Virus record (IMG/VR): IMGVR_UViG_2721755724_000003 | Reading direction: 5' to 3' (one strand) | DNA length: 36,875 bases | From: a virus | Lineage: Duplodnaviria > Heunggongvirae > Uroviricota > Caudoviricetes | Shown here: piece by piece, positions 1 through 36,875 of the stretch | Layout of the letters: each line of letters starts with the position of its first letter | Position numbering within the stretch: position 1 is the stretch's first letter | Translations under genes and position numbers: made by a program | The notes under the pieces: generated by a model | Told to the model about the DNA's origin: nothing | Databases searched by the model: none | What the model saw: the letters and a program-made list of their open reading frames with translations, nothing else

Positions 1-258
1 ATGCAAACCGTTATTTTTGGTCGTCCGGGTTGCCCTTACTGTGTGCGTGCAAAAGATCTGGCTGAGAAATTGAGCAATGAACACGATGATTTTCAGTATC
101 ACTATGTAGATATTCGTGCGGAAGGGATCACTAAAGAAGATCTACAACAAAAGGCAGGTAAACCCGTAGAAACCGTGCCGCAGATTTTTGTCGATCAGCA
201 ACATATCGGCGGCTATACCGATTTTGCTGCATGGGTGAAAGAAAATCTGGACGCCTGA
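1..258 (+). CDS. grxA: glutaredoxin 1
   Basis: 85-aa ORF with the CPYC active-site motif near the N-terminus; sequence matches my recollection of E. coli GrxA almost along its full length. Confidence 0.9.
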   Translation: MQTVIFGRPGCPYCVRAKDLAEKLSNEHDDFQYHYVDIRAEGITKEDLQQKAGKPVETVPQIFVDQQHIGGYTDFAAWVKENLDA

Positions 259-287
259 TCGTCTGACAAGCCCTCGCGTTGAGGGCT

Positions 288-665
288 TTACTGATTTTTT
301 CTGTGCTGTGGTTTAAACAAACTACTGATAAATAAGAAACACAGTGCCCCCAGCGCACACCAGAACACCGCACTTAATAACCATGCCAGCTCTTGCCAGA
401 ATGAGCGCGTCGGTGAAAAAAACAGCCGCATAATGAGCATCGAACAGGGTGCCGCCAGCATTGCGCCAAACAGAGGTTTCAGGACTTCTCTACGCTGTGA
501 AAAGAAGCTGGCGACTGCTCCAGGAAGAATGAAAAATAGCAAGCCGATTTCAGGATGCCCGGCAGCCCGAAAAGCGCCTTTCATGTGCGTCGCCAGAAAA
601 AGGCACACCACAATGAAGAGGACAAAACAGCAGATTGCCCCCGCCCAACGTTGTTTATGTTTCAC
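288..665 (-). CDS. ybjM: inner membrane protein YbjM
   Basis: 125-aa hydrophobic ORF convergent with grxA; size and synteny (grxA-ybjM-ybjL) fit the E. coli K-12 ybjM locus. Confidence 0.7.
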   Translation of the reverse strand: MKHKQRWAGAICCFVLFIVVCLFLATHMKGAFRAAGHPEIGLLFFILPGAVASFFSQRREVLKPLFGAMLAAPCSMLIMRLFFSPTRSFWQELAWLLSAVFWCALGALCFLFISSLFKPQHRKNQ

Positions 666-934
666 TCGTTCCTCCTGACACTGCGTCTATCGAACACATT
701 TTTCGCCAGTGTGGCGTTCAGTAAGATAAAGCCGCTTCGCATTCCATGCTAATATAGGCCAACGCAATTCATATAGCCGTTGATACCTAATGTGATTACA
801 CTAGTAAAATATATTGTTACTTTACTATCGTTTAGGTGCGCTGAATGAATCTGCGCCCTGAATTCTGGTAAAAAACATTATCGTAAATTACCATTTCTTT
901 CAACAGCTTACTAGTAAACAAGAAGTTAGCCTCC

Positions 935-2620
935 GTGAATATAAACGTCGCCGAATTGTTAAATGGGAATTACATTCTGTTATTATTTGTGGTCCTCGCG
1001 CTTGGGCTATGTCTCGGAAAGTTACGACTTGGTTCGATCCAACTGGGTAATTCCATTGGCGTTTTAGTCGTATCGCTGTTATTAGGCCAACAACATTTCA
1101 GCATTAACACCGATGCGCTTAATCTTGGCTTTATGCTGTTTATTTTCTGTGTTGGGGTTGAAGCCGGACCGAACTTTTTTTCCATTTTTTTTCGCGATGG
1201 GAAAAATTACCTAATGTTAGCACTGGTGATGGTTGGCAGTGCGCTGGTGATCGCCTTAGGGTTAGGTAAGCTGTTTGGCTGGGATATTGGCCTGACGGCC
1301 GGTATGTTAGCAGGCTCTATGACGTCGACACCGGTTCTGGTCGGTGCTGGCGATACACTGCGTCATTCCGGCATGGAAAGCAGGCAGCTCTCACTGGCAC
1401 TGGATAATCTGAGCCTCGGGTATGCCTTAACCTATTTAATCGGTCTGGTGAGTTTGATTGTTGGTGCGCGTTACTTGCCGAAATTGCAGCATCAGGACTT
1501 ACAGACCAGCGCCCAGCAAATCGCCCGCGAACGTGGCCTGGACACTGATGCCAACCGTAAGGTTTATTTACCGGTGATCCGCGCCTATCGCGTCGGCCCG
1601 GAGCTGGTGGCCTGGACCGACGGCAAAAATCTGCGTGAACTGGGTATTTATCGACAAACCGGCTGCTACATTGAACGTATTCGACGTAACGGGATTCTGG
1701 CAAATCCAGACGGTGATGCCGTGCTACAAATGGGCGATGAAATAGCGTTGGTAGGCTATCCCGACGCCCATGCCCGACTCGATCCCAGCTTCCGTAACGG
1801 TAAAGAAGTTTTCGATCGTGACCTTCTCGACATGCGTATCGTCACTGAAGAAGTGGTCGTTAAAAACCATAACGCTGTAGGTAAACGTCTCGCACAACTG
1901 AAGTTGACCGATCACGGTTGCTTCCTTAACCGCGTCATTCGTAGCCAGATTGAGATGCCGATAGATGACAACGTCGTGCTTAACAAAGGTGACGTTTTAC
2001 AAGTCAGCGGTGATGCCCGTCGCGTAAAAACCATCGCCGATCGCATCGGCTTTATCTCGATTCACAGCCAGGTCACTGACCTGCTGGCATTTTGCGCCTT
2101 CTTTGTTATTGGGCTGATGATCGGGATGATCACCTTCCAGTTCAGCACATTCAGTTTCGGCATGGGGAACGCTGCCGGGTTGTTATTCGCCGGAATTATG
2201 CTGGGCTTTATGCGTGCTAACCACCCGACCTTCGGTTACATTCCGCAGGGTGCATTAAGCATGGTGAAAGAGTTCGGCTTGATGGTGTTTATGGCAGGCG
2301 TTGGTCTGAGCGCCGGTAGCGGTATTAATAACGGCCTGGGCGCGATTGGCGGTCAGATGTTGATTGCCGGATTGATTGTCAGTCTGGTGCCCGTGGTTAT
2401 CTGTTTCTTGTTCGGTGCTTATGTATTGCGAATGAACCGCGCGCTGTTGTTCGGCGCAATGATGGGCGCACGTACCTGCGCGCCGGCAATGGAGATCATC
2501 AGTGATACAGCTCGCAGTAACATCCCGGCGCTGGGCTATGCGGGCACCTATGCAATCGCCAACGTCCTGCTGACGCTGGCAGGGACAATCATCGTCATGG
2601 TATGGCCAGGATTAGGATAA
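935..2620 (+). CDS. ybjL: putative AAE-family transporter YbjL
   Basis: 561-aa ORF starting at GTG (935), with membrane-spanning N- and C-terminal halves around a soluble middle; length and synteny match YbjL. Confidence 0.8.
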
Positions 2621-2732
2621 AACTGAAGTTGCCCTGAAAATGAAATTTTTTTGCACAACCGCAGAACTTTTCCGCAGGGCATCAGTCTTAATTAGTGCCA
2701 CTGCTTTTCTTTGATGTCCCCATTTTGTGGAG

Positions 2733-2776
2733 CCCATCAACCCCGCCATTTCGGTTCAAGGTTGATGGGTTTTTTG
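2733..2776 (+). terminator. rho-independent terminator downstream of ybjL
   Basis: 10-bp stem (cccatcaacc / ggttgatggg) with a 17-nt loop followed by TTTTTT, about 110 nt after the ybjL stop. Confidence 0.55.
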
Positions 2777-2833
2777 TTGCCTGAAATTTAAGATGTTTAA
2801 AATCATGATGTTAGAAGCACTGTTTTTTAACGA

Positions 2834-2855
2834 TGGCGACAAAATGGCGGCAGCG
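2834..2855. repeat. att core direct repeat, ogr-proximal junction
   Basis: TGGCGACAAAATGGCGGCAGCG immediately outside the ogr stop; near-identical copy inside the int 3' end. Confidence 0.6.
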
Positions 2856-3074
2856 TCAAAGAGAGAGCGCCACCTGTCCTGATTTCATTGGATGCGGCTG
2901 AACTGGATTCGACTCTTTTGGTGTTGCAATCGAACGAACAAAAGTTTCATGGGTAACAAAAGTATGGCTGCAGTTAATGTTCTGGCACTGGTTATAACGC
3001 TCTTTGGTCAATGAAGATACCTGAAAACTGCTGCGAGTATGGGCGGCACTTCCACACAGTGGGCAAATCATCAT
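2856..3074 (-). CDS. ogr: Ogr/Delta/B-family zinc-finger late transcription activator
   Basis: CPLC...CxxxxC zinc-finger pattern and overall similarity to P2 Ogr as I recall it (about 72 aa). The ORF opens at GTG 3107; I chose ATG 3074 (MMICPLC), with ATG 3071 or 3092 as alternatives. Confidence 0.8.
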   Translation of the reverse strand: MMICPLCGSAAHTRSSFQVSSLTKERYNQCQNINCSHTFVTHETFVRSIATPKESNPVQPHPMKSGQVALSL

Positions 3075-3164
3075 TTTTCGAGTTCTCCCCATTTTTGCTA
3101 AATTCACAACAATGATACCGTATTATTCCATTTTGCAAACTTAAAAGTTCTCCATTGCGAAGAA

Positions 3165-4268
3165 TCATTCCATTTCGAAATCATCAATCCTCACTTCAAG
3201 CTCCAGACTGGTCGTAAAACCGTTATCCGGGCTGACGGTATGTGTCAGGGTGGTAATGGTCCATTCCGCATCATCTATCGGCTGTTTAAAACCACTGACC
3301 TTCACAGACATTTCCGTGTAGAGATCTGCCCGCCCTTCTGCCAGTTGTAGAGAAAATGACGCAACGCCGCGTTGCAGGCGTTCCCACTGCATTTTCGCCG
3401 CTCGTTCGGCGTTGCTCCGGTTGGCATAGGTGCGATTAAGTACCAGCACGTTTTCATCCGTACCCACCAGGTAATCGCCCTGCTTCGCTTCTGGCTCTTT
3501 CTTCTGCTTCTTAGTTCTGCGCTTACGCTTCACCGTGGTGCTTTCTTTCTTCGCAGGTTCGCGGGTATGCAACCAGCTGGCAATTACGCCCGTGTAGGCT
3601 CCGCGATCTGCCAGGGTAAATCGGTGACTGTCGCCGTCCTTGCGTGTGATAGTGATCACTGGCAGAGGTTTACCAGTGGCGCTTTTGCCCTGCCCCTGCC
3701 GGATGAATAACAGATTGCCATTTTTCACCGACGCGATGGCACCGTACTGTCTCGCCAGCCGCATCAGAAAACTGCCGTCACTCTCATTAGTCTGGTCTAT
3801 ATGCTCCACGGGCTTATCCGACAGGTCTTTACCCAGTGCCATCTTCAGCTTGTGCCGCGCGGCAATTTCCTGCACCACTTCCCCGACGGTGGTCTTATGC
3901 CACGATTTTTCACGGCGGGTATTCAGCGTTTCCCGAAAATCAGCACTTCGCGCCCGGATAGTCAGGCGGTCCGGTGCGCCAGTGTGTTCAATCTCGTCCA
4001 CTGTGAATGCCCCTTTCGGGAAAAGCGGCTGCCCCTTCCAGCCCAGCGCCAGCGTAATGACCGCACCACGGCGCGGCAGCACGATTTTTCCGTCAGCGTC
4101 ATCCAGCTCCAGATCAAGCTGGTCCGCTTCAAAGCCCCGGTTATCCGTCAGCGTCAAACTCATCAGGCGGTTATCCAGCACAGTGGTGATATCCCTGCCC
4201 TCAATACTGATGCTGAATGCGGGAGTTTTGTTGCCTTTGTTAAGCAGTTCAGAGCTGAAATTCACCAC
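3165..4268 (-). CDS. D: tail protein D (P2 gpD-like)
   Basis: 367-aa ORF in the gpD position between ogr and U; P2 synteny and size. Confidence 0.8.
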   Translation of the reverse strand: MVNFSSELLNKGNKTPAFSISIEGRDITTVLDNRLMSLTLTDNRGFEADQLDLELDDADGKIVLPRRGAVITLALGWKGQPLFPKGAFTVDEIEHTGAPDRLTIRARSADFRETLNTRREKSWHKTTVGEVVQEIAARHKLKMALGKDLSDKPVEHIDQTNESDGSFLMRLARQYGAIASVKNGNLLFIRQGQGKSATGKPLPVITITRKDGDSHRFTLADRGAYTGVIASWLHTREPAKKESTTVKRKRRTKKQKKEPEAKQGDYLVGTDENVLVLNRTYANRSNAERAAKMQWERLQRGVASFSLQLAEGRADLYTEMSVKVSGFKQPIDDAEWTITTLTHTVSPDNGFTTSLELEVRIDDFEME

Positions 4269-4747
4269 AGCAGCCCTCCCACCGTTTTACTGATATCGCT
4301 TAAGGCAGACGTTGCCGTGTCCTGCAGATTATTCAGTTGCGCACTGAGATCACCGAACATATCGGACAGGGATTCATCCACTCGTTTGAGCGACAGGGTG
4401 AACTCAATCCGGCGCGGCATACCGTCGCGGAAAAACTCCGTTTTAGTCTGATTCAGTCCCTCAATCACATACATACCGTAAATCGTGCCGCTGCCTTCAA
4501 TCAGGGGCCATGCTTTCCCCTGTTCTGCCATCTGCTCCAGTGCCAGCAACGACAGCCTGCCGCCTGTTATCTCCGGCATAAGAACACCGGAAAGCGTCAG
4601 CATGTCGTTTTCCGGTCCCAGAAACTGCGTGGACGGACGTCGGTTTACCCGACTGTTTGCCGCATGTCGCCAGCTGCGTTGATACTGCAGTTCCTGATAC
4701 GGCACGGTGCGCAGCATAAACACGTACAATCCCAGCACCATCATCAT
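4262..4747 (-). CDS. U: tail protein U (P2 gpU-like)
   Basis: 161-aa ORF between the tape measure gene and D; short overlaps with both neighbours. Confidence 0.8.
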   Translation of the reverse strand: MMMVLGLYVFMLRTVPYQELQYQRSWRHAANSRVNRRPSTQFLGPENDMLTLSGVLMPEITGGRLSLLALEQMAEQGKAWPLIEGSGTIYGMYVIEGLNQTKTEFFRDGMPRRIEFTLSLKRVDESLSDMFGDLSAQLNNLQDTATSALSDISKTVGGLLW

Positions 4748-7700
4748 GCGTCGTATCCCCCCTGATCGCTGTAGTTACTCCTGGCTTTTGCCTTCAGCCT
4801 GCGTTCACGTTCATCAAGCTGGCGTGCCACCTCCCGCGCAATATCCTGCGCACTTTGTCCTGGCTGCGTCTGAATGATGATCTGCGTCGGTGCCTCAATC
4901 CGTTGAACGAGCGGCACAGTGGCTGCGCGACTCACAATTGCTTCTCCACCTTTCGCGGGAAGTGCCAAAGGGTGCAACGGTGGAAGCTCTGCTGGCGCGG
5001 CAGCAACGCCCATCATTCCGGCAACAACGGCAGCCAGTGCAGCTGTATTTCTCCGGCTGGTCACATTTGCCGGGCCGTTAACAATTTCCGGCCCGTTTTC
5101 ACCGACGATGCCAAACTGCCCGCGCGGGATATACCCGCCGCTGTCATACATCCCCGCAAAGCCATATCCCCATGATGGAAAACCACCCGATGGCATCATC
5201 ACTTTACCGTCTGCATTCACCGTCGCAGGTTGCTGACGCGTCACGCTTTCCGGCAGTTTTGCCTTTGCGGCCTCTTTACTGACAATGCCGAGCTTCTCCA
5301 GCAACCAGGAAACGCCGGATTTCAGGGAGTCCAGCGGATGCATGACCATATTCAGCCCTTCCGCCAGTGCCTCCCCGAATCGCCGCCCCATTGCCGCTGC
5401 GCTCTGCAGTTCGGCAGAGGTCGACTTAACGGGCGTCAGCAGATCAGTAAACCAGCCCCACAGCGCCTGCACTTTGTCGCCAATCCACTGGAACACGGGC
5501 TTAAGCGGTTCGAACGCTGCACTGATGGGACCTGCCGCCGCTTTGAATCCTTCCACCACGCCACCGAGAAATGCGGTGATGGGTTGCCAGTATTTCCAGA
5601 CAACCAGCGCCACGCCCGCCAGTGCAGTAACCACAAGACCTATCGGACTGAGCAGAGCACCTAACAGACCAGATATGGCATACAGGGCAACGCGCAGCAT
5701 CGCCAGTGGACCAGATGCCAGTACTCGCAGCACCGTGCCTGCGGCGGCCAGTCCACCGCGCAGTACCGCCAGAGGATTCATAAACATCACAGCAACAGCA
5801 CGTAAACCGGATAATCCAGACCGCAAAAGTGCAACCGGCGCACCTGCTACAGTTTTCAGGACATTTCCCGTCAGTGATGCCGTGCGGCGCAAAGACGACA
5901 ACGGCGCAGTAAGTAAACCTGCGGCGTTGCCCGATGAAGCAAGCCCGCGTCGCAGCAGTGCCAGTGGTGCGCCAGCCAGCCAGGACAACGCGCTGCTGGT
6001 TCGAGTTACTGCTGCCGTAACGGAAGATAACGTTTTGATACCCAGCACAGAGAATCCCAGACGGATCACTGCCAGCGGCCCCAGCACTGCAGCCAGCGCC
6101 ACCGCTAAGGTGCCGAGGCCGACGGTAACCGCAGCCACAACAGCCGATGCTTTCATCAGTGTGCCTGTCAGTTCCGGGTTAGCTTCCACCCAGCGACGCA
6201 ACGCTCCCGTGACGCTTTTCACCGTGTACAGAATATCCATCAGCGGCTGGCGCAGCGTTTCGCCCAGGCTGCTGAAGGTGTTCTGCGCTCCGGTTTTGAC
6301 CAGCAACCACTGCGCAGAAAGTGAATCCTTGTTAATGTCGGATTCTTTCTGCATGGAGCCGAGCGCATCATTGCCCGCTGTCAGTTTTAACTGACGCTGC
6401 AGTTCCGGCAGGTTGTTTGCCAGTTTCGCCGCGTCATCGCCAAACTCTTTACCAAACAACATAGTCATGGCAGACAGGCGCTTGTCCTGCGGCAGCGCGT
6501 TTACCTTCTCCAGCACGCGCTGGATGGTTCCCATCGCATCCTTCGTCATCTGCTTTTCAATCACTTCAGGATTGAGTTTCAGCAGATTCATCCCTTCAAA
6601 GAAACTTTTGCTTTGCATGGTGGCAATGGACAATTCACGCACCATCGCGTTTGCTGCACTGGCTGCAACCTCTGGCGCAGCGCCCAGTGTCAGGAAGGTG
6701 GAACCCAGCGCCGCCGCTTTACGATAATCCAGACGGTCAGCCACACCGCCCAGACGTTGCATCACATCAATGATGTCTGCCCCTTTCGACATGGCGTTAT
6801 CATCCAGATAGTTCAGCGCATCACCGAGCTGTTCAATATTGCGGGTGGGGATTTTGTAGAGCTGGGCGATTTTCCCCAGACTTTCTGACAGTTCATCCGC
6901 TGGCAGCTCAAAGGCTGTTGCCGCCTTTGCTGCCGTACTGGCGAAGGCCAGCAGGTCACGTTTCTGATCTTCCCAACTGTCGTCAGGGTTTGCGACGTTC
7001 ATGCGCGCACCACCTTCAACCAGTGCAGCGAAATCCACCGCACCGTTTTCCATCGGCAACTGTTCGCTGGCAGCCTTGATGGCATCCTGCATTTCATAAA
7101 AACGTGCAGTGCGGTTGCCATTATCGTCACGCAGACCATTGACCTGCTTTGCCACACCTTTCATGGCATCTTCCATGCTGGTATAGCTTTTTACTGCCGC
7201 CATCACTGGTGCGCCCATTGCCAGCCCTGCAGCCGTGGTGGTGGCTCCGGCACCTGCAATACGATCACGCACCTCCAGCGAACGGGCATAACTGGCACGC
7301 GCTGCATTCATCCTGCGCTGAGCTTCCCCCAGTCGCTTCAGCCGCGCCTCCTGTTTCGAAAGTTCCTGGTTATAACGTGATGTTTCACGGGCTAAACGGG
7401 CAGTTGCTCCCGCATCGTCTTTCGCAGAAATTCCCGCCCGGTACAGTTCAGCACGCACAAGCGCCGTCTGCTGCTGCAGCTTTTTCTGGCGTTCTTCCAG
7501 GCGCTGAACAGCCAGCCGTTGACGGCCCAGAGCAACAACCTGACGTTGCGAAGGCGGCCCCATCGCTCCCAGTTCCTGACTGAGCAAATTTGCACGCTGG
7601 CGGGCATAGTTCAGCCTGTCGCCTAATTTCTGATTTTCTGCCTGCAGCTTTCGGAAGCTGTCCAGACTGCTCCCGGCCTGATCAAGCTGCTTTATTGCAT

Positions 7701-7821
7701 CGCGGGATTTTTTGACAGCAGCAGCCAGTTCTCTTGAACTGGCCTGCGCAGATCGAAATGGGCGGGTGAGCTTGTCAACCGCATTAAGAATGACCTGCAG
7801 ACGCAGGTTGTTATCACTCAT
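4744..7821 (-). CDS. T: tail tape measure protein (P2 gpT-like)
   Basis: 1025-aa ORF with coiled-coil-like N-terminal part and repeated Gly/Ala/Leu hydrophobic motifs (PLAxLRxGL-type), typical of tape measure proteins; correct position after E/E'. Confidence 0.85.
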   Translation of the reverse strand: MSDNNLRLQVILNAVDKLTRPFRSAQASSRELAAAVKKSRDAIKQLDQAGSSLDSFRKLQAENQKLGDRLNYARQRANLLSQELGAMGPPSQRQVVALGRQRLAVQRLEERQKKLQQQTALVRAELYRAGISAKDDAGATARLARETSRYNQELSKQEARLKRLGEAQRRMNAARASYARSLEVRDRIAGAGATTTAAGLAMGAPVMAAVKSYTSMEDAMKGVAKQVNGLRDDNGNRTARFYEMQDAIKAASEQLPMENGAVDFAALVEGGARMNVANPDDSWEDQKRDLLAFASTAAKAATAFELPADELSESLGKIAQLYKIPTRNIEQLGDALNYLDDNAMSKGADIIDVMQRLGGVADRLDYRKAAALGSTFLTLGAAPEVAASAANAMVRELSIATMQSKSFFEGMNLLKLNPEVIEKQMTKDAMGTIQRVLEKVNALPQDKRLSAMTMLFGKEFGDDAAKLANNLPELQRQLKLTAGNDALGSMQKESDINKDSLSAQWLLVKTGAQNTFSSLGETLRQPLMDILYTVKSVTGALRRWVEANPELTGTLMKASAVVAAVTVGLGTLAVALAAVLGPLAVIRLGFSVLGIKTLSSVTAAVTRTSSALSWLAGAPLALLRRGLASSGNAAGLLTAPLSSLRRTASLTGNVLKTVAGAPVALLRSGLSGLRAVAVMFMNPLAVLRGGLAAAGTVLRVLASGPLAMLRVALYAISGLLGALLSPIGLVVTALAGVALVVWKYWQPITAFLGGVVEGFKAAAGPISAAFEPLKPVFQWIGDKVQALWGWFTDLLTPVKSTSAELQSAAAMGRRFGEALAEGLNMVMHPLDSLKSGVSWLLEKLGIVSKEAAKAKLPESVTRQQPATVNADGKVMMPSGGFPSWGYGFAGMYDSGGYIPRGQFGIVGENGPEIVNGPANVTSRRNTAALAAVVAGMMGVAAAPAELPPLHPLALPAKGGEAIVSRAATVPLVQRIEAPTQIIIQTQPGQSAQDIAREVARQLDERERRLKAKARSNYSDQGGYDA

Positions 7822-8250
7822 CGTTGGCCCCGCTTCTCTGAATCGCTTTATACCGCCATTCCAGCACTTCGGTCAGCGGCATAACGTCAGTAACGGATGG
7901 CGGCCAGTGAAAAATGGTGGCGATATCTGCCACCAGATCGTCAACCGTCAGGCTGTCGGTAAACCGGCAAGCACCGACTTCTTCAACAAAAAAGTGACAA
8001 CCTCAACCGACATGGCAGTGAGATCTGCCGGGTCCATCTCTGCAATTTCCTGTGCAGTCAGTGCCGGACTGGAGATGCGGGGGATCACGATCATCATCGC
8101 GTTTACATCCATATCCATAATGGCCTGCAGGCGTATACCGCGCAGCGCACCGGACTGCGGTTTACGCAGCACAATTTCGGTGATTTCTGTTTTACCGCGC
8201 TTGATGGGGGTATCCAGTTGAATGGTCTTTTCAGTCTGCTTATCGCTCAT
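7814..8250 (-). CDS. E+E' tail chaperone fusion made by programmed -1 frameshift
   Basis: Minus-strand T TTT TTG at 7987-7993; the -1 frame stays open for 57 codons to a TGA at 7814-7816 that overlaps the T start codon, as in P2 E/E'. Confidence 0.7.
7948..8250 (-). CDS. E: tail assembly chaperone E (P2 gpE-like)
   Basis: 100-aa ORF directly upstream of T and ending ...TFLLKKS...; contains the slippery heptamer TTTTTTG near its 3' end. Confidence 0.8.
   Translation of the reverse strand: MSDKQTEKTIQLDTPIKRGKTEITEIVLRKPQSGALRGIRLQAIMDMDVNAMMIVIPRISSPALTAQEIAEMDPADLTAMSVEVVTFLLKKSVLAGLPTA
7987..7993 (-). other. slippery heptamer for the E/E' -1 frameshift
   Basis: Forward caaaaaa is TTTTTTG on the coding strand, in frame as T TTT TTG within E. 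Confidence 0.7.
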
Positions 8251-8304
8251 TTTGCTGTCCTGTCAATTGGGTTCTGGCGCGGTATCCCGCGCCGTTCAGA
8301 TATA

Positions 8305-8820
8305 TCAGAGGCCGAGGGCGTTGCGGTGCGCTTCCATCAGGTCCACACCGTCCACAATTTCCACCATGTTGATAAGGTCCACTTCATAGAGCACCTCACC
8401 ATTGATGGTCAGCTTCGCGTAGCTGTTGGTACTGGTCACTTTGGTGGTGTTGCTTTCGCCCGTCTTCCACTCGCCGGAATCCACTTCTTTGTGACGTCCA
8501 CGCACGACAAGCTCCACGGCCTGCACTTCCCCGGTATCGTCACGCTGAATAGAGCCGGTAAAGCGCAGCTGGATGCCATCCACCGTGGCTTTACCCATCT
8601 GTTTAAACAGCAGCAATTCAGTACCACCAATGGAAAATTCTGTGTCCAGCGCACTGTCATCAAGCCCCAGATCCACATCCACCGCACCCGGCATTCCGCC
8701 GCCGCGATACTTCTCATATTTGCGGGTAAATTTCGGCAGCGTCAGCGACTCAACGATCCCCTGCCAGTTGTTCCCGTCGTTAAACAGGTTCAGGTGTTTT
8801 AATTTGCGTGGTAAAGCCAT
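8305..8820 (-). CDS. FII: major tail tube protein (P2 FII-like)
   Basis: 171-aa ORF between the sheath gene and E; P2 synteny and size. Confidence 0.85.
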   Translation of the reverse strand: MALPRKLKHLNLFNDGNNWQGIVESLTLPKFTRKYEKYRGGGMPGAVDVDLGLDDSALDTEFSIGGTELLLFKQMGKATVDGIQLRFTGSIQRDDTGEVQAVELVVRGRHKEVDSGEWKTGESNTTKVTSTNSYAKLTINGEVLYEVDLINMVEIVDGVDLMEAHRNALGL

Positions 8821-8829
8821 GTTGTCCCC

Positions 8830-10002
8830 TTACGCGCTGACCTGGCTGGCGAAATTCACCAGGTACTGATCGGTGATGCGCTGACGCAGCATCAGGTTTT
8901 CAAGTGGCGGCACTGGCGTGTAGTCGTAGTCGATGGTGAGTTTTCCGGCTTTCAGCGTGTCTTTGTCGTTCACCGACTCATCCAGCCAGCAATCACCACC
9001 AATGAGATAGCCCTGACTGACCAGGCTGCGCATTTTGGCGCGGATACCTTCGATAATGTCGCGGGCCAGCGACGGGTTAAGCGGTTTATCCACCGCCCAC
9101 ATGTGTGCTTCTGCCATCGTGTCCATCAGCACCTGCGCCGTGCGGGTGTAGTTTTCGAAGGCAAAGAGCGGGTCATCACTCAGGCAGCGGGAACCCCAGA
9201 AGCGGAAACCGTCTTTACGCACAAGCGTGGTGACGTCGTTCTGGTTCAGCAGACCTGCATCGGTTGCCGGGTCCTGCAGATCCCAGAACACATCTGCAGA
9301 AATTCCGGTGACACCGTTCACGCCCACGTTGGACAGGCTTTTGTGCCATCCGGTCTGCTCGTCAATTTTGGCGCGCAGACCAAGCGCACGGGCGGTGGCA
9401 TATGCCGTTGCTTCGGCATTCAGCACCGTGTCCCAGCCAGTAAAGTCAGGCCAGATCAGCATCCCTTCGCGCTGGCTGAAGTTTTCGCGGTAAGTGATCG
9501 CCTCCTGCACTGTCTTGCAGCCATACGCTGACAGGTAAGCAAATCCACGCAGGCTTTGCGCCACGCTCAGCAACTCAGTAGCTACCGCCTTGGTGTCGTG
9601 GCCTGGCACGCCGAGAATGCGCGGTTTAACGCCGAGCTGTGACTGGGCAGATAACAGGGCTTTCATACCTGTTTTTTTACCTTCAGCAGTCACTGCGCCG
9701 ATGATATTGGTCGTGGTTTCGTCTTCCGTTTCACCCTGCGGCACACGCACAACAATGGTCACGGGTTTTGCCTGGTCAGCGATGGCATCCAGCGAACGGG
9801 CCAGAGTACCGGACTCACCCGCTTTACCGCTGGCAGTCAGCACATCAGTGATCAGCACGGGTTTATTAAGAGGAAACATTTTTGCATCGGCATCATCGCC
9901 CGTGCAGACCATACCCACGATGGCGGTGCTCACCGTGGTAATAGATCGGGTGCCTTCGTTGACTTCAACAACGCGCACCCCGTGGTGGTAATCCTGAGCC
10001 AT
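8830..10002 (-). CDS. FI: contractile tail sheath protein (P2 FI-like)
   Basis: 390-aa ORF upstream of FII; P2 FI is about 396 aa. Confidence 0.85.
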
Positions 10003-10078
10003 AGTGGCGAACCTCCTGATTGGATTAGGCTTCGCCCTATGTTGAAGTGATTGTGCCTGACAAACAGCTAAGCGCAGT

Positions 10079-10096
10079 TGTACCGTTATTCACACA
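10079..10096 (-). promoter_or_regulatory. candidate Ogr-dependent late promoter element upstream of FI (TGT-N12-ACA)
   Basis: TGTaccgttattcacACA about 85 nt upstream of the FI start; the same dyad motif recurs upstream of O and V. Confidence 0.45.
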
Positions 10097-10144
10097 AAAT
10101 GACGGTATTTGTCTGCTTTCAGGGATAATCAAAATAAAGCTGAT

Positions 10145-10717
10145 TCAGGGAGATTTATTGCTCTTATTTGCCGGAAATTTTCGATAAATGGTAGAAACGC
10201 CTACATCAAAAATCAGTGCAATACGCTGTCTTGATTCTCCGGCCTCGAGTAAACGTCCAATCTGTGCCCACTGTTCAGTGGTCAACTTAGGACGGCGTCC
10301 ACCTACTCTGCCTTTAGCACGAGCTGCAGCCAGCCCTGCCCGGGTACGTTCAACTATCAGTTCGCGTTCCATTTCAGCCAGGGCACCCATGACATGAAAA
10401 AAGAAACGGCCCATTGGGGTACTGGTATCAATACTGTCAGTCAGGCTTCGGAAATTCACACCACGCTGGCGCAACTCTTCTATCAGCGTAACAAGATGCC
10501 GCATACTGCGCCCCAACCTGTCCAGCTTCCAGACAACCAGCGTGTCTCCTGCCAATAGTGTCCTGAGCAGTTTTTTAAGCCCCGGTCTGTCGGACTTAGT
10601 GCCACTGATTTTGTCCTCAAAAATCCGCTCACATCCCGCGCAGTTCAGCGCATTACGTTGCAAATCGGTGTTCTGGTCATTTGTTGACACGCGTACATAG
10701 CCAATAAGCATGATCAT
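10145..10717 (-). CDS. serine DNA invertase (Hin/Gin/Cin/Pin family)
   Basis: 190 aa; N-terminal GYVRVSTNDQ catalytic-serine motif, VVWKLDRLGRS, and C-terminal HTH; very close to Hin/Gin as I recall them. Confidence 0.9.
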   Translation of the reverse strand: MIMLIGYVRVSTNDQNTDLQRNALNCAGCERIFEDKISGTKSDRPGLKKLLRTLLAGDTLVVWKLDRLGRSMRHLVTLIEELRQRGVNFRSLTDSIDTSTPMGRFFFHVMGALAEMERELIVERTRAGLAAARAKGRVGGRRPKLTTEQWAQIGRLLEAGESRQRIALIFDVGVSTIYRKFPANKSNKSP

Positions 10718-10738
10718 CTCCCTGAATAAAAATAGGGG

Positions 10739-11065
10739 ATGATGCCAGTTAGCCGTAATCGCTGCATTTTCTTAAACGTTGGTTTTGGAGAGCGGTTACT
10801 GGAGGCTGATGGGTACTTTGAATTACCGGGAGGATTGCTGCTGCAATGGGGGCACGGCTCGATTCATGCGTCAAGTGCCATTATACAGTTTAAGAAGTCG
10901 TTTAACGTCACTCCGTTCATTGTACTGCCGCATAAAATCACAACTGATGGTCGGTATGTGACGTCATCTAATTATACCTTAACTAGCTTTAGCCTTTATG
11001 GATGGAATGGAAACGGCACGGTAAACAATATTGACAGCTATACGTATTTTGCACTCGGGATGTAA
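10739..11065 (+). CDS. silent alternative tail-fibre C-terminal cassette
   Basis: ORF begins inside the crossover site; encodes ...VGFGERLLEADGYFELPGG..., parallel to the H C-terminus (...LGLGEAAK...WFRLPGG...). It would be fused to the H constant part after inversion. Confidence 0.55.
   Translation: MMPVSRNRCIFLNVGFGERLLEADGYFELPGGLLLQWGHGSIHASSAIIQFKKSFNVTPFIVLPHKITTDGRYVTSSNYTLTSFSLYGWNGNGTVNNIDSYTYFALGM
10769..10794. repeat. gix/cix-like crossover site, left boundary of invertible segment
   Basis: TTCTTAAACGTTGGTTTTGGAGAG, resembling the Gin gix site; inverted relative to the site at 11867-11892. Confidence 0.6.
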
Positions 11066-11093
11066 GAGAAAGCCGCGTAGAGCGGCTTTTTAT

Positions 11094-11519
11094 TTAGGTT
11101 GAGGAGGGCCAAACAATATCTGGAGCGCTGGATACGTCCACCGCTTCCAGCGCATCAAGATAATCCAGCCATAAATTGTACTGCGTTAATTCATCATCTT
11201 TCAGGCGTCCAAGCACCGATTTGCCAGGCCACTGCTTACTGTTTATGTATTCGTTAACCTGATTAATCAATTGCTGCTTTTCCAATTCGGCTGCGGCAAT
11301 TTGTTCCTCATGAGTTGGTGGTGGAATATCAATCCATGCTGGCATTCCGTCGATGACACCTCTGTATTTTCCTTCTGGTGCTTCCTTCATAAATTCGGCG
11401 GCAACAGTGTCGTCAATTTCGATTCCATCATCGGGCCATTCGCCGGATTCCTGATAAGCGATTTTAAGCTCCACAGGGAAAAACGCATTTTTATCGGCAC
11501 TGAAAATATATTTCTGCAT
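11094..11519 (-). CDS. tail fibre assembly protein (P2 gpG / Tfa-like)
   Basis: 141-aa ORF immediately downstream of H; acidic N-terminal part typical of Tfa chaperones. Confidence 0.8.
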   Translation of the reverse strand: MQKYIFSADKNAFFPVELKIAYQESGEWPDDGIEIDDTVAAEFMKEAPEGKYRGVIDGMPAWIDIPPPTHEEQIAAAELEKQQLINQVNEYINSKQWPGKSVLGRLKDDELTQYNLWLDYLDALEAVDVSSAPDIVWPSST

Positions 11520-11521
11520 TT

Positions 11522-12928
11522 CTACCGTCCTATCGAAATATAACTGAATCTGTATTGCTGTGAGATATTACTGGTTGCCACACGCCACGCTGAATTACTG
11601 ATATGTTCAAAATTTACAGACAAAACCTGCGGGGCAGGATTCGACGGGTCTGACTGAACGGCATCAGACATAACACTGACTGAAACCATTGGCTGATTAG
11701 GGAATGGTATAGGGAAGTGTCCACTGATAAAGCGAGTCGTGTTTCCTGAAAAAGTGCCAAACTGAACAATATATCCACCTGGTAGCCTGAACCATCCCGA
11801 ACCAGAAGCGAATGCTCCCATATCCGGTATCTGACCTGAACCTGTTCCCACATCCCGTTTTGCCGCTTCTCCCAAACCAAGGTATGTGAGAAGACCAGCT
11901 ACATCCTTTCCACTCAAATTGGTAAGCGTATTGTCCAGCGGTTGTTTACCTGCCAGCGCATTAAGCATTGTCGTGGCAAAGTTCGGATCATTCCCCAGTG
12001 CCGCCGCCAGTTCGTTCAGTGTATCCAGTGCAGCAGGTGCAGAACCCACCATTCCTGCAATCGCCGATTTCACAAAAGCCGTAGTGGCAATCTGTGTATT
12101 GTTGACCGACTGCGCCGCCGTGGGGGCTGTTGGCGTTCCGGTGAGTGCCGGACTCGACAACGGTGCTTTTAGTGCCAGCGCATTGTTAATGGTGGTACTG
12201 AAATTCGGATCATTGTTAATGGCTGCGGCTATTTCTTTCAGCGTGTCCAGCGTGGCTGGCGCACCATTAATAAGGGCCGTCAGTGCCGCCTGTACAAACG
12301 CAGTGGTCGCAACCTGAGTGGTATTATTCCCCGCCGCTGGCGTTGGCGCTTTGGGGGTTCCGGTAAATGTCGGGCTGGCTTTTGGCGCGTACTGTGAATG
12401 CGGGTCCGGTGCGGCAAGATGTTTTGCCATCTGATCATCCGCGTACACCTTCAGCTCCAGTGCCTTGTCATCCACATACTTGCGGGTTGCCAGCACTACA
12501 GCAGGGTCGATTTTCAGGGTGATATTGTCCGTGCTGCTGGTAATCAGCACCATGCGCACGGTCTGAGTGCGCCCGCTACCTTCAGCCAGTTGCGGCTTAT
12601 AGCTTTCCGGGCAGTTGCCCACGGCAATCAATGCCCCGGACTCATCAAACAAGCCCACTTCACGTATCCACCAACCGCCCTCGTTTTCAGGGATCACCTG
12701 TTCGGCAATAATCTGGCTGCTGTTCTGCGGGTCGATATAAAGCATATTCAGCGCAGCCCGGCGTTTCTCATTTACCAGTGCCGTCTGCTTTGCGTCCGGC
12801 GTTGGCAATACTCCACCGCCATCGCCCACCGCCATATGGGTAATTTTTAGCGGCACACCGAGCGCGGCGGCGCTGGCAAGTTTCGCCGCGCCAATATCCG
12901 TCAGCAGGGTATAAAATTTTGTGCTCAT
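11522..12928 (-). CDS. H: tail fibre protein (P2 gpH-like) with invertible C-terminal segment
   Basis: 468-aa ORF between I and tfa; internal tandem-repeated NDPNF..TT..NALA.K.PL motif; crossover site at codons about 346-355. Confidence 0.85.
   Translation of the reverse strand: MSTKFYTLLTDIGAAKLASAAALGVPLKITHMAVGDGGGVLPTPDAKQTALVNEKRRAALNMLYIDPQNSSQIIAEQVIPENEGGWWIREVGLFDESGALIAVGNCPESYKPQLAEGSGRTQTVRMVLITSSTDNITLKIDPAVVLATRKYVDDKALELKVYADDQMAKHLAAPDPHSQYAPKASPTFTGTPKAPTPAAGNNTTQVATTAFVQAALTALINGAPATLDTLKEIAAAINNDPNFSTTINNALALKAPLSSPALTGTPTAPTAAQSVNNTQIATTAFVKSAIAGMVGSAPAALDTLNELAAALGNDPNFATTMLNALAGKQPLDNTLTNLSGKDVAGLLTYLGLGEAAKRDVGTGSGQIPDMGAFASGSGWFRLPGGYIVQFGTFSGNTTRFISGHFPIPFPNQPMVSVSVMSDAVQSDPSNPAPQVLSVNFEHISNSAWRVATSNISQQYRFSYISIGR
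11867..11892. repeat. gix/cix-like crossover site inside tail-fibre gene H, right boundary
   Basis: Minus strand reads TTCTCACATACCTTGGTTTGGGAGAA, encoding LTYLGLGEA in H; shares the TTGGTTT..GGAGA core with the 10769 site. Confidence 0.6.
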
Positions 12929-13530
12929 GGATTCACTCTCATTGTGTCAATAACATGGACCGCCCCGCCTTCATGCGCGGTGCCACCGGAAATAATCGTT
13001 TCGTTGATATACGGATAGATCGTGATTTCTTCGCCATGATAGCTGGCGGCTCCCACCCAATGCGGGCCGCTGGTCTGCAGATTGATGGACATGCCGATCA
13101 TGTGGCGGCTACATGGTTTGGCATCGCTTATCAGTCGCTCAAGTTCCAGATAGGTATCTTCAGTGATGCCCTGGTCCTGCACGCCGATATCCAGGCGAAA
13201 CGTGCCCGGTGTTTCTCCGGTCTGCCACCACTCAATAATGCGGATCAGGAATCCGAACGGCTTCACCACCCGCCGCACGGCACTGGTGGTCCCTTTATGC
13301 TGATGAATATAAAAAGCATCCTTCACCACCTGGCGCTTGACGCTTTCTGTCCAGCCCTCGTCCCAGCGATCCACAGAGAACGCCCAGGCGAGATAAGGCA
13401 GGAAACTGACCGGACAGGTTGCCGGATTCCACAAGTCACGAAGCGGCACCTGCAGATCAGAAATCCCGCTGCAGGTTTGCGCCAGTCGGCGCTCCAGTGA
13501 AGTTGAACCCGGTGGCAGCAGACTATTCAT
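12925..13530 (-). CDS. I: baseplate assembly protein I (P2 gpI-like)
   Basis: 201-aa ORF between J and H; P2 synteny. Confidence 0.8.
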   Translation of the reverse strand: MNSLLPPGSTSLERRLAQTCSGISDLQVPLRDLWNPATCPVSFLPYLAWAFSVDRWDEGWTESVKRQVVKDAFYIHQHKGTTSAVRRVVKPFGFLIRIIEWWQTGETPGTFRLDIGVQDQGITEDTYLELERLISDAKPCSRHMIGMSINLQTSGPHWVGAASYHGEEITIYPYINETIISGGTAHEGGAVHVIDTMRVNP

Positions 13531-14431
13531 CCGTTCCTCCGTTGGTCACGCTCCACTGCGTACATGATGCCGCCTGTGTTTTGTTCAGGACCACATCCGC
13601 CAGAGGGGAAGCCAGCTCCACACGCTGCACACCCTCAACATGCAGGGCGGCAAAGATGGCGCTACGGCGAATATCCCGACCAAGACGCGTCTGACTGGCG
13701 ATGTACTTCTGCAGGCTGGCTTTTGCCGCTGCCATTACCGGCTCTGCTTCCGGTCCCGGATAAAGAAAAATGGTGGCTTCCACTCGGTACGGGATGATTT
13801 CTGCGCTGCGAACCGTCAGACGGTCAGCCACCGGGCGGACGTTCTCACTGTTCAGGGCGTTCTCCACCACATCCAGCAAGTCTTTTTCTGCAGTTCCGTC
13901 GCCTTCGCGGCTAAGGACAGTCAGCACCACCTCTGCAGGTGCCGGGCTGGTTGCACTGGCATCCGCCACCCGACCGTCGGCGCTTCGGGCATGAAATTCA
14001 TAAGCGGCAGTTGGCCCCGCAACCGAAAGCCCTTCAAAGGCTGCAGGCACACGCAGGCGTAACGCTTCATCGCTTTCCATCACAGCCGCAACGGGCGGCA
14101 CAGCGTCATTATCAGCAGGCGTCACCGTCAGGCGTTTCACGTTGTAGTTGGCAGCGAGCTGGTCAAGATCGCCGCCCATCGCGTAAGCCACCATCACCGC
14201 CTGCGCGGCTTCGTTAATGCGCTGGCGCAGAAGCAACTCACGGTAAGCGTTCTCCTGCAACAATTTGGTGACTGGTTCAGATTCCAGTTCCAGCGTGCGG
14301 ATCACTGCTTCCTGCTCATCTTTCGGATGAAGCGCAACAAATTCGGCCTTGCGTTCGGCAAGCAACGTCTCAAAGTCCGGCACATCGACAATCTGCGGCG
14401 CAGGCAACTGCGAAAGGTCAATCACTGCCAT
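13523..14431 (-). CDS. J: baseplate assembly protein J (P2 gpJ-like)
   Basis: Start placed at ATG 14431 (MAVIDLSQLPAP...), which has a GGAG ribosome-binding site upstream and matches the P2 gpJ N-terminus as I recall it; the longest ORF extends to 14470. Confidence 0.8.
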   Translation of the reverse strand: MAVIDLSQLPAPQIVDVPDFETLLAERKAEFVALHPKDEQEAVIRTLELESEPVTKLLQENAYRELLLRQRINEAAQAVMVAYAMGGDLDQLAANYNVKRLTVTPADNDAVPPVAAVMESDEALRLRVPAAFEGLSVAGPTAAYEFHARSADGRVADASATSPAPAEVVLTVLSREGDGTAEKDLLDVVENALNSENVRPVADRLTVRSAEIIPYRVEATIFLYPGPEAEPVMAAAKASLQKYIASQTRLGRDIRRSAIFAALHVEGVQRVELASPLADVVLNKTQAASCTQWSVTNGGTDE

Positions 14432-14777
14432 TCTCTGCTCCTGTTGATACGGAAAGGGAAACAGGCACACCGTTATTACGCCGCCCAGTCAGTCCCACCA
14501 CCATTGAACCGTCAAAATTGCTGTTAATGGTGATGGAATCCAGCGTCAGCCGTGGCTCCCAGCGACTCAGCGCCACATACACTGCCGACATGACCTGCAG
14601 GCGTAACGCCGGATTTTGTGGCTGGTCTATCAGTGCCGACAGCAGGGAACCATATTCACGGCGAGCAATGCGGCTACCCTGCGGCGTCAGCAGAATGTCC
14701 CGCACCGACTGGCGCAGATGGTCAATATCAGTAATGGCTTTGCCGCTGGTATTGTTCATCCCGCTATAAAGCGTCAT
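14418..14777 (-). CDS. W: baseplate wedge protein W (P2 gpW-like)
   Basis: 119-aa ORF between V and J. Confidence 0.8.
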   Translation of the reverse strand: MTLYSGMNNTSGKAITDIDHLRQSVRDILLTPQGSRIARREYGSLLSALIDQPQNPALRLQVMSAVYVALSRWEPRLTLDSITINSNFDGSMVVGLTGRRNNGVPVSLSVSTGAENGSD

Positions 14778-15352
14778 ACCGGGCCTCCGGTTGTATCGCC
14801 GCCTTTCAGGACGCCAGTATGCTGATGCGCATCAACCACGATCCCGTTAGAACTCATCGCTCCGCCGCCCTGGGTAACGCCACCATTGATCACCACTTCG
14901 CTGTTAATGCGCGTGCGGTCAGCCTCCAGTACAAACTCACTGGTTTTCAGGGTGATGTTGTCAGCGGCCTCAATGACCATTGATTTGATGCCCCTGACAT
15001 ACCAGCGCCCGGTGGCGGGTTCGTATTCAAACCAGCCACCGTCAGGATGTTCTGTCACGCAGGCGTCCGCCGACGTCGACGGTGGTGCGAACTGATTCGA
15101 ATAGACAGCGGGCAGCGCAAAGGCGGTCTCCAGATTGCCGCCCAGACTCAGCAGCACCACCTGCTCACCTTCCGATGGTTTCCACCATGTGCGGGCATTA
15201 CCCGCGCGCAGCGTCAGCCAGTTAATCCAGTTGGTTTCAAGGTCGCCCGTTTTCACCCGACAAAGCCAGTTTTCCCGGTCCACTTCGGTGACTACCCCAG
15301 TGCGGATCAGGTTGGTGATAAGGCGCATGATTTCGGTTAATTGTGCGTTCAT
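14774..15352 (-). CDS. V: baseplate spike protein V (P2 gpV-like)
   Basis: 192-aa ORF whose N-terminus resembles P2 gpV; overlaps the W start. Confidence 0.8.
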   Translation of the reverse strand: MNAQLTEIMRLITNLIRTGVVTEVDRENWLCRVKTGDLETNWINWLTLRAGNARTWWKPSEGEQVVLLSLGGNLETAFALPAVYSNQFAPPSTSADACVTEHPDGGWFEYEPATGRWYVRGIKSMVIEAADNITLKTSEFVLEADRTRINSEVVINGGVTQGGGAMSSNGIVVDAHQHTGVLKGGDTTGGPV

Positions 15353-15398
15353 AGGGAAAGGTTGCCATCAGGGGAAGAAAGGCGGCAGTGCTGCAACT

Positions 15399-15416
15399 TG
15401 TATCAGTGCTGATACA
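15399..15416 (-). promoter_or_regulatory. candidate late promoter dyad upstream of V (TGT-N12-ACA)
   Basis: Near-palindromic TGTATCAGTGCTGATACA in the S-V intergenic gap. Confidence 0.4.
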
Positions 15417-15420
15417 AAGA

Positions 15421-15867
15421 TCACCCCGCCAGCCATTGCAGAATCATGTCGCGGGTCATTGCCTCAACATCATCATTTACGCCCAGAAGACGACGCTCTG
15501 CGTAACGGACCTCAGGTCCTTTGCGACTAACGCGATCACGCAGGCCGTAATGGTGAACGCGGGCAATACGCTGCACCTTACCTTCAAACTGCACGCTGGC
15601 AGAATCCGTGCTGGCGGCGGTTTTCAGGTATTTTTTGGTGCGAAGTTTTGTAAACATCTGCCGTTTGATGCGGCCTTTTTTACTGCGTGCTGTTACTCGC
15701 CTCGGTTCATAGCTGCTGCCATCAGGATTGCGTTGCATCCTGATGTTCTGCTGCTGTGTCCGGCGCAGTTCCTGCGCCAGCTGGCGCATCATGCGGCTTC
15801 TGGCGGCTGGCTCCAGATTCGCCAGCAAAGCACTCAGCCAGTCGTCCACCTTCTGCAGTTCAGCCAC
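15421..15867 (-). CDS. S: tail completion protein S (P2 gpS-like)
   Basis: 148-aa ORF following R; P2 synteny. Confidence 0.8.
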   Translation of the reverse strand: MAELQKVDDWLSALLANLEPAARSRMMRQLAQELRRTQQQNIRMQRNPDGSSYEPRRVTARSKKGRIKRQMFTKLRTKKYLKTAASTDSASVQFEGKVQRIARVHHYGLRDRVSRKGPEVRYAERRLLGVNDDVEAMTRDMILQWLAG

Positions 15868-16312
15868 GTTTCACCGTCCACATTTCTTCAGGTTCATCGG
15901 GTTCTGCTACAGCTTCAACGCTCGACACACTGCCGTCAGTGCTGACCAGCACACGCTCCGTCAGTTGCAGGTTAAGGCTGATATCACAGACATCGTTGCG
16001 CAGAATATCCACCTCAAAGGTGAATATTTTTTCCCGTAACGCCGGATTATTGATGGCATCGGGCTGGTTATCCCGCAGCCACAGCAAAACCGGGGCCATC
16101 AGCAGATTCTGGTCCCCGCTGAAATCCTCAATCACCGCGTTCAGGGTGTAACGGTACTCCCATGACATGGAGCCGGCCCCCGTGGCAACCAGCGAACCGT
16201 TATCCACAAACAGATGCAGTTTGTCCGGGTTATTGCGGACATAAGGCACCGCTTTATTGAGGGCGTGGCGCAGGGATTGTGGTTTGTTCACTGTTTCGCT
16301 CCTGACACGCAA
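15860..16312 (-). CDS. R: tail completion protein R (P2 gpR-like)
   Basis: 150-aa ORF following the lysis cassette. Confidence 0.8.
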   Translation of the reverse strand: MRVRSETVNKPQSLRHALNKAVPYVRNNPDKLHLFVDNGSLVATGAGSMSWEYRYTLNAVIEDFSGDQNLLMAPVLLWLRDNQPDAINNPALREKIFTFEVDILRNDVCDISLNLQLTERVLVSTDGSVSSVEAVAEPDEPEEMWTVKRG

Positions 16313-16544
16313 TAATCATGTCCACTTTGTCTGCACAGACCGCCCAGGCGGCCTCCGTTTCATCCAGCAACGCGTTCAGATCACCGTTAGTGCGCGGCGC
16401 TGCCTGATCCAGCCGACACGGCGTCACTCGCGGACAACCACTGACGGTAAGCTGCACCTCCGGTGAGCGTCGGACGTTCCCGCAGCCGGATAATGTCAGC
16501 AGGCAAAGGAGTATCAGCCCAGCGGCGTAAATCCTCGTTCTCAC
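16254..16544 (-). CDS. lysC: outer-membrane spanin lipoprotein (LysC / Rz1-like)
   Basis: 96 aa with signal peptide and lipobox LTLSGC, Pro-rich; starts in an alternative frame inside lysB and runs past its end into R. Confidence 0.7.
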   Translation of the reverse strand: MRTRIYAAGLILLCLLTLSGCGNVRRSPEVQLTVSGCPRVTPCRLDQAAPRTNGDLNALLDETEAAWAVCADKVDMIIACQERNSEQTTIPAPRPQ

Positions 16545-16815
16545 GTTTCAGTTCCTCTATCCGGTGTTGTCGTTGTCTCAGCAGCGCGCTGGTCTGTTCT
16601 GCTTCGGCATAGAGCCGCGCCTGCTCCCGGTTATTGGTTTCAGTCAGAATGGACAGGCTGATAAGCTGGCTGTTGCTCTTTGCCAGTGCCTGGCTTTTGC
16701 TCTGCAGCTCGTCTGCCTGCGTGCTGATGGTCTGGCTGGCATCAGCCAGCCGCCACGTCTGCCAGCCCAGCGCCGCCAGTAATAACGCCAGCATAACCAG
16801 CAGCAACCGGTTCAT
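16387..16815 (-). CDS. lysB: inner-membrane spanin (LysB / Rz-like)
   Basis: 142 aa with N-terminal transmembrane segment and coiled-coil-like, charge-rich body; position after lysA. Confidence 0.75.
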   Translation of the reverse strand: MNRLLLVMLALLLAALGWQTWRLADASQTISTQADELQSKSQALAKSNSQLISLSILTETNNREQARLYAEAEQTSALLRQRQHRIEELKRENEDLRRWADTPLPADIIRLRERPTLTGGAAYRQWLSASDAVSAGSGSAAH

Positions 16816-17189
16816 GCTGCTACCTGTTGCGCCATCTGATTACGGGTGATCCAGAAGGCAATAACGGTCAGTAGATAAAAGACCAGGGTAATAGCCCACC
16901 CCGTCCAGGCGAGACTTACGACAATCAGCAATCGCATCACCCAGCTGATAAATACGTTTTCTTTTCGGGTAATGGTCTTCAGCAAAGATGCCCTCAACTC
17001 CTGCCAGAGCGGGCCATTCTTAATTAACGCAGCCAGTGCTACCGGAATTACCGCCCATGTCAGTAAACAGGCTACCCAAACGCCGGACGCTGCCAGTACC
17101 GGAAAAATCCCCTGGGGATACACCATTGCTGTGATTAACAGCGCCATCCATACCATCAGAAACAGCCCGCTGATTAATTTCTTTTTCAC
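16812..17189 (-). CDS. lysA: lysis regulatory membrane protein (P2 LysA-like)
   Basis: Multi-TM ORF. Start placed at GTG 17189, immediately after the K stop; the longest ORF (to 17261) would overlap K by about 70 nt. Confidence 0.55.
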   Translation of the reverse strand: MKKKLISGLFLMVWMALLITAMVYPQGIFPVLAASGVWVACLLTWAVIPVALAALIKNGPLWQELRASLLKTITRKENVFISWVMRLLIVVSLAWTGWAITLVFYLLTVIAFWITRNQMAQQVAA

Positions 17190-17190
17190 T

Positions 17191-17703
17191 TCAGTTTGCT
17201 CCCTGTAAACACCAGGCCATCTCCCGCGCACGGCGGTTATCCAGCCCCTGATTAAACACACCTTTCACATAAACCCAGCGCGGCAACTGTCGGCACGCAT
17301 CCGCCCAGCGCCGCTGATTGAGTAATTTCACCAGCGTGGAACTGCAGGCATTGCCCGTTCCCACGTTGAAGGCAAACGACACCGCAGCGTCATATACCTT
17401 CTGCGGCGGCTGTTGTTTCACACACCTTTCCAGCGCCCGCTCCACACGCAGCACGTTGGAAATCAGTCCTTCTGCTGCCTGTCGTTCCGTAATGGTTTTG
17501 CCGGGAATGACGCCTGACGTGTTACCAATGCCGTCGGTCCAGACGCCCGCGCTGCACTGATACGGCTGCAGACGACAGCCTTCGTAATCGGCAATCAGTT
17601 TCAGCCCCTCCACGGAGGTGTGAAGCTGCTGAAACCCCGGCAGCGTGGCAGCAATAGCCAGCACGGCCCCGACAAGGCAGCGTTTAACGATTGATGGATT
17701 CAT
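17191..17703 (-). CDS. K: SAR-type endolysin (T4-lysozyme fold, P1 Lyz-like)
   Basis: 170 aa; weakly hydrophobic Gly/Ala-rich N-terminal segment (LVGAVLAIAATLPG) followed by EGCRLQPYQCSAGVWTDGIGNT, which closely matches the P1 Lyz catalytic region as I recall it. Confidence 0.8.
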   Translation of the reverse strand: MNPSIVKRCLVGAVLAIAATLPGFQQLHTSVEGLKLIADYEGCRLQPYQCSAGVWTDGIGNTSGVIPGKTITERQAAEGLISNVLRVERALERCVKQQPPQKVYDAAVSFAFNVGTGNACSSTLVKLLNQRRWADACRQLPRWVYVKGVFNQGLDNRRAREMAWCLQGAN

Positions 17704-17899
17704 AGTCCTCCCGCGAGATCTGCCCGTCGCGCAGAAGCTGGTAGGCTTTGTGTTTGTAGTACCAGTTGATAGCCAGCATCAGCACACCAATCATCAGGCC
17801 GCCCAGCGTTGAGGCATCCTTGATGGACAAATCGCCCAGCCAGGCCAGCACAACGGCGATGCAGTACGTGATAAAGGCGCTGATTCGCTCAAGCGTCAT
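17684..17899 (-). CDS. Y: holin (small two-TMD, pinholin-like)
   Basis: 71 aa with two hydrophobic segments and a charged C-terminus, directly upstream of the endolysin. Confidence 0.7.
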   Translation of the reverse strand: MTLERISAFITYCIAVVLAWLGDLSIKDASTLGGLMIGVLMLAINWYYKHKAYQLLRDGQISREDYESINR

Positions 17900-17902
17900 A
17901 AT

Positions 17903-18106
17903 TCAGTCCCATAGCTGGACGGTCTGCACGGTGGTGGTGGTCGGAATGTCCGGCAGCTCCACCTGCAGCCCGTGAGGTAAAAAGGGGCCATATTCGGCAA
18001 GCCCCGGATTTGCCTTCAGTACCTGCTCCGTGACACCTTGCGTGCGCCCGTAATGACGCCAGCAAAGCGCGTCCACCGTGTCATACTGATGCGCACGCAC
18101 TTTCAT
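17903..18106 (-). CDS. X: tail protein X (P2 gpX-like)
   Basis: 67-aa ORF between L and the holin, matching P2 gpX in size and position. Confidence 0.75.
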   Translation of the reverse strand: MKVRAHQYDTVDALCWRHYGRTQGVTEQVLKANPGLAEYGPFLPHGLQVELPDIPTTTTVQTVQLWD

Positions 18107-18570
18107 CAGATAAGCTCCACTGTGCAGTGCGGCGCATCCTGCACCCGGCTGATGGCCCAGCGGGCGTCACGCCACAAATCACCGCTGGATTCCGCCAGTT
18201 CCTCGCCTCGCTTCACACCGGATGCCGTGGCGTCATAGTCCTGGTATCGTTCGTTGAGCATGGCGCGTGCCCAGCAGTAAACCGCGTTGAAATAGTGCTG
18301 AATGCGCTCACTTTTGCCGTCCAGCTGTTCCGCCGGAACCTCAGCCAGCGACACATACCCCAGCATCTGCTGACGTCTGCGAAACTCATACAGCTCTGCG
18401 TTGACCTCCGAAATTGCCGACAGCGCAACCTGCTTTAAACGCGGCTGCGTCACCGTGCCGTCAGTGCGCATGACACTGCGAAACTCCGACAGGTCCACAT
18501 CAGGCCAGAACGGCGTATTTCTGATGATTTCCGCCTGTTCCGGTGCCTGTTCTGGCGCAACAAACTTCAT
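18106..18570 (-). CDS. L: head completion / stabilisation protein (P2 gpL-like)
   Basis: Start placed at ATG 18570 (MKFVAPEQ...), which has an AGGAGA ribosome-binding site; the longest ORF begins at GTG 18633. Confidence 0.75.
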   Translation of the reverse strand: MKFVAPEQAPEQAEIIRNTPFWPDVDLSEFRSVMRTDGTVTQPRLKQVALSAISEVNAELYEFRRRQQMLGYVSLAEVPAEQLDGKSERIQHYFNAVYCWARAMLNERYQDYDATASGVKRGEELAESSGDLWRDARWAISRVQDAPHCTVELI

Positions 18571-18665
18571 GCTGCTTTCTCCTGAAATAGAGGGCGGTGG
18601 ACGGGGTTTTGATGTGGCAGTGCCTTTCGCCACCCCGTGCCGCCCGTGCGCGGGGGCACGTTCTG

Positions 18666-19316
18666 TCAGCGGCTGTCATTGCGCAGTCTGCGCTCCAGCT
18701 GCTGTTTGTCTTTTTTCACGCCACAGCGGGGATCAAGCTGTAACGCATGGTTGAGATGATTAAGGGCGGAAGCCGGATTGCTTTCACTCAGGACAGCGCC
18801 AATCGCTTTATGCAGACGCGCCCGTGACTGGTCCGGCATATCCAGACCGTCTGTCAGCTCCAGCGTCTGCAACAACAGATCGGCATCAAAGCCGGTGGCG
18901 GCAAGCATTGCGCTCTGCGCGGCGTCTGCCATTTCCTCTGCCAGCACGGTCTGCACGTTGCGGTTACCCAGCGGCATCACCCAGCCATGACGCAGGGCAT
19001 GACGCCCGATCTCCAGCGCCCCGGCATAATCTCCGGCATCAATGCGCCACAGCATCACGTACATCAGCACGTCATCCTGTTGAGCGCCTCCGGCAGCCAG
19101 GACACCCTCTGCCCAGGCGGCGTACTTCGGCAGCAGCTCCACCTTGATTTCCGCTTTTTTGACCGTGGACTGAACGCCCTTGAGACGGCGGCGGTCTTCC
19201 GCCAGTTGCAGCAGCATCAGGTCATAGCCCGATGCGTGGCGAACACTGCCGCCCTCGCGGGCGGCCTGTTCAGCCTGAACGCGCAGGCGATGCTGCCGTG
19301 CGGGACTCAGGCTCAT
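18666..19316 (-). CDS. M: terminase small (endonuclease) subunit (P2 gpM-like)
   Basis: 216-aa ORF downstream of the capsid gene; P2 synteny. Confidence 0.8.
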   Translation of the reverse strand: MSLSPARQHRLRVQAEQAAREGGSVRHASGYDLMLLQLAEDRRRLKGVQSTVKKAEIKVELLPKYAAWAEGVLAAGGAQQDDVLMYVMLWRIDAGDYAGALEIGRHALRHGWVMPLGNRNVQTVLAEEMADAAQSAMLAATGFDADLLLQTLELTDGLDMPDQSRARLHKAIGAVLSESNPASALNHLNHALQLDPRCGVKKDKQQLERRLRNDSR

Positions 19317-19319
19317 GGA

Positions 19320-20378
19320 TTACGCTCCGGTTTCGGCTGCGGCGGCGCTGAAATCACCAATCTGGATGTTTTCCACCAGTGCGGCGCAGCGGTAGTCCTC
19401 AACCACATAGGCTTCATTAACGGATTCAAAGTTTTCAATCCGGTCACGTTTCGGGTTGTCGATAACTGAACGGCGGCGGGTGTCTTCCTGCCAGTAGATG
19501 GACAGGTTATCCAGACGGGTGATCAGCAGCGCATTCGGTGGGAAGAACGGCGCACGCACGGCCTGCAGGCCACCCATGCGTTTCTGGCTGATGATCATAT
19601 CGGCAGCCAGTTTTTCACTGTTTTCCTGCTCTTTGTTGACCAGCGGGAAATACTTGTCAGACAACAGTTCACGACCGCAAATCACCACCAGATCGTCATC
19701 GTCCTGGTAAACCACGTCGATAAGCTCATTGACAGCATCCATCACCACAGCGTCCAGGTTGGCATATTCGCCACCTTTCCCGACTTTCACCGCACCCGGA
19801 GTGGTTTCACCGCCCGTGGTGGTGCTGCCCATGACGTGATCCGGTGCATCCTCACGGATTTTCTGCAGCCAGCCTTTGTTCACATCCTGCAGCAGCGGGT
19901 TTTCGCTACGGTTGGAGGTTTTCGCACGCTTCACGCCGTTAAAGCCGATCATGATGCGGTCCAGTGCCTGACGTTTCACGATGGCGTCACGGATGCGCAC
20001 CTGGAAATCCTGAAACTTCGCCCACAGATCCAGCTTCGCGTAGGTCAGCACCGTGTCAAAGTTGGTCTGCTCGCATTTATATTCCACATCGACCATCAGG
20101 GTCGGATCGACGGGTTCACGCTCTTTCGCGGTGGTGTCAGTGGTTCCGGCAATGGTGCTGCCAACACCCAGCCCCAGCAGCTGACCGGACTGCTCAGTCA
20201 CTGGCGTGACGTTAATCAGCGTCAGGAAAGCGGCGGACTGCTGGATCTGGTCCTCCAGCGTCTGCTGCACAGACGGCTCCACAGTGAATTTGCTGGACAG
20301 TTCTTCAACTGCCACACCGTTCAGACGCGCCAGCTGCTGCAGGTAAGCGTTAAAAGCAAAGCGGGTATTCTTCTTCAT
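19320..20378 (-). CDS. N: major capsid protein (P2 gpN-like)
   Basis: 352-aa ORF following the scaffold gene; P2 gpN is about 357 aa. Confidence 0.85.
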   Translation of the reverse strand: MKKNTRFAFNAYLQQLARLNGVAVEELSSKFTVEPSVQQTLEDQIQQSAAFLTLINVTPVTEQSGQLLGLGVGSTIAGTTDTTAKEREPVDPTLMVDVEYKCEQTNFDTVLTYAKLDLWAKFQDFQVRIRDAIVKRQALDRIMIGFNGVKRAKTSNRSENPLLQDVNKGWLQKIREDAPDHVMGSTTTGGETTPGAVKVGKGGEYANLDAVVMDAVNELIDVVYQDDDDLVVICGRELLSDKYFPLVNKEQENSEKLAADMIISQKRMGGLQAVRAPFFPPNALLITRLDNLSIYWQEDTRRRSVIDNPKRDRIENFESVNEAYVVEDYRCAALVENIQIGDFSAAAAETGA

Positions 20379-20394
20379 CGGGTTTTGTGCTCCA

Positions 20395-21228
20395 TCAGCA
20401 ATTGGTCAGAGTGTCAGCGGGGGCGTTACCGCCTGTTGCACGCTGGCGGTAGTCCTGGCGGCTGTCTTCATGACTCAGCTTATTCACCAGTTCGTTAAAG
20501 GCGGTCTGCTGTGCCTGCAGGGCAGTCTCCAGCTCAGACAGACGTTCTTCCTGCTCAGACAGGGATTTTTCGGTGCGTGCGCTCAGGTTCTGCTGCTCAG
20601 TGGCGACCAGCTCCACGGCCTTATGCACATCAGAGAACCGGGCGTCATCGGACTGCTCTTTTTTGGTAAACAGCGCCGTGACGCGGGCAAACAGGGACGG
20701 TTTGTCGTCCTGGACTTCTTCCAGTTCGATCACCGTTTCCTCTGCGGCGGTAAAGAGATTGGCGGGATTCTGCTTGCGGTTTGCCAGCGGGTTATGGGCT
20801 GCACTGGCGCTGAATGTCAGCATTTCAGTGCCCAGACTGGCAGGGTCATCAGTGGCAGCCAGGCCGACCAGGTAGGCTTTGCCCGTATCAGCAAACTTCG
20901 GGCTGACTTCCATAGAGGTGAATAATTTCTGGCCTTTTTTCACCAGTTCCACCAGTGATTCCGTTGGCTCAACGTCGGCATACAGCGCCATCTTGCCTGC
21001 CAGCGGACCTTCCGTGATTTCTTCAGCAAACAGCGCCGTCACCTTGCCGTAGCGGTTAAAGGTGCTGTCCGGCAGATAAGACTTGATGTGCTCAAGGTTA
21101 ATCAGCGCGGTGTACATCGTCGGGTTGTAGCTGGCTGCCATCTGTTCCAGCCATTCACGCTGGATTTCGCGTCCGTCGGTGGTGGCACCTTCCACCCCGA
21201 TGCGAAAACGCTTTGCTTTCACTGTCAT
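20395..21228 (-). CDS. O: capsid scaffolding protein (P2 gpO-like)
   Basis: 277-aa ORF divergent from P; acidic, coiled-coil-like C-terminal half. Confidence 0.85.
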   Translation of the reverse strand: MTVKAKRFRIGVEGATTDGREIQREWLEQMAASYNPTMYTALINLEHIKSYLPDSTFNRYGKVTALFAEEITEGPLAGKMALYADVEPTESLVELVKKGQKLFTSMEVSPKFADTGKAYLVGLAATDDPASLGTEMLTFSASAAHNPLANRKQNPANLFTAAEETVIELEEVQDDKPSLFARVTALFTKKEQSDDARFSDVHKAVELVATEQQNLSARTEKSLSEQEERLSELETALQAQQTAFNELVNKLSHEDSRQDYRQRATGGNAPADTLTNC

Positions 21229-21306
21229 GAGCTGTGCTCCGTTAGAAAAAACTTACTGGAGCCTTATGGTTGCGGTGATGGGGGCAGTGAAACAATGCGC
21301 GGTATT

Positions 21307-21324
21307 TGTACCGACAACCACACA
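21307..21324. promoter_or_regulatory. candidate late promoter dyad in the O/P divergent region (TGT-N12-ACA)
   Basis: TGTaccgacaaccacACA, nearly identical in its half-sites to the FI-upstream motif; about 87 nt upstream of the O start. Confidence 0.45.
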
Positions 21325-21370
21325 AACCGCAGGCGGGGAAAGCCTTCATTCAAGGTTGTAGGTTTGTGCC

Positions 21371-23137
21371 ATGAACACCACACTGACACCCGCAGATCTC
21401 GATCCCCGTCGGCAGGCCATGCTGCTGTACTTTCAGGGATACCGCGTAGCCCGCATTGCTGAAATGCTGGGCGAGAAAGTTGCAACCGTTCACAGCTGGA
21501 AAAAACGCGACAAGTGGGGTGACTATGGGCCGCTGGATCAGATGCAGCTCACCACCGCCGCACGCTATTGCCAGCTCATTATGAAGGAGCACAAAGAAGG
21601 GAAAGATTTCAAAGAAATTGACCTGCTGGCACGCCAGTCGGAGCGCCACGCGCGGATCGGCAAGTTTAACAATGGCGGCAACGAAGCCGACTTAAACCCT
21701 AACGTCGCCAACCGCAACAAAGGGCCGCGCCGTCAGCCGGAAAAGAATGTTTTCACCGATGAACAGATTGAGAAGCTGGAAGAAATCTTCCATTCCTCCA
21801 TGTTCAACTACCAGCGCCACTGGTGGGAAGCTGGAAAAACCAACCGCATCCGTAATCTGCTGAAGTCACGCCAGATCGGCGCGACCTTTTACTTTGCCCG
21901 TGAAGCCCTGATTGACGCCCTGCTTACCGGACGTAACCAGATTTTCCTTTCTGCCAGTAAGGCACAGGCTCACGTCTTTAAGCAATACATCATCGACTTC
22001 GCCAAAGAAGTCGAGGTGGAGCTGAAAGGCGATCCGATGGTGCTTCCTAACGGGGCCACGCTTTACTTCCTCGGCACCAATGCCCGCACTGCCCAGAGTT
22101 ATCACGGCAACCTGTATCTGGATGAATATTTCTGGATACCGAAATTCCAGGAGCTGCGCAAAGTGGCTTCCGGTATGGCTATTCACAAAAAATGGCGACA
22201 AACCTATTTTTCCACGCCATCCAGCCTGACACACAGTGCTTATCCGTTCTGGTCTGGTGCGCTGTTCAACCGTGGGCGCAACAAAGCCGATAAGGTGGAC
22301 ATCGACCTGTCCCACAGCAATCTGGCCCCCGGCCTGCTGTGCGCAGACGGGCAATACCGCCAGATAGTCACCGTGGAAGATGCAGTGCGCGGCGGATGTA
22401 ACCTTTTCGACCTCGATCAGTTGCGCATGGAGTACAGCCCGGACGAATACCAGAACCTGCTGATGTGCGAGTTTGTGGACGATCTCGCGTCCGTGTTCCC
22501 GCTCAGCGAGCTGCAGGCGTGCATGGTGGACAGTTGGGAAGTCTGGAGCGACTTTCATGCACTGGCCCTGCGCCCGTTTGGCTGGCGCGAAGTGTGGATC
22601 GGTTATGACCCGGCAAAAGGTACGCAGAACGGCGACAGCGCCGGATGCGTGGTGGTGGCACCGCCAGCCGTGCCAGGCGGTAAGTTTCGCATTCTTGAAC
22701 GTCACCAGTGGCGCGGGATGGACTTCCGCGCCCAGGCTGACGCCATCAAAAAACTGACCGAACAGTACAACGTGACATACATCGGTATCGACTCAACCGG
22801 CGTCGGTCACGGGGTTTACGAGAACGTGAAAGCGTTTTTTCCTGCCGTCCGGGAGTTTGTCTACAACCCCAACGTTAAAAACGCCCTGGTACTCAAGGCC
22901 TACGACATTATTAGCCACCGCCGCCTGGAGTTTGACGCAGGGCACACCGACATAGCGCAGTCCTTTATGGCAATCCGTCGCGCCACCACTGCCAGCGGCA
23001 ACCGCCCGACCTATGAAGCCAGCCGCAGCGAAGAAGCCAGCCACGCCGATCTGGCCTGGGCAACAATGCACGCACTGTTTAATGAACCGCTGCAGGGCGA
23101 GTCCGCCAATACCAGCAATATTGTGGAGATTTTTTGA
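21371..23137 (+). CDS. P: terminase large (ATPase) subunit (P2 gpP-like)
   Basis: 588-aa ORF divergent from O; P2 gpP is about 590 aa. Confidence 0.85.
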   Translation: MNTTLTPADLDPRRQAMLLYFQGYRVARIAEMLGEKVATVHSWKKRDKWGDYGPLDQMQLTTAARYCQLIMKEHKEGKDFKEIDLLARQSERHARIGKFNNGGNEADLNPNVANRNKGPRRQPEKNVFTDEQIEKLEEIFHSSMFNYQRHWWEAGKTNRIRNLLKSRQIGATFYFAREALIDALLTGRNQIFLSASKAQAHVFKQYIIDFAKEVEVELKGDPMVLPNGATLYFLGTNARTAQSYHGNLYLDEYFWIPKFQELRKVASGMAIHKKWRQTYFSTPSSLTHSAYPFWSGALFNRGRNKADKVDIDLSHSNLAPGLLCADGQYRQIVTVEDAVRGGCNLFDLDQLRMEYSPDEYQNLLMCEFVDDLASVFPLSELQACMVDSWEVWSDFHALALRPFGWREVWIGYDPAKGTQNGDSAGCVVVAPPAVPGGKFRILERHQWRGMDFRAQADAIKKLTEQYNVTYIGIDSTGVGHGVYENVKAFFPAVREFVYNPNVKNALVLKAYDIISHRRLEFDAGHTDIAQSFMAIRRATTASGNRPTYEASRSEEASHADLAWATMHALFNEPLQGESANTSNIVEIF

Positions 23138-24162
23138 TGGGAAAGAGTAAGAAAAACCGCGCTGCGGCGACGAATCAGCTCAAGCATAAAAGCCAAACTT
23201 CAGCCGAAGCATTCAGCTTTGGCGATCCCGTTCCTGTTATGGACCGCCGTGAACTGCTGGACTATGTGGAATGCGTACAGATGGATCGCTGGTATGAGCC
23301 GCCCGTCAGCTTTGACGGACTGGCACGAACCTTCCGCGCCGCCGTGCATCACAGCTCACCAATTGCGGTGAAATGCAACATTCTGACCAGTACCTACATC
23401 CCTCACCCGCTGCTCAGCCAGCAGGCTTTTTCACGTTTTGTGCAGGACTATCTGGTATTTGGTAACGCCTACCTGGAGAAACGCACGAACCGCTTCGGTG
23501 AAGTTATCGCCCTTGAGCCTGCTCTGGCAAAATACACCCGACGCGGGTTAGACCTGGATACCTACTGGTTTGTGCAATACGGTATGACAACCCAGCCGTA
23601 TCAGTTCACGAAAGGCAGCATTTTTCATCTGATGGAACCTGACATCAACCAGGAGATCTACGGCCTACCAGGTTATCTTTCTGCCATTCCGTCAGCCCTG
23701 CTCAACGAGTCCGCCACGCTGTTCCGCCGGAAGTATTACATTAACGGCAGCCATGCAGGCTTCATCATGTACATGACCGATGCCGCGCAGAACCAGGAGG
23801 ATGTGAACAACCTCCGCAATGCGATGAAAAGCGCCAAAGGCCCTGGCAACTTCCGCAACCTGTTTATGTACTCGCCTAACGGCAAAAAGGACGGGCTTCA
23901 GATCATCCCGTTGTCAGAAGTCGCGGCGAAGGATGAATTTCTGAACATCAAGAACGTCAGCCGTGATGACATGATGGCAGCACACCGCGTACCGCCTCAG
24001 ATGATGGGAATTTTGCCGAATAATGTTGGGGGTTTTGGTGATGTGGAGAAGGCGAGCTGCGTCTTCGTAAGAAATGAACTATTACCACTTCAAAAAAGAT
24101 TCATGGAAATAAACAGATGGCTTGGTCATGAAATTATAAATTTTGAAATATATACATTATAA
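23134..24162 (+). CDS. Q: portal protein (P2 gpQ-like)
   Basis: 342-aa ORF overlapping the P stop (ATGA); P2 gpQ is about 344 aa. Confidence 0.85.
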   Translation: MMGKSKKNRAAATNQLKHKSQTSAEAFSFGDPVPVMDRRELLDYVECVQMDRWYEPPVSFDGLARTFRAAVHHSSPIAVKCNILTSTYIPHPLLSQQAFSRFVQDYLVFGNAYLEKRTNRFGEVIALEPALAKYTRRGLDLDTYWFVQYGMTTQPYQFTKGSIFHLMEPDINQEIYGLPGYLSAIPSALLNESATLFRRKYYINGSHAGFIMYMTDAAQNQEDVNNLRNAMKSAKGPGNFRNLFMYSPNGKKDGLQIIPLSEVAAKDEFLNIKNVSRDDMMAAHRVPPQMMGILPNNVGGFGDVEKASCVFVRNELLPLQKRFMEINRWLGHEIINFEIYTL

Positions 24163-24167
24163 AACCC

Positions 24168-24190
24168 AACGGCATCACAATGATGCCGTT
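24168..24190 (-). terminator. hairpin terminator between convergent Q and the PIN-like cargo gene
   Basis: Perfect inverted repeat aacggcatca / tgatgccgtt; on the minus strand it is followed by a T-rich run (gggttttata). Confidence 0.5.
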
Positions 24191-24199
24191 ATGAACGAA

Positions 24200-25261
24200 T
24201 TAATATTCAAAATTATTTTCTTCAATAGAGAACTCAATCCCTCGGGATAACTTATCAATATTCACATCAAATGCGATATCTGTTAATTCACCATCCTCGA
24301 TTTCATACATAACTTCAATTTCAATATCGAAACTAATCTCTTGAACTTCAGTTCGTGTGGTTGTCTCCATTGGAATCATTACTTTATCTTCGCTATCCCA
24401 ATACCCATTATTAAAGTCTGGACCAGAAACAGTAACTTCAAAATCTACAGAAACAGAGAAGGTCGCTAGACAATAATTATTGTCAATCTTAATTATTGAT
24501 GGTTCAAAGTCATCAATATTGACGACTTCAAATGAATCCAATTCAGCGTCTTCCCAAGTTGAAACGTTATATCCATCGGCATCATTGAGTTGGGCAATTA
24601 CGTCCGCTCTTATGTCTTCACGTTTGCTTTCGATAAACTGCATCAATTTATTACTTAATTCGTTTGTATGCGTATTGTATTCACCTAGAAACTTATCAAG
24701 TGAATCAATTTGATGAAGATTGTTTTTACCATCACAATAATTTTTTAAGTCACTATCCTCAGAAATGATATACACATCTTCATCATTAACAAATCGCTCT
24801 ACCGCAGCTAAAGTGATTGCATCAGGAAACTCACTTTTTTTCTTATTTTGCCCAAATGGTGGTTCTTTGCCAAAGTATTTATCTAAAACCTCATTAAGAT
24901 CTATCACTTCTATTGTAGCTAATTTGGCGTGACATCCTTTCAAAAAATCATCAAAAACTTTTTGTGCTGCTTCGTGAATTTCATGTTCGTTAAATTGCTG
25001 AAAAAAACCATGGAGCGGTCCATTATCAATACTATTCAAAAGCCTAGCTTTTCTTTGTACTGTGTTTATAGCCTGCAGAGCATCCTTTATTGATTCCTCT
25101 ATTTTACCTTTTACTTCTCTCTCTACAACTGTAGTTGTAATTAAGACTAAATCACCTTTCGCACATAATTCATGGAAAGCTTTAAATGCTACCCCCTCAA
25201 AATGAAGACCAGCCTTTACGTACGTTTGTGTGTCAATAAATACCTTATTTGTTTTAAGCAT
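24200..25261 (-). CDS. unassigned cargo protein, PIN-like N-terminal domain plus acidic C-terminal domain
   Basis: 353 aa, AT-rich; N-terminus carries PIN-like acidic positions (VFIDTQTY, LITTTVVEREV, YIISEDSDL); the C-terminal 130 aa or so are strongly Asp/Glu-rich. Confidence 0.55.
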   Translation of the reverse strand: MLKTNKVFIDTQTYVKAGLHFEGVAFKAFHELCAKGDLVLITTTVVEREVKGKIEESIKDALQAINTVQRKARLLNSIDNGPLHGFFQQFNEHEIHEAAQKVFDDFLKGCHAKLATIEVIDLNEVLDKYFGKEPPFGQNKKKSEFPDAITLAAVERFVNDEDVYIISEDSDLKNYCDGKNNLHQIDSLDKFLGEYNTHTNELSNKLMQFIESKREDIRADVIAQLNDADGYNVSTWEDAELDSFEVVNIDDFEPSIIKIDNNYCLATFSVSVDFEVTVSGPDFNNGYWDSEDKVMIPMETTTRTEVQEISFDIEIEVMYEIEDGELTDIAFDVNIDKLSRGIEFSIEENNFEY

Positions 25262-25387
25262 ACTAATCCTAATAAGTTTTAAGATCCGCTACAATTGTTT
25301 ATGTTTATTTTTTATCAATAATCATACGTAGTTAAGATTATCCATGTCGAAAAATTAAATCAACTTCAATTTATCCTTAAGCGCGCG

Positions 25388-25406
25388 CTCGTATCCCCGC
25401 CACGCC
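25388..25406 (-). other. candidate cos (cohesive end) site
   Basis: Minus strand reads GGCGTGGCGGGGATACGAG; the first 13 nt match my recollection of the 186/P2 cohesive end (GGCGTGGCGGGGAAAGCAT), and the orientation relative to Q is as in P2. Confidence 0.5.
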
Positions 25407-25728
25407 TGCCCGCTTTATGTAGTGGTTTTCATGCACCTGCATGTTCTACGTAAAAGCCCGCTAGTTCTGGCGAGCCTTAGCAAAAACGATCCTTAAACGA
25501 TCATGCGATTTCATGCAGCATAGTCATGCACTGTCTAAGAGAAGTGAAAGTCCGTATCTGAATGACCACTTGAAAAACGAAACATACAGACTTACAAAGA
25601 TGAAGCTCTACTGTGAGCGAGGAACATACATAGTTGCTCTGTAATAGCCAAATTTTAAGCAGGAAATCTCTTTTTTATGACAAAACTATAAAGAAAAACA
25701 GACCGTTTCATCGCTCGATGAAACTATA

Positions 25729-27306
25729 CTACAATACTTTTCTCTCGATGGTATTTTTAATGGTCAACATATCTTTAGGAATACTTTTTTTCCCCTCTAT
25801 ACGTATGGTAAACACAAAAAGAATAACGGCTGATCTCACAATTTTCATGAGTTGTAAGAGCTGTTTCTCAAACTTTTCTTTCTCAATAAATCTCACCTCA
25901 TCAAAAAATCCATAAGAATTATATAAATCAACTAACATGTCTTTCTCGTGAATAACTAACAGTTTATGTTCTAAATCATTCCTCCATTCTTTAAAAAAAG
26001 CAAGCTCACCATTTTTATCATTCAAATCCATAGCAATACTAAACAAACCCAGCAATCCTTTATTATTTATTTTGTTTATTTTAAGCTTTCTTTTTTCATC
26101 ACTAATCCGCCAGAAGTTATGAAAGTATATATGTCCTCTATCTGGTTTTAAATCAAATAATTGACACAGAGCAACTGCTATTTTATCCAAGATACCAAAG
26201 CAAGCTCTAAATGCAACCCTTAACTTCTCAACATTTTCATACAATATTTCTCCATTATACAATTCAGAATAACATACCTCCGAATCCTCATCAAAAAACT
26301 CACTATCAACCTTATATTCAAAAAACATTTTTCGTGCTAAGGAATACTCAGCTTTAAGTCTATTTAACACCATTTCCATTGGCACTATAAAATCACCAAA
26401 CACACCTTCCTCGGTGGTCGCAATAGTTATATTATCTTTAGATGACGCATAACAATTGCAATATAGCGAATGATCAGACAACATTAGATTATTATCTATA
26501 CAAAACCTCTGGTAGTTTGATAAAGTATCATACTCCTCCTGCGTGAGCCTTTCATCTGTACTTATATCCTCTATGCCATATACACATGATTCACTCAATA
26601 TACTTTCGTTGTACTTTATTTTTCTTTGAAGAGCAACCTTCCATGAAGGAAAACATTTCCCTGACTTTATTGCACACTCATAACCTCGAATAACTTCTTT
26701 AATCATTTTATATGTATATGTTGTAGATAATTCATTAAGCAATTCTAATGCCTCAGATCTGTTTACCCACGCCTGAGGAATTGAGTTATCAATAGATATT
26801 GCTTGTTCATAATAATCCATTGATTCAGATATACGATATTGTTTTTTTAATACATTAGCTAGATTAACTATTAAATCAGGGGGCACCCATCCATCTTCTT
26901 GTGAAAGTTTAAACGCTTTCCAGTAATTATTTTTTACATCATTCAGCTTAATGAAACTATCAATATCTGCATTGTCATTAGGATTAAAATCAAGAACTGC
27001 GCTCATTCCATTTGCCAAGTTATAGTAATATAAAGATTCTTTCATTATAGTCAGAAATTCATTTTTATTGTTTATAAAGATATTTAAGCCTTCCTCCGCT
27101 ATATTTTTTACATTACTAAAATTTCCGATATCAATAAGATTTCCGGCCAAATTAGATAATATAATTATTCTATTTTCTTTGATTGTATTTATCTCATCGA
27201 TACCGTTAAGAATATCCTTTACATTTTTATAGGCAGAATCAAATGAACCTGCATTAATAAGATCATCTACGAACCCCATTTTTGAAACAACATAGTTGAT
27301 ATCCAT
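25729..27306 (-). CDS. unassigned cargo protein, TPR-like N-terminal region plus C-terminal HEPN-motif region
   Basis: 525 aa, AT-rich; TPR-like stretch (YYEQAISIDNSIPQAWVNRSEALELL) and C-terminal EWRNDLEHKLLVIHE matching the HEPN Rx4-6H signature. Confidence 0.55.
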   Translation of the reverse strand: MDINYVVSKMGFVDDLINAGSFDSAYKNVKDILNGIDEINTIKENRIIILSNLAGNLIDIGNFSNVKNIAEEGLNIFINNKNEFLTIMKESLYYYNLANGMSAVLDFNPNDNADIDSFIKLNDVKNNYWKAFKLSQEDGWVPPDLIVNLANVLKKQYRISESMDYYEQAISIDNSIPQAWVNRSEALELLNELSTTYTYKMIKEVIRGYECAIKSGKCFPSWKVALQRKIKYNESILSESCVYGIEDISTDERLTQEEYDTLSNYQRFCIDNNLMLSDHSLYCNCYASSKDNITIATTEEGVFGDFIVPMEMVLNRLKAEYSLARKMFFEYKVDSEFFDEDSEVCYSELYNGEILYENVEKLRVAFRACFGILDKIAVALCQLFDLKPDRGHIYFHNFWRISDEKRKLKINKINNKGLLGLFSIAMDLNDKNGELAFFKEWRNDLEHKLLVIHEKDMLVDLYNSYGFFDEVRFIEKEKFEKQLLQLMKIVRSAVILFVFTIRIEGKKSIPKDMLTIKNTIERKVL

Positions 27307-27593
27307 TCAATCCTCTTTAAACTAAGCTAATAATACCAATCATTATATGGATGAGATCAATATAGAACATGCCATCTCCGGCAAAAATCGTACTACATCA
27401 GACCAGTGCCCTTCAAATAATATAAATTGAACTTAGATACTTCTGCTTCAACCAGTGTGTTAAATCCATCGCTTGAACTCAGAACAAAAAGCGGACGATC
27501 ACTTATCAAAATGGCCGTCCACCTAACGCCTCGTTTCACTCGTTGCCCAAAATAGTCCCCCATCAGAATGAATCCTCTTGGGGGCAACGTTTC

Positions 27594-27827
27594 TTAATGC
27601 AGCCAGCTGTCGTCTTCCCACACCTTCTGCATAATTTTCATCACTTGCTTCCTTTCTTCGTCCAGTTGCAGTCCGGTTAGTTCCACACCGTTAGAGCTAC
27701 CTTTGCGAATGCGAATTACCGTTTTGGGATACAGGGGGCACAGATTGCGGTAAAGCTCGGATTCAAGGGCGTCCAGGGTAGACTGGCTAATCTTCTGCTC
27801 TTTATCGATCACTATTTCAATGCGCAT
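27594..27827 (-). CDS. DinI-family protein (Tum C-terminal-domain-like)
   Basis: Start placed at ATG 27827; from MRIEIVIDKEQ..., which resembles the N-terminus and C-terminal WED/W motif of E. coli DinI. Confidence 0.7.
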   Translation of the reverse strand: MRIEIVIDKEQKISQSTLDALESELYRNLCPLYPKTVIRIRKGSSNGVELTGLQLDEERKQVMKIMQKVWEDDSWLH

Positions 27828-27837
27828 AAAAGTCACC

Positions 27838-28026
27838 TCAGCTGATGACATCCATTGAGCGGTTGTATTCGTGGGTTCTGATTTTTGCCATGAGTTCATC
27901 TGTTAGTTCAGAAACCCACTGCAGAGCCAGCCCCTTCTCTTCATCACTACACTCACTAGCCGCTACAAGCTTAAGAAAAAAATCAATGCGCTGGAGCTTC
28001 AAAGACTCCAAAAAATAGTCCTGCAT
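27838..28026 (-). CDS. small SOS-promoter-proximal protein (possible Tum N-terminal part)
   Basis: 62-aa ORF from ATG 28026 with a strong AGGAGG ribosome-binding site; first gene downstream of the LexA box. Confidence 0.45.
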   Translation of the reverse strand: MQDYFLESLKLQRIDFFLKLVAASECSDEEKGLALQWVSELTDELMAKIRTHEYNRSMDVIS

Positions 28027-28069
28027 CTTTCCTCCTATGACACCACAAGAAATACTGTATGTATAACCA

Positions 28070-28085
28070 CTGTTTATATTTACAG
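28070..28085. promoter_or_regulatory. LexA operator (SOS box)
   Basis: CTGTTTATATTTACAG is a perfect CTGT-N8-ACAG with AT-rich spacer; a degenerate overlapping box (TACTGTATGTATAACCAC) lies at about 28053-28070; both sit in the promoter region of the 28026 ORF. Confidence 0.7.
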
Positions 28086-28179
28086 TATATAATAATCTTA
28101 CTGATGTAAAACGTTTTTTTACGTTCATCAGCCTGATATGCCTGGTATTATTAAGAGCACGAATTGTTAATCCGCGTAA

Positions 28180-30594
28180 TTAATACAGGTTCCGCCACTT
28201 ATCATCTTCCCGCAAACACTGGTTCCGATAGAAGATACGCAAGCCTGCTCCTGACGGAATACTGCCGCCGCGAAGGAGTAAATCGACCTCTTTCTCGCTA
28301 CCATCAAATCCTCTGGACTTCAGCTCATAGACGAGCTGCAGTCGCTGATGGTCTGTAATTCGCTGTTTGTAGTCTTTACGCCGTTTCGGTTTCACCAGGC
28401 GTAACCTTGCAGCCAGTTCCCGGCGCTCTTTTTTGTTCATACTGTGCAGGTAATCGTGCAACTCCTTGTCATCCATGCTGGTAATGTCCGTTCTGGGGTC
28501 CCCATCAGCTGATTTATCTTTCTCCTGTTGGTTCAAATTTTCAGCAAGGGGACAGTTATTGCCACGAGTCCAAGGGGCGCAAGCGCCCTGGTCGGCTGCC
28601 GCCTCCTGAATGTCAACGGCCTTACGAACCATTTTCCACTTCACGGCATGAGTGCAGATCTTGCCCTCTGCAATAGGTGACCAGATGCCATAAATACGAA
28701 TGCCGTGATCGCCATAGGCGGTCGGCTCTTCGTTGATTTCATAAGCAGTTCTGATGAGGTGATATTTGCGGGGAACCAGTACGCCGCCCTGCTTCATGAT
28801 GTAGGTGGCAAAACAACCAGCATCAGCAGCAGCCAGGATTGCATCAAGGCGCGGGTTATCCAGTACCGGCGCACCTGCTTTTTTGTCCCCCTGTTGCCTT
28901 GCCGCCTGACCAGCCAGCAATCGCAGTTCACGGTAAGCCTGACGCCCCGGAATGCCAAAGAAGCGGAATTGCTGAACACGATGCAGAGACGCCCAGGCAT
29001 TAACGTATTCAGCATTATCACGCAGGGATTTCCCCGTTTCCTTGCTGATCTCGCCAGCCAGACCACGCCCGTCAATGTTCTTACTGATGTATTTCGCGAT
29101 GTAGCTTGTTGGCGTACCTTTGCGCGGGTTAATCAACTCAGACTTAAAGCGCGGTCCAGTGTTATTGCCCAGCTCCTCGCGGTCTTCACGGATGGCAAAC
29201 TTACGCAGTAATGCAGTGATGGCGCGGCGGTCTTTTTTGCGCATAAAACACAACAGGTGCCAGTGAACTGTACCGTCATGATGCGGCTCAGCCACCCGCA
29301 CGCCATACCAGCGCAATCCGGCTTTGTGCATCGCCTTACGAAATGCAGCAAACATGCCGACCAGATAATCACTACTTTGTCTTACCGTCGCATTTGTCCA
29401 GGTTGGGTTGGGCCTGCCGTTATTTAGCGTGGAATGGAAACGTGACGGACAGGTGATGGTGTAGAAAACGGCGCAGTCACCGCGCATTTCCGCGATAAGC
29501 TCCAGACCTTTAACACAGGCCATCATCTCATTGCGGCGATGCGCAGGGTTGCTGCTGCTGGCGTTTACCACATCCTCCATGTCCAGCGTGTCGCCGTCTT
29601 CGTTCACCAGTTCATGAGAACGGAAAAACTCCAGCGACTTACGGCGCTGCTCACGTTTATGCATCACGGCTTCATAGCTGACATAAGGAGATGCTTTTTT
29701 GCTAACCAGGCAGACAGCGCGCAACTGCTCTTCCCGCCATTCGCAACGCATCTTCCATAATTTCCGATACCACCAGTCAGCGCACAACATACGCGCCAGC
29801 GAACCCGGAATGAGTTCATAGGGCACGGGTTTACGGCGGTTTCTTTTCCGGCGGAGTTGCTCAAACGCAGGCGGGATGACATCCAGACGCAGGGTTTCCG
29901 CTGCCACCTTTTCCCATGTATTGCGGATTTCTTCTGGCTTAACGTCATCGGTGACATACAAATCGCCACAAGCTACATCAAGGCACATGCTCATATGCGC
30001 AGCGACAAGGGTAGACAAGCGTTTCACCTGATCCTGACTCATTTCAGGCAGGATCAGCAGGCCGTCCAGCCCTTCATGGCTTGCCATAAAGCGAAAAGAA
30101 GTGGATAGCTGACTGTCGCGTACATGCTCCAGTCGTTCCAGACATGGCTTAATCGTCTCACGCAAATAGCGGGAATAAGCCTTTGGCCTGCCCAGGCTGC
30201 TGAAGTATTCAATACGTTGCATCAGCGGCTTGCTGATATGGGAAGGCTGGGCATTGACGTCCGCCAGAATGACCATGTCCGGGTTAAAACGCTGCTGCTC
30301 ATGCGCCAGCTTTGCCCGACTAATGAGCTTATCCTGCTCCATTTCGCGCTGGACAGGATCACGGGATTCATTAAAGAAATAACGCTCCCAGACCTGATCA
30401 CTCAGCGCCTCACGGCGCAGCTGTTCCTGCTCGTTATCGGCAGCGTACAGAGTGATCAGATTTGAAAGCGCAGAAACCGGCGCAACTTCCGCCGGGTCCA
30501 GATAAGGGTTAATGGCCTTTTTCGGGCTGTTCCATGAGAATGCTGCGGCGACCTCGTTAAAGCCGCTAGAGTTGCTCATATCGTCATGACTCAT
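28180..30594 (-). CDS. A: replication initiation endonuclease (P2 gpA-like rolling-circle initiator)
   Basis: 804-aa ORF with a YIAKYISK-type tyrosine motif; position matches A of P2/186. Confidence 0.85.
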
Positions 30595-31448
30595 ACACGC
30601 ACCTCGTACACAGCAGAACTATCCACGCCACGCGAAGGATCAAATCCCACCCAGCAGCGCGCCCCAGAAACAGCAATGATTTCTGTTGCAGATTTACTCT
30701 CGCCAGCCGACACGCCGATGCTGCGTTTTGCCTTGATGTAGTGGTGAGTAAAATTGCGATACAGCGAACGGATCAGGGATGTGTCACTGTTAGAAACAAT
30801 GACCGGATGTCCTTCTGATGACCGATGTTCAAGAACAGATGCCAGGTGATACTGGTCATCTTCAGTGAAGCCGTCAGTGTGATAGCCGGAAAACGTACCG
30901 TCATACGGCGGATCGCAATACACCACATCCCCCGCCTTCAACATCGCCAGCGTTTCATCAAAGCTGGCGCAGATAAACGTTGCTCGCTGGGCCTTTTCTG
31001 CAAATGCGCGAATTTCTTTTTCAGGGAAATACGGATTTTTATAATTACCGTAGGGAATGTTGAAATGCCCGCTCTTGTTATAGCGACATAAACCACGGTA
31101 ACCGTGACGATTGAGATACAGGAAATATACCGCTTTCATGAAATCAGTAATTTCAGTTGAGTAATTAAACTCCTGCCTTATGTTGTAATAAGCCACCTCC
31201 CTGTTTGCTTCCTCAAATAAAGCTCTGGCGCGAGATATAAACGATTCACAATCAGCGGCAACCTTTTTATAGAGGTTGATTAAATCAGGATTAATATCCG
31301 CAACCAGATAGCTGGGATAATCCGTCTCCATCATCACAGCACAGGAACCCGCGAAAGGTTCAACCAGTCGCGGGCCAGCAGGAAGATGTTTTTTCAGTTC
31401 GGACATTATGGCAGTTTTATTTCCCGCCCATTTCAGGATGGTGCTCAT
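30591..31448 (-). CDS. dam: DNA adenine methyltransferase (Dam-like, N6-adenine)
   Basis: Start placed at ATG 31448 ([11 protein letters not shown]...), overlapping the upstream stop as ATGA; ILKWAGNK and DPPY motifs characteristic of Dam-family methyltransferases. Confidence 0.8.
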
Positions 31449-31672
31449 ACAGCACCTCCGTTGTAATGTTTGCCTTTCAGCTCTGCGATTTCCTGACAGG
31501 TAATGCAAAGCTGCACACCCGGAATGGCACGGCGACGTGCTGGCGGAATTGGCGCTTCACACTCAATGCAAAGCACGCGGGACACGCCCGGTGTTTTGGC
31601 GCGGGCAGCACGGATATGACGCTGGCGTTCTTCTTCAACGCGCTGCTGTACGAGATCCATTGCATCAGCCAT
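31445..31672 (-). CDS. TraR/DksA-family C4 zinc-finger protein
   Basis: 75 aa with CIECEAPIP...CITCQ four-cysteine zinc-finger pattern. Confidence 0.7.
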   Translation of the reverse strand: MADAMDLVQQRVEEERQRHIRAARAKTPGVSRVLCIECEAPIPPARRRAIPGVQLCITCQEIAELKGKHYNGGAV

Positions 31673-31911
31673 TAGTGGATCTCCTGCGCTTCGTTCTGGA
31701 TTGCTTCAGCGGTCACACGCAGCAGTTCTGCTGCTTCGACGTGGTTTAGCTGGCGGGATGTGATATGACACGCCAGGCTATCAAGGCGGGCAGCCATTGC
31801 CTCAGCCCTTGCCCGACGTTCTTCAAGACGGGCCTCTGTCAGTAAAATATTAAGCCCTACGTCATCCGGTCCGGTTTTAGTCGTGAGGGTTTCAATATTA
31901 CGCATAATCAA
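31672..31911 (-). CDS. hypothetical early-region phage protein
   Basis: 79-aa ORF packed in the early operon; no motif recognised. Confidence 0.5.
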   Translation of the reverse strand: MIMRNIETLTTKTGPDDVGLNILLTEARLEERRARAEAMAARLDSLACHITSRQLNHVEAAELLRVTAEAIQNEAQEIH

Positions 31912-31972
31912 TTCTCCTGAATTTAGATAAAGGGATGCCCGGCGGGTTTACGCCATGATTTTCATTAATTGG

Positions 31973-32314
31973 TTAATTCGGCATGGTTAGCCGTCTGGGA
32001 AATAAGCTCACCACTGCACGAAAATGATTCATTGCTTTAATCAGCTCCCGCTTTTCGTCAGTGGTCAGCTCATTAATGCTGATGCTATGACGTTCAGCTG
32101 GAATTTTTGCCATAAAGAATATGGCAGCTAGTGCCCGTTTATTTTGTTCATTATTGATATCCCGTGGATCACGCATATCTTTAATAAACCGCTCAAGCTC
32201 TGACTCAATATTCAGGCCAAAAACTTTCGCCCTTAATTCCGCTATGTGATTAAGTCCATTCAGGCGTTCACCGGGGCTTAATGGAACAGTCGCCGCAGCG
32301 CCATTAATTGCCAT
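31973..32314 (-). CDS. hypothetical early-region phage protein
   Basis: 113-aa ORF in the early operon; no motif recognised. Confidence 0.5.
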   Translation of the reverse strand: MAINGAAATVPLSPGERLNGLNHIAELRAKVFGLNIESELERFIKDMRDPRDINNEQNKRALAAIFFMAKIPAERHSISINELTTDEKRELIKAMNHFRAVVSLFPRRLTMPN

Positions 32315-32336
32315 AATTCATATCCCCAAAACGCAA

Positions 32337-32561
32337 CTATCGTTCTTTGTTCTTACGGTAACGCTCAAGGGGAGATACATTTTTTCGTACCGTCTCTTTA
32401 ACCTGCTCTCCCCGTAAAAACGTCCCATCCTTTAGCGTGAAAAAGTAACTGCCATCGCCCGACAACGACGGATAACAACAGAGCAAATCATCTTCAGGTA
32501 CTGAATAACTCTCCCCTCTGTAACGAAACTGATAAACCACTTCACTTTCCGCTGCATACAT
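32337..32561 (-). CDS. hypothetical early-region phage protein
   Basis: 74-aa ORF with a GGAG ribosome-binding site about 9 nt upstream; an in-frame stop just upstream fixes its start. Confidence 0.5.
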   Translation of the reverse strand: MYAAESEVVYQFRYRGESYSVPEDDLLCCYPSLSGDGSYFFTLKDGTFLRGEQVKETVRKNVSPLERYRKNKER

Positions 32562-32728
32562 TTTGACTTTCTCCGTTTCCTCGTGGTCAATTCAGACAGC
32601 AATTCATCTTGTGAATGACATGGATGCCAGCGTTTACCATCCTCACCCATGATCCAGCCGTGACCGTAGTGCATTGCCGGGCTTTGTTTTACCAGCAGCG
32701 ATGCAAATGATGGTTCTTTCGTCAGCAT
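32432..32728 (-). CDS. hypothetical protein overlapping the previous ORF in another frame
   Basis: ATG 32728 with a GAGGTG ribosome-binding site directly after the cII stop; the C-terminal 45 aa look like out-of-frame basic low-complexity sequence and overlap 32337-32561. Confidence 0.3.
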   Translation of the reverse strand: MLTKEPSFASLLVKQSPAMHYGHGWIMGEDGKRWHPCHSQDELLSELTTRKRRKSKCMQRKVKWFISFVTEGRVIQYLKMICSVVIRRCRAMAVTFSR

Positions 32729-32735
32729 AAGCACC

Positions 32736-33245
32736 TCACAGCAAACCGAATGAAGCACCGAGGCCAGTCACGGTATCAACTGCACTCGCCATCGCAGGAT
32801 TAGCCTGTAAACGGGCCTGCAATGAAACAGCCGCCAGCGCCATCAGTCGTGTTACAGAATTAATGCTGCTGATCGCATCGCGACGGCCTGCACTGGTTTT
32901 TACATCGCCAGAAACCGCACCTGCAGCAACACGCCCGATCTCTGCGGTTGCACTCATGACGTAATGTGGCAGTCTCTCTTTTGCCACCTCATTTACCGGT
33001 ATACATGGCAGGCAGTGAATCTGAGCCAGAAATCCATCAACCAGTGTTGGGTCTTCAGTGAGATCGGTTAACTGCCAGATATCTGACGCAGTAAGTTGGT
33101 GTGGTTGTTCCGGGTTGAGCTTGTTACGCAAGGTTTGAACGTTCATACCTGCGCGCTCTGCCAGCTTCGCCATGTTGTGTCGTAGGGCGAAGGCCCGGCA
33201 GGCTTCATTGAAATGGGGATGTTTTGAAATGCGATAGTCAAACAT
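32736..33245 (-). CDS. cII: 186 CII-like lysogeny establishment regulator
   Basis: 169 aa (the same length as 186 CII) with an N-terminal HTH-like region; position after apl. Confidence 0.7.
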   Translation of the reverse strand: MFDYRISKHPHFNEACRAFALRHNMAKLAERAGMNVQTLRNKLNPEQPHQLTASDIWQLTDLTEDPTLVDGFLAQIHCLPCIPVNEVAKERLPHYVMSATAEIGRVAAGAVSGDVKTSAGRRDAISSINSVTRLMALAAVSLQARLQANPAMASAVDTVTGLGASFGLL

Positions 33246-33277
33246 AGTCAGTTGCTCCGTGAAGTCTCAAAATGGAA

Positions 33278-33499
33278 CTAGTTGATAGTCACGTTGCAAT
33301 CAGAGAGGGCATCGATCGTCATCGCAGCAATGTTAATCATCACTTTTTCACGCTTTTTATCCTTACGTAGGCGATGACGAGGCAAACGCCCATCTGCAAG
33401 CATGTCGTTAATTGTGTCGATAGATAAGCCAGTGAGTTCACTATATCTTTCTATAGTAACGTGGGGGGTGATGAGAGTGATTGAAATGTTAGGTCTCAT
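33278..33499 (-). CDS. apl: Apl/Cox-like excisionase-repressor
   Basis: Small HTH protein divergent from cI; start placed at ATG 33499 (MRPNISITL...), since the longer ORF begins with TTG. Confidence 0.6.
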   Translation of the reverse strand: MRPNISITLITPHVTIERYSELTGLSIDTINDMLADGRLPRHRLRKDKKREKVMINIAAMTIDALSDCNVTIN

Positions 33500-33624
33500 G
33501 ATGCAACATTCCTCTTTTAGCAATGATTAATCAGGATGAATACTGATCGTTTGTATTATGTGAACACTGCAAACATACGATCACATCATGAAATCGTCAA
33601 GGTAAAAGTTCACTTGGAGTGACC

Positions 33625-34188
33625 ATGAATTTGGAAAAAGGCGGTCGTGGGGCCATAGAGCGCATGGTTGAAGCCTATGGTTTCAAGACAAGACAAGCTT
33701 TGTGTGATCATTTGGGCATTTCTAAAAGCACCTTAGCCACGCGCTATATGCGTGATTCATTCCCGGCAGAATGGGTAATCCAATGTGCACTTGAAACCGG
33801 CACGTCGCTAGAGTGGCTAACTACTGGGCAAGGTTCAAAAGAAAGTTCACAAAAAGAAAACACAAAAGAGATCGAAAGGAAGATTTTATCAAGCGGAAAA
33901 CTACTTCCTGATGGTTACTACATTTTCGACAACAACTTTTTGCCTGAAAAACTAAAAAAACCTTTTGTTGTGATCGATGGCGCATCAGAGTTTATCTGTG
34001 ATTCGGATTATGAGGATGTACGTGATGGTAAGTGGATCGTTGATATTGATGGCGAGGTTGCTATCAGGAATCTGACAAGACTGCCGGGACGTCGTCTAAA
34101 TGTCGATGGCGGCAGCAGTTCCTTTGAATGCAAAATAGATGAAATTGATATCATAGGAAAAATTAGAAGCGCGATCGTCAATTATTAA
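33625..34188 (+). CDS. cI: 186-type CI immunity repressor
   Basis: About 187 aa with an N-terminal HTH ([20 protein letters not shown]) and a C-terminal domain; start at ATG 33625 with GGAG upstream (the ORF track opens at GTG 33619). Confidence 0.75.
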
Positions 34189-34211
34189 AATTAATGTATA
34201 AGGAAATAAAT

Positions 34212-34397
34212 ATGTTTTATAAATCTATACATATCCTACTTATTTGTTTATTTATTACGTTACCTATTACAAGTTTTGCAAAAAATTATCCATGTTCTGG
34301 TAAGAAAGGGGGAGTTTCACATTGTACATCTGATGGGAAGTTCGTTTGCAATGATGGAACGCAAAGCAAGTCAAAGAAAATATGTTCTAAAAACTAA
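34212..34397 (+). CDS. small secreted Cys/Lys-rich peptide
   Basis: Start at ATG 34212 with an AAGGA ribosome-binding site; signal peptide [23 protein letters not shown], then a mature part of about 38 aa with four cysteines. Confidence 0.5.
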
Positions 34398-34408
34398 GGT
34401 TGCTTCAT

Positions 34409-35740
34409 ATGAATAATGATATGACTTTTGAAAACAGAGATGAGTATAATAGAAAAATCATTGCTGAAAAAATAATAAGCTTACTCGAGTCCCCCTTAAA
34501 AATATCCCCTATTGTTATCGATGGGGACTGGGGTACCGGTAAAACCGAATTTTCAAAAAAATTAGCGGCATTGATTGAAAAAAATGAATCTGGGCATAAA
34601 GTAGTATATATTGATGCATTTACTGAAGATCATAATGATGCTCCCATACTTACTATAATGGCTGCAATAGTTGCATTATATCCAGAGAGTGAAAAGAAGG
34701 AATTAATATCAAAGGCATTACCAGCATTGAGATTTGGACTTAAAACTGTACTCAAAGCTGGCGCTGGGTGGATTTTAAAACAAAATGCAGATGATATTGC
34801 GGATGAATTCGAAGATGCTATTAAAGATGCGGCTAACTCAGCTATAGATGGTACTGTAGAAGCACTGCTTGATGATCATATTGAAGCAAAGAAACATTTG
34901 CTTGCTCTCAAGGAAGTACTTGCTGAACTAACTAGCGAAAATAAAATAACAATTATCATTGACGAACTTGACCGTTGTAAACCAAGCTTTGCCATCTCTA
35001 TCATCGAAAATATAAAACATGTTTTTGACACTGAAAATCTTAACTTCTTGTTAGTTGCTAACATCTCACAATTGAAAGCATCAATAAATCATATTTACGG
35101 TGCAGGTGTTGACTCAGAAAGATATCTTGATAAATTTATAAAATTCACTTACAGCCTGCCAGTGACTTTCACTGAAAACAATTACGATAAAATTTTGGCT
35201 TCGAACTCTCATTTTAGAATGCTATGTAACGAGTCTGAAAGACTAAAAGAAATTGGAGAAAGTAGTATTCATATAGTTCAAAAATTTATCGAACTAAAAG
35301 GCTTGTCGCTACGGGAAGTTGAAACCTTATCAAGATATCTAGAAATTTATCAAATTTTATCTCAAAATGAAATCAGCAATAAATTTATACCAGGCTATTG
35401 CTGTTATCGAACCCTTGCAGTAATTCTTTATTCGTTTGGTCGTGAACTGGCCCTTAACTACGTAGAAGATAAAATAGATGCACAATTAATAATCAATTTC
35501 TTCGGTGTTAATAGACTCCCATATCAGACAGATCAATATAACATCAACATCTACTATTATGCATTATTTGGTATAACTTATAAATATATGCCAGAAGGTT
35601 CTCCTTTACTTCCTTCTGAAAACGATGAAAAAAACAGATGGGCTGAAATAAGTGATTATCATATTTTAAAAGGAAATGCAGGTGTAGAAGACCCTGTTAG
35701 AATATTCAAAAACACCTTAAAAGTTTTCTTGCTCCAATGA
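34409..35740 (+). CDS. KAP-family P-loop NTPase
   Basis: Walker A GDWGTGKT, a YIDAF motif after it (KAP proteins have NAW-like motifs there) and Walker B IIIDELDRC; AT-rich; sits between cI and int. Confidence 0.7.
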   Translation: MNNDMTFENRDEYNRKIIAEKIISLLESPLKISPIVIDGDWGTGKTEFSKKLAALIEKNESGHKVVYIDAFTEDHNDAPILTIMAAIVALYPESEKKELISKALPALRFGLKTVLKAGAGWILKQNADDIADEFEDAIKDAANSAIDGTVEALLDDHIEAKKHLLALKEVLAELTSENKITIIIDELDRCKPSFAISIIENIKHVFDTENLNFLLVANISQLKASINHIYGAGVDSERYLDKFIKFTYSLPVTFTENNYDKILASNSHFRMLCNESERLKEIGESSIHIVQKFIELKGLSLREVETLSRYLEIYQILSQNEISNKFIPGYCCYRTLAVILYSFGRELALNYVEDKIDAQLIINFFGVNRLPYQTDQYNINIYYYALFGITYKYMPEGSPLLPSENDEKNRWAEISDYHILKGNAGVEDPVRIFKNTLKVFLLQ

Positions 35741-35797
35741 AATGTTTGATTGAAGATCTTTAAACATTGACCACTGTTCAAACATACAGTTAAATTT

Positions 35798-35822
35798 AGT
35801 CCTCAGACATGAGGACTTTTTT
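35798..35822 (+). terminator. rho-independent terminator abutting the int start codon
   Basis: Stem agtcctca / tgaggact with a 4-nt loop, followed by TTTTTT, then ATG at 35823. Confidence 0.55.
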
Positions 35823-36875
35823 ATGGCAGTACGAAAACTCAACACAGGTAAATGGATTTGTGAATGCTACCCCGCCGGGCGCAATGGGCGGCGTGTGCGT
35901 AAGCAGTTTGCAACTAAGGGTGAAGCATTGGCTTTTGAGCGTCACACGATGGAAGAAACCGGAGCAAAACCCTGGCTGGGTGAATCAGTGGATCGTCGAA
36001 CACTGAAAGACGTGGTTGAGCTATGGTTCAAACTACATGGTAAATCTCTGACGGCTGGGCAGCATGTCTATGACAAATTGCTGTTGATGGTTGACGCTCT
36101 GGGAAATCCCATTGCAACCGATCTCACCTCTAAAATGTTTGCCCACTATCGAGATAAACGCCTGACAGGAGAGATCTACTTCAGCGAAAAATGGAAGAAA
36201 GGAGCAAGCCCGGTCACCGTTAACCTGGAGCAAAGCTATCTAAGTAGTGTTTTTAGCGAACTATCCCGCTTGGGCGAATGGTCGTATCAGAACCCACTGG
36301 AGAACATGCGAAAATTCACCATCGCAGAAAAAGAGATGGCATGGCTTACCCATGAACAGATTGTTGAATTGCTGGCTGATTGCAAACGTCAGGACCCAAT
36401 TCTGGCACTGGTAGTCAAGATATGCTTAAGCACAGGCGCACGCTGGCGAGAAGCAATAAATCTTACCCGTTCACAGGTGACTAAATACCGAATTACCTTT
36501 GTCAGAACGAAGGGGAAGAAAAACAGAAGCATTCCCATCAGTAAAGAGCTTTACGAAGAGATCATGGCACTTGATGGGTTCAATTTCTTTACAGACTGCT
36601 ATTTTCAATTTTTATCCGTGATGGAAAAAACGTCTATCGTGCTCCCTCGCGGTCAACTGACACACGTTCTGCGTCATACGTTTGCGGCGCATTTTATGAT
36701 GTCGGGTGGAAACATCCTGGCCTTACAAAAAATTCTCGGGCATCACGATATAAAAATGACGATGCGTTACGCACATCTGGCACCGGATCATCTGGAAACG
36801 GCGCTCCGTTTCAATCCTCTTGCAACGCTGCCAAGTGGCGACAAAGTGGCGGCAGCGGTTGGCATTACCCCGTAA
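35823..36875 (+). CDS. int: tyrosine integrase (P2/186 Int-like)
   Basis: 350 aa with C-terminal HxxR and RYAHL catalytic-tyrosine motifs; the att core repeat lies in its last codons; the stop is the final triplet of the window. Confidence 0.85.
   Translation: MAVRKLNTGKWICECYPAGRNGRRVRKQFATKGEALAFERHTMEETGAKPWLGESVDRRTLKDVVELWFKLHGKSLTAGQHVYDKLLLMVDALGNPIATDLTSKMFAHYRDKRLTGEIYFSEKWKKGASPVTVNLEQSYLSSVFSELSRLGEWSYQNPLENMRKFTIAEKEMAWLTHEQIVELLADCKRQDPILALVVKICLSTGARWREAINLTRSQVTKYRITFVRTKGKKNRSIPISKELYEEIMALDGFNFFTDCYFQFLSVMEKTSIVLPRGQLTHVLRHTFAAHFMMSGGNILALQKILGHHDIKMTMRYAHLAPDHLETALRFNPLATLPSGDKVAAAVGITP
36836..36857. repeat. att core direct repeat, int-proximal junction
   Basis: TGGCGACAAAGTGGCGGCAGCG within the last codons of int; pairs with the 2834-2855 copy. 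Confidence 0.6.

Follow-up and report, generated by a model that had tools for sequence, protein, structure and literature searches.

In lambda, attP comprises a core between P and P' arms that carry arm-type and IHF sites, and a heterobivalent Int bridges arms and core over bent DNA; this attP measures ~200-240 bp, whereas attB is short. The lambda Int lineage is, however, unrelated at the family level to the integrase analysed here, and the arm motif, the number of sites and their arrangement differ. For integrases of the coliphage 186 (Eganvirus) type the arm-site consensus tgccGCCActt has been published, and it has been proposed that three N-terminal positions, W/E/Y in 186-type and Y/D/R in P2-type Int, may distinguish the two kinds of arm recognition (PMC3448106). 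Annotation of the phage 186 record gives the arm consensus as YAYCGCCAYTY, with two sites on one arm and three on the other, which the record itself marks as 'predicted'. In P2, ogr is followed by the P' arm, the core, the P arm and int, and each arm carries a tandem pair of repeats with 11-bp spacing (PMC3448106), an arrangement that recurs at the locus described below. Furthermore, rybB is a published insertion site of P2-like prophages: Rybb*W, Rybb*B, Rybb*Cr and the 'hotspot #29' Felsduovirus prophages occupy the rybB ncRNA locus between ybjL and rcdA, as here, and likewise combine P2-like gene content with one or two cargo/defence loci, although the cargo genes vary between strains (PMC3032704; PMC10121019). 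The consulted portions of these two papers give the locus and make no mention of arm sites. Integration at rybB, the use of an sRNA 3' end with preservation of its terminator, and 186-type arm sites are already established biology.

The stretch of DNA analysed here, 36,875 nt long and referred to as the window, contains a P2/186-like prophage (Peduoviridae) at the 3' end of rybB, between ybjL and rcdA (Table 1). Its P2-family structural and replication gene set includes Ogr, the gpA replication protein and Int, each identified by Pfam, and homologous prophages in UMNK88 and G3 are annotated with the full P2-like gene order. The structural genes resemble those of P2, whereas immunity is of the 186 type, with CI and CII instead of the C/Cox of P2, and the integration site also differs from that of P2. 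The mechanical ORF of ogr reaches position 3107, and the annotations of UMNK88 and G3 give the gene a length of 219 bp. The KAP NTPase cargo gene has a GC content of 0.35 and matched the PADLOC candidate system PDC-S20 (1.1e-171). Among 5,426 complete E. coli genomes, about 1,115 have a P2-like prophage at the rybB locus.

Table 1. Positions of host, prophage and attachment-site features in the window
Feature	Position	Strand	Basis or remark
ybjL (aspartate:alanine antiporter), left-flank host gene	935..2620	+	ORF; annotated ybjL in homologous loci
rybB small-RNA gene, complete with intrinsic terminator	2700..2778	+	Rfam RF00110
attL core ATGGGTTTTTTGTTGCCTGAAATTTA, 26 bp	2765..2790	+	common to attL, attR, attB and attP
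Prophage DNA in the window, P2/186-like, Peduoviridae	2791..36875	.	gene content
Candidate IHF site, P' arm, AATCATGATGTTA	2801..2813	+	consensus scan, 1 mismatch to WATCAANNNNTTR
P' arm, two tandem predicted 186-type Int arm-type sites	2834..2855 (heptamers 2834-2840, 2845-2851)	+	43 bp from core
ogr, late-gene activator, Ogr/Delta zinc finger	2856..3074	-	Pfam PF04606, 6.7e-22
186-type CI repressor	33619..34188	+	Pfam Phage_CI_repr and Phage_CI_C; annotation
KAP-family P-loop NTPase, low-GC cargo gene between cI and int	34400..35740	+	Pfam KAP_NTPase, 3.8e-51
int, 186-type tyrosine integrase, 350 aa	35823..36875	+	Pfam Int_N and Phage_integrase
P arm, two tandem predicted 186-type Int arm-type sites	36836..36857 (heptamers 36836-36842, 36847-36853)	+	in last int codons, 92 bp from core

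The window stops exactly at the int stop codon, and the right prophage-host junction consequently lies outside it. From the near-identical prophages L003, L012 and L030 and from Klebsiella phage KP12 we infer that the prophage probably runs ~74 bp, plus a 26-bp attR core, beyond the window end; the attR of the present genome is outside the window, and the best relative, G3, shares 99.9% identity with it over the final 876 bp. A preliminary description had placed a prophage of ~34 kb (about 34.2 kb by our analysis) after ybjL, between this gene and ybjK (rcdA) and at neither P2 locI nor a tRNA gene, and had expected ybjK just beyond the window. These claims hold, rcdA indeed following there in lysogens, and the intergenic placement can be made more specific, namely the 3' end of the rybB sRNA gene.

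The rybB gene matched RF00110 over model positions 1-79/79 with 105.3 bits, compared to a gathering score of 40, and its terminator hairpin has a predicted stability of -23.3 kcal/mol. Its last 14 nt, the end of the terminator, are the first 14 nt of a 26-bp core of the general form ATGGGTTTTTTGTT(G/A)(C/T)CT(G/A)AAA(T/C)TTA. This core is present in one copy each in the empty sites L001 and L002 and in the attP of KP12, and also at the attR of G3 and UMNK88, where the int stop codon is followed by 74 bp, the core and the rcdA flank. The core copies are 22-26/26 identical with an invariant left 14 bp, attR being represented by relatives only. Host homology stops at window positions 2778-2790 (alignments to the empty sites stop at query positions 479-491), and in ~4,300 genomes without the ogr junction the alignment likewise reaches no further than 2778-2790. 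As the core begins with 14 nt that are identical to the end of the rybB terminator, the insertion leaves rybB intact; in the phage, these 14 nt contribute the 3' half of a terminator-like hairpin that lies just past int. The right core half is of the phage type in attL and of the host type in attR, which probably places the crossover in the left 14 bp of the core. The rybB 3' end is a functional analogue of a tRNA-gene att site. The core is taken from the 3' end of a small stable RNA gene both here and in 186, but the target here is rybB rather than the tRNA-Ile gene (ileY), and the core sequence differs.

A further repeat is found inside the phage DNA. The pattern TGGCGACAAA(A/G)TGGCGGCAGCG has exactly two copies in the window, both on the plus strand, and these (TGGCGACAAAATGGCGGCAGCG on the left, TGGCGACAAAGTGGCGGCAGCG on the right) are 21/22 identical, as originally reported. 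No additional copy was detected in the window even with 3 mismatches allowed and none was present in 100 dinucleotide-preserving shuffles, the chance expectation being none. Each 22-mer consists of two tandem TGGCGRC heptamers with 11-bp spacing, in the same orientation on both arms, and the sole mismatch sits in the 4-nt spacer separating the heptamers; the tandem motif TGGCG[AG]C-N4-TGGCG[AG]C was not found elsewhere in the window. The left 22-mer ends one base before the stop codon of the minus-strand ogr ORF, which ends at 2856, and the right one lies within int, 18 nt before the end of the stop codon. In contiguous attP the two copies are 161 bp apart and bracket the 26-bp core: KP12, a single contiguous phage-form record, has the int 3' end with its 22-mer, then 92 bp, the core, 43 bp, the second 22-mer and the ogr stop, and two IMG/VR contigs have the same layout. 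The KP12 int has the same C-terminus as the window int; thus, the int 3' end is phage-encoded and integration leaves the int reading frame untouched. The repeat does lie within the int 3' coding end, as the preliminary description had it, but integration does not alter that end.

We next compared the 22-mers with known arm sites. Their reverse complements read TGCCGCCA(C/T)TT followed by TGTCGCCA(C/T)(T/C). In manual alignment to tgccGCCActt, TGCCGCCACTT matched at 11/11 positions and TGCCGCCATTT and TGTCGCCACTT at 10/11 each, while against YAYCGCCAYTY, also aligned manually, these three matched at 10/11 each and TGTCGCCATCG at 8/11. The window Int is 56% identical to 186 Int and 40% identical to a P2-type Int, and its N-terminal residues W11/E14/Y16 are those of the 186 type, in contrast to the Y/D/R of P2-type Int. 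PHB48 and MHG51, with 56% Int identity and a tRNA-Ile core, carry tandem TGGCGRY in the int 3' end and again past the core, whereas one P2-type phage has tandem TGTCCACA on both arms. In this small sample, the motif follows the Int N-terminal type: six phages combine 186-type residues with TGGCG and one combines P2-type residues with TGTCCACA. The locus accordingly shares with 186 the Int family and the CGCCA/TGGCG core of the arm motif, and in both, tandem copies 11-12 bp apart flank the core and are oriented alike with respect to int; the arm sites in L007 have this spacing, and their orientation relative to int is that seen in the window. Unlike 186, it has 2+2 rather than 3+2 clear arm sites, its int-side sites lie inside the int ORF instead of being separated from int by orf69, and its P' arm is only 43 bp from the core. 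Compared to P2, the arm motif is TGGCGRC rather than of the TGTGGACA type.

IHF-like matches with at most one mismatch occurred at the conserved attP positions 63, 82 and 151 (3 observed versus 0.34 expected, P ~0.006), a consensus-level result only; the candidate at position 151, at 2801-2813 in the window, had at most one mismatch in four diverged attP versions and was perfect in L014. In 186, IHF footprints flank the core, and the matches here are at comparable positions. Counterparts of the 186 excisionase (Apl) sites would be expected in the prophage; none was identified.

Judged from sequence comparison, the prophage very probably sits at the rybB 3' end by way of the 26-bp core, with the 22-mers as paired Int arm-type sites around it. 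Strand exchange would use the core, with its attL copy at 2765-2790 and its attR copy probably ~74 bp past the window end. The 22-mers lie inside the phage DNA and bracket the core in the circular phage, at 92 bp on the int side (P) and 43 bp on the ogr side (P'). The heptamer pairs, spaced by one helical turn (11 bp), would serve as arm-type sites for the N-terminal domain of a heterobivalent Int, which would bridge arm sites and core with the aid of DNA bending at the IHF-like sites in between, so that an intasome of ~205 bp could assemble as in 186, P2 and lambda. Int and IHF would thereby be expected to bind the predicted sites physically.

We also examined the spacing between arms and core in relatives, and found that the 92-bp and 43-bp distances are the same in UMNK88, G3 and ESSI2_ev040. 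In UMNK88, int is shorter and a 110-aa ORF separates it from the P-arm 22-mer, which is now non-coding but remains 92 bp from the core; in G3, ~1.25 kb of cargo separates the P' 22-mer from ogr, and in ESSI2_ev040 an Abi gene adjoins the P' 22-mer, with 43 bp to the core kept in both. The P-arm 22-mer is non-coding yet unchanged, and still 92 bp from the core, in UMNK88 and several other species in which int ends earlier. In ESSI2_ev040, flanking and spacer bases differ (Int S to N, V to M) and the heptamers do not. The arm-to-core span was exactly 128 bp in 15/15 species-level matches, in a search that allowed gaps of 80-110. In a 21-row alignment, made up of these 15 matches and six loci fetched earlier, homology begins just upstream of the first heptamer in at least eight sequences; since the search pattern fixed the arm and core columns, this alignment is unbiased for spacing, homology boundary and intervening blocks only. 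A set of 80 Int-selected IMG/VR loci, 97-99% identical, contributes little. A constraint linked to the core thus acts on the DNA rather than on the coding sequence. The sequences that abut the outside of the arm pairs are varied: the 110-aa ORF in UMNK88, a retron-type reverse transcriptase remnant in G3, the Abi gene in ESSI2_ev040 and unrelated upstream sequence in several genera. A retron-type reverse transcriptase remnant has also been reported for Rybb*B (PMC3032704; PMC10121019, in the portions consulted).

The preliminary description had taken the 22-mer itself for the att core, a model in which the prophage extends from 2834 to 36857 and the int codons past the core are host DNA. A 21/22 direct repeat near both prophage ends, beside ogr and in int, is far beyond chance, and suggests such a reading; a direct repeat in this position is, however, not necessarily an att core, as arm sites of a heterobivalent integrase give the same signature. 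The comparison with empty ybjL-rcdA sites, which that description had itself proposed, refutes it: L001 and L002 lack the 22-mer and hold one 26-bp core. Moreover, host homology ends 44-56 bp ahead of the left 22-mer, the contiguous KP12 attP also contains what follows the right copy (GGTTGGCATTACCCCGTAA...), which is therefore phage rather than host DNA, attP has two 22-mers instead of one, and it is the different, 26-bp repeat that fits the attL/attR/attB/attP relationship. We consider that the 22-mer has next to no chance of being the core. With the left junction at 2778-2790 and the other core copy 74 bp past the int stop, boundaries drawn at the 22-mers are off by 69 bp at the left end and by 114 bp at the right end, and would wrongly imply that the integrase C-terminus is rewritten upon integration. 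The correct boundaries run from core start to core start, ~34,185 bp, and the predicted attP/attB junction sequences are needed for excision PCR, prophage curing and attP/Int-based integration tools.

The tandem heptamers could instead be sites for an excisionase or switch protein analogous to Apl/Cox. The repeats are tandem, 11 bp apart and located in the arms, and 186 Apl binds five annotated sites in the int-side attP arm. Those sites are confined to one arm, though, while the repeats here are on both; 186 Apl also binds the pR-pL switch, and TGGCGRC is absent from the switch region at 33524-33618. The heptamers fit the Int arm consensus rather than forming a separate motif, and the correspondence between motif and Int N-terminal type in the small sample also argues for Int, which leaves the excisionase reading very improbable. 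We regard as similarly unlikely that the repeat is functionless, either a relic of an int 3' end duplicated by old illegitimate recombination or a similarity due to coding constraint. One copy does encode the Int tail SGDKVAAA, which is common to some relatives, but the ogr-side copy is non-coding, and the int-side copy persists unchanged where it is non-coding. Amino-acid changes surround invariant heptamers, the spacing to the core is exact in at least 15 species, and the 22-mer is retained amid non-homologous surroundings in ESSI2_ev040 and G3. These observations favour paired Int arm-type sites.

As a tentative extension, the whole 205-bp attP, from one arm pair through 92 bp, the core and 43 bp to the other arm pair, might be a rigid cassette, with gene gain recurring at breakpoints on its two outer edges. 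Since the P-arm sites of the present lineage now belong to the int reading frame, Int bound to the 3' coding end of its own gene could, in principle, influence int expression by feedback.

The 22-mer direct repeat TGGCGACAAA(A/G)TGGCGGCAGCG noted in the preliminary description is real: its two copies are identical at 21 of 22 positions, no third copy with three or fewer mismatches was found in the window, and none arose in 100 shuffles. On the left, the repeat borders the stop codon of the Ogr/Delta zinc-finger gene (ogr); on the right, it lies within the final codons of the tyrosine integrase gene (int). Each copy consists of two TGGCGRC heptamers with a spacing of 11 bp. The last bases of the window are the int stop codon, and thus the right prophage-host junction is not visible in it.

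Features of the window considered in this analysis
Feature	Position	Strand	Remarks
RybB sRNA	2700-2778		full length
attL core	2765-2790		26 bp
Left 22-mer	2834-2855	+
ogr	2856-3074	-
Inverted CGCCA motif	2865-2875		GAGCGCCACCT; inside ogr 3' end, 23 bp past second P' heptamer
Serine recombinase gene	10145-10717	-	Resolvase + HTH_7, Gin/Cin-like; adjoins convergent tail-fibre assembly genes
Cargo island	24200-27306		low GC (0.32-0.35); between portal gene and DinI/gpA genes
Small ORF at apl/cox position	33278-33523
pR-pL switch region	33524-33618
Second cargo locus	34194-35740		low GC; between cI and int
int	35823-36875
Right 22-mer	36836-36857	+

When window 2300-3100 was compared by megablast with 5,426 complete E. 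coli genomes, the ybjL part was present in 5,418 of them and the ogr junction in only 1,114; the rest align just to query positions 479-491, corresponding to window 2778-2790. The empty sites of strains CRE1493 and PMV-1, between ybjL and rcdA (ybjK), read ...GGTTGATGGGTTTTTTGTTATCTAAAACTTATCTACTACCC... and ...GGTTGATGGGTTTTTTGTTGCCTGAAATTTATCTACTACCC..., respectively, and the 22-mer is absent from both. In the lysogen G3, whose int is near-identical to that of the window (99.9% over the last 876 bp), the int stop is followed by 74 bp, ATGGGTTTTTTGTTATCTAAAATTTA and then the rcdA flank, and the same order was found in the lysogen UMNK88 and in several IMG/VR contigs. The repeat common to attL, attR and attB, and therefore the att core, is thus the 26-bp sequence ATGGGTTTTTTGTTGCCTGAAATTTA. 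An uninterrupted phage form is available in the deposited record of Klebsiella phage KP12 (Int 98% identical at the protein level), which contains, in order, the int 3' end with TGGCGACAAAGTGGCGGCAGCG, then GGTTGGCATTACCCCGTAA, 74 bp, the core, 43 bp, TGGCGACAAATTGGCGGCAGAG and the ogr stop; two IMG/VR contigs have the same contiguous layout. Therefore, the core of attP is bracketed by the 22-mers, and the phage itself encodes the int C-terminus.

These data displace the att core and the prophage boundaries from the 22-mers, where the preliminary description had put them, to the 26-bp sequence at which non-lysogen alignments stop on the left and which lies past the int stop on the right in relatives; nor does the crossover interrupt int. 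The placement of a ~34 kb prophage in the ybjL/ybjK intergenic region stands, as does the statement that the site is neither locI nor a tRNA, and a tRNA scan detected no tRNA genes in the window. Provided that the unseen right flank resembles that of the relatives, with 74 bp of P arm, the core and then the rcdA 3' end, the prophage unit would measure ~34,185 bp from core start to core start. The attP predicted after excision is CCAAGTGGCGACAAAGTGGCGGCAGCGGTTGGCATTACCCCGTAA, 74 bp, the core, AGATGTTTAAAATC..., TGGCGACAAAATGGCGGCAGCG, TCA (ogr stop), and the predicted attB is ...GGTTGATGGGTTTTTTGTT(A/G)(T/C)CT(A/G)AAA(C/T)TTATCTACTACCC....

An Int-based IMG/VR search returned 80 near-identical loci (L031-L110), nearly all of which stop, like the window, exactly at the int stop codon, and which carry little independent information. 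Callers that trim prophages to gene ends therefore systematically lose the last ~100 bp, comprising the P arm (the int side of the core in attP) and the attR core, in this prophage family.

The core overlaps the last 14 nt of the sRNA gene rybB (Rfam; 105 bits versus a gathering score of 40), that is, the descending arm of its terminator hairpin (-23.3 kcal/mol) and the U-tract. These 14 nt are identical in attP, and the lysogen consequently retains an intact rybB. In the phage, they supply the 3' side of a small hairpin, with a U-tract behind it, right after int (-9.0 kcal/mol), plausibly the int terminator. Integration follows the usual tRNA-style strategy, used here on an sRNA gene, and is already published: PMC3032704 names 'rybB ncRNA' as the place where the P2-like prophages Rybb*W, Rybb*B and Rybb*Cr are inserted, with retron Ec86 carried by Rybb*B, and PMC10121019 lists rybB as 'hotspot #29', where 109 genomes carry Felsduovirus prophages. 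Prophage PhiECO5 (strain UTI89), which PMC3448106 analyses, was considered as a further prophage at rybB and sits at serS-dmsA instead; the prophage set of that paper may therefore not include a rybB one.

Two attB alleles occur in E. coli (positions 2965-2990 of both the CRE1493 locus L001 and the PMV-1 locus L002). The former departs from attP at four bases of the right core half (ATCTAAAACTTA), these natural polymorphisms lying at core positions 15-23, whereas the latter type, found in some empty strains, is identical to attP over all 26 bp (GCCTGAAATTTA). UMNK88 has the rcdA and ybjL protein alleles of CRE1493, and its attR core has a CRE1493-type right half while that of attL is phage-type. 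From these right halves, we infer that exchange would occur inside the invariant left 14 bp of the core or at their right edge. One IMG/VR locus (L090 ~2620-2650; IMGVR_UViG_2747842661_000007) combines this int and P arm with another right flank, ...CATAAATGG|TTATTTTTTTAGCCGGAAATTCA; the junction is ~20/26 similar to the core by manual count, no E. coli genome matched the flank, and this is possibly a secondary or other-species att site.

We then considered the identity of the 22-mers. Their reverse complements, TGCCGCCA(C/T)TT and TGTCGCCA(C/T)(T/C), match both the 186-type arm-site consensus tgccGCCActt given in PMC3448106 and YAYCGCCAYTY, annotated in the phage 186 record as predicted Int arm-type sites with '3 sites to left of attP and 2 to right'. 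In L007, these sites follow one another at 11-12 bp and, relative to int, run in the same direction as those of the window prophage. Furthermore, the window Int shares 56% identity with 186 Int and 40% with a P2-type Int, and carries W/E/Y at three N-terminal positions, proposed in PMC3448106 as arm-type discriminators, where P2 has Y/D/R. The 22-mers are very probably arm-type Int binding sites.

In each of four diverged attP versions, IHF consensus matches with at most one mismatch were found at attP positions 63 (-), 82 (-) and 151 (+; window 2801-2813), which makes three against 0.34 expected (P ~0.006, at the level of the consensus). The 205-bp layout, with two arm sites, two IHF-like sites, the core, one IHF-like site and two arm sites, parallels that of the annotated 186 attP. 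The P-arm repeat AACTTATTGTTTT was considered as an excisionase site and rejected: it is absent from the switch region, window-wide it has 17 loose matches versus ~12 expected, and the IHF consensus fits better. An excisionase role for the 22-mers themselves is also poorly supported, as they have the wrong motif, are present on both arms and do not occur in the switch region. No Pfam family was assigned to the small ORF in the apl/cox position.

That the 22-mers are a functionless relic is likewise poorly supported, being contradicted by their conservation in non-coding contexts and their exact spacing. Comparisons with other phages and prophages indicate that constraint acts on the sites at the DNA level and links them to the core. 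UMNK88 (L012, reverse-complement 36202-36680) has another int allele, which stops sooner (...NPLATLEV*), with an inserted hypothetical ORF of 110 aa separating this shorter int from the P-arm 22-mer; the sequence from the 22-mer up to the core is unchanged, and the 22-mer and the former int tail persist as non-coding DNA. In G3 (L030, reverse-complement 334-1600), ~1.25 kb of cargo, including a truncated, retron-like reverse-transcriptase-domain gene reminiscent of retron Ec86, which the rybB prophage of E. coli B is reported to carry, separates the P' (ogr-side) 22-mer from ogr, and the 22-mer is still 43 bp from the core. ESSI2_ev040 (Int 85% identical) has non-homologous P' flanks with an Abi gene as neighbour, and keeps TGGCGACAAAATGGCGACAGCG 43 bp from the core. 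Its int has flanking and spacer substitutions that replace S by N and V by M, and its heptamers are intact. When one genome per species was searched by pattern, with gaps of 80-110 bp allowed between arm pair and core, 15 species of ~9 genera matched, all with a span of exactly 128 bp. In a 21-row alignment of these and six loci fetched earlier, at least eight sequences have unrelated upstream DNA, with homology starting shortly ahead of the first heptamer; since the search pattern fixed the arm and core columns, only spacing and boundaries count as evidence.

Arm-type sites, as we read the 22-mers, have counterparts in phages PHB48 and MHG51 (186-like tRNA-Ile core), where tandem TGGCGRY sites lie in the int 3' end and again beyond the core; a P2-type phage has tandem TGTCCACA on both arms instead. 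Past the two P' sites, phage 186, PHB48 and MHG51 likewise carry an inverted arm-like site, comparable to the inverted CGCCA motif of the window; that motif is absent in G3, where cargo directly follows the 22-mer, and is thus probably dispensable. In the 21-row alignment, degenerate P'-arm-like repeats occur right of the core, where host DNA is expected, in two bacterial genomes, L015 and L016 (Enterobacteriaceae RIT714 and Raoultella planticola), and may be tandem or remnant elements at the site. The integration site and arm-site architecture are established in this phage group and so already known; mildly new, and descriptive only, are the location of P-arm sites within the int ORF in this lineage and the recurrence of the outer edges of the 205-bp attP cassette as cargo-insertion breakpoints.

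The cargo island encodes a 353-aa PIN_12-domain protein and a 525-aa protein with TPR and LA2681-like HEPN regions, and has no PADLOC system match. UMNK88 and G3 carry different genes between gpA/DinI and portal, marking a variable cargo site, and from this position the pair may be an undescribed defence or toxin pair. The second cargo locus encodes a KAP-family P-loop NTPase matching the PADLOC candidate system PDC-S20 (1e-171) and a 67-aa ORF without a family match. Finally, the position of the serine recombinase gene suggests an invertible tail-fibre segment.

Follow-up and report, generated by a model that had tools for sequence, protein, structure and literature searches.

The DNA analyzed here (the window) is a 36,875-nt stretch of a tailed phage whose tail genes are encoded on the minus strand. 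Genes for the tail sheath, the tail tube (FII), the chaperone E, its extension E', the tape measure protein (T) and gpU follow each other in this order (Table 1), and the collinear annotated genome places D and ogr after U. The order sheath, tube, E, E', tape measure, U, D is that of phage P2, and the Pfam matches of the gene products identify the cluster as a P2-type (FETUD-type) tail operon. The product of the E gene itself matches Pfam Phage_TAC_7 ('tail assembly chaperone proteins E, or 41 or 14'; 6.7e-19, score 68.1 with a cutoff of 25 bits) and PHROG 103 ('tail protein'; 1.3e-43).

Table 1. Features of the E/E' locus and its neighboring tail genes; positions are those of the window.
Feature	Position	Strand	Remarks
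Sheath gene	10002-8830	minus	Pfam Phage_sheath_1
Tail tube gene FII	8305..8820	minus	Pfam Phage_tube, 8.8e-60; directly upstream of E, defines the chaperone slot
Gene E, zero-frame product, tail assembly chaperone	7948..8250	minus	ORF of 100 aa; Phage_TAC_7
Shine-Dalgarno-like GAGGT	8000..8004	minus	6 nt 5' of the heptamer; candidate upstream modulator
Slippery heptamer T_TTT_TTG	7987..7993	minus	Phe87 in the P site, Leu88 in the A site; putative -1 tandem slip site
E' extension, -1 frame	7814..7987	minus	57 codons (7987-7817) plus stop TGA (7816-7814)
E+E' full CDS, 145 aa	complement(join(7814..7987,7987..8250))	minus	G7987 read twice
Dual-coding overlap	7948..7986	minus	last 12 E codons plus stop (frame 0); first 13 E' codons (frame -1)
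GTG used by RefSeq/PGAP as E' start	7931..7933	minus	free-standing 39-aa ORF, 7933-7814; judged not to be a real start
Tape measure gene T	4744..7821	minus	1025 aa; Pfam PhageMin_Tail, 2e-18; ATG 7821-7819
gpU	4747-4262	minus	matches the corresponding Pfam family

A preliminary description of this DNA had drawn attention to a T TTT TTG heptamer near the 3' end of E and to a -1 frame that stays open for 57 codons. Both observations hold: the heptamer is the only TTTTTTG in E, it lies in X_XXY_YYZ phase over codons 87 and 88, 12 codons ahead of the E stop codon, and the frame entered by a -1 slip comprises exactly 57 codons with the translation VEEVGACRFTDSLTVDDLVADIATIFHWPPSVTDVMPLTEVLEWRYKAIQRSGANDE, reaching 45 codons past the E stop up to the start of T. 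One detail of that description needs to be corrected, namely that the TGA closing the -1 frame overlaps the ATG of T. The TGA is found 2 nt past this start codon (ATGAGTGA), and the two open reading frames overlap by 8 nt. The same junction (ATGAGTRA) is common to P2, SEN8, ENT90, PSP3 and a Klebsiella phage, and the arrangement would be compatible with translational coupling of T to E'.

Joining the two frames at the heptamer yields a 145-aa E+E' protein with recognizable relatives on both sides of the junction. Its residues 107-143 match the Pfam family Phage_P2_GpE (PF06528; 9e-19, 67 bits with a cutoff of 23), while a match to PHROG 1756 spans the junction itself (residues 85-145); no NCBIfam model matched the fusion, and the PDB contains no solved structure related to E or E+E'. 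The reference record of P2 (NC_001895) annotates E+E' as the product of a -1 frameshift at the same heptamer, in agreement with the parallel drawn in the preliminary description, which had also proposed an alignment to P2. When the P2 gpE+E' sequence was reconstructed from NC_001895 in the same way, giving a protein of 142 aa that corresponds to the published length, the two fusions were 49% identical over 139 aa (BLASTP, E=4e-51) and aligned through the junction free of gaps (...VVTFLVEEVGA... here and ...VVGFLVAELGA... in P2, with the residues FL|V aligned). A tblastn search with the fusion as the query retrieved 425 phage records, 388 of which match at least 80% of the query at a single place; among the matches listed, 57 of 60 came in two pieces, consistent with two reading frames.

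The heptamer taken alone is not significant because the bare TTTTTTG sequence is common in the window. It occurs 23 times on both strands, compared with 12.2 copies expected, and 53 in-frame X_XXY_YYZ heptamers are present in the ORFs of at least 100 aa (spurious ORFs counted). Other heptamers followed by long open -1 frames mostly belong to spurious ORFs that are antisense or nested, or lead into a downstream gene that overlaps with them. We therefore dropped the bare heptamer count as a test of significance; what makes this site significant is the combination of its position, the reach of the -1 ORF, the match to a curated family and the conservation of the site at the nucleotide level among relatives.

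Conservation of the heptamer was examined in phages and in bacterial genomes. At the aligned position, an in-phase T_TTT_TTG or T_TTT_TTT is present in 15 of 17 divergent phages belonging to different genera (P2, SEN8, a Klebsiella phage, ENT90, KS5, PSP3, phiCTX, phiE202, SEN5, the Halomonas, Ralstonia, Aeromonas and Vibrio phages, a Zymomonas plasmid-prophage and a 'Microcystis' phage), and the other two carry different canonical heptamers in the same phase: G_GGA_AAG in a Mannheimia phage and A_AAT_TTT in Xuanwuvirus. To sample bacterial genomes, one per species was scanned with an alignment of five enterobacterial fusion sequences, and 80 of 337 confirmed relatives were kept. An in-phase T_TTT_TTN was scored automatically in 71 of these 80 loci, and inspection added an in-phase T run in five more (L063, L084, L092, L094 and L095). 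Two loci (L072 and L075) are cut by contig ends; in L054 the E gene is partly deleted with the FL/FF junction residues still present, and in L053 E and E' are joined in one frame.

Codon usage at the heptamer is constrained across 88 distinct sites. The codon preceding the heptamer's Phe ends in T in all 88, even though it specifies ten different amino acids (T, G, N, L, S, Y, F, D, I, V). The P-site Phe codon is TTT in all 88 and never TTC, and the A-site codon is TTG (72 sites), TTA (10), TTT (4) or TTC (2), but never CTN. The invariance of the wobble T and of TTT, together with the avoidance of CTN, therefore reflects selection on nucleotides rather than on amino acids, as a tandem-slip site requires. 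We take this comparison to show that the heptamer signal itself, beyond the ORF that follows it, is under selection.

A heptamer of this type could also be used by RNA polymerase. If the polymerase were to add one U while transcribing the run of six T residues, standard translation of the altered transcript would likewise produce E+E', and both routes are compatible with this particular sequence. The site is a homopolymer (with seven T residues in some relatives), and slippage on runs of A or T is documented in bacteria (Atkins et al., 2016; PMC5009743). However, efficient slippage is documented on runs of about nine A or T residues (PMC5009743), for which six is short. The X_XXY_YYZ phase, kept in each of the 88 sites, is not needed by a slipping polymerase, although homology among the sites confounds this count, and the terminal base of the heptamer varies between G, A, C and T as expected for the Z position. 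The heptamers of the Mannheimia phage and of Xuanwuvirus contain no homopolymer run at all and are canonical tandem-slip sequences, which argues that the family-wide mechanism is ribosomal slippage and not polymerase stuttering. We therefore give transcriptional slippage only a small chance of accounting for E+E' in this phage.

Ribosomal frameshifting at the heptamer makes a further prediction, namely that the DNA behind it is read in two frames, and this can be distinguished from a third arrangement, in which E' is an independent small gene that starts at the GTG at 7933 and the heptamer is incidental. The latter is how the locus is currently annotated. RefSeq/PGAP records of identical DNA (APEC O18) and of Escherichia phage 500465-1 (99.7% identical) list a 'phage tail assembly protein' and a separate 39-aa 'GpE family phage tail protein', and many other phage records do likewise; the expectation of the preliminary description that ORF-based annotation would miss the long product is thereby borne out. 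A collection of about 15 billion proteins has no entry for the exact 145-aa fusion, while the 39-aa product is found on about 994 contigs and E on 372. The codon aligned with the GTG is ATG or GTG in most relatives, and the Pfam model PF06528 begins at this very residue. In contrast, the record for P2 (NC_001895) gives E+E' as a joined CDS in two pieces, with a misc_feature ('site of -1 translational frameshift') right after the heptamer, the records for KS5 and PSP3 are annotated with a joined CDS in the same way, and P2 E' is treated as a frameshift extension by Lynch et al. (2010; PMC3091744) as well.

We followed the pattern of variation through this region in 24 relatives that can be aligned free of gaps and share 83-98% DNA identity. 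In the part of E upstream of the heptamer, third codon positions vary in 71 of 85 columns, with a mean pi of 0.345 as opposed to 0.067 and 0.042 at the other two positions. Within the 36-nt overlap past the heptamer, only three of 12 E third positions vary (pi 0.079; Fisher p=8e-5 relative to the upstream part), and such freezing of synonymous sites is the signature of a sequence read in two frames. Along the E' extension, variable columns amount to 19 of 37 at third positions and to 11 of 75 at the others (p=8e-5). The 17 nt between the E stop codon and the GTG (7950-7934) are particularly informative: by the phase of E', all six third positions vary, none of the six second positions and two of the five first positions do, which corresponds to six of six versus two of 11 when third positions are set against the others (p=0.002). 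The Fisher tests treat the relatives as independent; since these are not phylogenetically independent, the p-values are optimistic and should be read as indicative only. Conserved -1-frame residues (FF.AE.G and V-D/E-D) are located N-terminal of the annotated GTG start. In principle, the suppressed variation in the overlap might reflect an RNA element instead of dual coding; none was detected there.

Periodicity ahead of the GTG and frozen E sites in the overlap are difficult to reconcile with an E' gene that begins at 7933, as are the V-D/E-D and FF.AE.G residues conserved in the -1 frame before it, and the free-standing gene leaves the selection on the nucleotides of the heptamer unexplained. 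Its proposed start is also poorly equipped for initiation. The predicted duplex between the anti-Shine-Dalgarno sequence and the region of the GTG amounts to -2.5 kcal/mol, about the level of the background (mean -1.95), and is near 0 in most relatives; for comparison, the corresponding values are -4.0 kcal/mol for the E start and -7.0 kcal/mol for the T start. At the aligned position, GCC is found in Ralstonia, TAC in Vibrio, ATT in Mannheimia and ATC in the Microcystis phage. Between the upstream stop codon of the -1 frame and the GTG at 7933 there is no start codon, so that the GTG is the first start-type codon of this frame. From the overlap and periodicity patterns, and from the GTG, which has no Shine-Dalgarno sequence and is replaced by non-start codons in several relatives, we conclude that the -1 frame is, as judged by its pattern of evolution, translated from the heptamer onward and not from the GTG. 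An independent E' gene accordingly seems to us very improbable, and the comparisons speak against the free-standing 39-aa 'GpE family' gene of the widespread RefSeq annotation, which is in all likelihood wrong for this lineage.

That the -1 ORF is merely a chance open frame or a decayed remnant without a product, as the 23 copies of TTTTTTG in the window and the long -1 frames behind several other heptamers might suggest, can practically be discarded in view of the curated family match of 9e-19, the purifying selection on the E' frame, its conservation from Vibrio to Burkholderia and the 100% identical copies of the region in many E. coli genomes.

We thus regard a programmed -1 ribosomal frameshift that yields both E and E+E' from one start codon as the reading of this locus, with a probability of roughly 93%. 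For this phage, the occurrence and rate of the slip and the interactions of the proteins are inferred, as follows. Ribosomes would initiate at the E ATG (8250), and most of them would reach the E stop codon (7950-7948) and release the 100-aa chaperone E. A minority would slip by -1 at T_TTT_TTG with the tRNA-Phe on UUU in the P site and the tRNA-Leu on UUG in the A site; both tRNAs could re-pair on UUU UUU, and the ribosome would then read the 57 codons of the -1 frame to complete the 145-aa E+E' protein. By analogy to P2 E/E+E' and lambda G/GT, the E part common to both products would bind T, the tape measure protein, while the E' domain would recruit the tail tube protein, and one start codon combined with one slip rate would set how much of each chaperone is made relative to the other. 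According to Atkins et al. (2016; PMC5009743), shifting in E. coli is far less frequent on U_UUU_UUA and U_UUU_UUU than on A_AAA_AAG, and the low shift-proneness of U-rich heptamers implies a modest rate unless the site is stimulated.

Downstream of the heptamer, we found no conserved structure that could serve as a stimulator. The 60 nt on its 3' side fold with -16 kcal/mol, which is no better than shuffled sequences (z=-0.06), while a 90-nt segment scores better (z=-2.05) owing to a hairpin more than 50 nt away. RNAalifold detected no consensus structure downstream of the heptamer among 43 relatives, and no stable stem-loop or pseudoknot of the dnaX type was present 5-9 nt 3' of it. A local 6-bp stem that begins 8 nt downstream in this clade (GUCGGU...ACCGAC) was considered and rejected: 76.6% of the cells are paired in the 43 relatives, with weak covariation and many broken pairs. 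The lack of a conserved downstream structure agrees with the report of Lynch et al. (2010; PMC3091744), who did not find hairpins in three Burkholderia P2-like phages and referred to Xu et al. (2004) for P2 likewise lacking them.

On the 5' side, the conserved Shine-Dalgarno-like GAGGT deserves consideration. At its position, where such pairing peaks, a predicted anti-Shine-Dalgarno duplex of -6 kcal/mol or stronger is present in 75% of the 88 sites, as compared with 7% of background 20-mers, and the Glu codon used there is GAG in 62 cases and GAA in four, while the same genes use 148 GAG and 382 GAA codons elsewhere (p=2e-26, ignoring phylogeny). Shine-Dalgarno stimulators 5' of the slip site are well known from dnaX and from many IS elements (PMC5009743). 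[quoted passage not shown] If the proposal is correct, P2-type chaperone frameshifting, usually described as proceeding without stimulators, would have one.

The locus described here shares several features with that of phage P2. The chaperone genes occupy the same slot between FII and T, the same T_TTT_TTG is used in the same phase and aligns to the same residues (G/T-F-L), the extension comprises 57 codons, its stop codon follows 2 nt after the T start codon (ATGAGTAA in P2), and a conserved downstream structure is absent in both. In P2, the shift at TTTTTTG yields products of 91 and 142 aa (Lynch et al., 2010; PMC3091744). E is longer here (100 aa versus 91 aa, with fusions of 145 and 142 aa, respectively) because its zero-frame tail past the heptamer has 12 codons instead of six. 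The tape measure protein differs as well, with 1025 aa here and about 815 aa for the annotated P2 T gene (2448 nt), and the present copy belongs to a phage of another genus (Wadgaonvirus-like). In the P2 reference record, E and E+E' are described as essential tail proteins. E' of P2 is reportedly essential for tail assembly, and its shift rate is said to be about 10%.

The same logic of a short and a long chaperone operates in phage lambda, whose gpG and gpGT have the N-terminus in common, must be present in a fixed ratio and do not occur in virions (Levin et al., 1993; Xu et al., 2004, 2013, 2014; PMC5009743). There, the N-terminal part common to both is the one that binds the tape measure, and the frameshift domain binds the major tail (tube) protein (PMC5009743). 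However, we detected no sequence similarity between the lambda proteins and those encoded here, and lambda uses G_GGA_AAG and has a non-contractile tail. Conserved chaperone frameshifts of the G/GT-like type (the class of Xu et al., 2004) have been described as a class (PMC3091744; PMC5009743), and the locus analyzed here exhibits its features: overlapping ORFs between the major tail and tape measure genes, a second ORF in the -1 frame that has no independent start, and a canonical slippery sequence in the overlap.

With E. coli dnaX (A_AAA_AAG), the locus has in common the tandem -1 slip proposed to occur on a homopolymeric heptamer and the Shine-Dalgarno-like element upstream of it. It differs from dnaX in that the conserved 3' stem-loop of the latter is absent, in that the shift extends the product here and truncates it in dnaX, and in its U-rich and less shift-prone heptamer (PMC5009743). 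A further point of comparison concerns the spacing of the upstream element. The spacer of the Shine-Dalgarno-like element has a length of 6 nt here and of about 10 nt in dnaX, in which the element is said to lie about 10-14 nt 5' of the heptamer.

The site is thus an orthologue of a textbook recoding site and represents biology that is already known: the P2 E/E+E' frameshift has been part of annotations and of the literature since 2002, and P2-like phages are documented to conserve it. The observation made in the preliminary description is confirmed on the sequence, and its interpretation as programmed recoding is supported by the comparisons with relatives. What the present analysis adds is the evidence against the RefSeq 39-aa gene in this lineage and, as a small candidate lead, the conserved Shine-Dalgarno-like element upstream of the heptamer. 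Its practical value lies in annotation, where the locus is entered as E plus a spurious 39-aa protein and the 145-aa product is missing, and three comparative tests (wobble invariance ahead of the heptamer, scarcity of synonymous changes within the overlap, and codon periodicity ahead of the annotated start) cheaply separate frameshift extensions from small ORFs.

The misannotation extends to about 1000 E. coli genomes. Chromosomal prophages of E. coli APEC O18 and other strains contain the region with 100% identity, and Escherichia phage 500465-1 (Peduoviridae, Wadgaonvirus) matches it at 99.7%. Among 5426 complete E. coli genomes, about 1000 carry DNA of at least 80% identity, with 294 records at 99% identity or above. 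Positions 1-24095 of the window are collinear with the APEC O18 prophage, which is sited between ybjL and rcdA.

[quoted passage not shown] At the position of this element the glutamate codon is GAG in 62 cases and GAA in only four, whereas the remainder of the same E genes uses GAG 148 times and GAA 382 times. Furthermore, a strong match to the anti-Shine-Dalgarno sequence is found at a fixed distance from the heptamer in 75% of the 88 distinct heptamer sites that we compared. Judged from these sequence features, GAGGT may serve as a modulator of the frameshift.

One of the loci, L053, departs from the two-frame arrangement: a single reading frame spans both E and E' (…IAIARFFDAEITAGDLPRSLTVDELMADIAVIFHW…), and a short deletion is present at the junction. 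Frameshifting would hence be unnecessary in this locus, and free E would not be made. The fusion could reflect a decaying symbiont prophage, an assembly error in a homopolymer, or a fixed fusion.

The family models available for E' differ in their extent. PHROG 1756 (74 positions) crosses the E/E' junction, while the first of the 37 positions of the Pfam model PF06528 (Phage_P2_GpE) corresponds to residue 107 of the fusion protein, exactly the start chosen by ORF callers (window position 7933). A mis-annotated N-terminus thus seems to have been carried into the definition of the PF06528 family.

Another heptamer, G_GGG_GGA, is present near the 3' end of T, the tape measure gene. T overlaps gene U (4747-4262) by ATGA, and U is read in the −1 frame relative to T, so that a slip at this heptamer would yield a T-U fusion; its occurrence there is probably due to chance.

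Features of the window and of locus L053
Feature	Position	Strand	Remark
Shine-Dalgarno-like GAGGT	8000-8004	minus	kept at equivalent position in L003-L099
G_GGG_GGA, in phase	4756-4762	minus	3 codons upstream of T stop
One-frame E-E' fusion (L053)	about 800-1214		Candidatus Symbiopectobacterium sp., NZ_PEHF01000066.1
Hin/Gin-type serine DNA invertase	10145-10717	minus	Resolvase + HTH_7 (1.2e-52)
KAP-family P-loop NTPase, 446 aa	34400-35740	plus	PADLOC match
Two AT-rich ORFs	24200-27306	minus	variable region adjoining portal gene

The invertase gene is bordered by the tail sheath gene on one side and by tail fibre and fibre-assembly genes on the other, a neighborhood that suggests an invertible host-range segment; P2 lacks such a segment at the equivalent position. 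The KAP-family NTPase, for which PADLOC gives a match to PDC-S20 (1.1e-171), one of its candidate defence systems, is flanked by a CI-type repressor gene (33619-34188) and the integrase gene (from 35823), in a region unlike that of the E. coli APEC O18 prophage. Missing from this otherwise collinear prophage are the two AT-rich ORFs, one encoding 353 amino acids with a PIN_12 domain (1.5e-25) and the other 525 amino acids with TPR and LA2681-like HEPN domains (1.8e-38); both look like defence or toxin cargo.

Follow-up and report, generated by a model that had tools for sequence, protein, structure and literature searches.

Tail-fibre inversion switches are textbook systems, and Tfa is generally regarded as an obligatory partner of P2, Mu and lambda-type fibre tips. 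We asked how an invertible tail-fibre segment with a single tail fibre assembly gene (tfa) could serve two alternative receptor-binding tips. The segment lies in a 36,875-nt stretch of viral DNA (IMG/VR record IMGVR_UViG_2721755724_000003), referred to throughout as the window. The switch itself adds little to what is known; its single-tfa asymmetry is the useful part.

The host element is a P2-like prophage of E. coli that looks complete. By ORF map, Pfam and RefSeq, its gene order, V W J I H G followed by a slot and then FI FII E T U D, is that of P2-like phages (Peduovirinae). The run from H through tfa, the silent tip and invertase to the sheath and tube genes corresponds to the Z/fun position of P2, and both gene order and RefSeq annotation confirm the original prediction on this point. 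That P2-like phages can carry invertases in their Z/fun hotspot has been described before (bioRxiv 10.1101/2024.10.15.618418). Besides the likely P_F (Table 1), TGT-N12-ACA dyads sit at the expected P_V (15399) and P_O/P_P (21307, 21365); nine such dyads were found against 9.9 expected by chance, so that their positions alone, and not their total, are informative. No TGT-N12-ACA dyad occurs within 10767–11892, the invertible segment.

Table 1. Features of the invertible tail-fibre locus, in window coordinates.
Feature	Position	Strand	Remarks
Ogr-dependent late promoter P_F, likely	10079–10096		TGT-N12-ACA dyad preceding the sheath gene; marks where the Z/fun slot ends
Gin/Cin/Pin-family serine DNA invertase	10145–10717	−	Pfam Resolvase and HTH_7; complete
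Putative Fis-dependent recombinational enhancer	10626–10693	−	5′ part of the invertase gene; from homology only
Left crossover site	10767–10792		26 bp, TTTTCTTAAACG TT GGTTTTGGAGAG; exchange at 10779–10780
Hv′, silent alternative tip	10781–11065	+	GFGERLLEADGYFELPGG...ALGM, 94 aa; Gp53-like_C; no tfa of its own
Hairpin, likely bidirectional terminator	11064–11094		28-nt gap between converging Hv′ and tfa
tfa/G, sole tail fibre assembly gene	11094–11519	−	141 aa; Pfam Caudo_TAP, E 1e-33; co-transcribed with H in the present orientation
Hv, variable C-terminus of H expressed at present	11522–11880	−	Gp53-like_C, residues 381–468 of H
Right crossover site	11867–11892		26 bp, TTCTCCCAAACC AA GGTATGTGAGAA; inside H, encodes ..TYLGLGE..; exchange at 11879–11880
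Hc, constant N-terminal part of tail fibre protein H	11881–12928	−	~350 aa; Pfam Phage_tail_fib, residues 1–150

To define the crossover sites, the whole window was searched with the family consensus TTCTCNNAAACCNNGGTTTNNGAGAA, allowing up to three mismatches, with 100 shuffles as the control. Exactly two matches were recovered in the 36.9 kb, the left and right sites, against a shuffle mean of 0.01, and none of the 100 shuffles reached two. The pair coincides with inverted repeat I2 of a repeat search of the window, and both members agree with the Sandmeier consensus as quoted in PMC4134206. Their central dinucleotides, TT and AA, place them in inverted orientation. A third crossover site, which would allow multiple inversions, is ruled out because the window contains only these two matches. 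The sites are thus gix-like, as had been proposed from the sequence, and one of them does lie inside H, encoding ..YLGLGE.., where LGLGE had been read. The coordinates first given for the right site (11867–11892) are exact, whereas those for the left (10769–10794) need correcting, the true span beginning 2 bp further left (10767–10792).

Small serine invertases of this family are defined by a resolvase domain, an active-site Ser at about residue 9–10, a C-terminal HTH and a length of about 190 aa. In the invertase ORF, PF00239 Resolvase covers residues 5–137 (E 1.2e-52) and PF02796 HTH_7 residues 140–183 (E 1.4e-15). Counted from the MLIGY start, the N-terminus MLIGYVRVSTNDQ has Ser at position 9; the start is likely this MLIGYVRVS at 10711, which gives 188 aa and agrees with RefSeq, where the gene is labelled 'recombinase family protein'. 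The protein is 78% identical to P7 Cin, against which it aligns over its full length, about 75% identical to Gin from SfMu, a Mu-like phage, and 59% identical to Pin of SJ46. Domains, active-site Ser and sequence kinship are therefore all those of the Gin/Cin/Pin/Hin family, and the Hin/Gin-family invertase that had been noticed beside a segment of about 1.1 kb is upheld by its Pfam domains and its identity to Cin. Within its 5′ coding region, 55 of 68 nt (81%) match the annotated P7 cin enhancer (nt 19–86), compared with 41 of 66 in the next stretch; the same DNA encodes the conserved catalytic N-terminus. Judged by this homology, a Fis-bound enhancer in the 5′ coding region probably assists inversion.

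Acting on the inverted 26-bp sites, the serine invertase would flip 1,100 bp between 10780 and 11879. When we modelled this inversion, Hc joined Hv′ in frame to give a 444-aa fibre (H′), as expected from the original prediction that inversion swaps the receptor-binding tip of H. Both orientations, whose detection had been suggested as a check, are found among public genomes. In E. coli LZYWN_4 (L004) the same prophage is found with its segment inverted and with the predicted junctions, and IMG/VR locus L026 likewise shows the flipped state exactly as modelled. In these two, the junctions read TTCTCACATACC TT GGTTTTGGAGAG and TTCTCCCAAACC AA CGTTTATGAAAA, with exchange at the central dinucleotide. 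The natural H′ of LZYWN_4 aligns gap-free with the modelled fusion at 98% identity, and Hc is unchanged in it. The complete E. coli genomes with Hv′ (n = 30) divide into 15 ON, with Hv′ fused to H, and 15 OFF; the match of each ON genome is interrupted at the crossover, window position 10774–10776. The segment is almost certainly a Gin/Cin-type tail-fibre inversion switch.

We then considered what each orientation would express. In the present orientation H is 468 aa long and ends in Hv, followed by tfa and then the hairpin. Hv scores 33.6 bits for Gp53-like_C (PF21882; cut-off 24.9), and alignment to other tips having a tfa identifies it as a gp53-like foot with the linker AAKRDVGTGSGQIPDM in front. 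The claim that only one tfa is present stands: the segment has one Caudo_TAP gene, and tblastn revealed no second tfa anywhere in the window. The layout is not a mirror image in which each tip is followed by its own U or U′; instead, the stop codons of the silent tip and of tfa are 28 nt apart, with the hairpin between them.

This hairpin (inverted repeat I21, with a terminator-like site at 11067–11091) is kept in the diverged variant L008. It likely terminates the late operon in both orientations, after tfa at present and immediately after H′ once the segment is flipped. After a flip, the H′ stop codon would be followed directly by the same hairpin, and tfa and Hv would face the wrong way without a recognisable promoter. 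A sigma-70 promoter scan of 10000–12100, compared with shuffled sequence, returned two sites against 3.5 expected, which is below the shuffle mean, and no sigma-70-like site on the plus strand of that interval was placed to drive tfa after inversion. Within the segment, immediately upstream of tfa, there is one weak promoter-like site (minus strand, 11564–11537), which would move with tfa and is indistinguishable from chance. Since the Hv–tfa cassette of the Salmonella copy is nearly identical, comparison with it is uninformative on whether this site is conserved. After a flip, then, tfa would be out of reach of any late promoter.

The silent tip was next characterised. The left site opens a plus-strand ORF (10739–11065) that reads ..NVGFGE..YFELPGG, where its counterpart in H reads WFRLPGG; translation therefore agrees with the original prediction of a homologous but divergent fibre C-terminus at this place. 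RefSeq records a 108-aa 'gp53-like domain-containing protein' starting at ATG 10739, the first 14 codons of which are the invertase-proximal spacer and the crossover site. We rejected this ORF as a free-standing gene: because ATG 10739 abuts a GGGG run and has no usable ribosome-binding-site spacing, it is probably not a separate gene. Hv′ matches Gp53-like_C (PF21882) with E 7e-8 and 33.4 bits (cut-off 24.9). An AF2 model built from a diverse 24-sequence alignment showed a self-contained beta domain with a pLDDT of 85.6; a shallow 16-sequence alignment had reached a pLDDT of 40 and was discarded. Foldseek matched the model to AP22 gp53 (4mtm; TM 0.80, rmsd 2.1 Å, E 1.5e-4) and to the R1/R2 pyocin fibre foot (6cl6/6ct8; TM 0.74–0.75), at sequence identities of 16–20%, and a sequence search against PDB chains returned chance-level matches alone. 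The model suggests that Hv′ is a short, compact, H-type-lectin gp53-like foot.

Hv′ is rare, being present in 30 of 5,426 genomes. Five variants of it contain no indels, stops or frameshifts and have dN/dS of 0.11–0.30 at dS up to 0.9: Hv′ is under purifying selection. Across loci it is 78–100% conserved, and E. coli, Salmonella, Klebsiella, Citrobacter and Kluyvera all share one layout, in which tip, 28-nt hairpin and opposite-strand tfa follow one another. The tail modules that carry it are P2-like, Mu/e14-like, lambdoid stf and DUF2612-type. At least four different cassettes of partner tip and tfa accompany it; the partner tfa products are of 141 aa, of 136 aa (37% identical) or of 190–194 aa with Caudo_TAP_N, and one kind of partner tip has a Collar fold. 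Many distinct 191-aa fibres terminate in this tip, and several Hv′ loci are prophage remnants whose invertase is truncated or missing. The single-tfa asymmetry is therefore a conserved, recurrent architecture, neither a product of decay nor peculiar to this window. The nearest non-invertible relative is a 190-aa Serratia fibre with a 48% identical tip, whose 4-kb downstream flank contains neither a Caudo_TAP gene nor an invertase. No relative emerged when species-representative genomes were scanned, and tblastn placed Hv′ in none of 50,697 deposited phage records; it is thus not known from any isolated phage.

How, then, is the alternative tip assembled? Hv′ probably trimerises without a Tfa chaperone, in which case the phage would alternate chaperone-dependent and chaperone-independent receptor-binding tips with differing host specificities. 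Tips having a tfa carry a linker of about 20 aa that Hv′ lacks; in the gp53-like silent cassettes of sibling prophages, which have their own tfa, it reads AAKR(D/N)VGTGxxQIPDM. AP22 gp53 was obtained as a purified trimer in work where a chaperone goes unmentioned, whereas R1/R2 pyocin fibres, of the same lectin fold, needed the co-expression of chaperones for soluble yield (PMC6363177). With the pyocin foot made with a chaperone and gp53 apparently without one, the fold alone cannot settle the need for a chaperone. Counting against independence, the other gp53-like tip of the same segment, Hv, has a tfa, and every invertible locus seen with Hv′ keeps one tfa nearby, which leaves some probability to a shared or trans-acting role. 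The modularity of Tfa is summarised in PMC9608196. We lean towards a broader reading in which Hv′ is a naturally chaperone-independent lectin-type tip that would move between unrelated tail modules (those listed above) by recombination at the crossover site, with Tfa-dependent and Tfa-free states alternating.

One shared Tfa might instead serve both tips, supplied in the flipped state from an unrecognised segment promoter, by antisense or read-through transcription, or by the tfa of other prophages. That would explain why each invertible locus with Hv′ has a tfa, and it would accord with the common Gp53-like_C assignment of Hv and Hv′ by Pfam, with the benefit that pyocin fibres of this fold draw from chaperones (PMC6363177) and with the weak promoter-like site directly upstream of tfa. 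We nevertheless judge it unlikely. The partner Tfas differ widely, to the point of 37% identity and other Pfam architectures, and some partner tips are Collar, yet Hv′ keeps its 78–100% conservation. Promoter-like sites number fewer than the shuffle mean, no Ogr-type dyad lies in or beside the segment, and read-through would be blocked by the hairpin between tip and tfa; the Serratia relative, moreover, goes without any tfa in the interval inspected.

Two further accounts fare worse. If a mirror-image second tfa had been deleted, Hv′ would be the remnant of a decayed cassette and flipped particles would be fibre-defective or non-infectious, a history that most E. coli relatives, with their two tfa genes, could suggest, as could the occurrence of Hv′ in just 30 genomes and in no deposited phage. 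Such decay is very improbable given dN/dS of 0.11–0.30 at dS up to 0.9 with no frameshift or stop in any variant, an identical compact layout in several genera and tail-module types, a 28-nt gap too small for a tfa remnant, and the many distinct 191-aa fibres that end in an Hv′-type tip. The alternative fusion could also serve mainly the lysogen, for instance in preventing other phages from adsorbing, rather than primarily switch virion host range. There is a precedent in e14 StfE2, a product of Pin-type inversion with a gp53-like C-domain that is reported to block T2 adsorption (PMC12529663), and several Hv′ loci are remnants with truncated or missing invertases. Here, however, the prophage looks complete, and H, which has the architecture of a structural fibre gene, belongs to a late operon under Ogr control and silent in lysogens. 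The sequence bears no sign of expression during lysogeny, and we regard this account, too, as very improbable.

The preferred reading, a tip that assembles without Tfa, matters because the requirement for a matching chaperone complicates engineering, be it of phages, tailocins or phage-derived delivery particles. If it is true, Hv′ would be a minimal plug-in receptor-binding module without an accessory gene. Hv′ would also provide a natural test case for the tip features that make Tfa necessary, a candidate being the linker AAKRDVGTGxxQIPDM, absent from Hv′.

Among known systems, the G segment of Mu has the same order and logic as this locus: a constant fibre part, then variable tip, tfa and silent tip within the invertible segment, then the invertase. 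As with Gin, invertase and fibre gene share one direction of transcription, the 5′ end of the invertase gene lies beside a site, and the 26-bp sites have a 2-bp exchange core. The Mu G segment is about 3 kb long and a mirror image, with Sv-U and Sv′-U′, whereas the present segment measures 1.1 kb and has one tfa and a silent tip of 91 aa past the crossover. The C segment of P1/P7 is likewise akin in its invertase (78% identical), in the annotated enhancer within the homologous 5′ coding stretch and in the exchange of a fibre C-terminus. In P7, however, cin adjoins cixL with its 3′ end, and the segment, 4 kb long, bears U′ and Ua/Ub; in the present locus it is the 5′ end of the invertase gene that faces the site, and tfa is single. 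The contrast first drawn with Mu G and P1 C, both mirror-image segments, is thus well founded, P7 carrying U and U′ and sibling P2-like prophages two tfa genes. We found no description of a single-tfa layout with a short linker-less tip in the literature searched.

Invertible tail-fibre segments also occur in E. coli prophages, P2-like and other, namely EC958 Phi1/2/4, EPEC E2348/69 and the e14 P segment, which share the prophage type, the Z/fun hotspot and the 26-bp sites. Inversion in such segments has been observed by PacBio and PCR (PMC4134206, PMC4272514, bioRxiv 10.1101/2024.10.15.618418). Unlike the present one, they are described as mirror-image segments in which each allele has its cognate minor (tfa) gene (PMC4134206). 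The e14 element has both tfaE and tfaP, and its StfE2 chimera, too, has a gp53-like C-domain (PMC12529663). For the tip itself, the nearest counterparts are the head of AP22 gp53 and the R1/R2 pyocin foot, H-type lectin folds that are the best structural matches to the Hv′ model.

At 99.9% identity, the window matches a prophage of E. coli APEC O18. The host genes ybjM and ybjL lie at its edge, followed by a P2/186-like prophage in which a replication gene A, a 186-type CI repressor gene and an integrase gene accompany tail and head genes of the usual kind. Near the invertible segment, the minus strand reads I, H (tail fibre), tfa/G (tail fibre assembly), invertase, sheath FI and tube FII, an order that puts segment and invertase in the Z/fun slot of P2, as originally predicted. 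RefSeq/PGAP treats the silent-tip ORF as a free-standing gene for a 108-aa "gp53-like domain-containing protein", a form found in dozens of database entries (P0001-P0015). The first 14 codons of the ORF cover the crossover site together with the spacer on the invertase side, and its ATG has no usable ribosome-binding site in front of it; going by this sequence, the free-standing form is probably an annotation artefact.

Features of the segment and its surroundings, with late-promoter-type dyads
Feature	Position	Strand	Basis or location
Tail fibre H	11522-12928	-	ORF map, RefSeq annotation
tfa/G	11094-11519	-	ORF map, RefSeq annotation
Invertase	10145-10717	-	ORF map, RefSeq annotation
Sheath FI	8830-10002	-	ORF map, RefSeq annotation
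Silent-tip ORF	10739-11065	+	between tfa and invertase
TGT-N12-ACA dyad	10079-10096		upstream of sheath gene
TGT-N12-ACA dyad	15399-15416		upstream of gene V
TGT-N12-ACA dyads	21307-21324, 21365-21382		divergent scaffold/terminase intergenic region

The invertase begins with MLIGYVRVS, contains complete Resolvase and HTH_7 domains (Pfam), and shares 78% identity with P7 Cin and about 75% with Gin of SfMu, in line with the Gin-family enzyme proposed to adjoin the segment. A family-consensus search of the whole window with ≤3 mismatches returned exactly 2 sites, against a shuffle expectation of 0.01: a left 26-bp crossover site, TTTTCTTAAACG TT GGTTTTGGAGAG, at 10767-10792, and a right one, TTCTCCCAAACC AA GGTATGTGAGAA, at 11867-11892. 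The two sites agree with the Sandmeier consensus quoted in PMC4134206, and their central dinucleotides, TT and AA, place them in inverted orientation. The inverted pair had been anticipated, with correct right coordinates; the true left site lies 2 bp further left than proposed. Near its 5' end, the invertase coding sequence matches the annotated P7 cin enhancer at 55/68 nt, and there we infer a candidate recombinational enhancer. Apart from this Fis enhancer, a putative element, every Gin/Cin/Pin family trait tested was found in the invertase and its sites.

In-silico inversion of 10780-11879 places the plus-strand ORF in frame behind the constant portion of H, through ..TAC CTT GGT TTT GGA GAG.. 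(YLGFGE), so that a 444-aa fusion, H', replaces the 468-aa H. The same prophage is present in E. coli LZYWN_4, identical in its sheath, tube and Tfa proteins and with the segment flipped. Both of its junctions match precisely what exchange at the central dinucleotide should produce, and its annotated 444-aa fibre is 98% identical to the modelled fusion, with no gaps. The flipped state also occurs in one IMG/VR contig. Among 5,426 complete E. coli genomes, 30 contain the silent tip, Hv'; the invertase-site-tip junction is intact in 15, and in the other 15 the match breaks at the crossover, with the tip under a full-length fibre gene. Judged from the LZYWN_4 and IMG/VR junctions and this 15/15 split, both orientations exist in nature with site-precise junctions. 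The original prediction of a tip swap by inversion is thus borne out by an in-frame fusion and by public genomes in both states.

The segment contains a single Caudo_TAP gene (Pfam), and no second tfa was found elsewhere in the window. Only 28 nt separate the stop of the silent tip from that of tfa, and the hairpin within them looks like a bidirectional terminator. After inversion, H' would end at this hairpin and tfa would lie antisense. In contrast, P7 is annotated with U' and Ua/Ub, most sibling P2-like E. coli prophages have two tfa genes in mirror image, and published descriptions of such prophage segments give the same mirror-image layout (PMC4134206). Hence, the lone tfa and the contrast drawn with Mu and P1 were both correctly called.

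Both tips of the window belong to Gp53-like_C (Pfam), and the expressed tip (Hv) and Hv' have little in common except the motif G(W/Y)F.LPGG..Q(F/W)G. The AF2 model of the silent tip, predicted from a sufficiently diverse alignment, is a compact all-beta domain (pLDDT 85.6) whose top structural matches are AP22 gp53 (TM 0.80) and the R1/R2 pyocin fibre foot, followed by H-type lectins. Other gp53-like silent cassettes, in sibling prophages, each have their own tfa, and in them the crossover motif GLGE is immediately followed by the linker AAKR(D/N)VGTGxxQIPDM; in the tfa-less tip RLLEAD takes the place of this linker, and the tip is about 20-30 aa shorter.

Five variants of the tfa-less tip (DNA identity 82-100%) are equal in length and free of stops and frameshifts, with pairwise dN/dS of 0.11-0.30 at dS up to 0.9. 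The compact layout of tip, hairpin and single opposite-strand tfa is also present in Salmonella, Klebsiella, Citrobacter and Kluyvera; the tail modules in which it occurs are P2-like, Mu/e14-like, lambdoid stf and a DUF2612-type remnant. In the window the partner tfa encodes 141 aa; a different lineage has one of 136 aa with just 37% identity to it, and in still other loci the product measures 190-194 aa and has a Caudo_TAP_N domain in addition. One partner tip has a Collar fold. Intact variants, low dN/dS, recurring layout and varied partners together mark the tip, at the sequence level, as a cassette that is conserved, under selection and freely combined with a range of partners. That it is a decayed cassette is highly improbable.

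The best reading, and in our view a probable one, is that the Hv' tip is chaperone-independent; it draws jointly on promoter and dyad absence, a Serratia relative and AP22 gp53. No sigma-70-like plus-strand promoter was found between the invertase and the left site, and the sole promoter candidate near tfa is a weak match within Hv, of a kind not commoner than in shuffles. TGT-N12-ACA dyads are the type used by P2 late promoters. Four occupy what we take to be the expected Ogr-dependent positions P_F, P_V, P_O and P_P and none lies in or beside the segment, a placement that alone is suggestive, since the total dyad count in the window equals chance expectation. Outside invertible segments, the tip has its nearest relative in a Serratia marcescens fibre of 190 aa, clearly homologous over its last ~75 residues (48% identity); the gene for this fibre comes after the baseplate genes, and the 4 kb downstream contain neither a Caudo_TAP gene nor an invertase. 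A study that makes no mention of a chaperone obtained AP22 gp53 as a purified trimer.

Against chaperone independence, same-fold pyocin feet needed co-expressed chaperones (PMC6363177), the segment's other gp53-like tip has a tfa, invertible loci always have one tfa nearby, and the tip is absent from deposited phages. That one Tfa, shared or acting in trans, serves both tips is conceivable beside these points, if rather unlikely. A host-serving role, as reported for e14 StfE2 (PMC12529663), is the least probable of the readings, and a chaperone-independent tip remains the one we prefer.

Several related loci have a damaged or missing invertase. In L007 (3312-3419) and L008 (4751-4858), which represent another lineage of P2-like prophages (E. 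coli AR_0137 and Y5 lineage), the invertase is internally deleted, its first ~95 nt, including the putative enhancer, being joined to its 3' end. Loci of the ~82% group are OFF (Hv' silent) in 13 cases, including the more divergent EC7, and ON (Hv' fused to the fibre) in 6, with flanking proteins otherwise identical between strains. Both orientations despite a deleted invertase suggest that a different Pin-family invertase resident in the cell flips the segment in trans, as reported for EC958 Phi4 and e14; alternatively, the orientations were fixed differently before the deletion. L024 (4230-4957; E. coli EC596) is a remnant of the window's prophage at the same ybjL attachment site, frozen ON, in which the invertase through most of gene D is gone and the Hv remnant is joined to the D 3' end and ogr. 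L019 (3875-4300; Kluyvera sp.) and L030 (4676-4878; IMG/VR) keep the tip and single tfa with no invertase gene between segment and sheath gene, one frozen OFF and the other ON.

Two further loci concern the mobility of the segment. In L010 (1062-3776; E. coli YZ22PE68), the same segment of tip, tfa and invertase is found at the end of a lambdoid stf gene that lies downstream of lom, and the tip is ON; PGAP calls this fibre gene a pseudogene "missing C-terminus", probably through failure to recognise the fused tip. The Hv-tfa DNA of the window (11500-11900) is nearly identical to that of a Salmonella enterica P2-like prophage (L012, 4762-5162), whereas the constant H parts differ (468 aa vs 496 aa), indicating recent cross-genus cassette exchange at the crossover site.

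The slot between CI repressor and integrase is a cargo hotspot of P2-like prophages, and here holds a KAP-family P-loop NTPase (34400-35740, +) with a near full-length match to the PADLOC candidate defence family PDC-S20 (E 1e-171). The stretch from the portal gene to the replication region holds two cargo genes on the minus strand (24200-25261 and 25729-27306); one product is a 353-aa PIN_12-domain protein, the other a protein of 525 aa in which an LA2681-like HEPN domain accompanies a weak, sub-threshold TPR match. Apart from this weak TPR hit, no specific PADLOC match emerged for either gene, and the two could form an uncharacterised nuclease-type defence or toxin pair.

Taken together, the finding is real, its original interpretation holds, and the system is of a known kind. 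Already published are the presence of invertases at the Z/fun hotspot of P2-like phages (bioRxiv 10.1101/2024.10.15.618418), experimentally observed inversion in P2-like E. coli prophages (PMC4272514, PMC4134206) and gp53-like tips made by Pin-type inversion (PMC12529663); in the open-access literature we found neither the single-tfa layout nor the short tip subclass described. The conserved tfa-less tip is a modestly new variant, and it poses a clear question that is cheap to settle by experiment. The segment shares its working principle, gene order and direction with Mu G/Gin, but departs from Mu G and P1 C in their defining feature, a cognate tfa for each tip.

Follow-up and report, generated by a model that had tools for sequence, protein, structure and literature searches.

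The window analysed here, that is, the whole stretch of 36,875 nucleotides, carries on its minus strand a lysis cassette of five genes, flanked by the tail gene X on one side and by the tail-completion gene R on the other, in the order X-holin-endolysin-lysA-lysB-lysC-R-S. We read it as the part of the late (O-type) operon that serves lysis in a P2-like (Peduoviridae) prophage of Klebsiella/E. coli. The best overall explanation, which we consider highly probable, is a P2-like lysis module comprising a signal-anchor-release (SAR) lysozyme, a holin of the HP1 family, LysA and the LysB/LysC pair. The cassette is common and has already been described in phage KP12; its significance lies mainly in a correct annotation. 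A small holin and a SAR endolysin stand together in it, a textbook combination within a gene set of the P2 type.

The upstream flank is formed by X (17903..18106, minus strand; 61% identity to P2 X), the stop codon of which lies 4 nt ahead of the holin ATG. On the downstream side, R (15860..16291, minus strand) starts with a GTG at 16291, encodes 143 aa and shares 50% identity with P2 R; a TTG at 16312 was considered as the R start and rejected in favour of this GTG by alignment to P2 R. A scan of positions 15200-18300 for promoters and terminators revealed nothing meaningful within the cassette, which is consistent with its co-transcription in the late operon. All the genes and features that the initial annotation of this DNA had quoted were found again, on the minus strand and at the positions given in this text, and the profile and structure matches reported below are too strong to be due to chance.

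In P2, the genes Y-K-lysA-lysB-lysC also lie between X and R, and lysC has the same +1 overlapped architecture with a 38-nt overlap with R. X, R, S, lysA, lysB and lysC of the present stretch have P2 orthologues, with 26-61% identity. When the holin was compared with P2 Y and the endolysin with P2 K, no homology was detected (E = 0.001 and 0.014, respectively, over short stretches). The holin Y has 93 aa and three hydrophobic segments, whereas the holin described here has two transmembrane domains (TMDs), and K, a soluble enzyme resembling lambda R, lacks a hydrophobic segment at its N-terminus. Since the neighbouring genes are orthologous, Y and K are unmatched and K does not have such a segment, only the holin-endolysin pair has been exchanged relative to P2.

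The endolysin gene (17191..17703, minus strand) starts 20 nt inside the 3' end of the holin gene, with a GGAGG Shine-Dalgarno sequence ahead of its ATG. It encodes a 170-aa muramidase of the GH24 (T4-lysozyme) family with a putative N-terminal signal anchor of the SAR type. The protein matches the Phage_lysozyme profile PF00959 (E = 4.6e-40), and alignments place its catalytic motif, E41-G-C43-RLQPYQ-C50-SAGVW-T56, at 17536..17583 (minus strand), where E41, C50 and T56 have exactly the spacing of the GH24 triad, defined as Glu-8X-Asp/Cys-5X-Thr (PMC3556154). The best match in the PDB is P1 Lyz (1XJT, E = 2e-26), with 37% identity overall and about 18 of 22 residues shared in the catalytic motif; the R21 structure 3HDE is also matched (E = 1e-17). 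The fold is assigned from the match to 1XJT at the sequence level, together with the model published for KP12 (PMC9902359). An AlphaFold2 model of the endolysin was useless (mean pLDDT 43, pTM 0.30), being built on a 14-sequence alignment in which all sequences were at least 79% identical to the query.

The resemblance to P1 Lyz (1XJT/1XJU) extends to the cysteines. The endolysin contains KRCLVGAVLAIAATLPG, which includes Cys9, and EGCRLQPYQCSAGVWTDGIGNT, which includes Glu41, Cys43, Cys50 and Thr56; by alignment, Cys9, Cys43 and Cys50 correspond to C13, C44 and C51 of P1 Lyz. Both proteins therefore have a Cys in the SAR segment, a Cys at Glu+2 and a Cys in the middle of a Glu-8X-Cys-5X-Thr triad, and both have seven Cys in total, four of which align exactly. 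They differ in the length of the SAR segment, about 21 residues in P1 Lyz versus 16 here, and in the position of the SAR Cys, 29 versus 32 residues before the Glu. In P1 Lyz, the triad Cys is regulatory and remains disulfide-bonded until the enzyme is activated (PMC3556154). A Cys pair flanking the catalytic Glu, as in Lyz103, was not found in the endolysin, in which Tyr40 precedes E41 and only the downstream Cys43 is present. Lyz103 is said to have been described by Kuty et al. in 2010 as disulfide-caged, with a Cys immediately on either side of the catalytic Glu.

On the basis of hydropathy and Cys conservation, the putative SAR domain lies within residues 1-24 (17632..17703, minus strand). 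The n-region, MNPSIVKR, is basic and is followed by CLVGAVLAIAATLPGF, a weakly hydrophobic segment of 16 residues with Cys9 at its cytoplasmic edge. This segment has a mean Kyte-Doolittle value of 2.11, a G/A/S/T fraction of 0.44 and a Hessa sum of +1.35, the latter being -0.86 for the TMD of LysB. This is the Gly/Ala-rich, weakly hydrophobic and Cys-bearing N-terminal segment noticed in the initial annotation. A SAR N-terminus is described as 2-3 basic residues ahead of a TMD that carries no charge, is weakly hydrophobic and abounds in Gly, Ala, Ser or Thr (PMC9239132); read leniently, this description fits the endolysin, where K7 and R8 precede a short segment, and the G/A/S/T fraction is lower than our own estimates for P1 Lyz (0.52) and R21 (0.65). 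The definitive demonstration of a SAR endolysin would be a Sec-dependent, holin-independent lysis on over-expression, with release by a pinholin or by depolarisation (PMC9239132). Lys of phage HP1, a distant relative, was reported to lyse E. coli by itself, and azide, which inhibits SecA, to prevent the release of HP1 phage (PMC7312051). In the present endolysin, an N-terminus of the lipoprotein kind was rejected, as 'VKRC' is no lipobox.

The holin gene (17684..17899, minus strand) encodes a class II protein, and both its ORF and a hydropathy check bear out the 71 aa and two TMDs initially ascribed to it, the TMDs being located at residues 6-22 and about 31-48 and followed by a charged C-terminus. 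The protein scores above the gathering threshold of the HP1 holin profile PF16080 (36.7 bits, cut-off 28.8), a family classified as TCDB 1.E.7; it also matches phrog_20 holin (E = 1.9e-26), and NCBI gives its homologues the name 'HP1 family phage holin'. The holin of HP1/HP2, P2-like phages of Haemophilus (Hpunavirus), belongs to the same Pfam family. As in the present cassette, the holin and endolysin genes of these phages overlap and a LysB-like gene is found downstream, while HP2 Lys, like the endolysin described here, is a GH24 enzyme with a Cys-bearing N-terminal hydrophobic segment and an EGC...C motif. HP1/HP2 nevertheless differ from the present case, since identity is limited to 21% for the holin (with HP2 Hol) and 33% for the endolysin, TMD1 of HP Hol is weakly hydrophobic whereas it is strongly so here, HP1 has no lysA, and the HP cassette follows the tail tube gene, at another place in the genome. 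The reading of the pair as a pinholin and a SAR endolysin has its experimental footing in HP1, HP1 Hol having been reported as a pinholin that kills without release of beta-galactosidase (PMC7312051).

The lambdoid phage 21 likewise has a small holin with two TMDs, S21, alongside a SAR endolysin of the GH24 family, R21. S21 differs, however, from the holin studied here, the gene of which has one start codon only and no dual-start motif for an antiholin. In addition, TMD1 of the present holin is strongly hydrophobic (mean Kyte-Doolittle 2.12, Hessa sum -0.56, compared with 0.52 and +8.55 for TMD1 of S21) and does not, by hydropathy, have the weakly hydrophobic S21-like character that would allow it to leave the bilayer. 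The match to the P21 holin S profile, PF04971, is below threshold (23.2 bits, cut-off 26; E = 7e-5). The term 'pinholin-like' used in the initial annotation is thus fair, as a cautious label, as regards membership of the HP1 holin family and the pinholin reported in HP1, but it does not extend to an S21-like TMD1 or to the S21 profile. The holin may be a pinholin, as its family membership suggests, but its strongly hydrophobic TMD1 makes this a tentative reading.

It is possible, although we put it forward with reserve, that the SAR-type endolysin acts together with a canonical class II holin making large holes, in which case the SAR segment would only free export from the size of the hole, as for P1 Lyz and LydA. 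A TMD1 as hydrophobic as an ordinary TMD, the single start codon, the sub-threshold PF04971 score and a similarity of 21% to the only tested member of the family all point in this direction, as does the poor heptamer model that the KP12 authors obtained for the identical protein (low confidence, pLDDT 50.8; PMC9902359). Moreover, the presence of a SAR endolysin need not mean that the holin is a pinholin, since P1 Lyz acts mainly with the canonical LydA (PMC9025707). In P1, lyz is unlinked to lydA, the gene of this main holin, and has lydD, which encodes a pinholin, behind it (PMC9025707), whereas here the holin gene comes first, in a P2-type cassette. Against a canonical holin stand the above-threshold match to the family of HP1 Hol, with its killing free of beta-galactosidase release (PMC7312051), and the GxxxG of TMD2 (G34, G38), which is invariant among relatives and aligns with the GxxxG of HP2 Hol. 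A further argument comes from the loci of holin relatives, as an endolysin of the SAR type with KRC...EGC...C directly follows the holin in all 30 related species-level loci with readable downstream DNA and a soluble endolysin is the neighbour in none of them. Nevertheless, this survey reached relatives with at least 50% identity, and it is a weak test of pinholin function, because the loci are those of close relatives in which the pair has been inherited together. We regard as rather unlikely a pinholin working otherwise than S21, with two stably hydrophobic helices, a TMD1 that would not flip out, triggering through GxxxG packing of TMD2, and LysA as a separate, optional antiholin.

The Cys of the SAR segment was then considered among distant relatives of the endolysin, the sample being made of representatives of 50%-identity clusters, each less than 80% identical to the query. 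A Cys in the hydrophobic segment is present in 20 of the 22 TM-bearing relatives that have the C43+C50 pair and in none of the four without it (Fisher p = 0.001). This N-terminal Cys is always 30-32 residues before the catalytic Glu (32 here, 29 in P1 Lyz), and it is missing from SAR relatives with an Asp triad. The Cys43+Cys50 pair itself is not specific to SAR proteins, since it is found in 27 of 85 soluble relatives. An N-terminal Cys at a set distance from the catalytic Glu offers a simple marker to separate P1-type covalent from Asp-triad SAR lysozymes. With the 1XJT match, the Cys triad and this fixed spacing, the proposal that the endolysin is a SAR protein of the P1 Lyz type appears well supported.

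R21 reportedly has an Asp triad and a non-covalent regulation, as Sun et al. are said to have described in 2009. That the present endolysin would be controlled in the same manner, refolding after release being sufficient for activation and the Cys being structural or incidental, seems improbable to us. Such a view could appeal to the 27 soluble relatives, in which the Cys pair predates or outlives SAR regulation, and to the position of Cys9, which is separated from the Glu by three residues more than Cys13 is in P1 Lyz. It is opposed by the strict link between the SAR Cys and the Cys pair, with its absence from Asp-triad SAR relatives, and by the triad residue itself, which is a Cys and not an Asp and which in P1 Lyz is disulfide-held until activation (PMC3556154).

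Lysozymes secreted as soluble periplasmic enzymes exist, Lys44 of phage fOg44 being an example. For the present endolysin, an ordinary cleaved Sec signal peptide, with a soluble periplasmic lysozyme restrained by other means, is very improbable. In favour of it, the h-region is short (16 residues), A-I-A at residues 16-18 can be read as a signal-peptidase site and SignalP-type predictors scored the HP1 Lys N-terminus as a signal peptide (PMC7312051). Against it, processing at 18/19 would shorten the h-region to about 7 residues, and distant relatives keep the upstream Cys (20/22, with a spacing of 30-32) but not the AXA. The homology to P1 Lyz, whose crystal structure 1XJT still contains the SAR domain, also reaches into the segment. 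Retention of the SAR domain is further suggested by the conservation of this Cys, which would be unexplained in a cleaved segment.

The lysA gene (16812..17189, minus strand) has a GTG start located 1 nt beyond the endolysin stop, with an AGGGAG Shine-Dalgarno sequence, and encodes a protein of 125 aa with four TMDs. The start at 17189 agrees with the annotation of near-identical records. A longer ORF of 149 aa from 17261 was rejected, as it would overlap the endolysin gene by 71 nt, while the GTG at 17189 fits the Shine-Dalgarno sequence, the homologues and the NF038378 profile, which is matched from its first position (123 bits, cut-off 40). LysA shares 26% identity with P2 LysA over 132 residues (E = 4e-7), both proteins have four TMDs, and the gene occupies the place of a lysA, between the endolysin gene and lysB. 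The P2 record notes that lysA 'affects timing of lysis', and about half of the related cassettes are devoid of LysA; the protein is likely a non-essential modulator of lysis timing. Endolysin::LysA fusion ORFs are recurrent in databases, and the Pfam family PF28015 LysA is recorded on fused homologues. More remotely, rather than being pseudogenes or the result of sequencing errors, such fusions could encode working variants anchored in the membrane.

The start of lysB (16387..16815, minus strand) overlaps the lysA stop by 4 nt. LysB is a 142-aa i-spanin with an N-terminal TMD (residues 4-20, by hydropathy) and a periplasmic coiled coil; it has 31% identity to P2 LysB and matches TIGR03495 (173.8 bits, cut-off 92.75) and phrog_89 Rz-like spanin. 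The lysC gene (16254..16544, minus strand) starts 271 nt after the lysB start and is therefore in the +1 frame. It has 158 nt in common with lysB and a further 133 nt beyond the lysB stop, of which the last 38 nt overlap R from its GTG on, a geometry that agrees with the initial description of lysC as beginning inside lysB out of frame and reaching R. Its product is an o-spanin lipoprotein of 96 aa, with a signal peptide bearing the lipobox L-S-G-C21 and a Gly at +2, 42% identity to P2 LysC and matches to PF23793 LysC and to NF038368 P2_Rz1 (124.5 bits, cut-off 27). LysB and LysC form a two-component spanin of the overlapped architecture, one of the classes defined for these genes (PMC6139136). 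Orthology to P2 and the family profiles (TIGR03495, NF038368, NF038378) together establish the presence of LysA, LysB and LysC that had been noted at the outset.

Put together, these elements suggest the following course of lysis. The GH24 lysozyme would be exported via Sec and tethered, inactive, at the inner membrane by its uncleaved SAR segment; in this state, a disulfide to Cys43 would keep the triad Cys50 blocked, and Cys9 would lie buried on the cytoplasmic side of the membrane, at its edge. Meanwhile, the two-TMD holin of the HP1 family would build up in the membrane, its timing being possibly modulated by LysA, and would trigger at a set time and depolarise the membrane. The SAR segment would then exit the bilayer and Cys9 would attack the Cys43-Cys50 bond, leaving Cys50 free and the enzyme active, as in P1 Lyz. 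After degradation of the murein, the LysB/LysC spanin complex would fuse or disrupt the outer membrane. The scheme builds on direct observations, namely the gene identities and overlaps, the family memberships, the TMD counts, the Cys triad with its conservation among relatives and the near-identity to published cassettes. What we infer is that export through Sec leaves the anchor uncleaved and that the disulfide is swapped, together with how large the holin lesion is and what LysA does. As for the initial suggestion of SAR lysis in place of canonical holin-dependent release, it holds for export; timing of lysis by the holin is still to be expected, and triggering would not be holin-independent. 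If this endolysin is produced as an antibacterial, toxicity during expression and a redox-dependent activity are to be expected.

The same gene order and overlaps are found in the KP12 clone KP12_3 (OM835953, peg.316-320), with protein identities of 100% for the holin, 98% for the endolysin and LysA, and 96% for LysB and LysC. Equivalent cassettes are present in Klebsiella phage 4LV2017, in E. coli p13P477T-2 (CP019275) and in the Escherichia phages 500465-1 and Cartapus, as well as in Fels-2, SopEPhi, RE-2010 and SEN8; DNA identity is 96-98% to the Klebsiella/E. coli phages and about 84% to the Fels-2 group. The module is thus widespread, from Fels-2 and SopEPhi to many Klebsiella and E. coli prophages and phage KP12. 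For the P2-like phage Midge, too, the annotation lists spanins and a SAR endolysin next to a holin of class II (PMC12697156). The KP12 endolysin was purified and assayed by spot test only, Gram-negative lytic activity being called not experimentally verified in the discussion of that paper, which does not discuss the Cys triad. In deposited records, lysC and the lysA start are frequently missed or truncated; in the KP12 annotation, lysC is cut to 57 aa, without its lipobox, and the holin is called a 'secretory protein'.

The lysis genes lie on the minus strand between the tail gene X (17903-18106) and the tail completion gene R (15860-16291), in the order L (18106-18633), X, holin (17684-17899), endolysin (17191-17703), lysA (16812-17189), lysB (16387-16815), lysC (16254-16544), R and S (15421-15867). 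The X stop codon and the holin ATG are 4 nt apart, and the 3' end of the holin gene contains, 20 nt inside, the endolysin ATG, which is preceded by GGAGG. The endolysin stop codon is separated by 1 nt from the lysA GTG, itself preceded by AGGGAG, and the lysA stop and the lysB start overlap by 4 nt. As the initial annotation had proposed, lysC starts inside lysB in another frame and reaches R: its start, in the +1 frame, lies 271 nt after that of lysB, and the gene has 158 nt in common with lysB, extends 133 nt beyond it and overlaps R by 38 nt, the same overlap as in P2. Both peptide strings quoted in that annotation are present in the window, and the sole adjustment to it concerns lysA, for which a 149-aa ORF was rejected; LysA is a 125-aa GTG-initiated protein.

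The endolysin is a GH24 lysozyme (PF00959, E = 4.6e-40). Among solved structures it matches P1 Lyz best (1XJT, E = 2e-26), better than R21 (3HDE, E = 1e-17). The endolysin shares 37% overall identity with P1 Lyz, and in the catalytic motif about 18 of 22 residues are the same. The triad Glu-8X-Cys-5X-Thr consists of E41, C50 and T56, with a further Cys at Glu+2 (C43); the P1 Lyz counterparts are E42, C51, T57 and C44, and in P1 Lyz a disulfide holds the triad Cys until activation (PMC3556154). At the N-terminus, basic K7 and R8 are followed by an uncharged 16-residue stretch, CLVGAVLAIAATLPGF, with Cys9 at its cytoplasmic edge. The hydrophobicity of this stretch is below that of neighbouring bona fide transmembrane domains (TMDs), with a Hessa sum of +1.35 vs -0.86 for the LysB TMD, and its G/A/S/T fraction is 0.44. 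It fits the descriptive criteria for signal-anchor-release (SAR) domains (PMC9239132). The enzyme had initially been described as P1 Lyz-like with a Cys in an N-terminal segment, which is borne out by 1XJT as best relative and by Cys9, C43 and C50.

Because the segment is short and carries A-I-A at residues 16-18, we had to consider that it is a cleaved signal peptide, an alternative already raised in the initial annotation. Our comparison used 111 endolysin relatives of less than 80% identity, obtained by exhaustively searching the representatives of 50%-identity clusters. Where a relative has both an N-terminal hydrophobic segment and the C43+C50 pair, the segment Cys is present in 20 of 22, the other two appearing N-terminally truncated, vs none of the four with a hydrophobic segment but no such pair (Fisher p = 0.001, indicative only since the sequences are related to one another). 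Of these four, three carry an R21-like Asp triad and the fourth has Pro in place of the Asp. In every case the segment Cys lies 30, 31 or 32 residues upstream of the Glu. Such a fixed register would be senseless in a peptide that is cleaved and degraded, and the AXA motif is not conserved among the relatives bearing the segment. The comparison thus favours a SAR domain over a cleaved signal peptide, and the Cys kept at a fixed register supports an N-terminal segment that would be retained and functional, with a P1-type covalent switch.

Since 27 of 85 soluble relatives have C43+C50 as well, this pair alone is not diagnostic; the triple with Cys9 is. HP2 Lys, read from an upstream ATG, has the same triple. 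HP1 Lys expressed alone lyses E. coli, and the SecA inhibitor azide blocks HP1 phage release (PMC7312051). The triad-position Cys is found in 61 of the 85 soluble GH24 lysozymes without N-terminal hydrophobic segment (counted among endolysin relatives P0160-P0267), the 27 adding the Glu+2 Cys; this is consistent with the published idea that soluble enzymes of the clade descend from P1 Lyz-like SAR endolysins (PMC3556154).

ORF and hydropathy analysis agree with the proposed 71-aa holin with two TMDs: the protein has two hydrophobic helices and ends in a highly charged C-terminus, and its gene has only one start codon. It passes the threshold of the Pfam HP1 holin family (36.7 bits, threshold 28.8) and falls narrowly under that of P21 holin S (23.2 bits, threshold 26); its homologues carry the NCBI name 'HP1 family phage holin'. 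HP1 Hol was reported to kill E. coli with neither lysis nor release of beta-galactosidase, and to be needed for lysis in Haemophilus, hence its pinholin label (PMC7312051). Several observations count against a simple transfer of this label: HP2 Hol is only 21% identical to the holin; TMD1 has the hydrophobicity of an ordinary TMD (mean KD 2.12), unlike the weakly hydrophobic TMD1 of S21 (mean KD 0.52); and a poor heptamer model was reported for the identical holin of KP12 (PMC9902359). In its favour, the TMD2 GxxxG (G34, G38) is invariant in holin relatives and aligned with that of HP2 Hol. A KRC...EGC...C lysozyme directly follows the holin in 30 of 30 species-level loci with readable downstream DNA and a soluble endolysin in none, a weak test, since these holins share at least 50% identity and are inherited together with the endolysin. 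For P1 Lyz, the main partner is a canonical holin, LydA (PMC9025707). We put pinholin function at roughly even odds. What stands of the initial 'pinholin-like holin' is membership of the HP1 holin family above threshold; pinholin status is unproven and TMD1 is not SAR-like.

The accessory genes lysA, lysB and lysC are all recovered by family models. LysB has one N-terminal TMD and an equivalog-level match to TIGR03495 (173.8 bits vs 92.75); LysC matches NF038368 'P2_Rz1' (124.5 bits vs 27) and begins with a lipoprotein signal peptide whose lipobox is L-S-G-C21, followed by Gly at +2. They are a two-component spanin of the 'overlapped' architecture, of which P2 is the paradigm (PMC6139136). LysA matches NF038378 and, like its P2 counterpart, contains four TMDs; according to the P2 record, lysA is non-essential and affects lysis timing.

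In the KP12 record (OM835953), lysC is cut to 57 aa (1895-2068 of the locus), losing signal peptide and lipobox, and it is unannotated in CP019275 and in Klebsiella phage ST15-OXA48phi14.1 (MK433578); an intact 96-aa ORF was found in all three. The lysA position is a variable slot: the gene is missing from about half of 30 related cassettes, lysB then directly following the endolysin, and is often only 39-45% identical in related cassettes though flanking genes are 70-90% identical. Endolysin::LysA fusion ORFs of 276-296 aa account for about 40 of the 120 best endolysin database clusters (proteins P0012, P0015, P0024 and others; locus L039, 1501-2391). They arise via at least five different 1-nt deletions near the 3' end of the endolysin gene, within its last ~40 nt (17191-17232 in the window), for example GGG to GG in gcgcGGGag or tGGt to tGt, and the P0012 allele occurs in 48 index blocks (ENA, NCBI, Logan). 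These fusions may be real pseudogene or variant forms of the lysis genes, or may stem from homopolymer errors in sequencing; the window has the two genes as separate ORFs.

By homology, the lysozyme would be exported via Sec, inactive and tethered to the membrane. The holin would then trigger, with LysA possibly modulating timing, and the membrane would depolarise; the SAR segment would exit the bilayer and Cys9 would attack the Cys43-Cys50 disulfide, freeing catalytic Cys50. Murein would be degraded, after which LysB/LysC would disrupt the outer membrane. Export would be holin-independent, with lysis timing still expected to need the holin.

X (61% identity), R (50%), LysC (42%), S (39%), LysB (31%) and LysA (26%) match P2, whereas P2 Y (93 aa, three hydrophobic segments) and P2 K (soluble, without hydrophobic segment) have no real similarity to the holin and endolysin; the P2 frame is thus kept and only that pair differs. 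The cassette is already known. The KP12 proteins are 96-100% identical, and for KP12 peg.316-320 a lysis cassette of the P2 type has been described, in which the spanins are of the overlapped kind and the endolysin conserves the P1 Lyz SAR domain (TM-align 0.83 to 1XJT) (PMC9902359). Fels-2, SopEPhi, RE-2010 and SEN8 carry the same holin-endolysin module at ~84% DNA identity, Erwinia and Yersinia P2-like phages carry more distant copies, and P2-like phage Midge has annotated class II holin, SAR endolysin and spanin genes (PMC12697156). We add little to this: the Cys triple made explicit, with its conserved register, a holin TMD1 that is not SAR-like, and the lysC and lysA annotation corrections. 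The cassette observation as a whole is confirmed and its SAR interpretation supported, the pinholin part excepted.

The window comprises a P2-like (Peduoviridae) prophage and the chromosomal DNA on its left: the host genes ybjM and a ybjL-like permease gene (288-2620) are followed by phage structural genes, with a CI-type repressor and an integrase at the right end. Klebsiella prophages and phages such as KP12 show 96-97% identity across 81% of its first 25 kb, and for the lysis region the identity to Klebsiella phage 4LV2017, KP12 and the 37-kb circular E. coli replicon p13P477T-2 is 97-98%. This replicon (CP019275.1, 37,446 bp), a near-identical P2-like genome from a pig E. coli isolate deposited as a 'plasmid', may represent a phage genome that has been excised or is replicating, or else an artefact of assembly.

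Two minus-strand cargo genes (24200-25261 and 25729-27306) separate portal gene Q from the replication genes, at a defence hotspot of P2-like phages. They encode a 353-aa PIN_12-domain protein (E = 1.5e-25) and a 525-aa protein whose C-terminal domain is an LA2681-like HEPN domain (E = 1.8e-38) and whose TPR match is below threshold. PADLOC gave no significant match for either, which suggests that the two may form a toxin or defence pair not yet catalogued. Between the repressor (33619-34188) and integrase (35823-36875) genes, a plus-strand gene (34400-35740) encodes a 446-aa KAP-family P-loop NTPase matching PADLOC candidate defence system PDC-S20 (E = 1e-171). A Hin/Cin-type serine invertase gene (10145-10717, minus strand; Resolvase and HTH_7) adjoins the tail-fibre genes, suggesting an invertible host-range segment; a search for inverted repeats of at least 18 nt in 10000-13000 found none. 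Finally, a D12-class, Dam-like N6-adenine DNA methyltransferase gene (30591-31508, minus strand; E = 1.4e-77) adjoins a replication gene.

Follow-up and report, generated by a model that had tools for sequence, protein, structure and literature searches.

Genes and Modules of the Locus

The window, i.e., the whole stretch of 36,875 nucleotides analysed here (IMG/VR record IMGVR_UViG_2721755724_000003), carries P2-like backbone genes, which around the region of interest follow the order P, Q, cargo, predicted cos, cargo, DinI and A. The large terminase subunit, the P2 P homologue and the enzyme expected to cut cos, is encoded at 21371..23137 on the plus strand; it was assigned from the annotation of relatives and is named "terminase ATPase subunit" in E. 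coli M8, Fels-2 and Klebsiella relatives. The adjacent portal gene, a homologue of P2 Q (23134..24162, plus strand; Pfam Phage_portal), marks the left arm; P2, 186 and Fels-2 have their genes in the same order. The small terminase subunit, homologous to P2 M and expected to recognise cos, was found at 18666..19316 on the minus strand (PF05944 Phage_term_smal, E=2.2e-40). The first conserved backbone gene of the right arm is a DinI/Tum-like gene (27594..27827, minus strand; Pfam DinI, E=5e-22), with coordinates according to PGAP and taken from M8. It is followed by the gene for the replication endonuclease, the P2 A homologue (28180..30594, minus strand), also annotated in relatives and 96-98% identical to the A homologues in related loci. 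Both terminase subunits, portal, capsid, scaffold, tail, lysis, CI and integrase are all encoded by full-length ORFs in the window. Between CI and int the window carries a KAP NTPase, whereas M8 has a DUF4041 gene in this place. On this ground, and with its gene A annotated as frameshifted, M8 was rejected as the origin of the window.

The left-end cargo module (24163..25380, minus strand) extends from the Q stop codon to a conserved block described below. It encodes a protein of 353 aa (24200..25261, minus strand), which PGAP names "PIN domain-containing protein" and which matches Pfam PF16289 (PIN_12) over the full length of the profile (residues 7-171, E=1.5e-25). Between the convergent Q and PIN genes there is a hairpin with an 11-bp stem followed by a T-run (24167..24191), likely a bidirectional terminator. 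A promoter-like sequence, TCGACA-18-TATGAT, was recorded by consensus scan with 10 of 12 matches between cos and the PIN start (25321..25350, minus strand). It is given as a suggestion only, since the scan returned 17 sites in the region against 17.7 expected in shuffled sequence. Promoter and terminator calls throughout this work are pattern matches only.

The right-end cargo module (25532..27583, minus strand) reaches from the block to the conserved DinI-proximal DNA. Its gene (25729..27306, minus strand) encodes a TPR and LA2681-like HEPN protein of 525 aa, "LA2681 family HEPN domain-containing protein" according to PGAP, with a PF18733 match at residues 309-504 (E=1.8e-38) and weak TPR matches. 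The sequence RNDLEH at residues 442-447 is an Rx4H motif, a form of the Rx4-6H motif of the HEPN superfamily. A terminator-like hairpin, GTTTCATCG-AG-CGATGAAAC with a T-rich tail, lies 4 nt past the stop codon (25705..25724, minus strand), so that each of the two low-G+C modules has such a hairpin of its own. A small ORF at 27393-27587 was considered as a third cargo gene and rejected, as it crosses the boundary at 27583/27584, has no family match and is unannotated by PGAP. The PIN protein had no PADLOC or NCBIfam match, and for the HEPN protein these searches gave nothing beyond a weak TPR match; neither protein can therefore be assigned to a named defence system. By domain content, i.e., PIN_12 in one and TPR plus HEPN with Rx4H in the other, both genes are defence-like.

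The Conserved Block and the Predicted Cohesive End

The two modules are separated by a block of 151 bp (25381..25531, minus strand), the sole conserved DNA between them, delimited by per-base conservation in 53 distinct loci of related prophages from different species, by the extent of blastn matches and by G+C content. Conservation among the 53 loci falls to background no more than 1-2 nt past both edges. Homology to 83-91 phage records in blastn was limited to this stretch, and within 24163-27593 most of 1276 E. coli genomes matched nothing but the block. Its G+C content is 52%, compared with 53% in the backbone and 33 and 32% in the left and right modules, respectively. The block comprises 7 bp on the left-end side, a 19-mer, and 125 bp on the right-end side.

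The first-pass annotation had pointed to this 19-mer on the minus strand at 25388-25406, inside a 467-bp spacer between the cargo ORFs, as having its first 13 nt in common with the cohesive end of 186 and P2. The spacer is present at 25262-25728, and the 19-mer was confirmed; the plus strand reads CTCGTATCCCCGCCACGCC and the minus strand GGCGTGGCGGGGATACGAG, the latter being the predicted 19-nt 5' cohesive end by homology to annotated ones. It equals the 186 cohesive end in the first 13 nt and at 15 of 19 positions overall, and matches P2 and P4 at 14 of 19 positions each. The site exceeds what chance would produce: the 13-mer GGCGTGGCGGGGA occurs once in the window, where all other matches have two mismatches, and 0.76 matches with up to two mismatches are expected by chance. 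Among the 53 relatives 32 carry the exact 19-mer and most of the others differ at position 13 only, and the 19-mer with its immediate flanks is the most invariant part of the block (94-100% conserved). Salmonella phage SEN8 has the same 19-mer, labelled there as cos, and it is carried by Fels-2 as well.

The records of P2, P4, 186 and PSP3 start at, and annotate, the cohesive end. The site aligns with the cos sites of these four phages column for column, flanks included. The equivalent of the 55-bp P2-family cos core (25381..25435, minus strand) consists of TGCATGAAAACC...AAAGCGGGCA, the 19-mer and CGCGCGC, and its alignment is free of gaps, with 44/55 positions identical in 186, 43/55 in P4 and 42/55 in P2. 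The earlier suggestion of a cos-like site is thus borne out by homology. The predicted nicks, placed according to the 186 annotation, lie between 25407 and 25406 on the minus strand and between 25387 and 25388 on the plus strand. These positions are an extrapolation, since at four of the six positions from 14 to 19 the cohesive end does not agree with P2 and 186 (TACGAG in the window, AAGCAC in P2, AAGCAT in 186). The searchable literature yielded no virion-end mapping for any phage with the exact 19-mer; for the 19-mer and Fels-2-type ends it yielded the SEN8 announcement and a sister paper, both with cos assigned by annotation. A PhageTerm result for Serratia BZS1 concerns a different overhang.

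Several elements were recognised on the right-end side of the block. Three direct (T)GCATGA repeats on the minus strand (25524-25530, 25511-25517 and 25501-25506), spaced by 13 and 11 nt, are candidates for recognition by the terminase; the 55-bp core opens with a fourth copy (25429-25435), and CATGCA is found at 25438-25443. Read on the plus strand, these are the TCATGC repeats at 25501-06, 25511-16 and 25524-29, with the further copy at 25429-34. There are five TGCATGA copies in the 36.9-kb window, three of them on the same strand within 102 bp here. The copies are 91-100% conserved in the 53 loci and present in P2, P4 and 186, and a TGCAT-N6-GCAT pair occupies the same aligned place in P2, P4, 186 and PSP3. 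A second repeat, AAACGATC, occurs at 25484-91 and 25495-502. Its conserved cores are two GATC (Dam) sites 11 bp apart (25499-25502 and 25488-25491), with the GATC bases 94-98% conserved in the 53 loci versus 42-55% for the bases between; the pair is absent from P2, P4, 186 and PSP3 in the alignment. Both sets of repeats had been reported in the first pass and proposed as possible terminase recognition elements, a proposal that has partial support, TGCATGA being conserved as a whole and AAACGATC only in its GATC cores.

Direct reading of the sequence also revealed a G+C-rich hairpin, GCTCGCC-AGAACTA-GCGGGC followed by TTTT (25452..25475, minus strand), which resembles a terminator and would stop transcripts that run toward cos from the A/DinI/cargo side. 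A simple terminator scan did not pick up this hairpin. Its arms are 92-98% conserved in the 53 loci, and P4, 186, PSP3 and Fels-2 have a G+C-rich inverted repeat of different sequence at the same aligned position. The window carries rare substitutions at 25473 and 25462 (2-4% of relatives), by which the stem is weakened. They are probably tolerated, since they are common to all HEPN-bearing relatives examined.

Cargo Modules in Related Prophages

Comparison with related prophages supported the earlier claim that cargo has been inserted on both sides of cos. In the cargo-free relatives L031 and L016, an unrelated stretch of approximately 170-180 nt is found between Q and the block. On the other side, 81 nt separate the block from DinI where cargo is lacking. 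The right module is absent in locus L093, where the block is followed by approximately 68 nt and then by DNA equivalent to 27584 onward. Cargo between Q and cos, in an interval of at least 600 bp, was recorded in 45 of the 53 relatives, and the backbone genes are 93-100% identical among relatives while the cargo differs. Thirteen IMG/VR loci encode the PIN gene or a relative, in every case between cos and Q, and in the 10 near-identical ones the PIN start is 145 nt after the 19-mer. Relatives of the HEPN gene at 81-83% identity were found outside P2-like contexts (L107 and L108).

The two cargo genes were hardly ever found together. Among the 44 complete E. coli genomes with either gene, 34 had PIN only, nine HEPN only and one both. 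The left module and the block were common to the window and 34 E. coli genomes that differ beyond 25531, and the right module and the block to nine that differ left of 25381. Ten IMG/VR contigs carried PIN without HEPN and three HEPN without PIN, while in the 16 P2-like loci of IMG/VR that encode either gene or a relative the two never occurred together. Across cos, the partners of each cargo gene vary or are absent in the relatives compared. The comparison shows what appear to be two sub-hotspots, Q-to-cos and cos-to-DinI, assorting independently. Judged by this distribution, the PIN and TPR-HEPN genes are unrelated, separately swapped single-gene modules and not one system.

Every HEPN-bearing relative examined (six other elements) has a block 100% identical to that of the window. 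In PIN-bearing relatives the block differs from it at 9-18 sites, none of them below 25420, while the left module of the window matches the PIN-bearing relatives. The crossover is thereby confined to 25381-25419, the interval containing the 19-nt cohesive end. Since the block variants beyond the nick on the right go together with the cargo on that side, the exchange point is placed in the cos core. By this comparison, the arrangement in the window is shown to be an apparent rare recombinant with its exchange point inside the invariant core. Homologous recombination in this core would fit the data. They would also fit a joining of the left end of one phage to the right end of another through shared cohesive or terminase-cut ends, as might happen during co-infection or co-induction. 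If such end joining takes place, cos would be a quasi-site-specific shuffling point for defence cargo located at the ends.

Interpretation and Alternatives

We consider 25381-25531 very probably to be cos in a Fels-2-type (Felsduovirus-like) prophage of the P2 family that is apparently intact. It follows that the two defence-like genes would sit at opposite ends of the packaged DNA, and the earlier placing of PIN at the left and TPR-HEPN at the right of virion DNA is upheld as far as the cos call by homology reaches. After induction, the excised circular genome would be recognised by the terminase (18666-19316 together with 21371-23137), by analogy with P2 and 186. Recognition would proceed via approximately 125 bp on the right-arm side, comprising the four (T)GCATGA elements, the two GATC sites and the G+C-rich hairpin. 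In P2, approximately 125 bp is sufficient for cos function. Nicking at the two predicted positions, staggered by 19 nt, would produce linear DNA with the 5' ends GGCGTGGCGGGGATACGAG. The distance to the virion end would then be 145 nt for the PIN start codon (left end) and 322 nt for the HEPN stop codon (right end), the two genes being neighbours only in the circular or prophage form.

A decayed, non-functional cos of a defective prophage would deprive the opposite ends of any physical meaning. Some relatives are indeed clearly degraded, such as E. coli E2, in which D and terminase genes beside the same PIN module are truncated. Gene A of M8 is annotated as frameshifted, and the hairpin in the window has its two rare substitutions. 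Yet A in the window is an intact ORF of 804 aa, the structural, terminase, lysis, CI and integrase genes are full-length, and all invariant positions of the block are kept in a sequence shared without a difference by six other HEPN-bearing elements, which makes a relic improbable. The block might also be conserved for some role other than packaging, as a regulatory RNA, an origin or a promoter/terminator unit, with an incidental 19-mer. It does hold a terminator-like hairpin, and the P2 old-tin promoter lies in the equivalent region. A scan of 24100-27700 against Rfam at E up to 1 returned no RNA family, and the block is therefore not accounted for by a known non-coding RNA; moreover, the 19-mer and flanks, 94-100% conserved, fall where the cohesive ends are annotated in four reference phages, and the origins of P2 and 186 are annotated inside gene A. 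We give this explanation next to no credence.

With the block taken as cos, the PIN and TPR-HEPN genes could still form one two-gene system, a nuclease or toxin-antitoxin-like pair that straddles cos, with the site serving as a switch by which the pair is split on packaging. They are adjacent and co-directional, and both are predicted RNase-type nucleases, a kind frequent in conflict systems. This pairing is very improbable in view of the single genome among 44 with both genes and the lack of any IMG/VR contig carrying both. The variable or missing partners across cos, the terminator-like hairpin after each gene with another in the block between, and the HEPN relatives in DNA without P2-like context also speak against it.

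The reading of the block as cos leaves the current understanding of P2-family biology unchanged, and its consequences are of a practical kind. By homology, cos can be placed to the base in the window prophage and in many Fels-2-type prophages, and cosmids or phage-delivery vectors of the clade should be able to use the 151-bp unit, bounded by conservation, as their packaging signal. The retention of exactly this length between unrelated cargo in 53 species supports such a use indirectly. In mining for defence systems, the Q-to-A interval is best divided at cos. A gene on one side is no candidate for an operon or system shared with a gene on the other, and counts of whole-interval "arrangements" would represent combinations of two independent loci. 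The PIN and HEPN genes can each be cloned and tested alone.

Comparison with Known cos Sites and Hotspots

The 55-bp cos core of the P2 family goes back to Ziermann and Calendar (1990), as cited in PMC5694545 and PMC9594776. The window agrees with P2, 186 and P4 in a 19-nt cohesive end starting with GGCG(A/T)GGCGGGGA, in the flanks TGCATxAAAACC...AAGxGGGC before and GCGCGC after it, in the upstream TGCAT pair, and in the location of cos between portal gene Q and replication gene A, which is where every P2-family phage has it. Unlike in these phages, the Fels-2-type block has its specific GATC pair and T-tailed hairpin. The distance from cos to Q is approximately 170-180 nt without any gene in P2, 186 and PSP3, whereas the window has a module of 1.2 kb. 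Closer counterparts are SEN8 (NC_047753, PMC5427200) and Fels-2 (NC_010463), with the same 19-mer and blocks approximately 92% identical, and Escherichia phage Cartapus (OV696611), with a block approximately 82% identical and a homologous 59-bp cos annotated; the cos annotations of SEN8 and Cartapus are themselves homology-based ("putative"). These phages also have genes between cos and the portal gene, i.e., a hypothetical protein and an HNH endonuclease in SEN8, the 565-aa STM2723.1 in Fels-2 and a DUF4145 protein in Cartapus, which differ from the cargo genes of the window. The left-end hotspot of satellite P4 (gop-beta-cII) is likewise on the PIN side of cos, its cargo starting approximately 230 nt in from the left cohesive end, but P4 has no portal gene and carries the core gene psu, not cargo, at its right end.

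Cargo flanking cos is ordinary for this phage group and already present in the literature (PMC5694545; PMC9122126). The idea of a "cosL-to-Q" hotspot is found in PMC5694545, which cites Dodd and Egan (1996) and Nakayama (1999), and the cos-adjacent gpA-gpQ defence hotspot of P2-like prophages was described by Rousset et al. (2022; PMC9122126) and in NAR 2026 (PMC13586616). The window resembles this hotspot in having variable, low-G+C, defence-like genes beside cos that are swapped between near-identical backbones, and differs in that the PADLOC models of known systems match neither cargo gene. In the hotspot surveys, Q-to-A is taken as one locus, with arrangements counted over its whole length, while our data contain two sub-loci split by the 151-bp block. 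We tentatively suggest, as a possibility at somewhat unfavourable odds, that the gpA-gpQ hotspot as such may consist of two independently assorting cassette positions, one at each end of virion DNA, with the cos core as their exchange point.

Prophage organization

A P2-family prophage, inverted relative to the standard P2 map, fills nearly the whole window. The host gene ybjL (935-2620) is followed by D, tail, lysis and head genes, the small terminase (18666-19316, minus strand), the large terminase (21371-23137, plus strand) and the portal gene (23134-24162, plus strand), after which comes the cos and cargo region. Beyond it lie DinI (27594-27827, minus strand), the replication gene A (28180-30594, minus strand), an adjoining Dam-type adenine methylase gene of the D12 class (30591-31508; PF02086, E=1e-77), CI (33619-34188) and the integrase (35823-36875). 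The nearest phage records are Fels-2-type Peduoviridae from Klebsiella, Escherichia and Salmonella, with approximately 95% identity across the backbone. A serine recombinase/invertase gene (10145-10717, minus strand; Resolvase and HTH_7, E=1e-52) adjoins the tail-fibre and tail-fibre-assembly genes, which suggests a host-range switch of the Gin/Hin type. The interval between CI and integrase is a third cargo position, holding a KAP-family P-loop NTPase in the window (34400-35740, plus strand; PF07693, E=4e-51) and a DUF4041 protein in E. coli M8; the window is thus distinct from M8, and this locus also swaps independently.

Identity and extent of the probable cos site

The first-pass annotation had placed a cos-like site between a PIN-like and a TPR-HEPN cargo gene, and its sequence observations were reproduced. 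The spacer measures 467 bp (25262-25728), the 19-mer GGCGTGGCGGGGATACGAG lies on the minus strand at 25388-25406, and the 13-mer in common with phage 186 occurs only once in the window. Both copies of AAACGATC and all three of TCATGC were found, together with a fourth TCATGC at 25429-25434. Circular junctions were rebuilt for P2, P4, 186, PSP3, SEN8 and Fels-2 and aligned with the reverse complement of the window; the linear records of P2, P4, 186 and PSP3 start at the annotated cohesive end. The match to the cos of P2, 186, P4 and PSP3 was column for column across the core, which reads, in order, TGCATxAAAACC, 12 variable bases, AAGxGGGCx, the 19-mer and xGCGCGC. Compared with the 55-bp cos core, which passages in later papers credit to Ziermann and Calendar (PMC5694545, PMC9594776), positions 25381-25435 were identical at 44 bases for 186, 43 for P4 and 42 for P2, while the 19-mer itself shares 15 of its 19 bases with 186 and 14 with P2. 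In all seven aligned sequences the right arm also has, some 95-120 nt further in, two TGCAT motifs one helical turn apart. An identical 19-mer is annotated as "putative cos site" in the SEN8 record and called cos in the SEN8 genome announcement (PMC5427200), and a homologous 59-bp cos is annotated in the Cartapus record. Judged by this alignment, the site is very probably a cos, as had been proposed; it belongs to the P2 family and is of the Fels-2 type. It is an ordinary one, with cos already annotated in relatives and the hotspot around it already known.

A scan with the portal protein, limited to one genome per species, gave 53 distinct cos regions, from which per-base conservation was calculated in window coordinates. 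Conservation climbs within one or two bases of either edge of 25381-25531 and stays at background level outside. The block so delimited is 151 bp long: the 19-mer has 7 bp on its left and 125 bp on its right. Blastn searches of the phage records and of 5,426 complete E. coli genomes singled out the same stretch. In base composition the block (52% G+C) resembles the backbone (53%), while the DNA on the two sides has 33% and 32%. This definition of the conserved cos unit at base level is a modest addition. Within the 19-mer, position 13 (25394) is the sole freely variable base (A in 33 loci, C in 13, G in six and T in one), the others being 96-100% conserved; cohesive ends unlike at position 13 would pair with a single mismatch.

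The short repeats had been suggested as terminase recognition elements, and this fits one kind better than the other. The (T)GCATGA copies, i.e., the TCATGC repeats on the opposite strand, are 91-100% conserved over the 53 loci; TGCATGA is scarce in the window (five copies against approximately 10 expected) and three of the five lie in the block. Two GATC sites (25488-25502), exactly 11 bp apart, are 94-98% conserved across the 53 species, whereas the intervening bases vary; constraint is thus limited to the core of the AAACGATC repeat. Between repeats and core lies a G+C-rich hairpin followed by TTTT (25452-25475). No Rfam family matched the block.

Predicted virion ends

Cut positions were carried over from the annotation of 186 ("top strand cut at 5' end, bottom strand at 3' end"). 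The predicted nicks fall between 25407 and 25406 on the minus strand and between 25387 and 25388 on the plus strand; four of the six bases at positions 14-19 of the 19-mer differ from P2 and 186. The left virion end would then run from 25406 downward, with the PIN_12 gene starting 145 nt in and convergent with the portal gene. Toward the right end, the TPR-HEPN gene would be followed by 196 nt of cargo DNA and then, as the terminal segment, by the 125 bp on the recognition side of cos. Provided that cleavage positions are conserved, the two cargo genes would indeed sit at opposite ends of packaged DNA.

Two cargo modules and their exchange

Cargo has been inserted on both sides of cos, as the first reading had it: 1,218 bp (24163-25380) and 2,052 bp (25532-27583) replace the short intervals of cargo-free relatives (L031, L016), which have about 170-180 nt from portal stop to block and 81 nt from block to DinI. 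Comparison of the hotspot in relatives showed a portal-cos interval of at least 600 bp in 45 of the 53 loci and below 300 bp in the remaining eight; cargo at this position is the norm for the clade. The cosL-to-Q position, Q being the portal homologue, has been named a hotspot before (PMC5694545), and the entire A-to-Q interval is treated as a cos-adjacent defence hotspot (PMC9122126, PMC13586616). The left-hand protein matched Pfam PIN_12 (E=1.5e-25), and in the right-hand one weak TPR matches accompany a HEPN domain of the LA2681-like type (E=1.8e-38), which carries an RNDLEH motif. Neither matched a named defence system in PADLOC, and we infer a defence role from location and domains only.

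The distribution of the genes points to two systems rather than one. The PIN gene occurred in ten IMG/VR contigs at 98-100% identity, always 145 nt past cos and never with the HEPN gene, the DinI-to-cos distance varying between 207 and about 2,500 nt. Three other contigs held the HEPN gene without PIN at approximately 100% identity, with differing cos-to-Q distances, and two HEPN relatives (81-83% identity) lay outside any P2-like context. Among complete E. coli genomes the PIN module was found in 34, homology stopping at about 25531, and the HEPN module in nine, homology stopping at 25381; only strain M8 had both. The sampled partners were, for HEPN, a 554-aa hypothetical protein, a 120-aa hypothetical protein, or DUF262 with IS2, and for PIN, DUF8087, none, or DUF6236. 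Each cargo gene also has a terminator-like hairpin of its own. These comparisons show the hotspot as two positions that assort independently of each other and meet at the cos core, which is a modest addition to what was known.

In the block, the window shares 100% identity with M8 and with all six HEPN-bearing relatives examined, and differs from seven PIN-bearing relatives at 9-18 bases, all at or above 25420. Thus, the right-hand 110 bp of cos and the right-hand cargo travel together, which places the crossover within 25381-25419, the 19-mer included. Homologous exchange in the invariant core fits this pattern, and an equally good fit is given by the joining of cohesive or terminase-cut ends of heterologous origin.

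Two further observations concern the cargo itself. In E. coli E2 (L115, NZ_CP104509) the same PIN module lies in a degraded prophage remnant, with truncated D and large terminase genes fused beside ogr, so cargo modules can outlive the phage. In E. coli DSM 103246 (L112) an IS2 lies within the left-of-cos cargo, beside a DUF262 gene; insertion sequences thus do enter the hotspot.

Comparison with known cos regions

The GATC pair of the block is absent from P2, P4, 186 and PSP3. Cleavage of P1 pac needs Dam methylation of repeated GATC-containing hexamers, and by analogy the pair, together with the D12-class methylase of the prophage's own, might mean methylation-dependent cos recognition. At the position that aligns with the hairpin, P4 (CCGCGCC/GGCGCGG), 186 and PSP3 (CGCCAG/CTGGCG) and the Fels-2 type (GCCCGCCAG/CTGGCGGGC) all have an inverted repeat rich in G+C, whereas the cos region of P2 has no obvious equivalent. 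Its sequence differs between the phages and the T-run behind it is confined to the Fels-2 type; the repeat could play a structural part in cos instead of serving solely as a terminator. Genes between cos and portal are found in Fels-2 (STM2723.1), SEN8 (gp01-02) and Cartapus (a DUF4145 protein), while P2, 186 and PSP3 are gene-free there, and P4 carries gop-beta-cII on that left side of cos.

Follow-up and report, generated by a model that had tools for sequence, protein, structure and literature searches.

What does an AT-rich gene lying between the portal gene and the cos site contribute to a P2-like prophage? The gene occupies positions 24200–25261 on the minus strand of a 36,875-nucleotide stretch of DNA (IMG/VR record IMGVR_UViG_2721755724_000003), the whole of which is referred to here as the window. 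The window represents a P2-like prophage of Escherichia coli and is 100% identical to the sequence of strain H2 (NZ_CP010163). Its genes are arranged in the order capsid N, scaffold O, terminase P, portal Q, approximately 3.4 kb of AT-rich DNA, DinI, the replication gene A, and Dam methylase. As a preliminary description of the locus had stated, the gene is an AT-rich open reading frame of 353 codons that is convergent with the portal gene Q (23134–24162, plus strand); it is complete, from an ATG start to a stop codon. The open reading frame list and a comparison of prophages identify Q as the conserved left border of the cargo slot. The RefSeq label of the 353-residue protein is "PIN domain-containing protein". 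The GC content is 0.34–0.37 across positions 24001–25500 and 0.31–0.37 across the complete low-GC stretch of 24001–27500, compared with 0.53–0.59 in the flanking phage genes. The part of the AT-rich DNA on the far side of cos contains a gene for a 525-residue protein with TPR and HEPN_LA2681 domains (25729–27306, minus strand; Pfam E = 1.8e-38).

The cos site is embedded in a conserved core of P2-like phages with a length of 197 bp (25360–25556, no strand assigned), which is the sole part of the region 24100–25800 that is kept in sequenced P2-like phages. Within the core lies the cos-like 19-mer GGCGTGGCGGGGATACGAG (25388–25406, minus strand), aligned by eye to P2 cosL GGCGAGGCGGGGAAAGCAC, and the placement of the gene between Q and cos given in the preliminary description is thus correct. 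The P2 cos 19-mer has no match in the window when up to three mismatches are allowed. The cos site is nearer to a GGCGTGGCGGGGA-type variant, located at 25394–25406, which presumably resembles that of phage 186. In P2 itself, cosL (1–19) and Q (187–1221) are separated by a terminator alone; therefore, the PIN gene of the window represents an insertion of approximately 1.1 kb. The homology to other E. coli prophages is interrupted at 24101 and 25381 on the Q side and at 25531 and 27584 on the gpA side of cos. Since there are breakpoints on both sides, two separate cargo slots flank the cos core. The Q-proximal slot extends from about 24163 to 25380 and is separated by the cos core from the gpA-proximal slot. 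Only about 7 bp separate the 19-mer from the start of the Q-side cargo (breakpoint 25381), and the conserved sequence flanking cos (to 25556) is located nearly all on the gpA side.

A census of 5426 complete E. coli genomes identified the PIN gene in 36, always on the chromosome, as a single copy, and with at least 99.6% identity. The same cos region is present in 1277 E. coli genomes, approximately 97% of which do not contain the PIN gene. In strain EC100 (NZ_CM128676; locus L002:2250–3914), the slot between Q and cos holds a gene for a 554-residue KAP-like NTPase that matches the PADLOC candidate PDC-S49 with an E-value of 1e-29. Because the PDC-S49-like gene occupies this position in prophages without the PIN gene, the DNA on the Q side of cos constitutes a cargo slot by itself. 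The AT-rich composition of the PIN gene, its sporadic presence, the other occupants of the slot, and the lone terminator in P2 all bear out the earlier proposal that the gene is inserted cargo.

The cos-proximal interval between gpA and gpQ is a previously described defence hotspot of P2, the cargo of which includes old/tin, DUF4238, and DprA-PRTase (Rousset et al. 2022, PMC9122126). Table S5 of the same study lists the product of the PIN gene (WP_000920989/990) as "PIN_12" in many different gpA–gpQ arrangements; however, it is not among the systems that were cloned and tested (PMC9122126). The PIN gene resembles other cargo of the gpA–gpQ hotspot in its locus, AT-rich single-gene or small-cassette style, and sporadic distribution, and the position, variable presence, and atypical composition that characterize the hotspot cargo were all found for it. 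It differs in its place on the Q side; the P2 genes old and tin lie across cos, on the gpA side.

The prophage contains further genes of interest. A third piece of AT-rich cargo (GC content of about 0.31–0.36), located at 34400–35740 on the plus strand, encodes a 446-residue KAP-family P-loop NTPase that matches the PADLOC candidate PDC-S20 (E = 1e-171) and, weakly, PifA. It is positioned between the genes for a CI-type repressor (33619–34188) and the integrase (35823–36875), and the repressor–integrase interval is a minor P2 defence hotspot (PMC13586616). A Hin-type serine invertase gene (Resolvase and HTH_7 domains) adjoins a tail-fibre assembly gene (10145–10717 and 11094–11519, both on the minus strand; in a stretch of lower GC content, about 0.46), and the two look like a tail-fibre inversion module for switching the host range. 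At the left end of the window, positions 935–2620 on the plus strand encode a host Asp-Al_Ex permease with TrkA_C domains; therefore, the left boundary of the prophage lies within about 2600–3200.

The arrangement of putative transcription signals fits the expression of the PIN gene as a transcription unit of its own and agrees with the genomic evidence that it can occur alone. A candidate σ70-like promoter (25321–25350, minus strand) with the elements TCGACA and TATGAT separated by 18 nucleotides matches 10 of 12 consensus positions and is located approximately 60 nucleotides upstream of the ATG; it is a match to a consensus pattern, and such sites are no commoner in the region than in shuffled sequences. 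A likely terminator, composed of a GC-rich hairpin followed by a run of T (24167–24191, minus strand), immediately follows the stop codon of the PIN gene, in the gap that separates it from the convergent gene Q. Its position matches that of the annotated terminator tQ of P2 between Q and cos. A scan of the region found four terminator-like sites compared with 0.8 expected, and both the promoter and the terminator assignments are consensus matches and no proof of function. The 126 bp between cos and the PIN start codon contain no open reading frame, and the next gene downstream of the PIN gene is Q, in convergent orientation.

The N-terminal part of the protein, residues 1–185 (24707–25261, minus strand), forms a PIN domain. 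The preliminary description had recognized it as PIN-like and guessed at DUF4935, and this assignment was confirmed: residues 7–171 match the Pfam family PIN_12 (PF16289, formerly DUF4935) with an E-value of 1.5e-25 and a score of 91 bits, compared with a cut-off of 32, and the match spans positions 1–171 of the 172 in the profile. Searches identified 160 full-length homologues, and together with the Pfam match they place the finding well outside chance. The three motifs named earlier, I9-D10-T11, T44-x-x-x-x-E49, and Y164-I-I-S167-E-D169-S-D171, are present and contain residues that are invariant in 65 homologues with 39–56% identity, namely D10, E49, K140–K142, F145-P146-D147-A148, Y164, S167, D169, and D171. 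The basic and aromatic motif K140-K141-K142-x-E144-F145-P146-D147-A148 is an invariant feature of the domain. Among 81 distant relatives with 18–31% identity, D10 is retained in 78 and E49, D147, and D169 in 80 each.

The model of the 353-residue protein is predicted to contain the three-dimensional fold of VapC-like PIN domains. Structurally, it is matched most closely by VapC toxins from type II toxin–antitoxin systems, which share 10–16% sequence identity with it. A survey of PIN-like proteins from 2017 placed DUF4935 in the VapC-like group without assigning it a function, and described the genes as mostly monocistronic and the proteins as having an uncharacterised α/β C-terminal region (Matelska et al., PMC5499597). 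The window protein agrees with that account in its length of about 350 residues, helical inserts, α/β C-terminal region, and monocistronic context; however, the C-terminal region now appears as a conserved, hyper-acidic, cystatin/NTF2-like domain that is confined to the PIN_12 family. Unlike the VapC toxins of VapBC pairs, the window protein is more than twice the size, contains long helical inserts and an extra domain, and is encoded without a VapB antitoxin gene: no co-transcribed small gene of the VapBC type adjoins the PIN gene, and its stop codon is followed by the likely terminator. The models of PADLOC-DB v2 match neither the window protein nor Brc24 nor the homologue from Pantoea, NCBIfam contains no match to the window protein, and the sole match in PHROGs is marginal, to a family without an assigned function.

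The second half of the protein (residues 186–353; 24203–24706, minus strand) comprises two helices and a hyper-acidic β-sheet domain, of which the acidic part is formed by residues 226–353 (24203–24586). These 128 residues include 26.6% Asp and Glu and 3.9% Lys and Arg, and have a net charge of −29 and a pI of 4.05. The preliminary description was right about the extreme acidity of the C-terminus, but not about its being a tail of short acidic repeats. The region is modelled confidently as a β-sheet domain with a pLDDT of about 89, no DNA repeats were found in it, and according to the model it is a folded cystatin/NTF2-like roll and not a low-complexity tail. Residues D282, D289, and E291 are near-invariant. 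The acidity of the domain is kept in relatives with 20–56% identity: the mean net charge is −28.7 (−35 to −21) in the 65 close homologues and −24.2 (−36 to −14) in the 81 distant relatives, compared with means of −8.6 and −1.2, respectively, for the N-terminal domain.

A search of 1.84 billion representative proteins with a profile of the C-terminal domain identified 249 clusters with E-values of at most 0.001. Among the best 150 of the 249, nearly all proteins are 345–385 residues long with the domain at residues of about 186–355, apart from shorter matches that were taken as fragments. Two very long proteins are aligned to the profile through short acidic stretches only. The domain could have been a promiscuous sensor module attached to other effectors; however, all 81 full-length matches that were checked carry PIN_12. 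Therefore, PIN_12 and the acidic C-terminal domain constitute one obligate unit.

The functional precedent for this unit is Cosus (Brc24), a single-gene anti-phage integron cassette with a "PIN12" domain, which by itself is reported to provide complete resistance to T7 at both low and high multiplicity of infection (preprint, bioRxiv 10.1101/2024.07.02.601719). The Brc24 sequence used for the comparison was ALG87191.1, with 382 residues, from the IncC plasmid pKAZ2 (KR827391), and not the copy from the supplement of the preprint. Brc24 also belongs to PIN_12 (E = 2.4e-36). BLASTP aligns it to the N-terminal 235 residues of the window protein with 30% identity and an E-value of 2e-18, and the hhalign alignment (probability 99.1%, E = 1e-18) extends over 285 columns to the motifs WED and G-x-DF...DS-x-D of the C-terminal domain. 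The C-terminal domain of Brc24 is similarly acidic, with 41 Asp and Glu residues compared with 8 Lys and Arg. Both proteins thus combine an N-terminal PIN_12 domain with a strongly acidic, β-rich C-terminal domain of about 150 residues, both are encoded by a single gene on a mobile element, and they have in common the first catalytic Asp (D14 of Brc24, D10 of the window protein) and the motifs KKxEFPDA and S-x-D. The differences are that the window gene is located beside cos in a P2-like prophage, whereas Brc24 is an attC cassette, and that the identity is only about 30%.

In Brc24, the substitutions T12A, D14A, and D96A were reported to be strongly defective, with D14A losing more than 10^5-fold protection, whereas D153A and D177A were made, yet not reported as defective (preprint, bioRxiv 10.1101/2024.07.02.601719). 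The alignment pairs D14, D153, and D177 of Brc24 with D10, D147, and D169 of the window protein. By contrast, T12 and D96 are not conserved: T12 is aligned with F8, and D96 is located in a variable, poorly aligned loop. D171 of the window protein corresponds to Gly in Brc24. Because D153A and D177A were not reported to be defective, a PIN mechanism with four carboxylates is not established even for Cosus.

Homologues of the window protein are encoded by single genes, often in the company of defence genes. In Pantoea sp. RIT-PI-b (54% identity) and a metagenomic contig (51%), the gene is in the portal-side slot of P2-like prophages, directly downstream of the RosmerTA system (RmrT E = 6e-92, RmrA E = 7e-196), and the metagenomic locus also includes a restriction–modification pair. 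The RosmerTA genes (RmrT and RmrA) occupy L005:6236–7943 in Pantoea and L016:5235–6939 in the metagenome, on the same strand as PIN_12, and RmrA is 88% identical between the two loci. The HTH-M78 gene upstream of PIN_12 in these two loci was considered as a regulator of the PIN gene and rejected, as it is actually RmrA of the separate RosmerTA system. The DNA similarity to Pantoea, approximately 76%, is unbroken across P, Q, and the PIN gene, and this continuity suggests that the PIN gene has been a long-term resident of the slot between Q and cos. Elsewhere, the P. aeruginosa homologue adjoins AbiTii and a filamentous prophage, that of Salmonella is in an integrative and conjugative element near an AAA_15/21 and HNH gene pair, and that of Vibrio is in an island interrupting thyA, together with Gabija-like genes and a CTD6/MC2 conflict system. 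The Aeromonas homologue occupies the Q-antiterminator/lysis moron site of a lambdoid prophage, and homologues in Pseudomonas and Serratia are carried by mobilisable or integrative elements. A second Vibrio context was uninformative, and some contexts of homologues contain no recognisable defence neighbours.

Given the homology of the protein to Cosus/Brc24, a validated single-gene system, and the known defence systems that accompany its relatives, the defence role proposed in the preliminary description is the best reading of these sequence comparisons. Since it is a distant relative of Cosus, the window protein is most likely the product of a phage-defence gene and not a new kind of system. 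The gene is probably a moron that, located in the Q–cos part of the gpA–gpQ hotspot, provides anti-phage defence by itself, as a stand-alone member of the PIN_12/Cosus family of single-gene systems. The promoter-like site and terminator of its own, the solitary occurrence described below, and the variable neighbours are consistent with single-gene action of the kind known from Cosus.

The preliminary description suggested that the PIN gene may be partnered with the TPR–HEPN gene. The genes are adjacent in the window, AT-rich, and on the same strand, and both encode nuclease-type domains. However, the HEPN gene occurs in 11 of the 5426 E. coli genomes and accompanies the PIN gene in only two (H2 and M8), so that the PIN gene is without the HEPN gene in 34 of its 36 genomes and the HEPN gene is without the PIN gene in nine of its 11. 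Between Q and DinI, E. coli 09-02E carries the PIN gene as its sole cargo; strain 28A18CPO003A combines it with a DUF8087 gene, and in EC100 the HEPN gene is paired with the PDC-S49-like NTPase gene on the Q side. The two genes are, moreover, on opposite sides of cos, the core of which coincides with recombination breakpoints, and each has a terminator of its own, that of the HEPN gene being a terminator-like hairpin at 25705–25724 (minus strand) identified in the consensus scan. No HEPN_LA2681 gene was a neighbour in the contexts that were read for nine homologue proteins. Because the genes mostly occur apart and with varying partners, a two-gene partnership is not supported and is very improbable. 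Judged from the genomes, the TPR–HEPN gene is independent cargo of the gpA side and a separate defence candidate; the HEPN protein has no convincing model in PADLOC, where its best matches are to TPR (E = 1e-4) and Csx1/Csm6 (E = 0.048). The location of the PIN gene within about 130 bp of cos, beside the portal and terminase genes, might instead indicate a function in the phage life cycle, as an accessory of cos cleavage or packaging or as a virion component. However, the gene is missing from P2 and from the great majority of genomes with this cos region, its composition is foreign, and its homologues are also present in non-phage elements. Among 50,697 phage records, none contains the gene at the DNA level and one contains a distant homologue (Enterobacter phage ENT4, unverified, 41% identity), near which no P2 portal or cos was seen. 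A life-cycle function is thus scarcely credible.

The similarity to VapC toxins raises the possibility that the gene encodes an addiction toxin that stabilizes the prophage, with the acidic C-terminal domain as a built-in antitoxin and retention of the prophage, not defence, as the benefit. PIN-like families are often the toxins of toxin–antitoxin pairs (PMC5499597), and strong expression of Brc24 imposes a fitness cost of 11% (bioRxiv 10.1101/2024.07.02.601719). Nevertheless, the transcription unit has no room for an antitoxin-sized reading frame, a covalently fused antitoxin cannot give rise to post-segregational killing, and the homologue Brc24 confers phage resistance by itself. The toxin function is therefore unlikely, although toxin–antitoxin and defence roles overlap, so that the two explanations are partly non-exclusive. 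The concentration of negative charge in 128 residues and its conservation across the family could also be expected of an anti-defence factor, in which the acidic domain would act as a DNA mimic of the Ocr/ArdA type and titrate DNA-binding immunity proteins of the host or of competitors to the benefit of the P2-like phage. Alternating acidic residues on the long β-strands would provide such a protein with a carboxylate-covered surface. No kinship of fold or sequence to known DNA mimics of the Ocr/ArdA type was found for the window protein, and an anti-defence role is rather improbable.

For a single-gene defence protein of the PIN_12/Cosus family, we infer the nuclease activity, substrate, trigger, and defence phenotype of the window gene. 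A reasonable mechanism is that of a PIN endonuclease under the control of its obligate acidic partner. The N-terminal VapC-like domain would be a metal-dependent endonuclease, in which D10, E49, D147, and D169 may form the acidic active site and the K140–K142 patch may bind the backbone of nucleic acid. The always-fused hyper-acidic C-terminal domain would control the nuclease, whether it shields or auto-inhibits the basic substrate groove, mediates oligomerisation, or binds to a component of the phage. This control would be relieved upon infection, and nucleic acid of the phage, or of the host, would be cut. The probable benefit would be protection of the lysogen from unrelated phages. The protection that Brc24 gave to cultures at high multiplicity of infection slightly favours a non-suicidal mode of action over classic abortive infection. 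It is conceivable, if doubtful, that the C-terminal domain is a built-in nucleic-acid mimic, a pseudo-substrate positioned on the groove with the KKK motif and the active site and removed by a nucleic-acid-binding protein of the phage. If true, one polypeptide would combine sensor and switch by means of a "decoy substrate", and this activation logic would have no described precedent among defence nucleases.

The hotspot locus, the Pfam family, the functional precedent of Cosus, and the catalogue listing of the protein are already known. The connection to Cosus over both domains, the conserved acidity of a folded, family-restricted C-terminal domain, and the independence from the HEPN gene are new. 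Cargo in the slot on the Q side of cos assorts independently of that on the gpA side. If the defence function is confirmed, the Cosus family, so far represented by one integron cassette described in a preprint, extends to temperate phages of E. coli, and the catalogue of the P2 hotspot gains one more single-gene defence. All PIN_12/Cosus-family proteins examined couple a VapC-like nuclease domain to a conserved, extremely acidic, folded domain, and the mechanism of the acidic domain is the one part that could prove new. The window protein offers a small and tractable model for how a stand-alone PIN nuclease stays harmless and is then switched on upon infection.

Follow-up and report, generated by a model that had tools for sequence, protein, structure and literature searches.

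The segment of the P2 genome between gpA/DinI and cos carries the old and tin genes, and Old combines an ABC-ATPase with a Toprim nuclease. In the prophage analysed here, the same slot holds a gene for a TPR-HEPN protein, which shares with old/tin its strand logic, its character as AT-rich moron cargo and a presumed anti-competitor role. The proteins themselves are unrelated, however, with no sequence similarity between the TPR-HEPN protein and Old or Tin and a different effector chemistry. The wider gpA-cos-gpQ hotspot is a documented reservoir of anti-phage systems, as the first-pass annotation had stated when it drew attention to the location of the gene (Rousset 2022, PMC9122126; Vassallo 2022, PMC9519451). 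Position in this hotspot is a weak predictor when taken alone, since 5 of 8 additional P2-hotspot loci that were cloned had no activity (Rousset 2022, PMC9122126).

By sequence, the closest described group is the HEPN_LA2681 family, presented as TPR-fused HEPN proteins with a conserved Rx4-6H motif and tabulated with TPR either fused to, or in an operon with, the LA2681 HEPN domain (Anantharaman 2013, Biol Direct 8:15). The protein encoded in the window (the whole stretch of DNA that was analysed, 36,875 nucleotides) is a member of this family: it matches the domain over its full length, keeps the Rx4-6H motif, carries the TPR fusion and shows no structural difference from the other members. 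No experimentally characterised member was found in the literature or among solved structures, and the searchable literature reported no experiment on the LA2681 family, whether for RNase activity, for toxicity or with phage. Among the defence genes predicted by DefensePredictor is one for an LA2681 HEPN protein, with log-odds of 9.1.

The gene had been described as unassigned, a label that has to be withdrawn. In RefSeq, the protein already has a name in the E. coli H2 record, which is identical, a Pfam/NCBI family exists, and a 2022 survey of P2 hotspots lists it; both its kind and its location are those that specialists would expect. System #100 of that survey ("HEPN_LA2681/RNPP_C" in Table S5B) is the same protein with S for N at residue 62, and is credited with 33 occurrences among 18,150 P2 loci and the remark "Likely a RNAse" (Rousset 2022, PMC9122126). 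It is catalogued there but absent from Table S2A/B, which gives the systems that were cloned and tested (PMC9122126). A P4-hotspot "HEPN-TPR" protein from the same study (pFR83, E. coli ATCC8739), which had no activity (PMC9122126), has the same domain types and sits in the cos-proximal hotspot of a P2-dependent element. Its identity with the window protein was rejected (BLASTP E=2.1), its domains are in the opposite order (HEPN then TPR) with no detectable similarity, and its negative result is uninformative on the window gene.

Comparison with other named systems gave no PADLOC/Pfam match to ApeA/Gao_Ape, AbiD/AbiF/AbiJ/AbiU2/AbiV, RnlA/LsoA, HepT-MntA or PrrC. In PADLOC-DB v2.0.0, matches were limited to a generic TPR model (E=1.3e-4) and to Csx1/Csm6 (E=0.048). 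With no PADLOC v2 system model matched, the TPR-HEPN protein falls outside the named, validated defence systems; nor does PADLOC or NCBIfam have a model that fits it or the EruA-linked and rtc-linked homologues described below. Unlike known HEPN defence RNases, it has no MNT, RnlB or ABC-ATPase partner, and its TPR N-domain is peculiar to the LA2681 family. As for toxin-antitoxin systems of type II (HEPN-MNT or RnlAB-type), no MNT, RnlB or Dmd-like antitoxin gene adjoins it. An antitoxin RNA of a type III system was also rejected, as the cassette has no Rfam match and no tandem repeats.

In design, RNase L and Ire1 are analogues, which couple a repeat or sensor domain to a KEN/HEPN RNase activated by ligand-induced dimerisation. 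The window protein would resemble them in having an N-terminal helical-repeat ligand sensor and one HEPN-type RNase domain that may need to pair for activity. It nevertheless lacks a kinase or pseudokinase, its repeats are TPR and not ankyrin, and no sequence relationship to RNase L or Ire1 was detected. KEN is counted within the HEPN superfamily (Anantharaman 2013, Biol Direct 8:15).

A solo cargo cassette between DinI and cos

The TPR-HEPN gene (25729..27306, minus strand) is a 525-aa ORF with an ATG start in the ORF listing, and belongs to a complete P2/186-like prophage of E. coli H2. Genes and landmarks follow each other in the order gpA (28180-30594), DinI (27594-27827), HEPN, cos, PIN_12 and Q (23137-24162). 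The gene lies on the strand of gpA and the DinI-like gene, as expected from its first description as an early-operon-strand ORF, and the AT-richness noticed at that stage is marked, with a GC content of 0.31-0.34 over 24001-27500 (31-33% in the cassette, 25625-27483), where the phage backbone on either side has 0.53-0.60. The features that delimit the cassette are as follows.

25388..25406, minus strand: cos-like 19-mer GGCGTGGCGGGGATACGAG, which occurs once in the window against a chance expectation of 0
25625..27483, no strand: whole swappable cargo cassette of the DinI-cos slot, from blastn against a P2-like prophage without the HEPN gene (L003)
25705..25724, minus strand: terminator-like hairpin 5 nt past the stop codon, GTTTCATCGAGCGATGAAAC with a T-rich tail, from a terminator scan and the sequence
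27307..27483, minus strand: the cassette's own 5' region, from the sequence, its boundary (27483/27484) set by comparison with the HEPN-less prophage

The context of the cos-like 19-mer matches the cos region of P2/P4 clones printed in Table S2 of Rousset 2022, and the region around it (25360-25556) is shared, in conserved form, by P2-like phages of Klebsiella and Salmonella. The 19-mer therefore places the TPR-HEPN gene between DinI and cos, where it had been located from the outset. Lying outside the gene, it is a landmark that divides the HEPN slot from the PIN_12 slot. Homology to L003 stops at window position 25624 and restarts at 27484, and the DinI-cos slot of L003 is occupied by a DUF8087 gene instead. 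Slot content thus differs between otherwise near-identical prophages, with breakpoints at 25624/25625 and 27483/27484. The flanks were matched in 1,277 E. coli genomes and the TPR-HEPN gene in only 11, which makes it rare among the 5,426 complete E. coli genomes (11/5,426). By tblastn it was absent from 50,697 sequenced phage records, its phage-side carriers being only IMG/VR prophage predictions. The cassette is a self-contained solo cargo that encodes one protein, a prophage accessory (moron). A 30-nt AT-rich repeat stretch lies elsewhere, inside the 3' end of the portal gene (24129-24158).

With respect to expression, an AAGAGGA ribosome-binding site is found 5 nt ahead of the ATG, and a perfect TATAAT lies about 40 nt upstream of the gene with no good -35. 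A consensus scan of the upstream sequence found no two-hexamer or clear sigma-70 promoter, so that expression in the lysogen is an assumption. The terminator scan of the region returned 7 candidates where 1.9 were expected.

Across cos lies a second cargo gene that was missing from the first-pass annotation, PIN_12 (24200-25261), whose slot varies independently. PIN_12 and the HEPN gene share a strand and a high AT content, are separated by about 470 bp and are each predicted to encode an RNase, so that they could be taken for one two-gene RNase system. Their distribution effectively refutes this: among the 11 E. coli genomes that carry the HEPN gene, 9 have no PIN_12, other genomes have PIN_12 but no HEPN gene, and the cos-Q spacer comes in three sizes among IMG/VR prophages with the HEPN gene. 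Moreover, cos lies between the two genes, each gene comes with a terminator of its own and PIN_12 also with a promoter-like site, and the homology breakpoints mark two separate cassettes.

Another reading of such a single-gene, AT-rich and mobile cassette is an addiction or toxin module: it would stabilise the prophage, its TPR domain would be the cis-antitoxin, and it would have no role against other phages. We rate this as quite improbable. A small partner ORF, tandem repeats and known RNA families are all absent from the cassette, its neighbours vary between genomes, and an inhibitor that is fused and equally stable cannot bring about post-segregational killing. In addition, several homologue copies elsewhere are pseudogenes, without apparent cost.

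Domain architecture and predicted active site

Three regions and one motif can be distinguished in the protein.

26587..27306, minus strand: N-terminal TPR-like helical-repeat domain, residues 1-240 (AF2, Foldseek and family profile)
26392..26586, minus strand: linker, residues 241-305, with the invariant pattern LS-x-H-x2-YC-x-C...D-x3-I (H279, C283, C285), from a 36-sequence alignment
25789..26391, minus strand: HEPN domain, residues 306-506 (Pfam match 309-504), PF18733
25966..25983, minus strand: predicted catalytic Rx4H motif RNDLEH (R442, N443, E446, H447), from the translation

The C-terminal domain is, from its sequence, a bona fide LA2681-family HEPN. Pfam PF18733 (HEPN_LA2681) scores 132.4 bits where 27 is the cut-off (E=1.8e-38), aligns over positions 9-204 of the 204 in the model, and is present in all 120 of the homologues listed. 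The Rx4-6H motif that had been spotted near the C-terminus is indeed there, as RNDLEH (R442-H447) within FFKEWRNDLEHKLLVIHE (residues 437-454). R442, N443, E446 and H447 are invariant in 36 of 36 aligned homologues, and these four residues remain unchanged at 30-85% identity across many phyla. RNxxEH occurs in 55 of 60 related genomic loci, every intact copy included, the other five being truncated or fragmentary ORFs of 87-412 aa. The first HEPN helix is also conserved in the 36-sequence alignment (E311/N315/R316/K318/E320). The "1 TM" entry in the Rousset table, which would make this a transmembrane protein, was rejected: residues 483-501 form the last HEPN core helix, and this hydrophobic stretch is modelled with a pLDDT of 93-96, contains the invariant S492/A493/F497 and falls inside the Pfam match.

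Conservation of this kind bears on whether the domain is catalytic at all. The R and H of Rx4H, together with N443 and E446, are invariant across many phyla, and the LA2681 Rx4-6H is scored as conserved in a table in which many HEPN families are non-catalytic (Anantharaman 2013, Biol Direct 8:15). The latter fact, and the weak fold match of the HEPN part to solved catalytic HEPNs, would suit a catalytically dead domain that serves as a nucleotide- or protein-binding scaffold without RNase activity, a reading to which we give very little credence given the invariant motif. By sequence, the full-length family profile matched solved structures of TPR proteins only, and the HEPN half had no match to solved structures even at E<=10.

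The N-terminal half had been reported to contain TPR-like repeats, and this holds even though single-sequence Pfam matches to TPR_10/8/2 at residues 144-193 are weak and below threshold. A profile built from the 36-sequence family matches consensus-TPR and OGT TPR structures over positions 127-197 (E=2e-17 to 1e-10). Structure prediction followed by Foldseek points the same way: in the AF2 full-length model (pLDDT 86, pTM 0.88) the N-terminal domain consists entirely of paired helices from H3 to H240, mostly at pLDDT 80-96, residues 1-240 are modelled as a TPR superhelix, and the top PDB matches are all TPR proteins (OGT TPR, consensus TPR and MamA). The TPR domain is presumed to be a sensor or regulatory module. 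Mean pairwise identity is 38% in the TPR half against 58% in the HEPN half, and this faster divergence of the TPR half fits the expectation for a sensor-effector pair.

The pTM of the model suggests that the TPR and HEPN domains are held in a fixed two-domain arrangement. The linker is modelled mostly as structured coil (pLDDT 83-93), and its H279, C283 and C285 are a possible metal site. No NTPase family matched within the 525-aa protein, in which the TPR and HEPN domains are separated by the 65-residue linker only. This TPR plus HEPN architecture is kept at about 510-550 aa in most of the best 150 cluster representatives.

Homologue neighbourhoods

A defence or toxicity role for the TPR-HEPN gene is plausible. 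Homologues at 81-83% identity are found in a lambdoid prophage beside the Q antiterminator and in another phage-like element. Some homologues adjoin Wadjet JetABC and Abi_alpha, others an integrase, a HigBA-like pair and AbiJ_NTD4, and further neighbours include BrxC/BrxF, type I R-M, OloB, AbiTii and SoFic. Many homologues are surrounded by housekeeping genes, which counts against the defence reading.

A neighbour in five Enterobacterales genera is EruA (Erebus/Avs10), a NACHT STAND antiphage sensor of the phage major capsid protein. In Citrobacter, Moellerella, Pantoea, Rahnella and Phytobacter, the gene for EruA (NCBIfam equivalog, 1109 bits against a cut-off of 1000) is followed 12 bp downstream by a TPR-HEPN homologue that is 41-44% identical to the window protein. 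The homologue was considered as an obligatory partner of EruA ("EruB"), and this was rejected: on plasmids of Bradyrhizobium, Pantoea and Vibrio, other genes adjoin the EruA homologues. Because these plasmid homologues have no HEPN neighbour, the EruA-HEPN pairing is local, not defining. In contrast to these loci, the window prophage has no EruA, and the window protein itself lacks the central STAND (NACHT/NB-ARC) NTPase that Avs and EruA place between effector and sensor.

Proposed mode of action and the link to RNA repair

The reading towards which we lean is that the window gene encodes a TPR-gated, dimerisation-dependent, single-protein LA2681 HEPN RNase, prophage-borne and acting in abortive infection. 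The protein would be made in the lysogen and kept inactive; we propose that it is inactive when alone because one HEPN domain provides only half of a composite Rx4H active site. When a competing phage infects the cell, the TPR superhelix would bind a ligand, for which a phage protein or peptide is the likeliest candidate and a perturbed host factor a possible one. Binding would permit or re-orient homodimerisation, so that two RNxxEH motifs meet. The dimer would then cut cellular and/or phage RNA (tRNA, rRNA or mRNA) in a metal-free reaction leaving 2',3'-cyclic phosphate and 5'-OH ends. Translation would halt and the infection abort, or the cell become dormant, protecting the lysogen population and the prophage. 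If this is true, a compact single-gene, ligand-gated RNase from a family without a characterised member would join the validated systems of the P2 hotspot, and with it a new TPR sensor with a mappable trigger.

A second context is provided by the rtc genes. The homologue lies inside the rtc operon in 10 Moraxellaceae/gammaproteobacterial loci, mostly in the order rtcR-rtcB-[TPR-HEPN]-rtcA; in one rtc-embedded locus (L025) the gaps are 18 and 1 bp, and an Rsr/Ro60 homologue lies upstream. In one Chitinophagaceae locus the homologue is 13 bp upstream of an RtcB-family ligase, and RtcB is again near a homologue on one metagenomic contig. This proximity to RtcB/RtcA in other taxa is the sole indirect support for the predicted metal-independent endoribonuclease activity. 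A search for Y-RNA or other RNAs in the rtc-linked loci returned SRP RNA only. No report of a TPR-HEPN homologue embedded in an rtcB/rtcA operon was found in the literature. The natural substrates and inducers of the bacterial RNA-repair system are still debated. RtcB is established to ligate the same end chemistry that HEPN RNases leave (PMC9879122). Strain-specific genes of the Gifsy-1 prophage are needed for Salmonella rtc induction during SOS, and the candidates include a HEPN protein (PMC9879122).

This operon context could mean that the protein serves RNA processing, as a housekeeping or stress function, and not immunity. The protein would then be a stress or RNA-quality-control nuclease feeding the Rtc (RtcR-RtcB-RtcA) pathway, and the prophage copy a lysogenic-conversion factor that tunes host translation or RNA turnover, for instance upon SOS induction. 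Tight spacing within rtc operons in two unrelated lineages, the Gifsy-1 precedent and the many homologue neighbourhoods that are not defence islands all favour such a role. We nonetheless think it distinctly unlikely: the window copy has no nearby rtc genes and sits in a hotspot known for defence cargo, other homologues lie in defence islands, and the rtc association is limited to about 12 of the roughly 70 loci examined, most of them from Moraxellaceae. Immune and stress roles are, in any case, not mutually exclusive.

The rtcB/rtcA embedding is the more useful lead, as it offers a testable link between a defence-type HEPN nuclease and bacterial RNA repair. One doubtful though not negligible extension is that LA2681 TPR-HEPN proteins supply the "damage" in an immune circuit of reversible RNA breakage and repair, the E. 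coli solo copy using the host rtcBA. The TPR domain would sense a phage ligand and trigger specific nicks in tRNA or rRNA that leave 2',3'-cyclic-phosphate ends, are suited to re-ligation by RtcB/RtcA and double as the signal that turns on RtcR. Moraxellaceae and some Bacteroidota would have hard-wired nuclease and repair into one operon, and the phage-borne E. coli copy would arrest translation until survivors recover, giving dormancy, not suicide.

Locus and domain architecture of the TPR-HEPN gene

The window corresponds to a whole P2/186-like prophage from strain H2 of E. coli (100% identity to NZ_CP010163.1), which extends from ogr to int and adjoins ybjL. The TPR-HEPN gene lies inside a stretch of 31-37% GC, from 24.0 to 27.5 kb, surrounded by a backbone of 53-60% GC.

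Features around the TPR-HEPN gene, in the order read along the minus strand
28180-30594, minus strand, gpA replication endonuclease
between gpA and the DinI-like gene, minus strand, small hypothetical gene
27594-27827, minus strand, DinI-like gene
25729-27306, minus strand, TPR-HEPN gene, 525 aa (from the ORF listing)
25724-25705, minus strand, hairpin terminator after the TPR-HEPN gene
25388-25406, minus strand, cos, 19-mer GGCGTGGCGGGGATACGAG
25261-24200, minus strand, PIN_12 gene
24162, minus strand, end of portal gene Q

The cos 19-mer occurs once in the window (chance expectation 0) within a block conserved in P2-like phages of Klebsiella and Salmonella, and its sequence context is also found in P2/P4 hotspot clones (Rousset et al. 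2022, Table S2). Every element of what the first-pass annotation had read in this region was borne out, and the peptide EWRNDLEHKLLVIHE that it named is present in the translated ORF.

Residues 309-504 of the protein match Pfam PF18733, HEPN_LA2681, over essentially the full model (132 bits against a cut-off of 27 bits, E=1.8e-38). In an alignment of 36 full-length homologs, with 36-84% identity to the query, R442, N443, E446 and H447 are invariant, as are a first-helix cluster (E311, N315, R316, K318 and E320) and the segment C369-F-G-x-L-D374, with C369 itself at least nearly so. The RNxxEH motif is kept in 55 of 60 related loci; in the remaining five the ORF, 87-412 aa long, is truncated or a fragment. 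It is unlikely that the motif belongs to a catalytically dead HEPN domain. The HEPN assignment is made because of the HMM match and the invariant motif; the predicted fold is compatible with it, if weakly so. In the full-length AF2 model (pLDDT 86, pTM 0.88), residues 3-240 form paired helices whose best PDB matches are TPR proteins only (OGT, consensus TPR and MamA), and TPR chains were also matched by sequence using the family profile. The TPR half diverges faster, with a mean pairwise identity of 38% versus 58% for the HEPN half. Between the two lies a linker with an invariant motif in the same alignment:

26392-26586, minus strand, residues 241-305, linker, with the motif H279-x3-C283-x-C285

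Three further cysteines, C345, C369 and C381, are nearly invariant, and together these residues span the linker and the early HEPN domain, where they may form a putative zinc site or redox-sensitive element.

A solo cassette already on record

The TPR-HEPN gene stands alone in a cassette that can be swapped. The limits of this cassette, 25625-27483, follow from an alignment with L003, a P2-like prophage without the gene, and comparison with L002, which has the gene and different cos-Q cargo, delimits a second slot at about 24163-25380. Among 5,426 complete genomes of E. coli, just 11 have the gene, always at ≥99.6% identity, whereas its flanks are matched in 1,277. The gene is preceded by a TATAAT without mismatch and by a good ribosome-binding site; a promoter scan detected no two-hexamer promoter upstream. 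Within the cassette, searches turned up no small ORF that could be a partner, no tandem repeats and no match to an Rfam family, and an addiction module is unlikely. A two-gene HEPN+PIN system, as the neighbouring PIN_12 gene across cos might suggest, is also unlikely: PIN_12 is absent from 9 of the 11 E. coli genomes, occurs without the HEPN gene in other E. coli P2-like prophages, and the cos-Q spacing takes three different values among IMG/VR prophages with an identical TPR-HEPN gene.

The first-pass annotation had called the gene unassigned, a label that does not hold. Its RefSeq name accords with the LA2681 HEPN family (Anantharaman et al. 2013), and a protein differing by one residue is the curated P2-hotspot system #100, 'HEPN_LA2681/RNPP_C', with 33 occurrences and the annotation 'Likely a RNAse' (Rousset et al. 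2022, Table S5B). The raw locus table of that study gives it varying neighbours, e.g. AAA_15/21 and KAP_NTPase, and the protein falls outside the set of systems cloned there. The P4 'HEPN-TPR', which had no effect when tested by the same authors, is an unrelated protein. In the DefensePredictor supplement, a 335-aa LA2681 HEPN protein is scored as a predicted defence gene. Gene, family, architecture and presence in the P2 hotspot are thus already on record. The function that the first-pass annotation proposed, that of a HEPN RNase and a candidate for Abi or toxin cargo, is supported by the computational tests available, with the fold evidence weak. Interest remains in that the LA2681 TPR-HEPN family has no characterised member in the searchable literature, where PF18733 or HEPN_LA2681 was found in the main text of the 2013 survey only.

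Homolog contexts and the proposed mechanism

The family is small yet widespread. A search of 1.84 billion representatives gave 121 clusters (50% identity) at E<=1e-30, and the best-scoring of these are mostly 500-550 aa long. Members are found in Gamma- and Betaproteobacteria, Campylobacterota, Bacteroidota, Ignavibacteria, Chlorobiota, Calditrichota, Desulfobacterota, Deferribacteres and others. An 81% identical copy adjoins a lambdoid Q antiterminator and Rha/Ant-like regulators, and an 83% identical copy a giant methyltransferase-like phage ORF. Homologs also occur in integrase-bounded islands and in defence islands, beside Wadjet JetABC with Abi_alpha, AbiJ_NTD4 with a HigBA-like pair, BrxC/BrxF, type I R-M, OloB, AbiTii and SoFic. 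No partner gene common to all neighbourhoods was found. Fragmented, pseudogene-like homologs (loci L018, L021, L042, L053 and L060, from Enterobacter sp. EA-1, Cedecea neteri, Arsenophonus endosymbionts and Aliamphritea) fit an accessory gene that the cell can do without and that is easily lost.

In five Enterobacterales genera, a homolog forms a conserved pair with, and lies 12 bp downstream of, a gene for a 1,356-1,358-aa NACHT protein matching NCBIfam antiphage_EruA, with a phage-type integrase nearby. Erebus (EruA) has been equated with the capsid-sensing Avs10 (PMC13581612). The pairing is not obligatory, because plasmid-borne EruA homologs have no TPR-HEPN neighbour.

Loci of the EruA-linked group
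L009, 3897-9590
L010, L011 and L015, 3882-9575
L046, 481-5376
L072, 2360-6280; upstream gene a 767-aa ORF without PHROG match, itself preceded by a transposase gene

A second association is with RNA repair. Most Psychrobacter and Acinetobacter loci, and one unclassified gammaproteobacterium, share the order rtcR (divergent), rtcB, TPR-HEPN, rtcA, with intergenic gaps down to 1-18 bp; in L025 an Rsr/Ro60 homolog lies upstream. Independently, a Chitinophagaceae MAG has a homolog that precedes, by 13 bp, the gene for an RtcB-family ligase, and in a further metagenomic contig RtcB and DUF6847 flank the homolog. DUF6847, a small protein (about 150 aa, Pfam PF20935) that recurs beside the rtc-linked TPR-HEPN genes, may assist or regulate them in this context.

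Loci linked to rtc or RtcB, and DUF6847 genes
L026, 4687-10759, rtc/RtcB-linked
L023-L030, L033, L049, L025 and L074, rtc/RtcB-linked
L044, 591-3651, rtc/RtcB-linked
L022, 9564-10040, DUF6847
L023, L024, L049 and L074, 8030-8488, DUF6847

It is established that RtcB seals 2',3'-cyclic-phosphate/5'-OH breaks, the products of metal-independent HEPN RNases (restated in PMC9879122). Since these substrate ends are HEPN products, the co-location is the strongest indirect sign of RNA cleavage by the protein. No description of this association was found in the searchable literature, and it suggests a specific, testable link between the predicted nuclease and RNA repair. The main rival, in which the protein acts in stress or RNA processing in connection with Rtc signalling, draws on the same operons and seems improbable for a gene also observed in phage and defence contexts.

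We lean towards a TPR-gated HEPN RNase as the most likely mechanism. Its anatomy and genomic contexts are directly observed; we infer that it is expressed, dimerises, responds to a trigger, is catalytic and confers a phenotype. HEPN domains in general contribute one half each to a composite active site, which means that two copies would have to pair. The TPR superhelix would offer an obvious ligand-binding surface, as the ankyrin sensor does by analogy in RNase L, and a parallel for such a sensor surface is found in Avs sensors (PMC13581612). Activation would lead to RNA cleavage and a translation halt, ending in aborted infection or dormancy.

Other cargo of the prophage

The PIN_12 gene (24200-25261, minus strand) is a second AT-rich cargo, independent of TPR-HEPN, in the cos-to-portal slot (cassette about 24163-25380). 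It encodes 353 aa (Pfam PF16289, E=1.5e-25; no PADLOC match) and has a promoter-like site (25350-25321) and a terminator (24191-24167) to itself; 'PIN_12' appears in the P2 locus table of Rousset et al. (2022). A third AT-rich cargo (GC 0.31-0.36) encodes a KAP family P-loop NTPase, and its site looks like a further accessory or defence-type slot.

Features around the KAP NTPase gene
33625-34188, cI repressor, on one side
34212-34397, 61-aa hypothetical gene, preceding the KAP NTPase gene
34409-35740, plus strand, KAP family P-loop NTPase
from 35823, integrase, on the other side

Finally, at 10145-11065 (GC 0.46-0.47), a DNA invertase of the recombinase family (10145-10711) adjoins a gp53-like fragment and tail-fibre genes, and is probably part of a tail-fibre host-range switch like those of other P2-like or Mu-like phages.

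Follow-up and report, generated by a model that had tools for sequence, protein, structure and literature searches.

A predicted LexA-controlled, two-gene tum operon of the Fels-2 type in a P2/186-like prophage

SOS induction of phage 186 proceeds via Tum, which is made from the LexA-repressed promoter p95 and sequesters the CI repressor (PMC7708051). Lemire et al. (2011, PMC3121763) describe the 186 Tum protein as resembling a fusion of an antirepressor with DinI. In its remarks on Fels-2 and PSP3, the same paper, citing Bunny, Liu and Roth (2002), treats the tum region as split in two in both phages and, again with reference to Bunny et al. (2002), connects Fels-2 with the lethal effect of a lexA null mutation. 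The antirepressor activity of PSP3 is placed there in the upstream gene, on the basis of a personal communication from E. Christie (in PMC3121763). The PSP3 record itself names the two genes tumA, for a 60-aa product annotated as 'similar to 5' end 186 tum; UV induction of prophage', and tumB, for a 77-aa DinI homologue. Literature matches for the names TumA and TumB were to unrelated papers only, and the corresponding Fels-2 gene, STM2728, is still listed in databases as a hypothetical protein.

Here we describe the equivalent locus in a stretch of 36,875 nucleotides (IMG/VR record IMGVR_UViG_2721755724_000003), which we call the window. The window is a P2/186-like (Peduoviridae) prophage whose closest matches are the Klebsiella phages Kp4860-7 and 4LV2017, with 95.7% identity across 77% of the 25 kb queried. 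Two defence-like genes are among its cargo. A preliminary description of this DNA had stated that 186 is induced through a LexA-repressed antirepressor, Tum, in agreement with PMC7708051, and had proposed that a small module downstream of the replication gene gpA is the equivalent of Tum. The position of the module, the design of its LexA-box promoter, the order of its parts, the 186-type CI and the homology to Tum all support that proposal, and we consider it very probable that the module is the two-gene version of the SOS operon found in Fels-2/186-type prophages.

The LexA operator and the promoter

The gpA gene (28180-30594, minus strand) lies just upstream of the operon. The first gene, which we call tumA by analogy with PSP3, follows gpA on the same strand and begins a separate operon, an order common to 186, Fels-2, PSP3, and the Yersinia and ESSI2-like phages that we compared. 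In the gpA-tumA interval, inspection of the sequence had revealed the palindrome CTGT-N8-ACAG at 28070-28085, which had been put forward as a LexA operator. The prediction holds up well: the full 20-nt site (box 1, TACTGTAAATATAAACAGTG, 28068..28087, minus strand) has three mismatches to the LexA consensus TACTGTATATATATACAGTA and is the sole site in the window with three or fewer, whereas none of 100 shuffles yielded one. Box 1 also has the top weight-matrix score in the window, at 23.8 bits, while the top scores of shuffled windows average 12.3 and do not exceed 18.4. The matrix was made from E. coli LexA sites and the scores are approximate; the sites themselves span 12.7-26.7 bits, a range that includes box 1.

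Conservation points the same way. When we aligned the gpA-tum intergenic regions of the window, Fels-2, 186, PSP3, a Yersinia phage and an ESSI2-like phage, TACTGT-N8-ACAGT was the single invariant block, with variable flanks on either side. For a broader comparison we used the ORF1 (tumA) protein as a single query and collected 33 loci from 33 Enterobacterales species, each with an ORF1 relative at 71-100% identity; with the window these make up 34 related loci. Box 1 is kept in 32 of the 34, whereas spacer and leader differ from locus to locus. The two loci without it are a contig that ends 53 nt upstream and a decayed pseudogene. By analogy with 186, PSP3 and Fels-2, we suggest that LexA binds this site.

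The degenerate second box of the preliminary description also exists. This putative, weaker LexA-like site (box 2, CAGTGGTTATACATACAGTA, 28053..28072, minus strand) scores 17.4 bits and overlaps box 1 by 5 nt. Its right half, ACAGT, is kept at a fixed spacing in most Enterobacteriaceae loci and is absent from the loci of Pantoea, Erwinia and Tatumella. Elsewhere in the window there is a weak LexA-like match at 25058-25077, whose right half is poor (13.1 bits). Another LexA-like box, conserved in this lineage, lies at 35772-35791, in the spacer of a promoter-like site upstream of int.

The sigma70 promoter that had been read across the operator fared less simply. A generic sigma-70 scan of 27300-28400 detected no promoter, and the -10 hexamer TACTGT (28082..28087, minus strand) fits the consensus at only three of its six positions. 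However, the layout is that of the annotated 186 p95: the -10 hexamer lies inside the LexA box, as it does in 186, and is preceded, across a 17-bp spacer, by the hexamer TTTACA (28105..28110, minus strand), read from the sequence as the counterpart of the annotated 186 -35 hexamer (TTCACA, 18 bp, TACTGT in 186; TTTACA, 17 bp, TACTGT here). TTTAC(A) is conserved across 32 aligned relatives, and, for the -10 hexamer, TATACTGT is invariant among relatives. It is by this likeness to p95, and by the conservation in the 32 aligned relatives, that we assign a putative p95-like promoter to the module.

Two independent genes

The operon begins with tumA (ORF1, 27838..28026, minus strand), a predicted antirepressor gene of 62 codons plus TGA (27840-27838), with its ATG at 28026, four bases past the Shine-Dalgarno sequence AGGAGG (28036-28031). 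The second gene, tumB or dinI-like (ORF2, 27594..27827, minus strand), has 77 codons plus TAA. A 62-aa ORF followed by a DinI-like 77-aa ORF is what had been reported, and both genes stand. The overlap of the two in different frames at 27838-27899 does not, being an artefact of an upstream in-frame ATG at 27899 that was chosen because a mechanical list takes the longest ORF. The ORF2 start is the ATG at 27827 (MRIEI), a start position common to E. coli DinI, Fels-2 STM2726.1 and PSP3 TumB. This leaves a gap of 10 nt between the genes, and the ORF2 Shine-Dalgarno sequence, GAGGTGA, spans the tumA stop codon. A hairpin at 27849-27832, over the tumA stop and the dinI Shine-Dalgarno sequence, appeared terminator-like in a scan; we rejected it as a structure for translational coupling, as it occurs only in the window and one near-identical relative.

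The operon probably ends at a hairpin, predicted by RNA folding, of GGACGGCC and GATCGTCC followed by the T run GCTTTTTG (27486..27520, minus strand), the likely counterpart of 186 t95a. The terminator scan did not detect this hairpin because its loop is long. Beyond the dinI stop codon, similarity to related phages is lost and the cargo is variable; in the window, the gene that comes after dinI encodes a 525-aa TPR/HEPN protein.

ORF2 is readily identified. It matches the Pfam DinI family (PF06183) over residues 14-76 with an E value of 2.6e-22 and 79.3 bits, for a cut-off of 24.2, and its residues 1-75 run colinear with E. coli DinI (PDB 1GHH; E 6e-6). It is 97% identical to Fels-2 STM2726.1, and 41% identical to residues 71-145 of 186 Tum (E 1e-23), in line with the preliminary description, which had the C-terminal part of Tum as DinI-like. 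ORF2 reaches 41.4 bits with NF007893, the NCBIfam equivalog for chromosomal DinI, below the cut-off of 111; on these scores it is a phage DinI-like paralogue and not an orthologue of the host dinI.

The preliminary description allowed either a genuine split or a frameshift. The 186 Tum is a single 146-aa protein with the same domain order, and the ORFs here lie in different frames, merely 10 nt apart, as might be expected if they were the remains of a fused 186-like tum, broken by a frameshift or sequencing error and now a pseudogene or rescued by ribosomal frameshifting. We regard this as extremely unlikely. A single ORF of about 146 aa joining antirepressor and DinI is not present in the window, where a stop codon and 10 nt separate the two in different frames. 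Moreover, tumA has exactly 62 codons in 30 of the 34 loci, across many genera, and its median dN of 0.067 and median dS of 0.96 give a dN/dS of 0.07 (309 informative pairs among 30 distinct 62-codon genes), and the protein is under constraint from end to end, as far as the tumA stop codon. The dinI gene has its own Shine-Dalgarno sequence and ATG and, where present, starts 9-12 nt after tumA in relative frame 0, +1 or +2 depending on the locus; of the 34 loci, 18 have an intact copy, three a truncated or broken one and 13 none. Fels-2 and PSP3 are annotated with this arrangement too, and 1123 of 5426 complete E. coli genomes (about 21%) carry it; there PGAP labels the first gene 'hypothetical protein' and the second 'DinI-like family protein'. 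Phage 186 itself also makes its DinI-like part as a product of its own, starting from an internal GTG that corresponds in position to the ORF2 start. Because tumA is under purifying selection and dinI can occupy any of the three frames or be missing, tumA and dinI are two independent genes, of which tumA is the constant member, and there is no frameshift.

In the 186 subfamily, tum is a fused gene of 143-146 aa in 62 of 80 IMG/VR loci; in the other 18, Tum is a stand-alone protein of 63-64 aa, without dinI.

TumA, TumB and the resident repressor

ORF1 is 98.4% identical to Fels-2 STM2728, and its link to 186 Tum is far more distant. An alignment to 186 Tum had been suggested as a check on the module: ORF2 passed it directly, at the 41% identity given above, but BLASTP of ORF1 against 186 Tum gave no alignment, and the relationship emerges only with profiles. 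ORF1 matches phrog_698 (E 3.6e-38), phrog_8554 (2.4e-8) and phrog_1993 (2.2e-3), and 186 Tum matches the same three families in the reverse order (phrog_1993, 1.4e-22; phrog_8554, 1.4e-11; phrog_698, 2.7e-5); PSP3 TumA falls in phrog_1993, the PHROG of the 186 Tum N-terminus. When a 19-member ORF1 family was compared by hhalign with an 18-member family of 186-type Tum N-termini, residues 2-43 aligned on residues 2-43 with an E value of 3.6e-4 and a probability of only 37%, a low figure because the profiles are short and shallow. The joint TumA/Tum alignment has no gaps over the first 48 residues, and M1, E7, L20, C26 and A34 are invariant. The profile links, together with the identical genomic position and promoter design, support a remote homology of ORF1 to PSP3 TumA and to the N-terminal half of 186 Tum.

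In the AlphaFold2 model (mean pLDDT 89.7), ORF1 folds into a hairpin of two helices, residues 2-23 and 28-61, and the invariant cysteine lies in the turn. A Foldseek search of the PDB with this model returned helical-hairpin matches only, none of them significant (best E 1.6), and a search of PDB sequences with the TumA-family profile gave no match. No Pfam or NCBIfam model covers the TumA family, and its relatives in a large protein collection are nearly all unnamed; RefSeq, the phage records and about 1100 complete E. coli genomes all list the 62-aa gene as a 'hypothetical protein'. We nevertheless think that this 62-aa protein is the likely trigger of induction, and the practical benefit of the analysis lies in annotation.

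DinI-family proteins bind RecA filaments, and of the pair the dinI-like gene alone has a database name. It might therefore be asked if the DinI-like protein is the induction effector and the 62-aa ORF a leader or regulatory peptide. We find this very unlikely, as dinI is absent or broken in 16 of 34 relatives in which tumA and the LexA box are kept, and is absent from the 18 loci of the 186 subfamily with stand-alone Tum. The protein-level constraint on tumA over its whole length also speaks against a leader peptide. Further, the antirepressor activity of PSP3 has been reported for the upstream gene (PMC3121763), and the 186 products that consist of the DinI-like part alone are annotated as modulators, not as inducers.

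The presumed target of TumA is the 186-type CI immunity repressor, encoded on the plus strand at 33619..34188. The 186-type immunity region also contains, on the minus strand, CII (32736-33245) and an Apl/Cox-like gene (33278-33523) that is divergent from CI. A Pfam search of the resident CI found only Phage_CI_repr and Phage_CI_C (PF07022 and PF16452), and the S24 peptidase domain is absent. Aligned with 186 CI from end to end, the protein shows 37% identity. By its 186-type domains, its lack of S24 and its identity to 186 CI, the resident CI belongs to the class that is not inactivated by RecA-stimulated cleavage.

The anatomy, homologies and conservation of the module, the purifying selection on tumA and the non-cleavable type of its CI can be combined into a mechanism modelled on 186, PSP3 and Fels-2. 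In the lysogen, LexA would sit on the operator and cover the -10 region and the transcription start of the p95-like promoter. DNA damage would activate RecA, LexA would cleave itself and the promoter would fire. The 62-aa helical-hairpin TumA homologue would then bind the 186-type CI stoichiometrically and keep it off its operators; the early lytic promoter would be freed, Apl would be made, and the prophage would excise and grow. TumB, the DinI-like protein, translated from its own Shine-Dalgarno sequence, would probably tune both the RecA filament and the SOS signal and would not itself be the inducer. Such a module would explain how a prophage whose repressor RecA cannot cleave might be SOS-inducible, and this route matters for antibiotic-triggered induction and for how the two defence-like cargo genes spread.

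An action of this TumA on the resident CI is an assumption, since that CI is just 41% identical to the Fels-2 CI while TumA is 98% identical. The operon might be SOS-controlled without its TumA acting on the resident CI, either because the prophage is a mismatched recombinant or because TumA is a trans-acting inducer of other prophages. In prophages whose TumA is 98-100% identical to ours, the CI is only 41-65% identical to the resident CI, and among 28 Fels-2-type loci the divergence of TumA and that of CI are uncorrelated (Mantel r about 0, p 0.47). One locus, L030 of Pantoea stewartii, combines this type of TumA with a 186-class CI and may be a mismatched recombinant. Trans-acting antirepressors are also documented for the Gifsy phages and Fels-1 (PMC3121763).

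We still consider a mismatch unlikely, although less so than either of the alternatives above. Taking the Fels-2-type and 186-type loci together, we obtained 84 distinct CI sequences, and in 83 cases a CI and its nearest neighbour share their Tum subfamily. The identity of the resident CI to Fels-2 CI is also unevenly distributed, at 72% for the N-terminal domain and 30% for the C-terminal domain; its N-terminal domain is 72-95% identical to those of the partners of near-identical TumA proteins, and its class always occurs with this TumA type. Finally, the lasting purifying selection on tumA and on its LexA box in all of these contexts argues that the gene still works. Five loci gave no CI match. 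A different type of repressor was ruled out for these, as they are prophage remnants or, in the case of L019, a prophage with a Mu-like insertion in gpA.

Within the Fels-2-type group, the median pairwise identity of CI is 66% for the N-terminal domain and 34% for the C-terminal domain; between the Fels-2-type and 186-type groups, the values are 38% and 30%. Tum type thus tracks the class of the CI DNA-binding (N-terminal) domain, and the C-terminal domain is nearly as diverged within a class as between classes. From this we infer that TumA may recognize a conserved face of the CI N-terminal domain and so be a class-wide, rather than an immunity-specific, antirepressor. If so, a near-invariant TumA would serve CIs with up to about 40% divergence in the N-terminal domain and hardly any relationship in the C-terminal domain, and it could cross-induce co-resident P2/186-like prophages of different immunity.

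A LexA-controlled int promoter could be added to this picture: if the box upstream of int is functional, SOS would turn on the inactivation of the repressor and the supply of Int together. The joint reading, in which there are at least two deep, class-tied Tum subfamilies, TumA is a class-wide inducer and the int promoter is under LexA control, is a tentative one that we would put forward with some doubt. The association of Tum type with CI class, in the absence of fine co-variation within a class, is offered as a hypothesis on where TumA docks on CI and on cross-talk between P2-like prophages.

Comparison with known systems

[quoted passage not shown] These are LexA-controlled, encode a small antirepressor and a dinI homologue, and lead to induction through sequestration, not cleavage, of the repressor (PMC3121763). 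However, dinI comes first in the Gifsy operons, the reverse of the order here, the phages are lambdoid, and the repressor and antirepressor belong to unrelated families.

The 186 p95 operon is another. Like the operon in the window, it follows gene A and starts at a LexA-repressed promoter with the -10 hexamer inside the operator, and the target of its antirepressor is a non-cleavable CI, as we predict for the window. Its DinI-like C-terminal part is also made separately, from the internal GTG at the equivalent of the ORF2 start. In contrast to the window, 186 has a single LexA box and orf97 downstream, and its Tum is a single 146-aa fusion whose N-terminal half is about 15-20% identical to ORF1, a similarity detectable by profiles only.

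Like the window, PSP3 has two genes in an SOS operon that follows gpA; its LexA box is TACTGTATAAATATACAGTA. The PSP3 TumA nevertheless groups with the 186-type proteins (phrog_1993), and its identity to ORF1 is only about 14%. The PSP3 genes lie in the same frame, separated by TAG and one codon, whereas those in the window are in different frames and 10 nt apart.

The Fels-2 pair, STM2728 and STM2726.1, is nearly the same as the pair described here. It sits at the same place after gpA and shares the promoter, the LexA box, the second half-site, the 10-nt gap and the frame relation, and its proteins are 98% and 97% identical to ORF1 and ORF2. It differs in its CI, just 41% identical to that of the window, and in the gene after dinI, which encodes a 243-aa protein in Fels-2 in place of the 525-aa TPR/HEPN protein. 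What may be new in our analysis is the link between Tum type and the class of the CI N-terminal domain, along with the LexA-like box upstream of int. The module itself is not new; it is the Fels-2 allele of an already described system, and a very common one.

An exceptional TumA–CI pairing and mosaic CI repressors

A single exception to the pairing of TumA subfamily with CI class was seen among the 84 distinct CI sequences compared. In the related locus L030 (Pantoea stewartii ATCC 8199, NZ_CP046558.1), a Fels-2-type TumA that is 84% identical to the TumA of the window lies beside a 186-class CI, which is itself 60% identical to 186 CI. The CII of this locus and that of the window are 90% identical. 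L030 is either a mismatched recombinant or a sign that the range of TumA is broader.

CI itself differs by domain between relatives. Compared with the window CI, the CI of a Klebsiella locus (L041, Klebsiella sp. R390) is 95% identical in the N-terminal domain and only 34% in the C-terminal domain, and that of an Escherichia locus (L009, Escherichia sp.) is 85% and 58% identical in the two domains, respectively. Judged by these identities, CI repressors are mosaics, with domains exchanged independently of each other.

A Mu-like transposable prophage (positions 2200-7500 of locus L019) was found within the 5' end of gpA in the Fels-2-type host prophage of Raoultella sp. BIGb0138. It encodes a 699-aa transposase, a 319-aa MuB-like ATPase, a Ner-like protein and a repressor. 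The insertion has left both tumA-dinI and the LexA box of this operon intact. Two Klebsiella phage records (MK416009 and MK422454) and one UniRef entry label the TumA-family protein a "levan regulatory (domain) protein", a name that none of our analyses supports.

A LexA-like box upstream of int

A second LexA-like box of the form CTGT-N8-ACAG, CACTGTTCAAACATACAGTT, lies at 35772-35791, within the segment 35769-35822 that precedes the int start codon (ATG, 35823). It scored 19.5 bits, more than any shuffled-window maximum, with a LexA weight matrix that is approximate. The box sits between the hexamers of a promoter-like TTGACC...TTAAAT, whose spacer is 17 bp long. Next come a hairpin (GTCCTCA-gaca-TGAGGAC) and then six consecutive Ts that directly adjoin the int ATG; the sole GAGG 5' of this ATG falls within the 3' arm of the hairpin. 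Phages KP12 and 4LV2017 and three related loci (L009, L018 and L041) have the same int allele with box, hexamers and hairpin kept before it, despite different cargo 5' of the site, and the hairpin is kept with compensatory changes. All three elements are absent from loci in which int directly follows cI. We suggest that this candidate site may serve int as a promoter or attenuator under SOS control.

Cargo genes beside int and the SOS operon

Most relatives have cI followed directly by int, whereas the window carries cargo between the two (34194-35740, plus strand). This cargo includes a gene for a 446-aa KAP-family P-loop NTPase matching the PADLOC candidate defence system PDC-S20 (E 1e-171) and, 5' of it, a 67-aa ORF that is Cys-rich, is hydrophobic at its N-terminus and gave no match in a family search.

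A further cargo gene, low in GC (25729-27306, minus strand), lies immediately 3' of the SOS operon and on the same strand, and transcripts started at the LexA-controlled promoter might read through into it. Its 525-aa product has TPR repeats, carries an LA2681-like HEPN domain at the C-terminus (Pfam E 1.8e-38), and is probably an anti-phage or abortive-infection protein. The slot that this gene occupies is held by orf97 in phage 186 and by STM2726 in Fels-2.
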